A stretch of 43,811 bases of DNA from Geosiphon pyriformis uo1 (taxonomy: Eukaryota; Fungi; Glomeromycota): contig JAAOMT010000517.1 in assembly GCA_016748015.1 (NCBI GenBank), forward strand, positions 1-43,811, given 5' to 3'. The notes under the pieces were generated by a model. It did no database searches. It was not told where the DNA came from and saw nothing but the letters and a program-made list of their open reading frames with translations. Shown here in pieces: positions 1 to 43,811 of this stretch. Position 1 is the first letter of the stretch. Each line of letters begins with the position of its first letter. Made by a program: the position numbers and the translations under genes.

Positions 1-770
1 AATAACCAGTATGAAAATACTGGTGTCCACTAACTCACTTACATAAACAGGACGAAACTACCGGCGTCCGCCAACTTACGAACATAACCAGGACAAAATT
101 ACCGGTGTCCACCAACTCACGAGCATAACCAGGATGAAATTACTGACGTCTACATACTCACGAACATAAACACCAATAACCAGTATGAAAATACTGGTGT
201 CCACTAACTCACTTACATAAATACTAATAACCAGTATGAAAATACTGGTGTCCACTAACTCACTTACATAAACAGGACGAAACTACCGGCGTCCGCCAAC
301 TTACGAACATAACCAGGACAAAATTACCGGTGTCCACCAACTCACGAGCATAACCAGGATGAAATTACTGACGTCTACATACTCACGAACATAAACACCA
401 ATAACCAGTATGAAAATACTGGTGTCCACTAACTCACTTACATAAACAGGACGAAACTACCGGCGTCCACTTACTTACGAACATAACCAGGATGAAATTA
501 CCGGCGTCCACCAACTTACGAACATAACCAGGACGAAATTACCGGCGTCCACCAACTCACGAACATAAAAACCTATAACCAGGACGAAATTACCGGCGTC
601 CACCAACTCACAAACATAAACACCAATAACCAGTATGAAAATACTGGTGTCCACCAGCTCACGAACATAAACAGGACGAAATTACCGGCGTCCACCAACT
701 CATGAACATAAACACCTATAACCAGGATGAAATTACCACCAACTCACGAACATAAACACCTATAACCAGT
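1..770. repeat. Minisatellite of 41-bp and 51-bp units with a 174-bp higher-order repeat
   Basis: Unit ~acataaccaggacgaaattaccggcgtccaccaactcacga (period 41, e.g. 481 to 522). The 51-bp variant carries an extra ~10 bp (aaacaccaat). Block 1-174 recurs at 226-399 and starts again at 400. The array runs off the window start. Confidence 0.95.
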
Positions 771-1017
771 CATTAACAACTCAACAATATCGAATAAACG
801 AATAAACGAATACCGAATATGGAATAAAACATTGATCACCAAATAACTGAAATTAAATTTCAGGGTTAGGTGGTGAGGAATTGATGATTGTTAGTCTGTT
901 ATCCATGCCTTTTGCGGGAGTGGGTGGGGATAGTTTAGAAGTAAGAGGGCATAACCCAGCGTGGTTACCGAGGCATTTGTGATGATTGACTAGCGAGTGA
1001 CAGGTATTACTTTTGTA

Positions 1018-1036
1018 AGATGTGTATAAGAGACAG
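1018..1036 (+). other. Nextera/Tn5 mosaic-end adapter sequence (assembly artefact)
   Basis: Exact 19-mer AGATGTGTATAAGAGACAG. On the minus strand it translates to LSLIHI and abruptly ends the lipase-like ORF 1007..1243. Confidence 0.95.
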
Positions 1037-1188
1037 ATTTATCACACGATACAAGTTTGGAATTTCTTGATTAACATATTGAGCGAATCCTTTATTTCCC
1101 ACACGTGGTTGACCATAGGTAAGAATCTGAATAGTTTTGGGCTTGAAATCTGATTTTAATACTAGCAGTGCTGAAAATAATGCCAGGG
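1037..1188 (-). pseudogene. Lipase_3-like exon-3 fragment (L0), truncated by the adapter junction
   Basis: Acceptor cccacag then ALALFSALLVLKSDFKPKTIQILTYGQPRVGNKGFAQYVNQEIPNLYRVIN, containing the TYGQPRVGN lipase-3 motif. Putative intron 1189-1263. No recognisable GHxxGG exon upstream. Confidence 0.75.
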
Positions 1189-2836
1189 CTGTGGGAAATT
1201 TAAATATTTTTAATGATCTAGTACAATTATTCTCCTGCCACAAAAGTATGCTAATAAACTTACCTCTGCAGATAAATCCTTAGCAAATAGCCCCAATAAA
1301 AAGTTAAGAAGTCAGTTATCCTTCTATTATTTCACAGTCTGACGTTTCTACAATCGACAAAGATCAGTTAGTTTTTAATCAGAAAATTAGCCATGATCTG
1401 AATACGAGAGCTAAACTAGAGACAAATTTCTGCATGACCAACTTTCAAAGAAAATGACTAAAAAGATTTTCAGACTTTTAATAGTATTAGTGGTAAGGAA
1501 TTGATAGGTCATATTAAATATTTTCATGAAATAACAATTTGAAATTTATCTTAGCCAATTATCTTCCTCTTTTTTCTGCTGTATTATTACAGTTCAATTT
1601 TTTCTTTTGCTTCAATAGTACTTATTTTATATCTTGTATCAGCACTAATGTTACATATATTTGCCATTTAATTTTAAAATTAATTATTAGCTTGATTATT
1701 GACTCGATTAATAACTTGATTTTTTGACTTAGTTATTGATTTAACCATTGACTTAAACATTGACCAAATTATTGATCTAATTGTTAACATGATTATTTAT
1801 CTCTTTTGAAAAATATACAAGCAAAACTTTTAAAAGCTGTAGAAAAGTAATTGACTATTTAAGTACAGTAATTTTAATTTACTTCCATTATTATTATTAT
1901 TATTTTTATTTGTATTATTCTTAATTTTAGCAGAAAACTTATTGAAAAGTAAATAATACTTGGTATTAGATTTTAAAATTATAGCAACTGTATTATTCTT
2001 TGTTAACAATCACAAACTGTTTTTTAACTTTCAGATTTCCTTAAAAAGATTATTGATTGTGATTTTTATAAAATTAACCATATTAATTTAATTACTTACT
2101 TATATAATTTGCATTCTTGTTAAAACTTTCCTTGATTATTATTATTAATATACAACTACTCTTTTTTTTGTTATCTATTAGTATACTTCAATTTATAACG
2201 ATATCAAACTATGCAGGAGTTTTAATTATATTTGCAAAATAACTAGATAACAAAATATAAATTGTTAAAAATTGTTATTTGTAAAAGTTCAAAGAGTCTT
2301 ATATATTCAAAGAATTTAGGCAAAAGCTGGTTTTTTAATAAGAAAAAACTTTTGTTAGTAATACCAAACATGATTTATAGTTTTCAAGTATTTTTACCCA
2401 TTTGCTGACCAGATTTTTATTAATATTATCAAAAGCAAGTGCAAATTAAACAGCCATAGTCTTTTTTTTAATAATTTGTTGTGTTATACTTAAATAAATG
2501 TACAACTAAAACAAAAGTTCTTTAAATTTAATTCAACAAGTATATAAAAAACACAGCAATACAAAAATAAGTTCATTAGAATTTGATACAACAAATATTT
2601 TGGAGATTTTGGAAAAATAGAAAATAAGTTTATTAAGTTTGACACAACAAATATACTAAAGATCTGTAAGATAAAAGGTAAGTCCAAAAATTTGATGTGA
2701 CAAATATACTGAAAAGATAAGTTCACTAAAATTTATATTACAAATATATTAAAGATCTGGCAAAATAAAAAGTAAGTACAAGAATTTAATGCAACAAAAT
2801 ACAAAAGTAAATTTACTTAAAATAATAAACCAAAAA

Positions 2837-3214
2837 ATGGCGAATAAAATTTTTTCTTTGTTGATCATTTGTATTCTTATATATTAAATAATATTAACCC
2901 AACCACAACTTATTACAAATCAGCAGAGAGAAAAAAAGCCAAAAAATAGGCATGGGTCATACTTCACCACACGTGACCAGCCACCCGAGCCGATCAGAGC
3001 TACACTCGCAGGACCAAACGGCCTCAACATATCAAAGAACAAATCCGAAATCATGGCTAAACTTTTTAAGAAAACCAAAATTCCGAGCAATTCCTCGGGC
3101 AAAACCGATACTACGAACTCTCCCAGCGGAGACACCGAACCCCTGAAACAACAAACCGGCATCATTAAACAAACCCTTTTTTTCGCACTCAGCCCGAAAC
3201 TTAGAATTCGGTAA
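2837..3214 (+). pseudogene. Putative small secreted protein ORF interrupted by a stop in its signal peptide
   Basis: MANKIFSLLIICILIY*IILTQPQLITNQQREKKPKNRHGSYF...LSPKLRIR*. One in-frame TAA at 2885-2887; the frame is otherwise open for 126 codons. GC is higher than in the flanks. Confidence 0.45.
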
Positions 3215-5090
3215 CCAGATAAGGTTCTTGTGTGCCAAAATTAAACCACGAACAAGATCGACCACATTCCGAGACCTATCCAGAGATTGATGTACAAAAA
3301 TAGGATAAATGTAATAATAAATTAAAAAATACTAGTAATTTGATTTTTTATTATTTCAATATTTAATAAATAATAAATGATAAATATTCAATTAATAATA
3401 TTTAAAAAAAATGACTTTTATTTTTTTTGACATTTTAGTTATAAGTAAAATGAATTGAAAAATAATTTTTTGAATAAATATATTAAAATAAAAAATATAT
3501 ATAAATTGAAAAAGCAATTAGTTAAAGAATACAAATATTAATTTATCTTATAAAATTTACCAATGAAAACATAAAGTTTTACATTAAATAAGTTTTTGAA
3601 AAAATTCATTAAAAATTAATTAATTATTTATTTATTTATCACAATTCACTTGAAATTCTCATTTTTTCTTACAAATTTAAAGTTTCAGAAATTGAATTTA
3701 AAGAATATTGAAAAGAATAACACAATGTCAAAACCATTTTGGAGGAAAAATTATAATCAATATTTATAAATTTTGATGGACTCAATACTGATTCCAAAAA
3801 ATTTTGATTATTTATTTGTAAATGAAAAAAAATTATAAACAAGTAACTATATGGTCAACAATATTTAATTTGTTAATAAAAGATTAAAATATATTTTATT
3901 AACTAGTTTGTTGTTGATAATTCATTTTTGAGGCTTTCAACAAAATATAAACAAAATATTCTTTACTGTAAATAAATTATTTGTATCATTTTTAAATACT
4001 TTAAAAAATACGAGTTTGCTGTAAAAATGTGCTCTTTTTGAGCTTCTTCTGCATAGCAATCAAAAAGAGTGATTAATAATTAACCAGATTTTGATTTTTT
4101 TTCTACCAAGTAGATCATTCATTTAACAATTTAATAATTCTAATAATTAAAATTTTAAGTAATCAATATTAAGCAATATTAATCTCTGAATATTTTTTTG
4201 AACTCATGCAAGAACACGTTTTTAGTTGCTTTTAATATGATCGAATCTAATGAAGAAGATAGAAAATATACGACAAGGTAGGAGTACGGTTTAAAAAATT
4301 ACGATTTATTAAATAATTTCTTTTTAGAAAGGTATTTTCGTCATACTGTATTTTGTGTGACAAATGATAATTCATATGCATTATTTGAGCCAATTTCCAA
4401 CCTTTTAGTAAAGATTTATCATATCTTTAAATTTAAATCCATGCTGTCAATGTTTTTTCTACAGACTTTTCCTTATCGAACAACGATAAAAATAGAGTTT
4501 AAAAAATTTCAATTAAGAATTTTGTCCCTTTGCACAACGCTAAACCTGCAAACAATCGTAGGATTAATAATAGAACTTTCCTTTTTATATGCATCTCTTG
4601 AATTTCATCAAAAATTTGAATTATTAGTATTAGAAGAAATGAAAAACAATGATAAGAAAATTAAATAGTTAAATTTTTGCAGTCAAATTTTCATAGCTGC
4701 AGGTTCATTGCACCTCTAGTAAATCATTTCCTTATTTCAAAAATTTTTTGTACATCTATTAGAATTATTGGTTGCTTATAGATGGAATAGAAACTTTTTA
4801 AAGAAAAAAAACAAACAAACAAACAAACAGTACAGTAATTAGCGATGAAAATTTGGAAAATGGTACATTGAAGAAAGAAGAGAATCATGGTATATTCCAC
4901 ATTTTTTCAATCAATAGAAAATTCTTCTCAAGAAGACTAAAACTAACCAAGTTAAATTGGTTGCGAATCATTATTAGCTAATTAATTTCCAAAAGAGGAG
5001 ATGTCAAAAATTACTTTAGATTTGGAAGTTGGTTGATTTCAACAAGAAAAAGCTCTAACCAAAATGGAATTGACATAAGCTGCGTTTCAG

Positions 5091-5098
5091 TATAAAAG
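5091..5098 (+). promoter_or_regulatory. Putative TATA box of Asn-rich protein A
   Basis: TATAAAAG about 200 bp upstream of ATG 5300. The same octamer precedes paralog B. Confidence 0.5.
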
Positions 5099-5171
5099 AG
5101 ATACTGGTTAAAAAGCCCTTCTCTCATAAATCAAAAGGACAAAAGTTTTTTGATAAAAATAAAGAATAAAC

Positions 5172-5250
5172 ACACATACATACATTCATACATACATTCA
5201 TACATACATACATACATACATAAATATATATATATATATACATACATACA
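5172..5250. repeat. (TACA)n/(TA)n microsatellite in the presumed 5' UTR
   Basis: Repeated catacata/tata tract between the TATA box and the ATG. Confidence 0.9.
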
Positions 5251-5299
5251 AATAACTTTACCAAAAATTTCTTTCAAACTTGCGAGATTTAAAACAAAA

Positions 5300-5791
5300 A
5301 TGGAAAAAATACTCTTATTCATTACTTTACTTCTTCTCTCTGGATTAGTATTCTCCGCACCATTACCACCCATGCAAAAACGAGAACAAAAGTTCAATGT
5401 CGGCCCTGACAACGGTACTAATAGTGCGGATGGCAGCGGGATGTTCAATGTTGGAAAAAATAACGGAAACTACAACGGAAACAATAACGTAGGTTCGGAT
5501 AACGGCAAAAACAATGGTAATTTCAATATTGGGGAAAATAACGGAAATTATAACGGCAACGACAATATTGGAAATCAAAACGGAAATGATAATGGTAATT
5601 TCAATATCGGAAAAGATAACGGCAATTATAATGGCAACAAGAATGTTGGAAATCAAAACGGAAATCAAAACGGAAACTTTAATTTTGGATCTCTTAACGG
5701 TAATGCTAATGGCAATCAAAATTATGGAAATACTAACGGTAACTTAAACGGAAACAGCAATGGCAGGTTTTATTCTTATAAAAGCGGGTGA
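5300..5791 (+). CDS. Secreted Asn/Gly-rich 13-aa tandem-repeat protein A (163 aa)
   Basis: Signal peptide MEKILLFITLLLLSGLVFSA-P, then propeptide ending in KR, then repeats (F/N/D/K)N(V/I/F)GxxNGNxNGN. Intronless. The true start is ATG 5300, not the TTG at 5150. Confidence 0.88.
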   Translation: MEKILLFITLLLLSGLVFSAPLPPMQKREQKFNVGPDNGTNSADGSGMFNVGKNNGNYNGNNNVGSDNGKNNGNFNIGENNGNYNGNDNIGNQNGNDNGNFNIGKDNGNYNGNKNVGNQNGNQNGNFNFGSLNGNANGNQNYGNTNGNLNGNSNGRFYSYKSG

Positions 5792-6463
5792 TATTGATTT
5801 TTGTCCTAAAACCTCCATTAAAAAGACTTCTGTACCAGAAAATAATAAATGCATTTATAATGCATTTACTTTTATTTGGAATTTTTATTTTAGGAAGTTA
5901 GTTTATAGCATAGACTAAAATTCATAGCTTCAATAGATTGAGATTAAATATCTATCTTATTACATTTTTTTCATTTTATCAGATATCCCCAATAATAAAT
6001 GATTCGATTACTTCTTTAATTTTTCCTCAATTATTTCAAAGCTATGACAAATGAGAAAGTTTTGAATTTAGAACAAATCACCAATCGTTTAAAAGATTTT
6101 CTATTAAAAATGCGGTGCAAATAAACTCTCTTTAAAGGAAAAAATATTGGATTCCTTCAACTTTTTAACTAAATGAACAAGGATTGGCATTGATAATTTG
6201 GGAAGGCGAAAAATTTTTCAATGTGTATGTGCTCCTCAGAAATTTCACCAGTTAAAAATTTATACAAATTCAAAAACTTTTTCACAACCTAATTAAAAAA
6301 GTAGAAGTAAAGGAATAATAGTGATTGACAAAAAAACAATAAAATCATGTACTTTTGTTCATGTACTGAAGGTCAAGAAAAATATTGTACGGTTAAATTT
6401 TTTAAATTAGTACAATAAAAATTTTTGATATATAAAAAAAATTATTTATTTAAATTTAGCCAT

Positions 6464-7241
6464 TTAATATTTAGTATGCCCATCTTTAGCAGAGATTATT
6501 GAACTCAATTTGGCATTGGCCGTACCAAATCGCGATAACTTTTTGCGGATGCACATTTCATTCCTTTTTTTACTAACTTCTCGAGTTCATGGAGACTTGA
6601 GGGTTGAGGATGACGTTTTCGAACTGCTACTTCAACAATAGCCCACATGTTCTCAATTGGATTGAGTTCAGGACTTTTTGGAGACCATGGTAGCACTTCA
6701 ACATTTTGTCCGATTATTGCTTGATGAACAGGTGAATTTTTCTCTTGGAAAATAAATTTTTGCTTAATCTGCCGGGCAACAAATGCTTGAGAGTAGAATT
6801 GCATAGGTGGCAAGTATATATTTTGATATTAAAACTATAGGTGAAATAATGGGACAAATTTTAAAAAAGAAAAGCTACCCAACACATTTTTGTAAAAAAC
6901 GTTTAACTGAAGATGCAATACAATGTTTGATTTTTGGCATTTTTGAGTGTCAAAAATAGGTGATCAGCCTAGTCGCGTTTTAGAAGGTTCTCCTGTATGA
7001 TGCCATTTTACGATTTTTGTAATCTCAGTATCAAGTTTTCTGCTATAATAATGCCTCCTTTTTCATAGGAGTAAGTTCTTTGACAAGACCCATTATATGT
7101 GACGAATTGAAAAATACAATGTTTTTAATTTTTCCCAAAGATAATGCGGTAAAATCAAAAATGACAAAAATAAAAAATATGAAACTCATATTCAATATCT
7201 ATAATTTTTAACACTACTATACTTTTGTCACCCCCCTGGTA
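6464..7241 (-). mobile_element. Decayed Tc1/mariner DNA transposon (internally deleted transposase)
   Basis: N-terminus MGLVKELTP at 7093; FIFQEKNSPVH; LPWSPKSPELNPIENMWAIV (Tc1 DDE motif); C-terminus IISAKDGHTKY* at 6464. Candidate TIR tatacttttgtcacccccctg at ~7218-7238. Frameshifts and stops throughout. Confidence 0.9.
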
Positions 7242-7576
7242 ATTTTGAAATTTCCCTGAGTTAAAGACTTGTAATGTTTACCAAACAAAGTGATTGTAAT
7301 AATACTAAAGAAAAAAATTTATCAATTGGGTTAGATTTAATCTTGCTTTAATTTGTAGGCGTTACATTGTATGCCCTGAGAATAATTTCATTTATTTATT
7401 TATTTTCTTTACAAGAAATAAGTCTATTTTATAATTTCATGCAAAAAAGGAAAATGTTTCCAATTATGAGAGCATCCAAATTAAAGTGTAAAACCTTAGT
7501 TATCGCACCAAACTAAAAGTTTATTTCAACTTTCGTCGTCATCCTTTCATCAAAATTAAAATCATTCACTTCCAAA

Positions 7577-8908
7577 TTAGTTACATTTGCTCATTAGTTG
7601 ACCAAAATAAGGTCCTTCGTTAGCTTTTAAACTTGCAATCGATACTTCTTGGGCTTTTTTGTTACATTCCTTTTGTGAATAAGTGAGGCGGTGAAATATT
7701 TAATAGTGCTTAATAATAAACTTAATTTCCAAAAATAAATAATTTAAAATCTTCAATTCATACCTGTGGCTCATTAATATACCCTGTATCATCTTCCAAA
7801 ACACCAAGACATTTATAAACATTCATTTTTAAAATACTGCAGTGACAATTGAAATCAATCCAATATTCAATCCCATGATGCCAGTATCCATAATGATCAT
7901 GGTTTGTGGGAATTTGAGGTATATAGTCACTTGAATAAGTAATACGATAAATAGCACCTAAATTTTTGTTCACATGTTCCGCAAATTGGAAATTACCCAT
8001 TCTTGGTGAGCCAAATGTGAAAACTTGGACTTCCAATCTTCTATGAAACTTTGTGAATTCTAATGCTGTCAAGACTGCGTATACTGTCATAAGATGAAAA
8101 ATAGATTCAGCTATATTTTTAAATTAAAATTAAAAAAAAATCTTGATTAATGTCAAAACTCACCACCACCAAAGTTATGTCCTGTCAAACTCAAACTCTT
8201 GAATGATACATTTCTTTTCAAGAAAGCACCCACTCTTTGTATTATGTTCTGCCACGCCTCATTAAACCTTTCCCAAAAATGGGAATCGACAAATCCATTG
8301 TATACATCGGGATAACCAACCATTGTTTTTTTGTTCAACATCCAAGATGGTTCTTTTGCCGCAAAATAGACAACCAACTCTTTGGCTTCTATGTTTGCAT
8401 ATAAACCAACTAGAAAATTTTGAAAGAATTATTGAAATTTTCTCCAAATTATTTTAGCTTCAAATCATTTTTTCAAAATAAATTTTTATCTACCGTAAAT
8501 ACCAGGTAAAATTTCTGTAACTTCTTTATCAGAGCAATAAGCCTGAGTTGCATATTCTGCAAAAAACGCGAATCGTGATAGCAGAGGATCATTCTTTGAT
8601 AGCAATATCTTTGTTAATTGGTGTTCCTTTATATTTTCAGAAATGAATTTCGAACCCTCTATTTTTTGTAGCCGCTCATTTTTTGAATAAAATTTTGGGT
8701 TTTGTGAATTTGATAGTCTTTTTGGAATCTGTACTTTTATTGACGATAAAAGTTTATTTTGAAAATTTTCCCGATTTAAAAATTGTCTGCGAGATAATAC
8801 ATTCTCACGCATTAAAGGAATCCTCGAAATATAATCTCTATCATATTGAACGGCTATGCAATAAACCCAAAAATTCAAAAAAAAAAAGAAGGCAAACACC
8901 ATGCCCAT
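7577..8908 (-). CDS. Lipase_3-like pseudoenzyme L1 (Ser->Asn; catalytic His absent)
   Basis: Exons 8908-8494, 8409-8164, 8083-7764, 7669-7577, all GT-AG and in frame. Signal peptide; AYC; TGHNFGG; TFGSPRMGN; SDYIPQIP; HHGIEYW; ANEGPYFG. Confidence 0.88.
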
Positions 8909-9379
8909 TATTAGAAGGTGATTTATTCCCTCTAAATCTAGGAAATAAATTTTTTTTGATTACTACCCATAAATATAGCATTTTTAATCAGTGATTCAAA
9001 TTGATTCGTTTTCCTGACACTAGCTTCAAAATTCGATTTCGACAAGCAAAAGTGAAACATTTTTTATGCTTTAAGAATAATTTGTACCAAAAGTCAATAA
9101 CTCAAAATTTGGGAGTCAAAGAAATTAGAGATAAGATTGTTTTCCCGATGCAAGGAATCTAGTTTGACGACGATAACTAGATATCTGATTCCTCGGACAT
9201 TGATCATCCCGATACATTTCTTATCAGCCACCAAATATCAAGGTTTGAGAAAAGTTGGTTTGCAAAAGTAAAATATCAAAACTTTGGTTTCTTCTAATAT
9301 TATAGTTACTTTAAGGGAAAAATTTTGAAACTTATATTTATGCAATAATAATCAAGCCTTCAAAGTCTTGGAAGATTTG

Positions 9380-11217
9380 TAGTCAGCGGAAAATAATGGC
9401 GGTAATACTGCTAGCAAAATTTGTTGCATTACTGACCTTTCAAAAAACCAACGCGTAAAATTTGTTTTTTTTACCCCTTCATTTTGCACAACTTCCTTTT
9501 TTTTTCCTGCTGCCACCCATTTTATACTTTTCACCCCGTAAATTGAACCGTGAAGTCGTCAAGTACTTTTCAATAGTTATCGCAGCACAACTAAATTTGC
9601 CGAGTCAACTGGTGTTCCCTGTCAATGTTACTCTGTCATCTGTAAAAACGGCCAGATTTCTGATATTGATCGTCCTGGCTACGCAAGCAACATTACCAGA
9701 TCGGCAAATCGCACATGAATTCACTTTGTTAAGGCGGCCGAAATTAAAGCGCTCAAAGGAATGCATCTAGACTTCTCAAAGTCGGCAAATGAAGTGGTCA
9801 GGAAAAGCTTTCAAGGCTTAGCTACATTGCCATTCTACCCAAGTGTGTCCCTCTTCTCATCGAAAGCTCCGAGAAGAACCGTTTGCAATGGACACGTGAA
9901 CATTGTTATTACTACTGGCATAAGGTCGTATTCTCCAACAAGACAACTTTGCAGATGCTCTAACCACTTGTTTGACATGACCTCATGGTAGAAACGTATA
10001 GTATCAATGATAAAGCCCCCTTTCGACGAGATTAATTTTCATGTATTTTAGAGGAGAATTTGGTATCTCGAGGTTTTTATTGGGTTGGTGGAAGAAAAAT
10101 AGACAAACCTTCCAGAAGAGAATCCTTTTTTAACATATTTGTAGCATGCTTGCCAGTTTTCAAGGTTTCATAGATGCAGAAGGAGGCCATACTACATATA
10201 GTGGTTATATATACAGTACGTTCCAAAAAAATTTGGAGAAGAATGCACCTCATTAAATTCAAGTTAAATGACTAAATCCTCATAATTCTTTTTCGCTCAT
10301 TTATTCATTAGTTTCATCAAAAATCTCTTTTAAAATGTCAAAATTTAAACTGGAAAATTCAGCCGCAAACTTTATTATATTTTTGGAACAGCGGAATATG
10401 TGATACGGGTGAAATACAAAAGCGGGACGGATATGCCACGTTCTACGATCTATAATATAAGGATGGTAGCATAGGGAAGATAATGGTTCAAAGAAAAAGA
10501 TTACATCTACTATTACACGGAATATAAAGCAGTACATTTACCATAATGATTCAATATCTACTACAAGTTTAGCAAACAAATCTTTAGAAGAAAGAAAGAA
10601 TGTTTCTTATACTATACAGAGGCATCTGAGTAAATACTGGGTATAGAAAAAATCTTCCACTCGCAACACTAATGTTTACCATTGAACAAGAGAAAAACAG
10701 GTAGAATGAATCCAATGACACTTGAATGATGATTTGAGTAGAACAGTTTTTACGGATGAAACGACTTTCTACTATTCCGGGATACATTGGAACGTTGGGA
10801 TAAAAATATACACACATTCCAAAGGACAGAACAAAAATATTTTACCTGAGGAGATTTCTATAAGGGGAACAAGTTTATTTTGTTTTAGTACAATGATAAA
10901 TGGAGAGTTTTATATGTAATTTCTTCATGATCATATCCCTAAAGTCAGACGAAAGCTAGAAAATAGATAGAGGTTTCAACAAGACATTTATCCAAAGCAT
11001 ACAAGTCGTCTTGCCCGAAACAAAACATACTTACACTTATAGATTGGCCATCTAATAGCTCGGATTTGAATCCCGTCAAAAAACTTATGAACTATTGTTA
11101 AAAATAGGAAAAGTCCAGTTTTTTGTGCACAACTATGCATTTTATAGGATTCGTATTAAGGCATTTTTAATAAAAAATCTTGGGGATTTAGCCACCATTA
11201 CCTCCCCGCCAGGACTG
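9380..11217 (+). mobile_element. Decayed outer Tc1/mariner element (host of a nested insertion)
   Basis: EKNRLQWTREHCYYYWHKVVFSNKT (~9871-9945, corresponding to the Tc1 W..VIFSDES motif) and SMLASFQGFIDAEGGHTTY (~10143-10199). Degenerate inverted termini: tagtcagcggaaaataatggcgg at 9380 and ccaccattacctccccgccaggactg ending 11217, followed by TA. Confidence 0.7.
10214..11135 (+). mobile_element. Decayed inner Tc1/mariner element
   Basis: Starts TA|cagtacgttccaaaaaaatttgga and ends tccagttttttgtgcacaacta. Transposase relics from ~10335: FWNSGI, MPRSTIYNI, RTVFTDETTF, RFQQDIYPKHTS, IDWPSNSSDLNPV. Confidence 0.85.
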
Positions 11218-13607
11218 TAAAGATGAAAATGAAATAATCCGCTATTAGAGGACAAATATTGAGTTTCGAAGTTTCTAGAGTAATCAACATATTGCGATAC
11301 ATCAGAGAATAGTTAGAATTTTGAAAGAAACAAAATAGAAAGCCTTCTTTAATACTTTTTTCGCTAGAAAATAATTCACATCTTATTTCAAGTATCACTT
11401 AAAAAACGTTTAGGAAGTTTAAATGAAGACACCAAGGAAAACGAAAGACTTTTTGGACAAAATAGATTGGGCCTTTGACCTATCGTAAAGTCTTGAAAAT
11501 AACCAAATACCAAAACTAATTAATTAGGTCCAATATCGAGGTACATATATTCAAATAAACTCGTACGAATTTTAACAAAGATATAATTTGGGATCTTAAA
11601 GCTTTTTATTCTTATGAGAACAATTGAAAAAATAGAAATTTTAAATTTATTTCTTATTTAAAATTATACTTTCCTAAGAGTTTCAATTTTTAAAAGTTTA
11701 ATTGAGAAAGCTGCTTTGTGTGTTCAAACATGTCTTATTTGTTCTTTCAAACTCACCTAAGGTATGGTTTCAATTTCCAAAATGGCATGGGGGTTTTTAC
11801 ATGAACCTGTAAAGGATGAGAAAGCCTTTTCAAGAATATAATGTCTGGGAAAAGATTTGATGATTTTAGTGTTTGTCATGTTACCCACAATTAAATTCAA
11901 ATTCTCAAGAATTCTCAAATAACGTAATATTTACTTTTAGTATTTTCAATGTTATTGAATTATTTTTGGAAAAACTCGATCCAAATGAATTATTTGAATT
12001 ATAGAAATACGGTCCTAAATTTTTTTTAAAAATAATTATTTTAATTTAAAAAAAACTTTGATTATCTTTAAATTATATTGGTTTTTATTATTTCTATTTT
12101 TTTTTTACACTAAAACCCTTTCTATAATTGTTTCGATTTCCATTTTTTTTTTAACTTTAGAAAAAACTTTAACCTGTTTCTGCACCTGATTTTATTATAT
12201 AAATTATCGCGGCTTTTAGATTCATTATTATTGGTTCGATGTTGAACATTGGAGTACCGTGGGACAAAATAAAGGTATTTATTAGCATGGTTTTTTCGTC
12301 AAAGTTTTTGAATAAAGAGTGATTATTACTAATTGTACTTGATATTTATGATCAGATGTACCCATTTTCTTTGATGTTCGTCATCCAAATATGAGAGATT
12401 TGACTGTCTATTATTTCGTTAAAATAGTAATCTTGTAAATTCATCGCCTCCTTCAATATAAGTAATTATATTTTTTTAATCTCGATTAATCTCTGTTGAG
12501 CTAATTAATCAAAACCTTTTTTGATAAAGAATAACAAAATTTCTTTCAGTGTTCGGTTCCAATAAATACCGAATCTTACCAAATCTAGCTCATTGAACTT
12601 TATCTGATTACGCTGATAAATAGTAGCCATGCCAGAAAGAAATTCTCTCTTTACGGATTTCTATTTCTGGGGATGATGATAAACTGATCGATCTTTTACA
12701 TGTAATCTTTTTTCAAAGATTTTAAAAGAAGCACACTTTTTAATTATTAAATTAGGTACCATTTTTAGTTCCAAAAGTTATCAGCACAGCAATACCATTT
12801 ACGAACGTAAACAAACAATGTGCTTCGTTAAATCTTCCAAATTCTGCTTGTTTGTTTTTTTATATTCGATTTTTCTGAGCACTATGAGGTGCATTTATTA
12901 GGCAGGCTCCGCCTTTTCACATTTAGTAAGCAATTTTTTTTGATAAAACCATTTGTAAAACATGGTGTAAAAGATTGAAAAACACTAAAAACTGCTTAAA
13001 TATCTTAAAATTTAAAATCTTATTCAAAAATAGAAAAATATTTTAATATATAAATAAAACATCAATATATTTGTTTTCTTTTATAATTATAGCAATGTTG
13101 TTTGTTAAGCAAAATTTTTATGTGAGAAACAAGTTTTATCTGTTAAAATCTGAGACAATGCAAAAAAAGTTTAAAATTAAAAATGTAACTCAATGAAGAA
13201 TTCCATATTCAAAACCAAAAACTAGTTTGAAATAAGTACAATGTTGATCCCTAGAGTCAAGCTTTATATAAAGTTTTTTTTTAATATAGCAATTTTTAAT
13301 TTAACCAAATTGCAAGGATTTTTGCTTTACATATCAAGTTTATTTATAATTTCAATATGATGTATATTTTTTTATTATAATATAATGTATACAATAAATA
13401 AAATTTCTGGACCGCTATATAGTAAAAAAAATTGACAAATACATTATTACACACCATCTAAGATTAAATTTATGAGTAAAAAAGAAGAATTTCAAAAGCA
13501 ATTTACAAATTTTGGTAATAGCTAAATAGAGATTTTACACCTTTTATGATTTTGATTTCCTTTACTCTTATTTTTATATCGTTTCCTATTTCTACTTGAA
13601 CAGATTT

Positions 13608-14087
13608 TTAATGCCAACCAGTATATTTTATTCCGTTGTAATTTCCGTTTTTGTTGCCGTTATAAGATCCATGATTATAGTTACCGTTTAGGTTTCCGTT
13701 ATAAGATCCAAAATTATAGTTTCCGTTTAGGTTTCCGTTATTAGATCCAACATTATTATTGCCGTTGTAATTTCCGTTGTTATTACCAATATTGAAATTG
13801 CCATTATTATTGCCATTATTGCTTCCAATGTTATTATTTCCGTTGTTATTTCCATTATTGTTTCCAATGTTGAAATTACCATTGTTGTTGCCATTATTTG
13901 AACCTTGGTTACCGTTTCCGTTGTTGTTTCCATTATTGGATCCAACGTTGAAATTTCCGTTACTATTTCCATTACTGTTACCATTGTTAGGGCCGACGTT
14001 GAATTGGCCTCGCTTTTCAATTGGTTGGGCTAATACTAATACAGAGGCGACGAGGACCAAGGCAATGAAAAAGCTAATTTTCGACAT
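13608..14087 (-). CDS. Secreted Asn/Gly-rich 13-aa tandem-repeat protein B (159 aa)
   Basis: Signal peptide MSKISFFIALVLVASVLVLA-QP, then IEKR, then about 9 repeats xN(V/I/Q/F/H)GxxNGNxNGN. Paralog of 5300..5791 (shared KR-x1-3-FNVGP start). Confidence 0.9.
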   Translation of the reverse strand: MSKISFFIALVLVASVLVLAQPIEKRGQFNVGPNNGNSNGNSNGNFNVGSNNGNNNGNGNQGSNNGNNNGNFNIGNNNGNNNGNNNIGSNNGNNNGNFNIGNNNGNYNGNNNVGSNNGNLNGNYNFGSYNGNLNGNYNHGSYNGNKNGNYNGIKYTGWH

Positions 14088-14215
14088 TATTATTTGTTTT
14101 AGATTTCAAAAAGATGAGAGAGGTTATGAAATTGTGTGAAATTATTTCTCTTTGTTTTGTGATCAAGTAACTTTTTTGCTGTCAATTGGTGATGGAAAAG
14201 CTTCAGGAAGCCCTT

Positions 14216-14223
14216 CTTTTATA
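14216..14223 (-). promoter_or_regulatory. Putative TATA box of Asn-rich protein B
   Basis: TATAAAAG on the minus strand about 130 bp upstream of ATG 14087. Confidence 0.5.
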
Positions 14224-14782
14224 TTGAAATGAGAGGTCTAATATTAGTTAAAAATTAACCATTGATTAAATTCCATCATTGAGAAATACCTGAATTTTTT
14301 TTTCAAAAAGGAAAAGTTGTTCGTGATTATCAAAGAGGCTTTTTTAATGATCCACCTCAATGATCTCATTTCGATGGGAGGATTTCTGTTTTGATCAAGC
14401 ATCGGATAATCCCGTTATGCCAGATATTCAATATCTTTTAATTTTTTGGAATCAGTTTATTGTCGGTTTTGTTTAAGTTAAAAGCTGGCGCTTGAATTCC
14501 AAAAATAGATTCTTTTTTGCAAAATTAATACCTTCTATTCTTGTAAATTTCATCTTTAGATTTTACTCATTTAATACGACCATCTGGGTTATTTCCATCA
14601 CAGTTTGACAATGGGAGCCATTCAACCATTCAAACATTCATTAAGACAACCAAATTTATTTTTAAGTTATTAAAAGGATAAACTCTTTGATGAAAATGTG
14701 GTAAAGATTACATAGTTTTCGTTACTTTTCACAAATGTTTTTCCAAGTAAGTGTCCCTATCAGGATTGGCTCTAAAGATTTT

Positions 14783-14915
14783 GAGTGTTCTATATTTGTT
14801 TGAGCGTTCTATATTTGCTCGAGTGTTAGGAGTGTTCTATATTTGCTCGAGTGTTTGAATGTTCTATATTTGCTCCAGTGTTCTATATTTGCTTAAGTGT
14901 TCTACATTTGTTTGA
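14783..14915. repeat. ~19-bp minisatellite (gagtgttctatatttgctc), about 6-7 copies
   Basis: Recurring gttctatatttg core with short truncated units. Confidence 0.9.
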
Positions 14916-15127
14916 AATCACTTCGATACTTCAATCTTAATTGGGCGGCGTTTAAGCATTGATAAGTATCGGCAAAATCTTGAACCTTAATGTTACATAT
15001 ACTATACATGTAATTCTGATAATTAAAAAAAATTTATTAAAAATTTTTATTGAAACTAAAAAAAATGTTTATTCAATTTTCTGCTCTCGTTTTCATGTAA
15101 ATCTTTTTGATGCTACCGGCTACGGAC

Positions 15128-16488
15128 TTAAAATTTTCCCATCATCTGGCCAAAATATGGACCTTGACGTAGCAGCTTCTTTACAGAAGAGTTTTTCCAT
15201 TCTTGGTCATTACAATCCTAAAAATGAATAAATAAAAAAATAAAAAAAATAAGCAAATGAATAATTCTTTCCTCCCCCCCCCCCTTCCTGAAAAAACAAA
15301 CCTTAGATTCATCCATATACTCATTCGGTCCTAAACACTTGTATAATTTTGTTTGCTCCTCTTCGCAAGCGCAATCACTTATTAGAGGTATCCAGTACTC
15401 GGTATTATGATGAAAAAAACCGTACGTTCCTGAAGCATGAGGGTAATTCGAAGAGTAATCATCAAAAAGAGTAACTCGATATACTTTAAATCTTTGATTG
15501 ACATGTTGTGCAAAACTTCGATTTCCAATCCTTGGAGCACCAAATGTGAACACCTCTATATCAAAGGAATTTTGCAGTCGAGAATCAATTGCTGCCATTT
15601 CTCTCAAAGCTGTTTTAAAATCAAGAGCTGTAAAAATAGCAAGTACTAATAGAAGCATTTTAAACGTTAGTTATTATTAAAAATTATCTTGAAAATCTCA
15701 CTATAATAAACTTAACTTCAATATACCACCACCCAGAAAATGCCCAGTAAAACTTATTTTTTTAATTCCCGGAAAACGTTTCAACGTTCGATAAATATTT
15801 TTGAAATTCTTATCTTTTGACTCTAAATAATCTTTGTAGGTCATTATCTCGACCATTGCCCCATGAACCATTTTATAAGGTGTCAACCTTTTAGCAGTAC
15901 CAAACCATTTACTATTTTTATGACGAATACTGACCACGAGAGTTTTTTCAAGTTCATCGACAGTAACTAGTTGAATTATAGTATATATAAGAATATTTAT
16001 TTAAATAATTTTAATCATGCAAGATAAATCATTTGAATTAAATTTTTTTTACCAAATATGTTAGATGGCTTCTTTTTTAAAGAGGCATAATATACCTTGG
16101 CAGCATAATATGCATGTAGCTCTATCTTTTTATAAATTATATCTTCCGGTGGAACAATTATCTTTGTTTCGGTACGAGTTATTTCATTTAGTTTGTCAGT
16201 CGTTGCCATTTTCAAAGGTAAATCCTGGTATTTAGTATTGAAAGAGTTCATTGAGAATGATTCATAATTTTGCTTTGATCTTTTAGCCAGGATTTTTGTA
16301 AAATTTCTCGAATATCCGTGAACTGATTTAGAAATTAACGATACATTGAAACTTTTTTCGACTGTATAATTGCTTCTCACTGCTTCTAATGTCTCAAAAA
16401 GCATATAGAAACATATAACTAAAATTATGATTAGAAACAAAACCCAAGGAAGAATATGAAAAATCTTGGATCGACTATTCTTTTTCAT
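15128..16488 (-). CDS. Lipase_3-like pseudoenzyme L2 (Ser->Phe; catalytic His absent)
   Basis: Exons 16488-16053, 15966-15727, 15645-15302, 15217-15128. N-terminal basic tail plus TM helix; TGHFLGG; TFGAPRIGN; HHNTEYW; CAC; LRQGPYFG. Confidence 0.85.
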
Positions 16489-19239
16489 CGAATACTTTTT
16501 GATCTTGAATGGAATTAAAAAAGATGATAACGCTTTTAAGTCTTTGGTATTTTCCCAAATAATGGATTATAAAAGAGTTTTTAAATTTGAAAAAAAATTA
16601 TTTCTTCCTATCAAGATTGCAATAAATAAATGTTTGACTCTTAGAAAAGGATCTAGATTGTAGGTTATTCTATTTGTTCACAAATGCCACGTTTCATTTA
16701 TTGGGATGAATGTTAAAAGATTAGCAGAATGATGTTTCTTGGTAACAACACAGGAAAACAAAAAAGATCAAGTCAATTTAATAAAGTAAGTAATAAAATA
16801 CTTGAAACAGAAAACAGTTTCAGAACAGTTTTTTTAATCGAAAAGAAACGTAGAAAAATTTTACAGAATTGATTTTCTTGATTTATGAATCAACAAAAAA
16901 AGTCAAGCAAGAAAAAATTCTAAATTTTTAAAATCGGTTTTGGAAGGATTCAATTGTTAAAACATGCAACGTTTTTTATAACTATATTGAATTTTTAATC
17001 TTTTATAAATCTCCATTGATTTGACACTATTTTTATTAATAAATTATGCCTTTTTCTGAAAATTCACAAGAAGCAAAATATCATTATACTTTTGCTTAAA
17101 AAACAACTAAACTTATTTGATTTCTTTTATTGACTAAATATTTCGAAATTTAAAATATTGATAACCATTTAAATGATAATTAAAATATTATTAGTGCAAA
17201 TATTTATAAAATGAATTAGGTTACAAAAGTGGTGGTTAAACTAGAGTAATTTGATAATTTGTTCGTTTTAAAATAAATCAAAGAATATCACAATTAAAAC
17301 TATAATAAAATTTGAAAAAGAAATTTATACATGTAAAAATATCCCATTACTTATTTTGTTACAAAGAAAAAAAAAAGATTTAAGAAAAATTTGTCACAAT
17401 TGCTAAATTCTTCAAACACAAAAAATATTTAGTGAGATAACTCATCAATTTATAATTATTTTTTAAAGGATAACTTTCAAATCGACGAAGATATTGAAGG
17501 GTTTTAATTTAATTATTTTATCTTTCTAACCTTATTATTTAAAGGATTCATTTATTTTGTGCATTCAATAATAAATGTACAAAGTTTTTGGAATTTGTTA
17601 TACTTCAATATTTATAAATCTTCTTTGCTTGTTTTTAGGATTTGGTTGATCATCACTTATCACAAAAATAACATTGATAAGTGATGAATATCAATAGATC
17701 CAGTTTATCTTTATCCTCATTAATTATTTTAGCATGGCACTGCACACAGTTTCTCGTCCCAGAGGTTAATACACATTCCAAATAGCAAGGGGTAACATTT
17801 AGGTCTGTGGACTTTTTAGATTTTCGAAAACTATGGTATCAGAAAACTTTTATTTTTCTCCTTTTTGTTTCACACGAAAAAGGTTGACTTGCGTCGTTAA
17901 TTAAAACGTCCAAAAATCGTTTCTTTCTACAAAGCTTTTAAGTATAAATTTTCATAAAATAAATTTTTAAAAATATTTTTATAATAATGATTTATAGGAA
18001 TTGGAATAGGAATATTATATTGATTTTCCAATCAATATACAATAAATAATAAATTAATAATGTATAGCATGAAACTTATATTTTTTTCAAAAAAAAAAAC
18101 CATATCAGTTTTAAACAATTTTTTAACTTTGTGATAAAATCAGCCAAAATTTTTGTTCAGCTTACAAAATACTATGACCAATTAATTTGTGATAATACTA
18201 TATATAATACTCATTATCATCTAATCTTGGAAATTTCAGATATTTTTCAGAGGTTGCTTCATTTTCAATAAAAATTAAAGAAACATCCCAATTAGCAGAA
18301 ACCAAAAAAATATTTTGATTGTATAAACTCTTTAAATCTTGTCTATATATATTTAACAAAATTTTTGATTTCTATTTTCCTTTTTATTTTGGCATTGTTG
18401 TTTTTTCTTGGTTCTCTGATGATATTCCTAATCTTTTGCCAGAATTAATGCCATTCGTTGCATTAATATTCTTTGAAACTAACCACCTTATTTATTTGAG
18501 CTCACTCCATAAAATTACGCAAGCACACCAGATATTGCGGGAGTTTTCTTATTTGTATTCAAGAATTATCTACAAACATAAAAGTAATGCTAATCAGACA
18601 TTCAATATTATTGAGAAATATTTAGACTTAACTAATAAACTATGTTTCATTTTGGGCTGCTTATATATAAAAGAATGAAGTAAGAGAACGAAGATGAAAA
18701 AGGAGAGATCTTGAAAATTTTTAGCATTTGAAAATAATCGAGGCTAGACTATTTTGGTCGTGCTGTATCTTAAACCCGTTATCAGTTTTAGTTTTATTTG
18801 GCGTGAAGTATCTTTTTATTTTGTTTAAAAAGAATAAAACAAAAAATTTATTCAATTGAACTAGGCTACAAAGGCGGATTCAGCATATGGGTACTCAAGT
18901 ACGGTTTCCCACAAATTGGAAACAAAATTTTTTGAAAATCACATTACTTTAATAGAAATTGGGATTATAGGAGTAACTGAAAAATAAATCATTAAATATT
19001 TTAGGAATGCACTTGTTTTCCGATTAAATAAAATCTAGTGGGAATCCTCATTTTAACTATCTTTTTCAAGATACGTAAAAGTTTTTCCGACCAACTTTGA
19101 GCATCTTATAAGATTTTGTATTTGAGGAAACTTATCTCTAAAATTTACGTTTATTTCTCAACTTTCAAAAAAATGTACATGTTAAACAAGAATTTTTATG
19201 ATCTTTCTCCTGACTTACTTATTTAAAGATAATTCTAGA

Positions 19240-20583
19240 TTACATACTCAATGTATTCATTCCTTTTCTACAATTACCCATCGTTATCCCAAAGTATGGT
19301 CCTAAATGTGCCCGCTCAGCTTCCTCATTACTTACAGCAAATTGTCTTTTATTGCATTTCTAAAAAAAAAATTAATTAATTCTCAAAATTGATAAACTTT
19401 TGAAAAGTTATAAATTTGTAACAAAACTTACTGGATTTTCACCAGCATTAAATCCATCTATCGCTCCAGTACATTTATAAACTTTGAAATTTTTAGCCTC
19501 TCCAAATCCATCCACAGACATTGGGCAATCACATCCCAAATTATTAATCCAATACTCGGTTTCATGATGAATATAATGCAAATTATCCAGATATAATCGG
19601 GAAACGTAATCGCTTCCGTTCGTTACTCGAAATATTTTCAAGTTTAGTTTGTTGATTTCCTCAGCAAATATTATACCACCTATTCGTGGTTGCCCAAACG
19701 TGACCACTATAACTTCTGGAAGTTTTACACCATTTGATTCTAATGGTGAATCCAGTACAGCCATCGCTGCAATAACTGCATATGCTAAAAAATTCAACCA
19801 ATCATATTAAAATAAAAATAAATGAACTTAAAATCAAAGAGCATTTGAGAATGCATACCACCCCCTATCCCATGTCCAGTGAAATAAATTTTTGATATGA
19901 GAGGATTATTTAAAAATGATTTAATTTTAGGCAAGATTAATGGGATCATTGAAGTAACTTCATTAGCCCAAGATTTCTCTATTAGAGCGTGTTGGTATGT
20001 GTGGCTTGAGAAAGGTAATTTAAATGGGGTAACACTTAAGGTTTTTTCCCGCCAATCTTTTGATGTATAAGAAGGGCCCTTAAAGAAAATAATTAAACTT
20101 GATGTTCTCACATCCAAATAAACGCTTGCTGGATTTTTATCAAAAGATTTTTAAACTAAATTTTCAATGAAAAACCGAAAAGCTTTTTTGAATTATTGAA
20201 AATTTACCAGATCTCTGGATTTCTTTCGTTGCAACATATTTCGTTGTGCAATAAGCCAAATTGGCAAAACGTGCCATTTTTGATAACATGTTCCAAGTTT
20301 CACCATATGGTTGGATTTCTTCTATCGGTGGGTAGACACCACTTCTTCTATTTTTTTTGTCCCAAAATTTTTCTATTAGAGGGGAGGTTATTTCAAACTT
20401 GGTAGTATTTGATAATTGACTTTCAGCCACTGGGATTATTTTCTCATCTTGAAGATATTTTTTTGAAACATCGTTAAATTTGATCCGACTAGACAGTTCA
20501 ACATTTATTTTCCAGATAAAAATTACCAGAGCTGAAAAAACTAGTATAAGGAATTGTGGTGTTTTATTTTTTATGAGAAACAT
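19240..20583 (-). CDS. Lipase_3-like pseudoenzyme L3 (Ser->Gly; His retained)
   Basis: Exons 20583-20208, 20128-19859, 19784-19432, 19359-19240. TM helix; AYC; FKGP; TGHGIGG; TFGQPRIG; SDYVSRL; CDC; AHLGPYFG. Confidence 0.88.
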
Positions 20584-23177
20584 CACGAAAGTCGAAATTA
20601 ATATTTTCAAAACAAAAATGAAATTTACAATAAAAACTTTTCATTTGCCACCTGGATATAAAAGTTTCATTAATTTTGAAACGATTTACCGTGGGTTGAT
20701 CCCAATTTTTAAATTCTTTAAAGTTTTTCCCGATTACAAAGGTTCGATCCATGAATAAAAATTTATTTTTACTGAAAAAATATAAAGTCATTTCAAGATG
20801 TAGAGTGTAAGGATAGCTTTTTAATTGTTTAATTTTGAAAATGAAACTCCATTCTGTTACCTTTAACTGAAGAATCGAAGATTTTTATGTTTAAATTTTT
20901 TTGAAAATTTTAAATCAGTTTCATAATATTTCCGAGCAAAATTTAGTTAAAACTCATACCCACATTAACGGAAAATTTTATTCTTAACCTTTATATCTTT
21001 GATATATTAAATTTTTCTTTTTTAATAATAGAAAAAAAAGAACATTCCAAGATAAAGTTGATGTTAATTTGTGAAACCAACTATTTTATTTGGTGAAACC
21101 GTTTGACCGGTTTTTAGTTATTTTTATTTCAAAAACTCCGTTCCCTGTTACCAGATCCAATTTATCCCAGGAAAATTCCTAAAAATAATAATATCAATAA
21201 AGGGAATTATTCTGGCGTCTATTTATAAGAATTCTCTGTTATAAACCGCTAAAAATTTTAACAATAAAAATTAATGACAGATATTTAACTAGGTTTCTAT
21301 TTACGTTACTTTCAAATTAAATTGTAAAAGAAATTGGAAATTACCCAACTTTCTAACAAACAAATAATAGTATGTGATATTAAATCCTTTAGAAATTGAG
21401 TAATTACGATGGCGTAAGTAACTATATCCATAATAAACGTAGAGATTTTAACATTTACTACGTTTCAAAAATTGGAAAGATAAATTTCAAAAATTGGCGT
21501 TTAGGAATATTCCTGGGAGCTTCGATTAAATTCTTTCGGATCTGTATAAAGAGGAAGGTAAACAATATTTTGATACGACTGGTTTAATCAAAGTATTATC
21601 CAAACAAATTTTTATTGTAAATGAAGGACGTGACATAATTCGTGGCAGCATACAGCTAGGTTCTCTATAAAATAATTAGCATTTTAGAAGTGTGATAAAA
21701 CATGGACAAAACTGACTATTTCCATAGTGAATAAAAAACCCTTTCCAAAAATTGAGAATATGATTATGACAAGAACAATTTTTCAGCTATTTACACAATA
21801 CCCCAATTCTTAGAATGACAGAAAGGTTAGAAATAATTTTTAGAAAGATCCCATCCTTTTCCAGAATAGTATTCTCTACAATCTAAATTCTTGCTAGAAA
21901 AAATTCAAACGGTAAATTTTTTTTATTTCTTCACAAATTTTGGAGAAATTTGCCTGAATTATACTTTTTACTCTGTTCCTCGTTAGAAGTGGTTTAATTT
22001 TTTATAGCTGAATTTGATTAAAATAAACCTAATATCAATAATTTAAATCTATTATCATTGCTGATAAGATTTTCTCATAAACCAAGATCGGGGGTATTTG
22101 AATGTTTAGACCAACAGTTTTGCCAAACGGTTTCCCCGACCATTAGAAAAAGGCGATCAATCAATATTTGCATCATAAATTCAAATTATTTCCATTTGGA
22201 GTCTAGAATGATCGTAGAATTGTCTTGATTAACTAAAATTCTGTTTTTTTCTTTTTAAGAAGGTGACAAACTATGGAGTGGGAAATTCAACAAGATCCAG
22301 AGTTCAATTTTTCTTTGAAAATTTTTTATTTTTTATTTCGATTACCTAAGAATCTTTGCTAATTGATTTTAATCTTCCCTAAACAAAGCTATACATGTAT
22401 CATGTGTCTCCGAAAGATTTATGCTTTCAATTAAAAATTTCACGCTATTGCTAACGAATAGCGATTGAATTTAATTCCTAATCAAAAACATCTAAGCAAA
22501 AAAAAACTAATTTCCAAATTATTAACCAAATTAACCTCACCGCAATGAATAATTTTTTGGCTTTATTTACGTAAAAATATTGACATAAAACATACTCTTT
22601 ACCGGACTTCAGATTCTTTGGGGCTTCACAAAATATTACGATTCTTGCCTAAAAAAATCTAAAAAATATTAATATGATTAATGAATGAATTTAAAACAAG
22701 CATTAAATTGACAGGAAACTTTTGATATTAAAAAAACTTTGGTTATCGAATCAAAAATGACAAGTCAGTATATTCAATTTAAATGGAATTTTTATTATTT
22801 CAACCCTTATGACCGAAAGCAAACTCCAACATTTAAAAATTATCGGATTTATCTATATTTTATCTGATTAAAGAATCTTTTGAAAACCAAGTCTAGGAAT
22901 TTTAAGTTTTTTCATATAGATTTCTATTCCCCCATCATTTTTTCGAGCAATATAATGAATCTTCATCACTACTCCATTTCTCCCACGTTAATAATAGATT
23001 AGGGGATAAACTGATTATCAAAAAACACTAAATGTATACGATCGAAGAGATTTTCCTTTTTTATTCGGGGATGCCTTGATAAACAAAAAATAAAATTATT
23101 GAATAAACTTTTTTAATAAAGATAAAACAGAATTACCAACTTCAAATCATTGAATTTGTATCTCTTTGGTTTTAAAA

Positions 23178-24623
23178 ATGCACGTCGGTAAAAAAGAAAT
23201 TCTTCAAAGAGTTCAACGTTATTTTCATGAACATCCAGAAAAAAAAAAGTTTATTGCTCACATTTGTTTGACTAGTTTAGTTTTGCTACATGTTATTTTG
23301 CTCCTTAATTACATCGGAAATTTTAAACTATATCTTATAAAAGATTCTGAACCAAAATCCAGGACAAGATCAGACAATTTACTTGGTCCTAATATAATAT
23401 CACTCGTGACAGAAGGCTCAGATTCTTTACGAAAGAGGTCATTCAACCTTGATCATCAGAATTTTACCTTGCCAAATTCCAGAACAGAAATTGATAAAAG
23501 ATCACAAAAGATACCCGAAAAAATCTTGATACAAGAAGACAACCCGCTATGGCAATATTTAAAGGAAATGGCGCATATTGCGAACTTGGGTTATTGCTCT
23601 ATAAACAATAATGTAGGAATTCAAGTGCCAGGAATTAAATGTAAGAAATTTATAAATTTTTCGGTATGTTGTATGATTGAAAAATCACAATATAATAAAT
23701 TTACTTGGAAAATTTTTTAGCTAACGTTTATCACGATCGCTCCCAACAAAAAATTATCGCTTATTTCACTGGATTTGAACGTAAACTTGATGATTGGTAT
23801 AATAGAAGATCACTTTCTCCAAAGGTTTTTTCTTTTGGTCATATATTTGGAGCAGAACGCGAAGCTTTCGTGGACGCAACTTGGCTATCGCATGTTGATG
23901 ACATGTTTCCTAGACTCAGAACTGAAATTCCAAAGTTACTATCGGCTGACCTACAAACTGTTGTATTTACTGGGCACGGAGCGGGTGGAGGTTTGTGATC
24001 TTAACTTTTAGTTTCCATTGGACAATTAAACCTTGCATTTACTCAATAATAACTTTGAACCCCTTTTTTTCCTTTTTCCTTTTTCCTTTTTCCTTTTTCC
24101 TTTAAAGCGTATGCAATACTTGCTGCACTCGAATTCAAAGTTTATATATCTGATCCGAAAAATTCTCGAAAATTTTCTTCTCTCAATATCAAGATAGAGG
24201 TGGTTACATTTGGTCAACCGCGTGTAGGATCAGTTTCTTTTGCTCAAGCTGTAAATGATGTGGACATTGAGATCTACCGAGTTACACATAAGAATGATTA
24301 TGTTTCGAGGCTTCAATTACCCAGATCTGGTGTCATTTCTTTTAGACATCACCCTACAGAATACTGGCTCACCGATACTTCTTGTGACTGTCCTGACGAA
24401 GCGGTTTCAGCCCAATTGTATATGTGTTCTGGTCTCGAAGAGCGTCAAGTAAATATAGAAATTTTTGCTTCTTTTCAAAATTAAACTGAAAATGTTATCT
24501 TATTTTTTAATCATTTCAAAATAGGATTGTAATGCTGGACAAACCGGAGATAACGAGTCATCATTTTCTAACCATAAAGGTCTTTATTTTGATGTTGAAT
24601 TTGGCAAATGTAACAACAAATGA
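23178..24623 (+). CDS. Lipase_3-like pseudoenzyme L4 (Ser->Gly; His retained)
   Basis: Exons 23178-23640, 23721-23990, 24108-24448, 24525-24623. TM helix; GYC; TGHGAGG; TFGQPRVG; NDYVSRL; CDC; NHKGLYF. Confidence 0.88.
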
Positions 24624-25278
24624 CGATGCCTTTTCGCTCTCATCTTGCACAACCATTTTGTTGAAATATTCTTTACAAAAATGGTTTATTGAACCACGAA
24701 AAATATACATTTTAGTAGATCTTCGTTTTATATTGGAGAAATAAATAAACAAAACTTAATTTCATAAATTTCACATTTAATTTATTTCTTTTAAAAATCT
24801 AAGATAATGGTTTAATATTGATCCAAAAATAATCTTTTATGCATTGATACATCAGTTTATCTCATAATATTCTCTTCACTTTATTCATAAAATAATGAGC
24901 AATGTAATTAGTATATTTGACACATCTTTTTAAAAAAAACAGATATAAGACTTTTATAATTGGTAATTCTCCCAAAAAAAAAGCAATTTATTCATTAAAT
25001 TTTTGGTTTTCTGTTTGTTTTTTTTAAAGTAAAAGTTATCATTAAAAAAGTTATGTGCAAATATAAAAAAAATTATTTTCTAAATAATTGTTAATTAAAT
25101 GGTTAAATGTTATCATAACTTATATTTGTTTTTTCAATATCTTGGTAAATTTATACTTAAAAATTATATTGGTTATTAAACCATAAAATAATTTAATAAT
25201 AATGCTATATAACTTGTTTTTTTATTCAATATTTATATTTATTATGTATTGTTAAATTCTGGATATTTTTAAATTTTT

Positions 25279-26648
25279 TTAACTTTTAAATTTTTTACTT
25301 AAACACTCTCCCATTTTGTATCCAAAATAAGGACCTAGTTTTTGTTGCCCACGAGTCTTCTTTGGAGCATTTTTATTACATTCCTAAAAAAAGGGTATTA
25401 GGAAAAAATTAAAAAAACTTCAATAACTAATTAATTAATTAATTAATTAAATGTCTACTTCTGGTTCTCCAATATATCCCAAAGGTTTCCGTACACCGAT
25501 ACATTCGTAAATCTCTTCTTTTCCAAGTTTACAATCGCAATTATTCCCAATCCAAATTTCTACGGTATGATGAAAATATGTTGTATTTCCTTTTTGTGAG
25601 GGAAATTGCGGAATGTAATCATCTTGATAGGTAATTCTCCATACTTTTTGGATTAAATTATTCTGAATCTCAATTTGATTTAATTCTTTGTTTACAAAAT
25701 TTGAAAATTCCCAATCACCAAAACGTGGTGAACCGAATGTTAATACTTGGATGTCTGGGTAATGAGGGAATGGTCTATTTTTTTTCAGACCCTTAATAAC
25801 CAGTTTTGATTGAGAGTCTTTTTGAACCCTTTTAAAATCTAAAGCTGCAAATACCGCTAACACTTTATTTTAAATTTGAGTTTGAAAGAAAATTAAAAAT
25901 TTCACGCTTAAAAAAGATGCAAATAATTTTGAACAAACAAGGTTTTCTCAATATTTTAACTTACCACCGCCGAGGTAATGACCAACAAATATAATTTTAT
26001 TAATATTTTTTCCCGCCCCCCAAAAGTTAAGAAATTTGTTTACCAATTTTTGCTTGAAGGTTTCATATTTATTGTATAATTCTTTATCAACCCGAGCTTT
26101 TGGCTCATTTTGATACTGAATCAACTCTTTAGGTAAAACACGCCATCGACTTCTGGTGTGATGGAAAGCAATGTAGAGAACATTTTCAACTGGATAAAAA
26201 CCAACGTACACTCCTTGACTTAATTTATCTGGCTCATGTGACAAACAGTAGGCTGCACTAGCAAATTGAGCTGCAGTTTCCAGTCTGGGTAAAAGTGAGC
26301 TATTTTTGGGAATTAAAATCTTTGTCTGGACTTGTTTTTCGTTTCGTTTCAACGGCCAAGAAATATTTCTTTATTTGAAAAAAAGGAATTATGGTGTATC
26401 GAAATTTGTGACCAAAATTCATTGCAATTTTTTATTCACGTTCAAACCTACTTTAAAACTTGGCCGGTCAACGACCAAGGTTCTGAAGACACTGTTTTTT
26501 TAGCATGAAAGGTAAAATTCTCAAAACTAATGTGTATTTCTGGCTTTATAAAATATATGCAAAAACCCCATAATAACAGAATATGTACAAGAGAAAAATA
26601 ATTTTGTTGCCAAAGTGTCCTTTGCAAAAATTCTAAACTACGTGTCAT
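25279..26648 (-). CDS. Lipase_3-like pseudoenzyme L5 (Ser->Tyr; catalytic His absent)
   Basis: Exons 26648-26452, 26368-25965, 25862-25459, 25383-25279. The first intron (26369-26451) is inferred because it restores the frame. AYC; VGHYLGG; TFGSPRFG; DDYIPQFP; CDC; QKLGPYFG. Confidence 0.8.
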
Positions 26649-28331
26649 TTCGACTGATAGTGATCGATTTTTTAATAAAAATATTTAATAAGAATTATTT
26701 GCTTTAGTTAAAAAGTAGGTTTCAGAATCGAACAAAAAATACCCTTAAATGGAGAACATGCAATTCAATTGATCGCACAGATTTGAGCCTTTTGATTTAG
26801 CCATAATAGTAACAAAAGATTTTTCTGTTGACACTTAAATGAGAAAACGTCCAAAAAAGAATTGGACTTAGATAATTATGAGATATTTGGAAGATGAAAA
26901 AAATACGTATTCAATTAATTATAATGGTTTTGAGAAAATGACTTTTGCTTTTAGCTTTATTTGCTGTATTTTCAGATGATTAAATATTAGTATTATTTTT
27001 TATATTTTAATTAACGGTGATAGATTTGTTTATCAACCCCAAGATTTTTGAAATGGAGATGATTTCATTATAATAAGAATATCATCAAGGAAATACTCGT
27101 ATTTATAGTTTAATTACAAAAATTAGAAAAAAAATAACCGAATTTAAATCAGGAAATGTACTGTCGTAAAAAAAGGCTTTTTCATTATATTTATTTCAAG
27201 ATTGTGGATTGTACTTACAATTAGACTTGCAAAAGTTTCGAGAATCTAAATTTAGAATCATTTTGGAATTTCATTCCGATTCTCACATCAATGCTAGACA
27301 ATATTAAAGACTTAAATTATTTCAAATGACTGATATAATTTTGAAGGTCATGCTAATAGGAAATATCTTATTCCAGTCTTCATTTGGGAACTAGGTAAAT
27401 CATCTCACGACTAAAACTTGATTTAAAAAAAGAAATCAATCCAATTATGCTTTAGGTAGTTTCAATTTAATGTAAACCCATATTATTAGTTTAGAATTTT
27501 CGCTGAAAGTAAAATAAACCAAGTTACATTATACTAAAAAGATTTGAATTTATAAATTTTTCTCTGATTTTTTTTTAGCTTCTTAAAAACATAACTGGAA
27601 AACGAACAAAACGCTAGCCAAAGTAAAAAGTGTTTTTTGTTGAAGAAGATTAAGCATTAACAATAATTTATTTTTTAAACTTACTTTTCCGTTATATTTA
27701 GTATGAAACGTCAAGGGCAAAATTAAATAATATTAGCCTTAAATATATTTAATAATACGAAATTTGCGTTTTATTTCATAATTTTCAAAATTAACCAACT
27801 GTTGAAAATAGATAAAATGAAAATAAACCAAGTTAATTCTAAAAGTGCAAAATTAGTGAAAAAGCTAGTAATTAAATCATTATTCACCATTTGTGCACCT
27901 AAAAATCAATTTTTATGAACGAAAAATATTATTTTTTTGGGGGGATTTAATTTCGAGAATTTTTTTTAAACCAATGCATCGCACTCTTTGGATATATATA
28001 TATAAATGTACCTTTTATTTAAAGGTGAAATATTACTTGTAAAACTCTAAAGTTTATTGTCAAAATTAAGAATCTAATTTTCACGGAATCTTGATGCTTT
28101 TTTATTTAATAATAAGCGATTTTATAAAAATTCCGGTAATCGATAAAACTCTTGAAATAAAGATATATTCATCATTTCAAAAGAATTAAATACCTTTTCC
28201 AGTAGTGTAAAATTTTATCGATAATCATAAAACTTTTTAGTTTGTTGATTTTAGAAATTTTTTACAATTCCTAGGATAGATAATGCTCAATAGTAATTAT
28301 AAGCTCTAAATTTACAGAAATTCAATTTAAT

Positions 28332-29311
28332 NNNNNNNNNNNNNNNNNNNNNNNNNNNNNNNNNNNNNNNNNNNNNNNNNNNNNNNNNNNNNNNNNNNNN
28401 NNNNNNNNNNNNNNNNNNNNNNNNNNNNNNNNNNNNNNNNNNNNNNNNNNNNNNNNNNNNNNNNNNNNNNNNNNNNNNNNNNNNNNNNNNNNNNNNNNNN
28501 NNNNNNNNNNNNNNNNNNNNNNNNNNNNNNNNNNNNNNNNNNNNNNNNNNNNNNNNNNNNNNNNNNNNNNNNNNNNNNNNNNNNNNNNNNNNNNNNNNNN
28601 NNNNNNNNNNNNNNNNNNNNNNNNNNNNNNNNNNNNNNNNNNNNNNNNNNNNNNNNNNNNNNNNNNNNNNNNNNNNNNNNNNNNNNNNNNNNNNNNNNNN
28701 NNNNNNNNNNNNNNNNNNNNNNNNNNNNNNNNNNNNNNNNNNNNNNNNNNNNNNNNNNNNNNNNNNNNNNNNNNNNNNNNNNNNNNNNNNNNNNNNNNNN
28801 NNNNNNNNNNNNNNNNNNNNNNNNNNNNNNNNNNNNNNNNNNNNNNNNNNNNNNNNNNNNNNNNNNNNNNNNNNNNNNNNNNNNNNNNNNNNNNNNNNNN
28901 NNNNNNNNNNNNNNNNNNNNNNNNNNNNNNNNNNNNNNNNNNNNNNNNNNNNNNNNNNNNNNNNNNNNNNNNNNNNNNNNNNNNNNNNNNNNNNNNNNNN
29001 NNNNNNNNNNNNNNNNNNNNNNNNNNNNNNNNNNNNNNNNNNNNNNNNNNNNNNNNNNNNNNNNNNNNNNNNNNNNNNNNNNNNNNNNNNNNNNNNNNNN
29101 NNNNNNNNNNNNNNNNNNNNNNNNNNNNNNNNNNNNNNNNNNNNNNNNNNNNNNNNNNNNNNNNNNNNNNNNNNNNNNNNNNNNNNNNNNNNNNNNNNNN
29201 NNNNNNNNNNNNNNNNNNNNNNNNNNNNNNNNNNNNNNNNNNNNNNNNNNNNNNNNNNNNNNNNNNNNNNNNNNNNNNNNNNNNNNNNNNNNNNNNNNNN
29301 NNNNNNNNNNN
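28332..29311. other. Scaffold gap (980 N)
   Basis: Run of n. It probably hides the 5' part of lipase-like gene L6. Confidence 0.99.
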
Positions 29312-29322
29312 TTAATAATTAG

Positions 29323-30248
29323 GGCCAGAAATGATTAAAAGCCAAATAGAAAAAACCAAGTTTACACTAGAAAACTTCCTCCCTGATATGGGAGCTAAAA
29401 TTCCAATAAGATTTGATTCAAATTGGTGGAGATCATTGCCAGATGACTGTTTGAAACTGTTTGACGGTAGAATACAACGCGCTCTAATGATATTAACTGA
29501 CATAGAAGCGAATAAATCGATTCGTATTGTTTTAAGTGGACATGGTATTGGTGGATGTAAGCAATTATTAAAAATTTTGATTTATTCTTTTTCAAGCAAA
29601 AGTTTAAAAGTTAGTAGCTGGGATCCTAACTATATAGTTTAATTATGATATTAGTTTATGCAGAAATATACGGCTTGTTATTGATATCTCATCCAAGATA
29701 TAATGAAAATATTTCTACTACTATTATAACATTTGGCTCTCCACGTCCGGGAAATTCTCAGCTTGCAGCTCAATACCAGCAAAGGCTTAGAATTGGTCTC
29801 AGAGTCTACAGGATTACACATTCCAATGACTATTTCCCTCATTTTCCAAAGATATCAACCGATGGTAAACTATATATGCACCCTGGTACTGAGTATTGGA
29901 TTCCAGATAGTAATTGTAATTGCCAAGATCCTGATGCTTCCAAACTTCTTCGTGAAGGTTATGATATTATCTATGAATGTCCCGAATTTTCACTACAGGA
30001 TAAAAAAAAATATGGCGAAAATACGGTATTTATAGTTTTTATCAAAAAAAGGCTTTTATATAGAAAGTTATTTTAATTTATTATTTTAGAGTGTTATTAA
30101 GTAAATATAAAAATAGCTCATTTATTTAACTTTTTTGTAGGAATGCAATTTAGGTACTGATGGTAAAGGAACAAGAGCTCATTTCGGCCCTTATTTTGGA
30201 GTGACATTTGGAAGTTGTGAAGAGTATTATCCTATTGGTAGAATTTAA
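29323..30248 (+). CDS. Lipase_3-like pseudoenzyme L6, 5'-partial (Ser->Gly; His retained)
   Basis: Visible exons ~29323-29556, 29655-30025, 30141-30248. SGHGIGG; TFGSPRPGN; NDYFPHFP; HPGTEYW; CNC; AHFGPYFG. Confidence 0.85.
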
Positions 30249-31605
30249 ATTTAGAAATTTGCAAAAAGTTTAGAAGCGAAAATATTTCATATAAAGTACG
30301 GGAAGAAAAATTTTACCCTTTGTTATTACACAATCTTTCAATAATCTGTTTTGTAAATAAATTCTCAAATAGCTAGTTTAAAACGCTAAATATATTAATT
30401 AAGAATAAGTAAAGAATTTTTTCACCACCTCTTTCGATTCAATTCTTTTTAACAAAATCCGGAACACTTGCCCACCCCTTTTGACCATAAAATGCTCTAA
30501 TTCAGCCAGATTTTTTCGCTACCTTTTTTCTACATTCTTCTTTACTATGCCTAAGGGAATCTCTTGGTAACACAACTACTAGTATGTTTGAGATCATAGT
30601 CTTGCTTAAAATGCCGGACACGTCTCAGCATTTTTGGTTTAAAGGTAAGTGTTTTTGTCAAAATCTCAACATAATAAGAGCCTGTAATTATTTGCTGGAA
30701 GCAGATCTGACTCATTTTTCCCTTTACGACTCCGGCCGATACAAAATTTTTACCCTATTTTTTGGGATCGAATGTGGACATTTATAAAATTTAAGTCAGC
30801 TGTATTATGAAAATCATTAGTCGATTTTCTGTTTGCATTTTTGATACTTTTTTCAAATGATGGTGCCCATTAATAATTGAAGAAAAACATTTAAATATTC
30901 AAAAAACTATTCTCATTAAAATATCCAACATGTCTGTGCCATATTTTTTTTCCCATTTTAAAATCAGTAGTGTCATCCAACAAAATTTTTCTGCTAATCA
31001 TAAGATGATCTACTATTATTAATAAATTTATCTTTGTGTAAAATATATAACATTAATGAATTTGAATGGATCAAATAACAAGTTTAGTATTATTTGAAAT
31101 GCTTTAGCAGTTGTAAATATTTTCTAATACATTATTTAGAAAAGTTTAATAATGGTAATAATGGTAAGAAGATTGAAAGTTTTGCTATTAAAGAGAATAC
31201 TAAAATTATTGAAAGATGGCCTTCTGCCAAGATTTGCAAATTTATATAAAATTGATTTTATTTGGACTTATTACCAAATCAGCATTCATGGAAGATTGAA
31301 AGAAAAAGATGTATAATTTATAATACACAGCAAATTTAAAAGTCTTTAACCCATCCTGTAAGCTCATTTATTTTAAACTTTTTTTTAAAATCAAATTTTG
31401 TTTTTAAGATATAGATCAATTATTTAAGGTTTACGAAGGAATTAATATTTATACCAACTCTACACTATAAGTCTTGATTTAAATCCACCTCAATTTATAA
31501 AAGTTTGAAACTATTTTATAGCTAAAGTTTCCGCAAAATATATATTTTAAATAGCAAATAAGTTATATTCTTTTTTGATACGAATTGTGAACTTTAATTA
31601 ATTTA

Positions 31606-33061
31606 TTATTCCCCGATCAAATTTCGTGTATCACATAAACCCATGACGACCCCGAAATAGGGCCCTTTGTGAGCCTTGTACGCTGTTTTATCTTCCCCTT
31701 TTTGGCCGACATTACATAACTTTTGAAAGGAATTAACAGAAAATCCCAAGTTAGATTGATGTAATAAATCGGTTTTTTCTGATTACCATCACTAACCGGA
31801 TGTTCTTCCGAACTGGGGCAAGTATAAAGCTTGAAATTTTCCATTCCAATTTCTTCTTCTGATCCTTGAACATTGGCCTGACCAGCACAATTACAATCTC
31901 TCACATCAATCCAAAACTCCAATCCATGATGCATGTAAAAAAAATCATTTCGAGGTGGTAATTGTTTTCGGGGAACATAATCATTGGCATTTGTTACACG
32001 CGCAATCAAGATTCCCAGTTCATTAACAGCACGAGCGAATTTGGCTGTTCCAATCCTCGGTTGGCCAAAAGTTACAATTGCAGTTTGGAGATCTTTGAAT
32101 TTTCCGTTTCCTTTTGATTTTTCAATTTCAAAGTAAAGTCCTGCTAAAAGGGCGTATGCTTTTATAAGATTGTGACAGAAATAAAAAAATTGACTAAATT
32201 AGATATTTCAATTATAGACATAAAAGCAATATCTACACAGCCTTAACTTTACAGAATATTTAAGATTACCTCCACCAACACCATGACCCGTAAATATGAG
32301 CTTTTCATAATTTTCGTAATTTTGAATTTTTCGATACAATTGAGGCAACATAACTTGTACATCCATATTCCAAATTTTGTCAACCAATGTATTATCAGGA
32401 GGTCTATTAAAGAGAGAACTAAAATCAAAATTTACTAAAACTTTTGGTCGCATTTTCCATTCGTTGGGACTCAAATTTTTTCCCCAAAAATAAGCAATAA
32501 TTTCTTTTTCGTTTGGGACTAGATGGATCTCAGCTATAGAAAGTAATTAAACTAAATTCATAAGAAATCTAAAAAAGTTGCATCAAAGTCTCCAGCCTGG
32601 GAATACTTTTAAAAAAATTTTTAGTTACCAATTTTATCGGGAGCCTCGTTTCCATTTGTAGGACTACAGTACCCTAGTGCTGCTACCTGTGCCATGCGGG
32701 CAAGTAAATCCCATGGCCCCGTATGAGGGGAGACCTCAATAATTTTCTGCGTTTTTAATGTAACTCGAGGTTGTTTTGATTTACCAAAAAAGTAAAAACT
32801 TGATTCCAACTTAGATCTAAAATTGCGAGAAAATGCGTTTCTTGGTGATAATCTTGGATGTAAATTTAACCAATTGCTGATATTATATTGGTTTTCTTCA
32901 GGGGTTCGACTTAGGAATTCAAAAGATTTGAGGGAGTTAAAAAATTTGTTGTAAAATAATATTATCACTATAAATAAAAAGAATGTATAAAGTGAGGTTT
33001 TATGAAAAACTATCTTGAAATTTTTTCTGACGTTACTTCGAGAAAAATTTATGAGATACAT
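31606..33061 (-). CDS. Lipase_3-like pseudoenzyme L7 (Ser->Gly; His retained)
   Basis: Exons 33061-32629, 32533-32270, 32158-31797, 31719-31606. TM helix; GYC; TGHGVGG; TFGQPRIG; NDYVPR; CNC; AHKGPYFG. Confidence 0.88.
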
Positions 33062-34259
33062 TGAGATTGGCTTTAGAAAATGTTTTTATTCATAATGTAA
33101 CAAAACTTATCCCATATTTTTTAGAGGTTTTGTATTGCAGAAAAAGTTATTAAAATACAGGATATTTCTTGAAATATTTATTTGTATTATCATTCACGAA
33201 TTTTCACTATCATAGTCATATTTTGATTAATACATGTATATCAACAAACGGGAAAAAAAATTTCGCACGCTCTTCATCAAACTTTTTAGGTGTAAAATTC
33301 TTTGACTCAGCGATAAATAGAATATTCTGACAAAAAAACAATTTTTAAAAGAAATATAATTTACTTTTTGTGGCAAGTTATTATAAATACCTTTGAAGTT
33401 GTTTTCAAAATTTTTGTCCATCAACTATTTAAGAATATTGGTATAATTTTTTGGCTAAAATATCAAGACTAGATTAATGTTTGATATTGTGAAGATTATA
33501 AATTTTTAAAAGTTATTTTCACATTATAACAGAAAAATATGTATGATTTACTTACAGATATGAACCTTTGTTACCAACTATAACAATAAATTATTATTAT
33601 CAAAGTAATCTCAAAAACCATTATTCAACAAATATTTTTCAGATCAAAAACATGTATGTTTAATAAGAACTAATATGAATCAAATTTAAACATTTTGTTT
33701 ATTATAAAGACTGAATTGGGTAAAAAAAATTTAGATATTTTCTTTAAACATTAAGTTCAGATTTAATTTATATGTATTTTTTAAGAACATTGTTTTAATT
33801 TTTTTGAATTTTATTTGAAAACCTAAAATAAATATTTATTAACCAATTTATCGTTTATTGATTTAACAAAACCAAGAATTAATATATATTGTGTTTCTCT
33901 TGAATTCCTAGCCTTAGTAAAAAATTACATTTATTTTCTCTTGGAAAAAAATTTACTTTAAAAAGCTTACCAGAAAATTCTCCAATTTTATAATTAGAAA
34001 ACAATTGGTTTTTGAAATTTTTCTCTTATATCTAATTAGTTTAAATTAATTATCAAGTTTATTAATTAATCAATTAATATAAACAAATTGAACCAGAACC
34101 TATTAGAAATATGGATTATTATTTTCTTTTTCATTAAATGTATTTAGACTTGTATTACATTTTAATAATTCAAATGATTAATATAAATTGTTATCAAGAT
34201 TTGAAAAAATTAATCAAAGGTCTAAATTATGTTCCGTCTGTTTCATGAAATCTAATTAT

Positions 34260-34322
34260 GATAAAATGGGTTTTTACTGCTAAAAAGATAAATGGGTTTT
34301 TACTGCTAAAAAGATAAATGGA
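34260..34322. repeat. ~26-bp tandem duplication
   Basis: gataaatgggtttttactgctaaaaa repeated twice plus a partial copy. Confidence 0.85.
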
Positions 34323-35253
34323 GATTTATATTCTAATCATAATTTTTAGGAATTAATTTTTACAAAAGCAGTTTTAATTATAGAAATTGATAAAATTACG
34401 CTTCATAATCAAGAATGCTCTTGCGATACATAATCACGAAAACAAACAGACAAAAAATTAAAGTTTAAACCTTGCTGTTAAAAAGTATGGGTGAATGTTG
34501 TACACTCTAGTGTCATGAGACTGCTACTTCCTGTTGTAGCAGCAAACTCAATTTTTTTGTTAGACAGTTGTAAGTACGTATAACTGTTGAATTATATCTC
34601 GGAATCTGTAAAAAATGTGTCAAAAATCTCAAATAGCTTTGAAAACTTTTTGAACTGTGATAGCTAAAAATTTCCCCATTGAAATTAAAAGTAACAAATT
34701 TTAATCATAATAGCTACTTCAACAATTTCTTTGAACAATGCTACTTTCTCATGATCTATTCATTTTCTGAAAGAAAAATTAAAAATATTCATATATTAAT
34801 TCATTTCCGAATATAAAAATAAAAATAAAATTCAAATATTGATTCCAAAAGTTTAACAAAAACGTGGCTCTAAAATTTACTTAATATAAGAATGTTGTTT
34901 TTGGAAAAATAAAAAAGTCAGACTTCATATTACTTAAAAGGTTGCAGTTTATTTGCTTTACAAAACTTGGAAATAGTAAGGAGTACGAGTCAGATTTAAT
35001 CGATTAAAAAAAAGTTGTCGCATGACATGACTCGTGAGACAATTCAACAAAAATTGGTAGGTAAAAAGGGCCATTTTTGCAATGTACATGTATTACAAAA
35101 CTTCTCTCTTATTTCCCGTTTGATGCATGTGTGGCACCGCTGTCAAAAGTTACCAAAAAAGAATGAATATTATGACGCGTGAGCAAAAGCAAACAAGCGG
35201 TGTAGAATGTCGTCAACATAAAATTTTTAAATAATCCTAACAATTGGAGGCAT

Positions 35254-35310
35254 CAAAAGTAACGCCCGGTTTTTTATATTGTTACACATGTAAATCGGGC
35301 GTTACTTTTG
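35254..35310. repeat. Perfect 15-bp inverted repeat with 27-nt spacer
   Basis: caaaagtaacgcccg (35254-35268) and cgggcgttacttttg (35296-35310). Confidence 0.9.
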
Positions 35311-35547
35311 GTATTCCTTTTTTTATTTTTTTGTATCTTTTTTTCATTATTTATTTCATCATCATCGTTACTATAATCAAAAGAAAATCAAAAAAATCCC
35401 AAATAATAAACAAAATCACCTACTCGACCAGCGAAAAGAAGAAAGGTTCTATAATAATAAATTCAATGACTAAACAGAATTTGAGAGAAAATAATAAAAT
35501 TTTTACATCATAAAAAAATTTGTCAAATTCCTTAATATTCGACCCGA

Positions 35548-36336
35548 TTAATCTTCAGTGACGACACCGATAGATTTCAGAGTAGCTACAATTTCTTCGG
35601 CTGGAACGTTTTCATCATATAATGAAGTCCATGATACTGCGGCACCGGTATACAAGGCAGGGGCAGCGAACGCTGTAACTCCGGCGGGGAATAAAACCGG
35701 TATCAATATTACGGCAATCAATGCCGCCGTCGTACCAATAATTAGGAACGGATGAGCAAGAACAAATTGTTTTGCTTCGTTAAACGCGGTCAGAAATGGA
35801 TTTTTCGATTTGCCACTACCATGACGAATATTAGCATTATGAAACGATCCACTTCTACCGTGAAGATGTTTTTGTTTCTCATGGAACGAATTAACCATCC
35901 TACTAACGTCAACATGTGGGTGATAATTCGTTAAATCAAGAGTATAAATTCTTGAGGCTGGATGTTCTAATCTTCCATTCTTGTCACCATTATGATAAGT
36001 CATTGCCAATTCTTGCGTTAGTGCCCGAGCACCATCGAGGCTTGATGCTTCAGAAGTGGATGTTTCAAGAATGAATTGGAATTTTTGAGTTACAGGGAAT
36101 GGTTGTACCACGCGAAATACTTGAAGAAAAGTTTGTACTGATTTTTGATCGGATAATACTAATCGTTGAATGGTGAATATTAAACGGTCATCGACGAGAT
36201 CAATTGAAAAGTATCGATTGAAAGCTGCTTTGTTGGTGCTTCTATTCATTCCTGTATTTGGTGGTAAATGTCCATTACGAACAAAAGCGTCAAGTAAAGC
36301 AACCTCGAATAGTTCTGTGTCTGATAGTTGAACCAT
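35548..36336 (-). CDS. Hypothetical intronless protein (262 aa) with a C-terminal hydrophobic/TM region
   Basis: Long ATG-initiated ORF with ordinary amino-acid composition in a higher-GC patch. Hydrophobic segment FLIIGTTAALIAVILIPVLFPAGVTAFAAPALYTGAAVSW. No family recognised. Confidence 0.8.
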   Translation of the reverse strand: MVQLSDTELFEVALLDAFVRNGHLPPNTGMNRSTNKAAFNRYFSIDLVDDRLIFTIQRLVLSDQKSVQTFLQVFRVVQPFPVTQKFQFILETSTSEASSLDGARALTQELAMTYHNGDKNGRLEHPASRIYTLDLTNYHPHVDVSRMVNSFHEKQKHLHGRSGSFHNANIRHGSGKSKNPFLTAFNEAKQFVLAHPFLIIGTTAALIAVILIPVLFPAGVTAFAAPALYTGAAVSWTSLYDENVPAEEIVATLKSIGVVTED

Positions 36337-37861
36337 ATTGAAGTGAATTCAAAGTCTAATGAATGAGAATGAAAGAAGATTGGACTGGATTAGATTGGAT
36401 TGGGTTGAATTGAATAGACAGGAGCAAACAGTTATTTCTCGTGTAGATAAAGAAAAAAATAGAAAATTCAAGTAAACATCTATCTGAGTGCCAGTTCAAA
36501 CTTACTAAAAGTCAAATAGAAAATTTAAATTTCGAGACAAAAACCAGTTTAAAAACAAGTATCAAAGAATTCGAGAAAAAAAATCAAGATTAGGTTTTTT
36601 AAACGCTACAACAATTTCAAGAAAGAAGGGTTATATATATTTATTCAAAGTCCTAACAATATCTTCCTTTTTTTTTTTTTGATAATACCTTTTAATCGAA
36701 TAATAAAAACTACTTCAAATAATCGTCTGTAAAACAATTTAACTCTTTATGATAAAAAAAACCATTAGTCCTACTCGAATTTTGTACGCATCACGCTCTT
36801 CGTCTCCTTTTCAGTGTTTTCTTCTATTATACTTTCGAATTGCTCGACAATGCCATTCCGCTACCCTTATCAAACACATCAGCAGGTATCTAAAGCAAAG
36901 CAAGCAATGTGTAAGCAAGAACAAAAAGAAACAGCAGATGCAGGAGTTATAATCACCTCAACTCCTAATAAAAGGTAATATTCATGCTTAATAAGGTTAA
37001 AAGAGACGAGAGGAAAATTATGCTTTGAGCCCCGGGAATTAATTTGATTATACTTGGCAGAAAGTGGATTTTTACCATAGTAAGTCTTTTCTTGCTTGCT
37101 TGCTTCTCAGTGTATAGAACAAAAAATTGAGATAAGACTTTTCTTTAACTATGAGTTGAACGGTTGATAACTTCTCCCAAAAAGAGGTTGTTTTTCTACC
37201 TGTTTGATCATGATCAGCATCTGAAATTGACGCCGTCCTTTTACAAACTGGGAAACAATTGTTTAACAATGCGATATTCACGACAGGCACCAAGTGAATC
37301 ACTACTTAATCACATTATGTAAATAATGATTGTATATGAATCGACTGATCACGAGTCATCCGGAGTAAAATGGTAATTATATTTTATTAACCTAATGTTC
37401 AATCTAAACAGTGGATGCATGTTGGCGCACATGTATGTTGGCGTATATTAGAGGAAGAAATTTTCATGCAACTGTTATTTGCATTGGGCTTTTTTTATAA
37501 TATCAAAATTTCTTTGCTAAACTATCGATTTAAGTTCAAAATTTCAAAAAAAATTTTGTTCATGATATGATGATAATGACCAAAGACTAATAAAAATAAT
37601 GATTCCCAAAAGGTCAGCTGAAGGAATTTTATAAAGTTCGAAATTTCGGGTTCCCTCTAACGCATAAATTAAATGAGAGTTTTGAAAGCTTCACATGCTG
37701 CAGAAGAAGGTTTTAGGTTAAATGACGAGCTTAAATAACTCCCTTAGGTTAGTGAACTTTGGTGAAGATTTTCGTTTTTTGATTCGCTACAAAACCTGGC
37801 AAACTTTTTTGAAAGCATTTTACTCACGTGGCTAATAATTTAGAAATGATTTATAATGTGC

Positions 37862-37871
37862 AATGATGATG

Positions 37872-37904
<33 letters not shown>

Positions 37905-37960
37905 GTAATAATAATAATAAAGTATTATTATTATTATACTATTATTATTTTTATTATTTA
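37862..37960. repeat. (AAT)n microsatellite immediately followed by an (ATT)n tract
   Basis: aat repeats to 37920, then tattattatt... to ~37960. Confidence 0.9.
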
Positions 37961-38265
37961 CTTATAATAGTCCTTTCGGAATATATTGCCGAATCGATTT
38001 AATCTTGCATGCATTATAAAGAATTTTACCTGAAAAGTTTTTAAAAAGAAACCATTTGCGAAACTAAATATTCACACATACTTGGTTCTGGTGGTATGGT
38101 ATGAAAATCAAAAATTACCAAGGTAATTTCAAGGGGCTCAAACAAAATAGAACTCTAGTTTCAAATAAATGCCGATTGATTTTACCAAATATATATTGTG
38201 CAGGTTAATTCTAGTCAGGTTTTTCTTAAAAAAGACCCGATTATTAAAATAATATTTTTATAATC

Positions 38266-38316
<51 letters not shown>
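38266..38316. repeat. (AAT)n microsatellite
   Basis: Uninterrupted aat run. Confidence 0.95.
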
Positions 38317-38317
<1 letters not shown>

Positions 38318-39448
38318 TACATGTGATTGGTTTCAATTTTTGTCATTTAGGTTTTTAATTTTCTAGCATTTTGGGCGTTCTCGATACGATCCACTTTTCG
38401 AGAAAATTGCTTTTTGGTTATTTCATTTTTTTTATTCGGGAAAAGTTTGATCAATAATTTACCTCATGAAACTAAAAACACTTGTAATCGGTTCATATGA
38501 CGACACTTACGATATCAAGTATAGTTTAATTTGCTACTCATTTCTAATCTTTTAGTTTTCACCTGTCACGGTTAAATTTTAATCCTTTTAGAAAACCTCT
38601 ATCCCTTAAGTTTTCTTAAATGGAAATTTTTCAGCTGAATCAAAACTCAAAAATTTGCTTTTGATAAATTTTGTACGGAGGAAGAAAATTGGTTTGCCCA
38701 AAGATGAATTTCAATTGAATTATAAAAAAATAAGAATATTTTGGATTGAATTTTAAAAATGCCAATATTTGTAAAAAAAATTTGAAATTATTTTTTCAAA
38801 GTAAAATAGGCTGCTTATAAAAAGAAAAAGTAAAAATCTTTACCTATCACAAATCTTGGTATTTGAACTGTTATCGCAATCGATATATTTTCCTCGGTAA
38901 TAAACTTTCATGCTATTGTTTGCTTTCACCCCTAAATTATTTATTTTGATAGTATCAATCTATTTTGAAGATTTAACCTTTTTTTCTAGTTTTAAAAATG
39001 TTGTGTTTCGGGGAGTTAGTTAATTTATTTGAAAAGAATACTTTACAAATATAAAATAAGTTGTTAAAATTTTTTGAGCCTTATCATGACTGATGATCAT
39101 GCATTTCAAGGCTTGCACTTTTTGACAGAGAAAAAGGATGACAAACTAAAAATATTAATCTTTTAAAGCGTGATTCAAATGATAAAGTGATAAAATAATA
39201 AATAAACTTTTTATAATAAATACAAATATTTACATTTCAAAGCAAATTGTAAGAAATGTAATTTTTTCTGTAACAAACTTTCTATAAATACTTTTGTGAA
39301 TCTCAAAGAATCAATACCTCAGATGTAAAAAGATGTTCCGAATTTGAGTCGATGATTTAAACCAAAGGATTTCGAAATATCCAATTCGACAACTTAGAAG
39401 GCAAGTAATTGTAACTTAATTGAAAAACTTTTTATTCAATAGTTAGAT

Positions 39449-41133
39449 ATGATTTCTAGATTCTTTTTTTCCTTTAACTTAGATACAAATTTGGATAGAC
39501 TTTTACGATACTTTTTAAGAGGAGCAGCAACAATTGTGGTTACTATAAGTTCATTACTTTTGACCGCATTCATCTTGTCCAAATCAAATTCTGATACTTC
39601 TAGAATATACACCTATAATGGTACTCAATTAAAATCTATGATTGAGAAAATTCCTTTGAAGATTGGAATATCGGAAAAGTTGTTTCATAAAACGACAAAC
39701 GTAAATAATAAGCTCTCGAATCTTGAGTGTGATGGTGCAAATATTTTGAATTCTTCAAGAATATCATCCTTTTTCCAACAAAAATTTTCGAATTATAAAA
39801 AATTAGTAAGAAGAAATGAAATCTCAAACCCATCAAATATTGAAGAACAATCGAATTCAATCAAAGAAGAATCCCCTACTTTAATATCGAGTAGAAAAGA
39901 TCCCAATTATAAGTGGGATACATATCCAATCAAAAGAAGGATTAGTCATAAAGAGAGTTTAAAACTCATGAAAAGAATGACAATAGCAGCAAACTTTGGT
40001 TATTGTTCAAAAGAAAATACAATTGGTGAAATTTTATTTAATTCTGATATAATTGGTAACTTTCCAATTCATTTAAAAAATTCGATGCCTTCAAATAAAT
40101 AAATAAATTTTATTTATCGCTACAAATTTCTAAAAACCTAGCTGATGCCTATTTGGATAAAGTTGAACATGATTTGGTCGTGTTCTTTAAAGGACCGACA
40201 CTTAACCTCGATGAATGGAAACAGAGAAAAATATCACTCTCTCAATTTAGTAACAAAGGTCCTCTACCAATATTTGGAAATGTTGATACTGTTTGGAATC
40301 GCCAAGTTAAAATCATGATGCCAGGATTAATTAAAAAAGTAAAAAGTCTATTGGAACATCTTTCGAATTTTAAAAATGGACAAAATCTTGATCAGTTTTC
40401 TCCCAAAATCATATTGACTGGACATGGAATAGGTGGAGGTGAGTATTATCAGAATCTATTTGATATTAAAGGATTCAAAATCCTTTTTTAATAAAAGATA
40501 ATGATATTTTAATTTATTTATCTACTTTAGCTTTTGCTGTCATTGCAGGCCTTTATCTAAATCAAGAAGTTAAAGGATTTGGACATAGATGGTCATTACC
40601 AATCCACGAATCACAAATCAAAGTAGTCACTTTTGGTCAACCACGGATAGGAGATTCAACATTTGCTAGTTTAGTTGAAAAAGAAATATTTGTCTACCGA
40701 GTAACATTTAGATATGATCCTATCCCACGATTATTTCTTCCTCGATCAACCTTTATTCATCACTACAATGAATTTTGGATTGCTGAACCTGACTGCAATT
40801 GTCGATCAACCCCAGAAGGTGTTCGTACCATTGATGGGAAACACGTTGTCTATGATTGTAAAGGTTCTAAAAAAAGACACCTAAAAATTGGTGAAAATTT
40901 GGTGAGTCATAGAACTTGATGTTTCAACCCAATTTTTTATATTTGATAAAATTATAATATTCTTAATTTTAATTTTAAAGCATTGCAATGCAGACCCCGA
41001 AATTGAAGTTACTAATGATATGAAAATTCATTGGGGTCCTTATTTTAAACAATACTTTGGGGACTGTTTGGCTATGAAAAGAAATAAAGCCATTATTTGG
41101 GGACCCCCTTTGAATACCCCTATTGAAAATTAA
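39449..41133 (+). CDS. Lipase_3-like pseudoenzyme L8 (Ser->Gly; His retained)
   Basis: Exons 39449-40055, 40142-40438, 40531-40901 (missing from the ORF track), 40981-41133. TM helix; GYC; FKGP; TGHGIGG; TFGQPRIGD; YDPIPRL; HHYNEFW; CNC; IHWGPYF. Confidence 0.88.
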
Positions 41134-42076
41134 AAGAAAAATCATCTACAAGCAATAAGCTTGACTTTTTGTTTAATAAATTATGATGCTTCATAACTTC
41201 ATCTGCAGAATACCAAGAAGACCTTAAATAGGAAACTAACATAAATTGAGATTATTATTAGATCAAAAAAATTTTAGCATAATAAAAAAATATTAATTGG
41301 TTTATATATATTCATTCCATTATTTTGAAAATTTTATTAGTTACAAAAAAAATTGGAAAAAAATTCAGTAATATTTATTTCAAATTTATTTCTACAATTT
41401 TTAAAACAATCACTAATATATTTTGGCTAATAAAAAAAAACTGTCTCATTATTTTGTTAAATTTTTATTTTAAAAATTGCAAAAAACCCTTCAAAATCAA
41501 ATTAATTCTTAATAATTTATGAATTTATCTTTTGTTATTTATTAGTAATATTTTTAAATAATTTACAGTATTTTTTTGATTAATTTATATTTATGTTAAG
41601 AAATTTAAGCATTTTATTTTTAAAAAATTGACTATTAAAAGTAATAAAATGTTAATGATTTTGTAAAAATTTTATGAATTTTTTTCAAATTAAATAAATA
41701 AATAAAAATCTGGAGAATAAAATAGTTTAATTAAAATTACTTGAGTTTTCAATATTAAATAATTACTTTTTTGAGAAAGTTTAATTAATTGAGACTAAAA
41801 TATCAAAAATTAAAAATTAAAAATTTTGGTGCCCTATCACAATGAATTCAAATAAAAAAATGGGTCAAAATATTTCTTTAAATGATTCATATATTATCGA
41901 CAAAGGAAATTTGAATTATCGCAAAATTAAATTTTTAAGATCCAAATAAACTTTCTTTGTAAATTAAGCATCTCTTTATCCATATTACAGCCATTTGTTT
42001 TTCTATTTTATGTAAAGTTTGAAGTCTATTATATATTAATGAGCGTTAATCTCTGTGAAAAAAAAAGTTTCATAGG

Positions 42077-43206
42077 TTAAAGACTATGAAAATTAAACCA
42101 TTTGTCAATTAAAACGTCAAATGGTTCAGGAGATGAGCAAAGTTCAAGCCGATAACTAAAATACGGTCCAATTCGTTGATAAGAAAATTTGGTATTCAAT
42201 CGTATATTGGAAGCTTTATTAGAATCCTAGAATTTTTTTGATAAAACAAAATCATGTATCAATTTTCACTTGTTTTCTTAAAAATATGTATTATTAAAAT
42301 TTTTTTACAAAAATGGTATCTGTTGAGCTTTTGAAATTTAATCCTGCGAATACAGCTAATGCTTAAGGAAAAAGTAAGAAATATTAGATATTCCCCCGTA
42401 ATATTGTTCAACTGAATTTTTTTGACTTTCTCCAAAAAGGTTTTATGTCATCTTAGGTACTCTGAATACAGGTATGAATCAACTTTTTCATGAATATCGC
42501 CATTTTCATTAATATAAGAAACCTTTGATTTCTTTGTAACCTGTCAATTTGACCCGAGATATCATATTGCTATTATTAAATTTGGGCCGACCCTTTTAAG
42601 ACGAGCTAAAATTCGAAAGTGATAGGTTAAAATTTTAACCAAATTTTATAGGGAAAAAAAGTAAAATAATTTTACCATAAATCCCAATCGCCAACTGATC
42701 AACTTGCTTTTTTAAACACAAAGACACCAAGCTCACATAAGCAAAAAAACGAAATTGGCCAATTAATGGATCATATAATTTTAGCAATCGCTTAGAAGCT
42801 GATTAAGAAGGCTTAGGTTCAGCTACAATTATTTTAGAATTTTTGGATAAGTTGGAATTAAGAAATTCTGAATTTCCAAATTTAATATCATTTCTAGGTA
42901 TTTTTTATTCATAAAAGATTTCAGCAAGATTGAAGAATTTTTTAACCCTTCTCGTTGTAAATTGATTAGCTTTGATAATTGAGCTTTCTTCCGCTGTTTT
43001 AGAAAAGAGAATGAAATTTCGGAAAGAGAAAAAAATTGGGTGTGAAGAAATGGGTTGGAAAAACTTTTTTTTGTTTCAAAATTAAAGTCTCGATCATTAG
43101 GGAATATTAGCATTATTAGAAAATTGAAACCAATGAATAATAATAATAATAAATTTTTGTTTAGATATGATTGAAATTGTTTAAAGAAATTTTTCAGACG
43201 ATTCAT
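42077..43206 (-). pseudogene. Lipase_3-like pseudogene L9 with stops, a frameshift and internal deletions
   Basis: TM N-terminus, then stop and frameshift near 42830. SKRLLKLYDPLIGQFRFFAYVSLVSLCLKKQVDQLAIGIY|gt aligns with the end of L1 exon 1. Exon 2 (from 42605) has TGA at 42564, 42546 and 42450. Exon-3 stub ALAVFAGLNFK (from 42361). Exon 4 (from 42226) contains QRIGPYFSY. The GHxxGG and TFGxPR segments are missing. Confidence 0.85.
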
Positions 43207-43738
43207 TTTAAAATAAATTACAAAGGACAATTGATTGAGTAGCAAATGTGTTTCTATACTTGGAAGTTTAAACTCGTTGGATTTCCCAAAAGATATCTTT
43301 TAAGACAATGGATCAGCTGTAAAAATCATCATACCTTTTTTAACAAATTTTTCATGCTTACACATTTGTTTCTTTTTTTAGAGCTTTATGGACGATTTCT
43401 TGCGAATCAAATTTACTATTTCATATTGTGAGAAATTTCTCAGACATAGAAAGTTATTTTTTAAAAAAAAAAATTTTTCATTTTCAGATAAATTGGTACA
43501 TGTATTTGAAATTTCCTAAAAAAAATTCGGTATAAATTCTCCGAAATAATTGCCTTTCAGACGAAAATCTACTTTAAAGATATTCAAAAAATTTTAAATA
43601 TAAAATCGCTGGAAGATTTTAGTTTTTAGCTTTAATTAATATTTGGATTTTAACCCAAGATGTATATTTTTCTCAAAATGAAAAAGATTTAATATAATTT
43701 TTTCTTAAAACAATCGAATAGATTAAATCATTTTTGAT

Positions 43739-43742
<4 letters not shown>

Positions 43743-43811
<69 letters not shown>
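43743..43811. repeat. Poly-T run at the window end
   Basis: Uninterrupted T run to the end. Either a retroposed poly(A) tail or a sequencing artefact. Confidence 0.9.

Follow-up and report, generated by a model that had tools for sequence, protein, structure and literature searches.

A serine-less array of class-3 lipase-fold genes in the fungus Geosiphon pyriformis

Gene copies on the scaffold

The window, that is, the whole stretch of DNA that was analysed, is a complete 43.8-kb scaffold of Geosiphon pyriformis with eight class-3 lipase paralogs on board. Both the host and a large expansion of the family had been guessed correctly in the original prediction. The paralogs share only 26–39% identity in their best-conserved exon, and they are accompanied by a ninth, truncated copy and an assembly gap:

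c1, 7580..8908, minus strand: complete 354-aa model in four exons (8908-8503, 8409-8164, 8083-7764, 7669-7580) with a TAA stop and a hydrophobic N-terminus; GHNFGG at 8165-8182 (minus), Asn at the nucleophile position, Asp present, His absent (NEGPYFG), oxyanion motif FAAK.
c2, 15131..16488, minus strand: complete 369-aa model in four exons, transmembrane anchor at residues 12-30; GHFLGG at 15728-15745 (minus), Phe at the nucleophile position, Asp present, His absent (RQGPYFG), oxyanion motif IRHK.
c3, 19243..20583, minus strand: complete 372-aa gene, identical to P0014 (G9A89_003822); GHGIGG at 19860-19877 (minus), Gly212 (GGG), Asp274, His351 (AHLGPYFG), oxyanion motif FKGP.
c4, 23129..24620, plus strand: complete 390-aa model, ATG at 23178 and likely mRNA 5′ end at 23129; GHGAGG at 23972-23989 (plus), Gly (GGA), Asp present, His present (NHKGLYFD), oxyanion motif FTGF.
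c5, 25282..26648, minus strand: plausible complete 369-aa model, its C-terminal part equal to P0022 (G9A89_003824); GHYLGG at 25966-25983 (minus), Tyr at the nucleophile position, Asp present, His absent (KLGPYFG), oxyanion motif FHHT.
Assembly gap, 28332..29311: 980 N, which take away the 5′ part of c6.
c6, 29319..30245, plus strand: 3′ two-thirds only, 238 aa, exons 29319/29323-29556, 29655-30025 and 30141-30245; GHGIGG at 29538-29555 (plus), Gly (GGT), Asp present, His present (AHFGPYFG).
c7, 31609..33061, minus strand: complete 390-aa model with a transmembrane anchor, its C-terminal 268 aa equal to P0016; GHGVGG at 32271-32288 (minus), Gly (GGT), Asp present, His present (AHKGPYFG), oxyanion motif FWGK.
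c8, 39449..41130, plus strand: complete 475-aa model with a transmembrane anchor and a long low-complexity stalk; GHGIGG at 40420-40437 (plus), Gly (GGA), Asp present, His present (IHWGPYFK), oxyanion motif FKGP.
c9, about 1037-1150, minus strand: ninth copy, a truncated remnant of lipase exon 3 (YGQPRVG) that adjoins the satellite at the scaffold end.

Seven of the eight copies yield complete models from ATG to stop, with three conserved GT-AG introns at conserved phase-1 positions. Eight intact spliced frames had been proposed; seven are borne out, and c6 is cut by the gap. The remaining sequence of c6 starts 8–11 nt past the gap end, and no 5′ exons turned up in the 1.6 kb that flank the gap on the left (tblastn, E up to 50) or in a whole-genome search with P0030; it therefore cannot be shown that the gene continues in frame through the gap, and c6 does not qualify as intact. 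It is a member of a young subfamily of at least eight genes that are 60–67% identical. In c5, the N-terminal anchor exon is plausibly joined via a proposed intron (26451-26369), and no intron separates AYC from the oxyanion strand. The remnant c9 lacks the nucleophile exon and is 97% identical over 38 aa to P0054, a paralog elsewhere.

Database proteins cover several of these genes. The C-terminal 276 aa of c2 equal P0021, and P0018 matches c8 from residue 24, its annotated 5′ extension being doubtful. The c4 gene is G9A89_003823 (P0017) with a corrected splice donor; the annotated one (GHGA/AYA) was rejected, as a cDNA contig backs the conserved donor that gives GHGAGG-A-YA. It had been expected that automated annotation would call these genes active lipases, which is not the case, since their GenBank names read 'hypothetical protein'. 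That the genes are transposon cargo was also considered and set aside: there is no more than a single weak DDE_3 remnant in the window, and the copies are old and have diverged.

Fold, architecture and relatives

Lipase_3 (PF01764, curated cut-off 22 bits) is the only Pfam domain found in the annotated proteins, and the complete models end 10–40 residues after the H..YFG..C motif. Exon-3 pieces of c1 to c6, c1 included, reach 33–45 bits and the annotated proteins of c2, c3, c5, c7 and c8 61–67 bits, while the exon pieces tried for c7 and c8 gave no match. A structure model of c3, the one copy modelled (pLDDT 80.6), superposes on the Rhizomucor lipase 3tgl with Z 26.2 and an rmsd of 3.0 Å over 242 residues (VIA-align; 86-364 on 5-269), and Foldseek matches it to solved fungal lipases with E values of 1e-12 to 1e-14 and TM scores of 0.63–0.76. 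All seven complete models carry an N-terminal hydrophobic 19-mer (KD 1.7–2.95), anchor and topology being read from a hydropathy scale only. There are six conserved cysteines, of which the first (N-terminal, AYC) and the last (C-terminal) are both present in 101 family domains; in c2 the two have been lost together. Because of the hydrophobic anchor and the six cysteines, the extracellular placement that had been suggested appears plausible, in the broader sense of an extracytoplasmic location.

The closest known relatives are the lipases of Rhizomucor miehei and Thermomyces lanuginosus (PF01764). The family profile matches Thermomyces lipase with an E value of 1e-32, the fold of the c3 model extends across the whole mature enzyme, and the AYC...C terminal cysteine pair, the lid Trp, TFGxPRxG, the Asp loop and the H..YFG..G.C end are shared. 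Unlike these enzymes, the Geosiphon proteins have Gly, Asn, Phe or Tyr as nucleophile residue and a replaced oxyanion Ser/Thr, one extra residue between His and YFG, no Cys-loop insert after AYC, and a membrane anchor and stalk in place of signal peptide and propeptide; they number some 300 copies rather than a handful. The plant proteins EDS1, PAD4 and SAG101 also use a class-3 lipase-like domain without hydrolysis, which is predicted for the Geosiphon side, and they are matched by the c3 model with Z 17–19 and by the family sequence profile with E values of 1e-8 to 1e-11. EDS1 and PAD4 retain the nucleophile Ser. The plant proteins possess a C-terminal EP domain, whereas the Geosiphon models end right after the lipase domain; they are cytosolic or nuclear, form heterodimers and are few per genome, in contrast with the N-terminally anchored Geosiphon proteins, of which there are hundreds.

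More distant systems serve as analogies only. Neuroligins, gliotactin and neurotactin are membrane-tethered alpha/beta-hydrolase ectodomains used for binding rather than catalysis, and in neuroligins Gly replaces the nucleophile Ser; such cholinesterase-like adhesion molecules are animal carboxylesterases of type B, not Lipase_3, with type I topology and small families. ABHD5/CGI-58 is an alpha/beta-hydrolase with Asn for the nucleophile Ser that binds and co-activates the lipase ATGL; unlike the Geosiphon proteins, it comes from another subfamily, resides in the cytosol on lipid droplets and has a single gene.

Active site and family size

A motif scan recovered all eight GHxxGG motifs where they had been described, none of them with Ser: the nucleophile is replaced by Gly in five copies (c3, c4, c6, c7, c8), by Asn in c1, Phe in c2 and Tyr in c5. 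HMMER aligns the window-family Gly with Ser144 of Rhizomucor miehei lipase and Ser146 of Thermomyces lipase. The Gly is spelled by three synonymous codons (GGG in c3, GGA in c4 and c8, GGT in c6 and c7), which, together with the low identity of the paralogs, supports the claim that the substitution is old. The further motifs FGxPRxG, R[IV]Txx[x]D, HHxxE[YF]W and GPYFG were found in the form described, and the catalytic Asp that follows the R-[IV]-T strand, aligned to Asp203/Asp201, is kept in all eight copies. HHxxEYW was discarded as the catalytic His motif: it aligns to Rhizomucor LHAGSEYWI, and the probable catalytic His lies in the last exon (AH-x-GPYFG). There, H-x-G-[PL]-Y-F is present in c3, c4, c6, c7 and c8 (5/8) and absent from c1, c2 and c5, the match of His351 to His257 being one of motif (with a one-residue insertion) and structural-alignment range, not residue by residue. 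Every altered oxyanion motif on record was found, and F-R-G-[ST] is changed in all seven window copies that retain the 5′ part, FKGP occurring twice. With the Ser replaced and the oxyanion residue changed, standard acyl-enzyme ester hydrolysis should not be possible. The sequences support the view that the eight genes are catalytically disabled at the nucleophile, and the original observation of a serine-less lipase array is partly confirmed.

The same pattern pervades the family. Across 197 domains, the nucleophile position holds Gly in 139 and Ser in 19; Asp is found in 184 and His in 127, with Gly-Asp-His together as the dominant combination (104 domains), and the oxyanion motif reads FRGS or FRGT in only eight. 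Ser-type members are scattered within Gly-type clades, so that at least six changes are needed. Copies c1, c2 and c5 fall into a clade in which the nucleophile position varies freely, and in these proteins, where His is also gone, the cleft may be unimportant.

On the genome level, the GHGxGG-coding pattern occurs 329 times versus 30 in a reversed control, which excludes chance for the GHGxGG array, and GHSxGG occurs 63 times versus 11. These counts suggest a serine-less family of roughly 300 genes, with roughly 50 Ser-type paralogs in the same genome. The serine-less family seems confined to Geosiphon: all 50 family proteins whose source name was checked come from G. pyriformis, and the best 150 profile matches include four non-Geosiphon proteins, all Ser-bearing. 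Word-indexed protein searches gave 16 matches for P0014, 19 for profile A2 and 7 for profile A3, nearly all from Geosiphon and none derived from transcripts. Among the papers searched, none connects Geosiphon to class 3 lipases, to Lipase_3 or to PF01764, and none describes serine-less lipase homologs in it.

Selection, expression and possible functions

The window paralogs, at 26–39% identity, are too diverged for dN/dS, and codon models were therefore run on three young subfamilies, that of c6 and two others. Omega is 0.51, 0.49 and 0.43, and omega = 1 is rejected in each (2dlnL 38.7, 9.3 and 29.4, respectively), whereas a value near 1 had been named as the sign of ordinary decay. The minima of pN/pS lie at the Asp loop (0.14–0.26) and the His loop (0.18–0.30). 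In a neutral simulation, the probability of remaining free of stops is 0.06 per copy, and all eight young copies are open; synonymous changes occur in 27 of the 72 invariant codon columns, and few exon-3 matches genome-wide contain stops. One copy, C468, is clearly dead, with a stop and GRGIGG.

Transcript evidence stems from a search with a 6-kb stretch, in which one public run (X1) gave matches, as contigs, that cover only c4. The c4 cDNA contig demonstrates transcription and splicing at the predicted introns 23641-23720 and 23991-24107, as the original prediction required, and keeps the Gly codon at the nucleophile position. It also lacks 2 nt at 23600 relative to the scaffold, an unexplained difference that would break the frame, and c3 has no transcript contig in this run, an absence that does not show silence. 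Because frames and splice sites are intact, omega = 1 is rejected and c4 is transcribed and spliced, the conclusion that the window genes are not decaying pseudogenes is supported, and selection rather than decay had indeed been proposed for them.

We favour, with a probability of roughly 0.6, the reading that the window genes encode non-hydrolytic, membrane-tethered, extracytoplasmic ligand-binding pseudoenzymes of the class-3 lipase fold that belong to a large Geosiphon family; the original interpretation is thereby partly supported. Such proteins would begin with a short N-terminus in the cytosol, followed by a single hydrophobic segment (an anchor or a signal), a stalk of poor conservation and a cysteine-held lipase domain, which by its predicted topology would face the cell exterior or a compartment lumen. 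Ser has mostly given way to Gly, the residue that best fits the strained nucleophile elbow. The Asp loop and the Trp of the lid are retained, as is the His loop in the majority of members, and these parts are under the strongest constraint. Since the loops of the cleft are both kept and most constrained, the former active site is taken to bind a ligand still, most plausibly a lipid or another hydrophobic molecule, and the protein would act as a tethered binding module, whether as receptor, adhesin or partner of active Ser-type paralogs, rather than as an enzyme. Lipid binding, lipid shuttling, sensing and a decoy function, as originally suggested, are candidate roles. The family probably grew by tandem duplication, birth and death, with a core under purifying selection and fast-changing surface helices and loops. 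One point against our explanation is that omega, at about 0.5, lies above what one would expect of a protein with a fixed job.

The elevated omega, which reaches 0.9 in single pairs by a counting method, is what one would expect if the genes were mostly functionless cargo, multiplied through tandem and segmental duplications within a genome rich in repeats, weakly constrained and often on the way to becoming pseudogenes. The broken copies (C468, c9), the 2-nt deletion in the c4 transcript and the missing c3 contig fit as well, but the idea is improbable given the rejection of omega = 1 in three subfamilies, the open frames of the young copies, the synonymous changes at invariant codons and the rarity of stops, and given that seven paralogs at such low identity all retain start, stop, three introns and motifs. 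That the constraint peaks at the Asp and His loops could instead mean that the proteins are still enzymes, with a retained His-Asp pair that directly activates either water or a group of the substrate, in a cleft made larger by the change from Ser to Gly (as a hydrolase, lyase or transferase of new chemistry), or with members that switch back and forth between Ser and Gly through a single transition (AGY/GGY). Such a role would agree with the dominance of Gly-Asp-His, the scatter of Ser-type members inside Gly clades and the use of AGY in 41 of the 63 GHSxGG matches, and nucleophile-independent alpha/beta-hydrolases exist in the form of cofactor-free dioxygenases and methylketone synthase 1. 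On the other hand, the oxyanion motif has changed as well, c1, c2 and c5 lack the His, the elbow Gly is explained by backbone strain alone, and to our knowledge no such chemistry occurs in the Lipase_3 family, so that we give this alternative little credence.

A regulatory function, with the serine-less proteins as binding partners, activators, inhibitors or localisation factors of the roughly 50 Ser-type lipase paralogs, much as ABHD5/CGI-58 co-activates ATGL, finds a basis in the shared architecture of the Ser-type members, nested among Gly-type clades, and in the Asn at the nucleophile of c1, as in ABHD5; it is nevertheless unlikely in view of a window without any Ser-type gene and of about 300 dead versus about 50 active copies. 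Finally, the dead lipase scaffold could have given rise to large, fast-diversifying sets of membrane-tethered surface receptors or adhesins that recognise or hold lipids or envelope components of partner organisms, either of the Nostoc endosymbiont where it meets the symbiosome membrane or of other microbes. The constrained Asp/His cleft would then do the binding, while specificity would be set by the variable loops of the surface and by the variable lid. We regard this proposal as tentative; if true, the repertoire would represent a novel type of fungal recognition family, and it might contribute to the way in which a fungus auxotrophic for fatty acids lives on a cyanobacterium.

Non-catalytic alpha/beta-hydrolases are known to us as single genes or small families only, while roughly 300 serine-less lipase-fold genes would amount to more than 1 in 100 genes of one fungus, and, as far as exhaustive profile search shows, of this species alone. 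As a practical warning, counts of 'lipases' in the Geosiphon genome that are based on Pfam domains would mostly comprise proteins that are predicted to be unable to act as lipases. Geosiphon pyriformis is the only fungus we know of that houses cyanobacteria inside its cells, and it is closely related to arbuscular mycorrhizal fungi, which rely on host lipids. The size of the serine-less family, its predicted surface exposure, the selection acting on it and the constrained loops of its former active site point to a binding function tied to this lifestyle.

Active-site residues and gene models of the window copies

A six-frame scan of the window for G-H-x-x-G-G in lipase context returned eight motifs, which mark the paralogs c1 to c8.

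Motifs of the eight copies, with the codon of the nucleophile-position Gly where there is one
c1, minus strand: GHNFGG
c2, minus strand: GHFLGG
c3, minus strand: GHGIGG (GGG)
c4, plus strand: GHGAGG (GGA)
c5, minus strand: GHYLGG
c6, plus strand: GHGIGG (GGT)
c7, minus strand: GHGVGG (GGT)
c8, plus strand: GHGIGG (GGA)

In HMMER alignments to solved lipases, the Gly of c3 and of the family profile falls on Ser144 of Rhizomucor miehei lipase and Ser146 of Thermomyces lanuginosus lipase, and the conserved family Asp on Asp203/Asp201. The scan and the alignment thus bear out the original prediction that the nucleophile Ser is missing from all eight copies, and that Gly is encoded by three synonymous codons. 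Downstream of each GHxxGG lie FGxPRxG, the Asp motif, HHxxE[YF]W and GPYFG. HHxxEYW is ruled out as the catalytic His, since it aligns with LHAGSEYWI of the Rhizomucor enzyme. By motif homology, the catalytic His would sit in the last exon, where A-H-x-G-P-Y-F-G...G-x-C matches D-H-L-S-Y-F-G...G-L-C with one residue more; this His is kept in c3, c4, c6, c7 and c8, and replaced in c1 (N-E-G-P), c2 (R-Q-G-P) and c5 (K-L-G-P). The oxyanion motif F-R-G-[ST] is altered as predicted, the models reading FAAK, IRHK, FKGP, FTGF, FHHT, FWGK and a further FKGP, and the lid Trp (Trp88 in the Rhizomucor enzyme) is conserved. With the nucleophile missing and the oxyanion residue altered, standard lipase catalysis would be excluded in these proteins, judging from their sequences.

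A phase-1 GT-AG intron immediately 3' of GHxxGG is common to all eight copies, and a second conserved intron just 5' of the [EDKHL]-C-N exon has a single in-frame solution in every copy. Eight intact spliced frames had been proposed; seven stand as complete models of 354-475 aa with an ATG, three introns (72-117 nt) and a stop (an 83-nt upstream intron is proposed for c5), and c6 is a 3' fragment at an assembly gap. Its open frame begins at 29319, eight bases past the N-run 28332-29311, with a likely splice acceptor at 29321-29322; P0027 and P0030, two close relatives, have 77-143 additional N-terminal residues, and no counterpart of these was found in 1.6 kb on the left side of the gap or elsewhere in the window. 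Since neither continuity nor frame can be followed through the gap, c6 is not called complete. The models agree with database proteins wherever such exist (P0014 for c3, P0018 for c8, and P0016, P0021 and P0022 for parts of c7, c2 and c5); searches were run with single exons or the matching database proteins, not with joined spliced models. At every residue the c3 protein (19243-20583, minus strand) matches GenBank 'hypothetical protein G9A89_003822 [Geosiphon pyriformis]', which has G9A89_003823 and G9A89_003824 as neighbours. The annotated c8 protein carries two tiny 5' exons (37673-37717 and 39376-39399, plus strand) up to 1.8 kb upstream, a doubtful extension; the in-frame ATG at 39449, followed by a predicted membrane anchor, makes a simpler model.

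RNA evidence comes from one public run with part of 19200-25199. A 912-nt contig (depth 28.5) lies on c4 at 23329-23640, 23721-23988 and 24106-24439, lacking intron 1 (GT..AG, 80 nt) and the 117-nt intron 2; c4 is therefore transcribed and spliced at the predicted sites, and its nucleophile-site Gly codon is unaltered in the transcript. The annotated c4 splice donor is rejected, the contig supporting the conserved donor, GHGAGG-A-YA. Relative to the scaffold, the contig lacks 2 nt at 23600 in exon 1 (TCTATA to TCTA), a frame shift that would end the frame soon after the GYC motif; the difference may stem from allelic variation, from a pseudogenising change or from faulty assembly. The contig also shows C>T at 23472. 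Another contig stops at 23129, where ten unaligned letters resemble the tail of a template-switch cDNA oligo; the run would then be cDNA and 23129 an mRNA 5' end, and the first ATG past it is at 23178. Among the contigs of this run, none was found for c3.

Extent of the family and its genomic setting

The large lipase-fold expansion suspected in Geosiphon pyriformis is real: the G-H-G-x-G-G DNA pattern occurs 329 times in the genome vs 30 for a reversed control, and two G-H-S-x-G-G patterns 22 and 41 times vs controls of 6 and 5. Pfam Lipase_3 gives 783 first-look candidates, most scored matches spanning only the post-nucleophile half of the domain. An exon-3 profile, run exhaustively with HMMER against 1.84 billion representative proteins, matched 364 of them at E <= 1e-10. 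Source names were looked at for 50 family proteins, and every one comes from G. pyriformis; the best 150 include four from elsewhere (Coemansia, Panaeolus, Massospora and an insect record), all with Ser. Across 197 family domains, drawn from the window models, the 150 top-ranking proteins and a small number of additional matches, the nucleophile position holds Gly in 139, Ser in 19, Ala in 8, Arg in 5, Phe in 5, other residues in 7 and a gap in 14. Asp is found in 184 and His in 127 of the 197 (44 more are truncated at the His site), and Gly-Asp-His is the commonest combination (104/197). Among the papers searched, none ties Geosiphon to Lipase_3, PF01764 or class 3 lipase, and none describes serine-less lipase homologs in Geosiphon; the genome paper may mention the expansion.

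In a tree of 149 domains, c3, c4 and c7 share one all-Gly clade, c8 and c6 fall into two others, and the clade of c1, c2 and c5 is variable at the nucleophile position (N, Y, F, E, R, G). Among the Gly clades, Geosiphon members of the Ser type are dispersed, requiring 8 changes, at least 6 of them forced by well-supported branches; the tree has no outgroup, and these changes are counted without a direction between Ser and Gly. AGY (Ser) and GGY (Gly) are one transition apart. With Ser-type members so interspersed, the Gly-type proteins might be putative regulators of active paralogs, which is judged unlikely.

The window is one entire AT-rich scaffold (~28% G+C) of an assembly of 128.3 Mb in 792 contigs; the published assembly has 129 Mb, 795 scaffolds and 29.25% G+C (PMC9453076). 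It also contains the following elements.

1-770: scaffold end, a satellite whose 41-51-nt unit is repeated ~16 times (higher-order periods 174 and 225 nt), adjoining the truncated lipase remnant c9
5150-5791, plus strand, and 13608-14087, minus strand: two related open frames in opposite orientation within the lipase array, with 39/78-nt tandem repeats encoding Asn/Gly-rich 13-residue units and no Pfam match for either
6505-6813, minus strand: weak DDE_3 transposase remnant (E 4.5e-5, under the Pfam cut-off) between the Asn/Gly repeat gene and c1

Selection on the serine-less copies

With exon-3 identities of 26-39%, the window paralogs have diverged too far for dS; the retention of start, stop, splice sites and motifs by seven such copies is strong evidence against decay. 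In the c6 subfamily (seven relatives at 60-67% identity), a counting method gave dS of 0.21-0.68 and omega of 0.35-0.90, and an ML codon model (8 genes, 218 codons) an omega of 0.51, with omega=1 rejected (2dlnL 38.7). The neutral expectation of an open copy at the divergence observed there is a probability of 0.06 each, and 8/8 are open. The same model rejected omega=1 in a second (omega 0.49, 2dlnL 9.3) and a third young subfamily (0.43, 29.4), in line with the selection originally proposed. Synonymous changes occur in 27 of 72 invariant codon columns; pN/pS has its minima in the Asp loop (0.14-0.26), in the His loop with the C-terminus (0.18-0.30) and in the elbow (0.38), and exceeds 1 in surface helices and loops. 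Broken members do exist, one on another contig (C468) with a stop and GRGIGG, and the fragment c9 in the window. The family evolves by birth and death, and purifying selection on it is moderate and centred on the old active-site elements; that the family is largely functionless cargo is improbable.

Two head-to-head recent duplicates (G000:C787:1480597-1481880(-) and 1482734-1484015(+), loci L019-L025; dS 0.06) show no difference in their first ~170 residues, but have two patches dense in differences, one in the lid segment that follows FKGP and one in the loop preceding the TFGQPR strand; these could reflect a gene-conversion mosaic or local positive selection.

Fold, architecture and putative role

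Modelled with AlphaFold2 from a family alignment of 87 sequences, c3 reaches a mean pLDDT of 80.6, with a core above 90. The top Foldseek matches of the model are the Rhizomucor, Rhizopus, Yarrowia and Thermomyces lipases and Aspergillus feruloyl esterase A, and residues 86-364 of the model superpose on residues 5-269 of the R. miehei structure 3tgl (VIA-align; Z 26.2, rmsd 3.0 Å, 242 residues), so the predicted fold matches. Plant EDS1/PAD4 are the next-ranked structural likeness (Z 17-19).

Every complete model has a hydrophobic 19-mer in its first 45 residues (Kyte-Doolittle mean 1.7-2.95), then a variable stalk, of low pLDDT in the c3 model, and a lipase domain in which six Cys are conserved; the topology predicted from this is N-in/C-out. 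In 101 family domains the outermost two of the six, N-terminal and C-terminal, occur together, and c2 lacks both, as would be expected if the two form a disulfide in an extracytoplasmic protein. In P0030 (G000:C634:90890-93507(-)) a signal peptide and a ~120-residue Ser/Thr-rich domain replace the anchor, stalk and AYC segment, and P0027 retains an AYC-type start; the c6 subfamily thus mixes N-terminal architectures (loci L001, L002, L007).

Backbone strain alone can explain the Gly at the elbow. The strong constraint on the Asp and His loops, together with the conserved lid, suggests that the cleft is still in use. The frequent retention of both residues may bring to mind a putative new chemistry through the His-Asp pair; with the His replaced in c1, c2 and c5, this is given little credence. 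This picture is reinforced by the predicted membrane anchor and the cysteines, as well as by the huge number of copies and their rapidly changing surface. Overall, these proteins are probably (at roughly 0.6) putative tethered, extracytoplasmic binding proteins, including receptor-like or adhesin-like roles.
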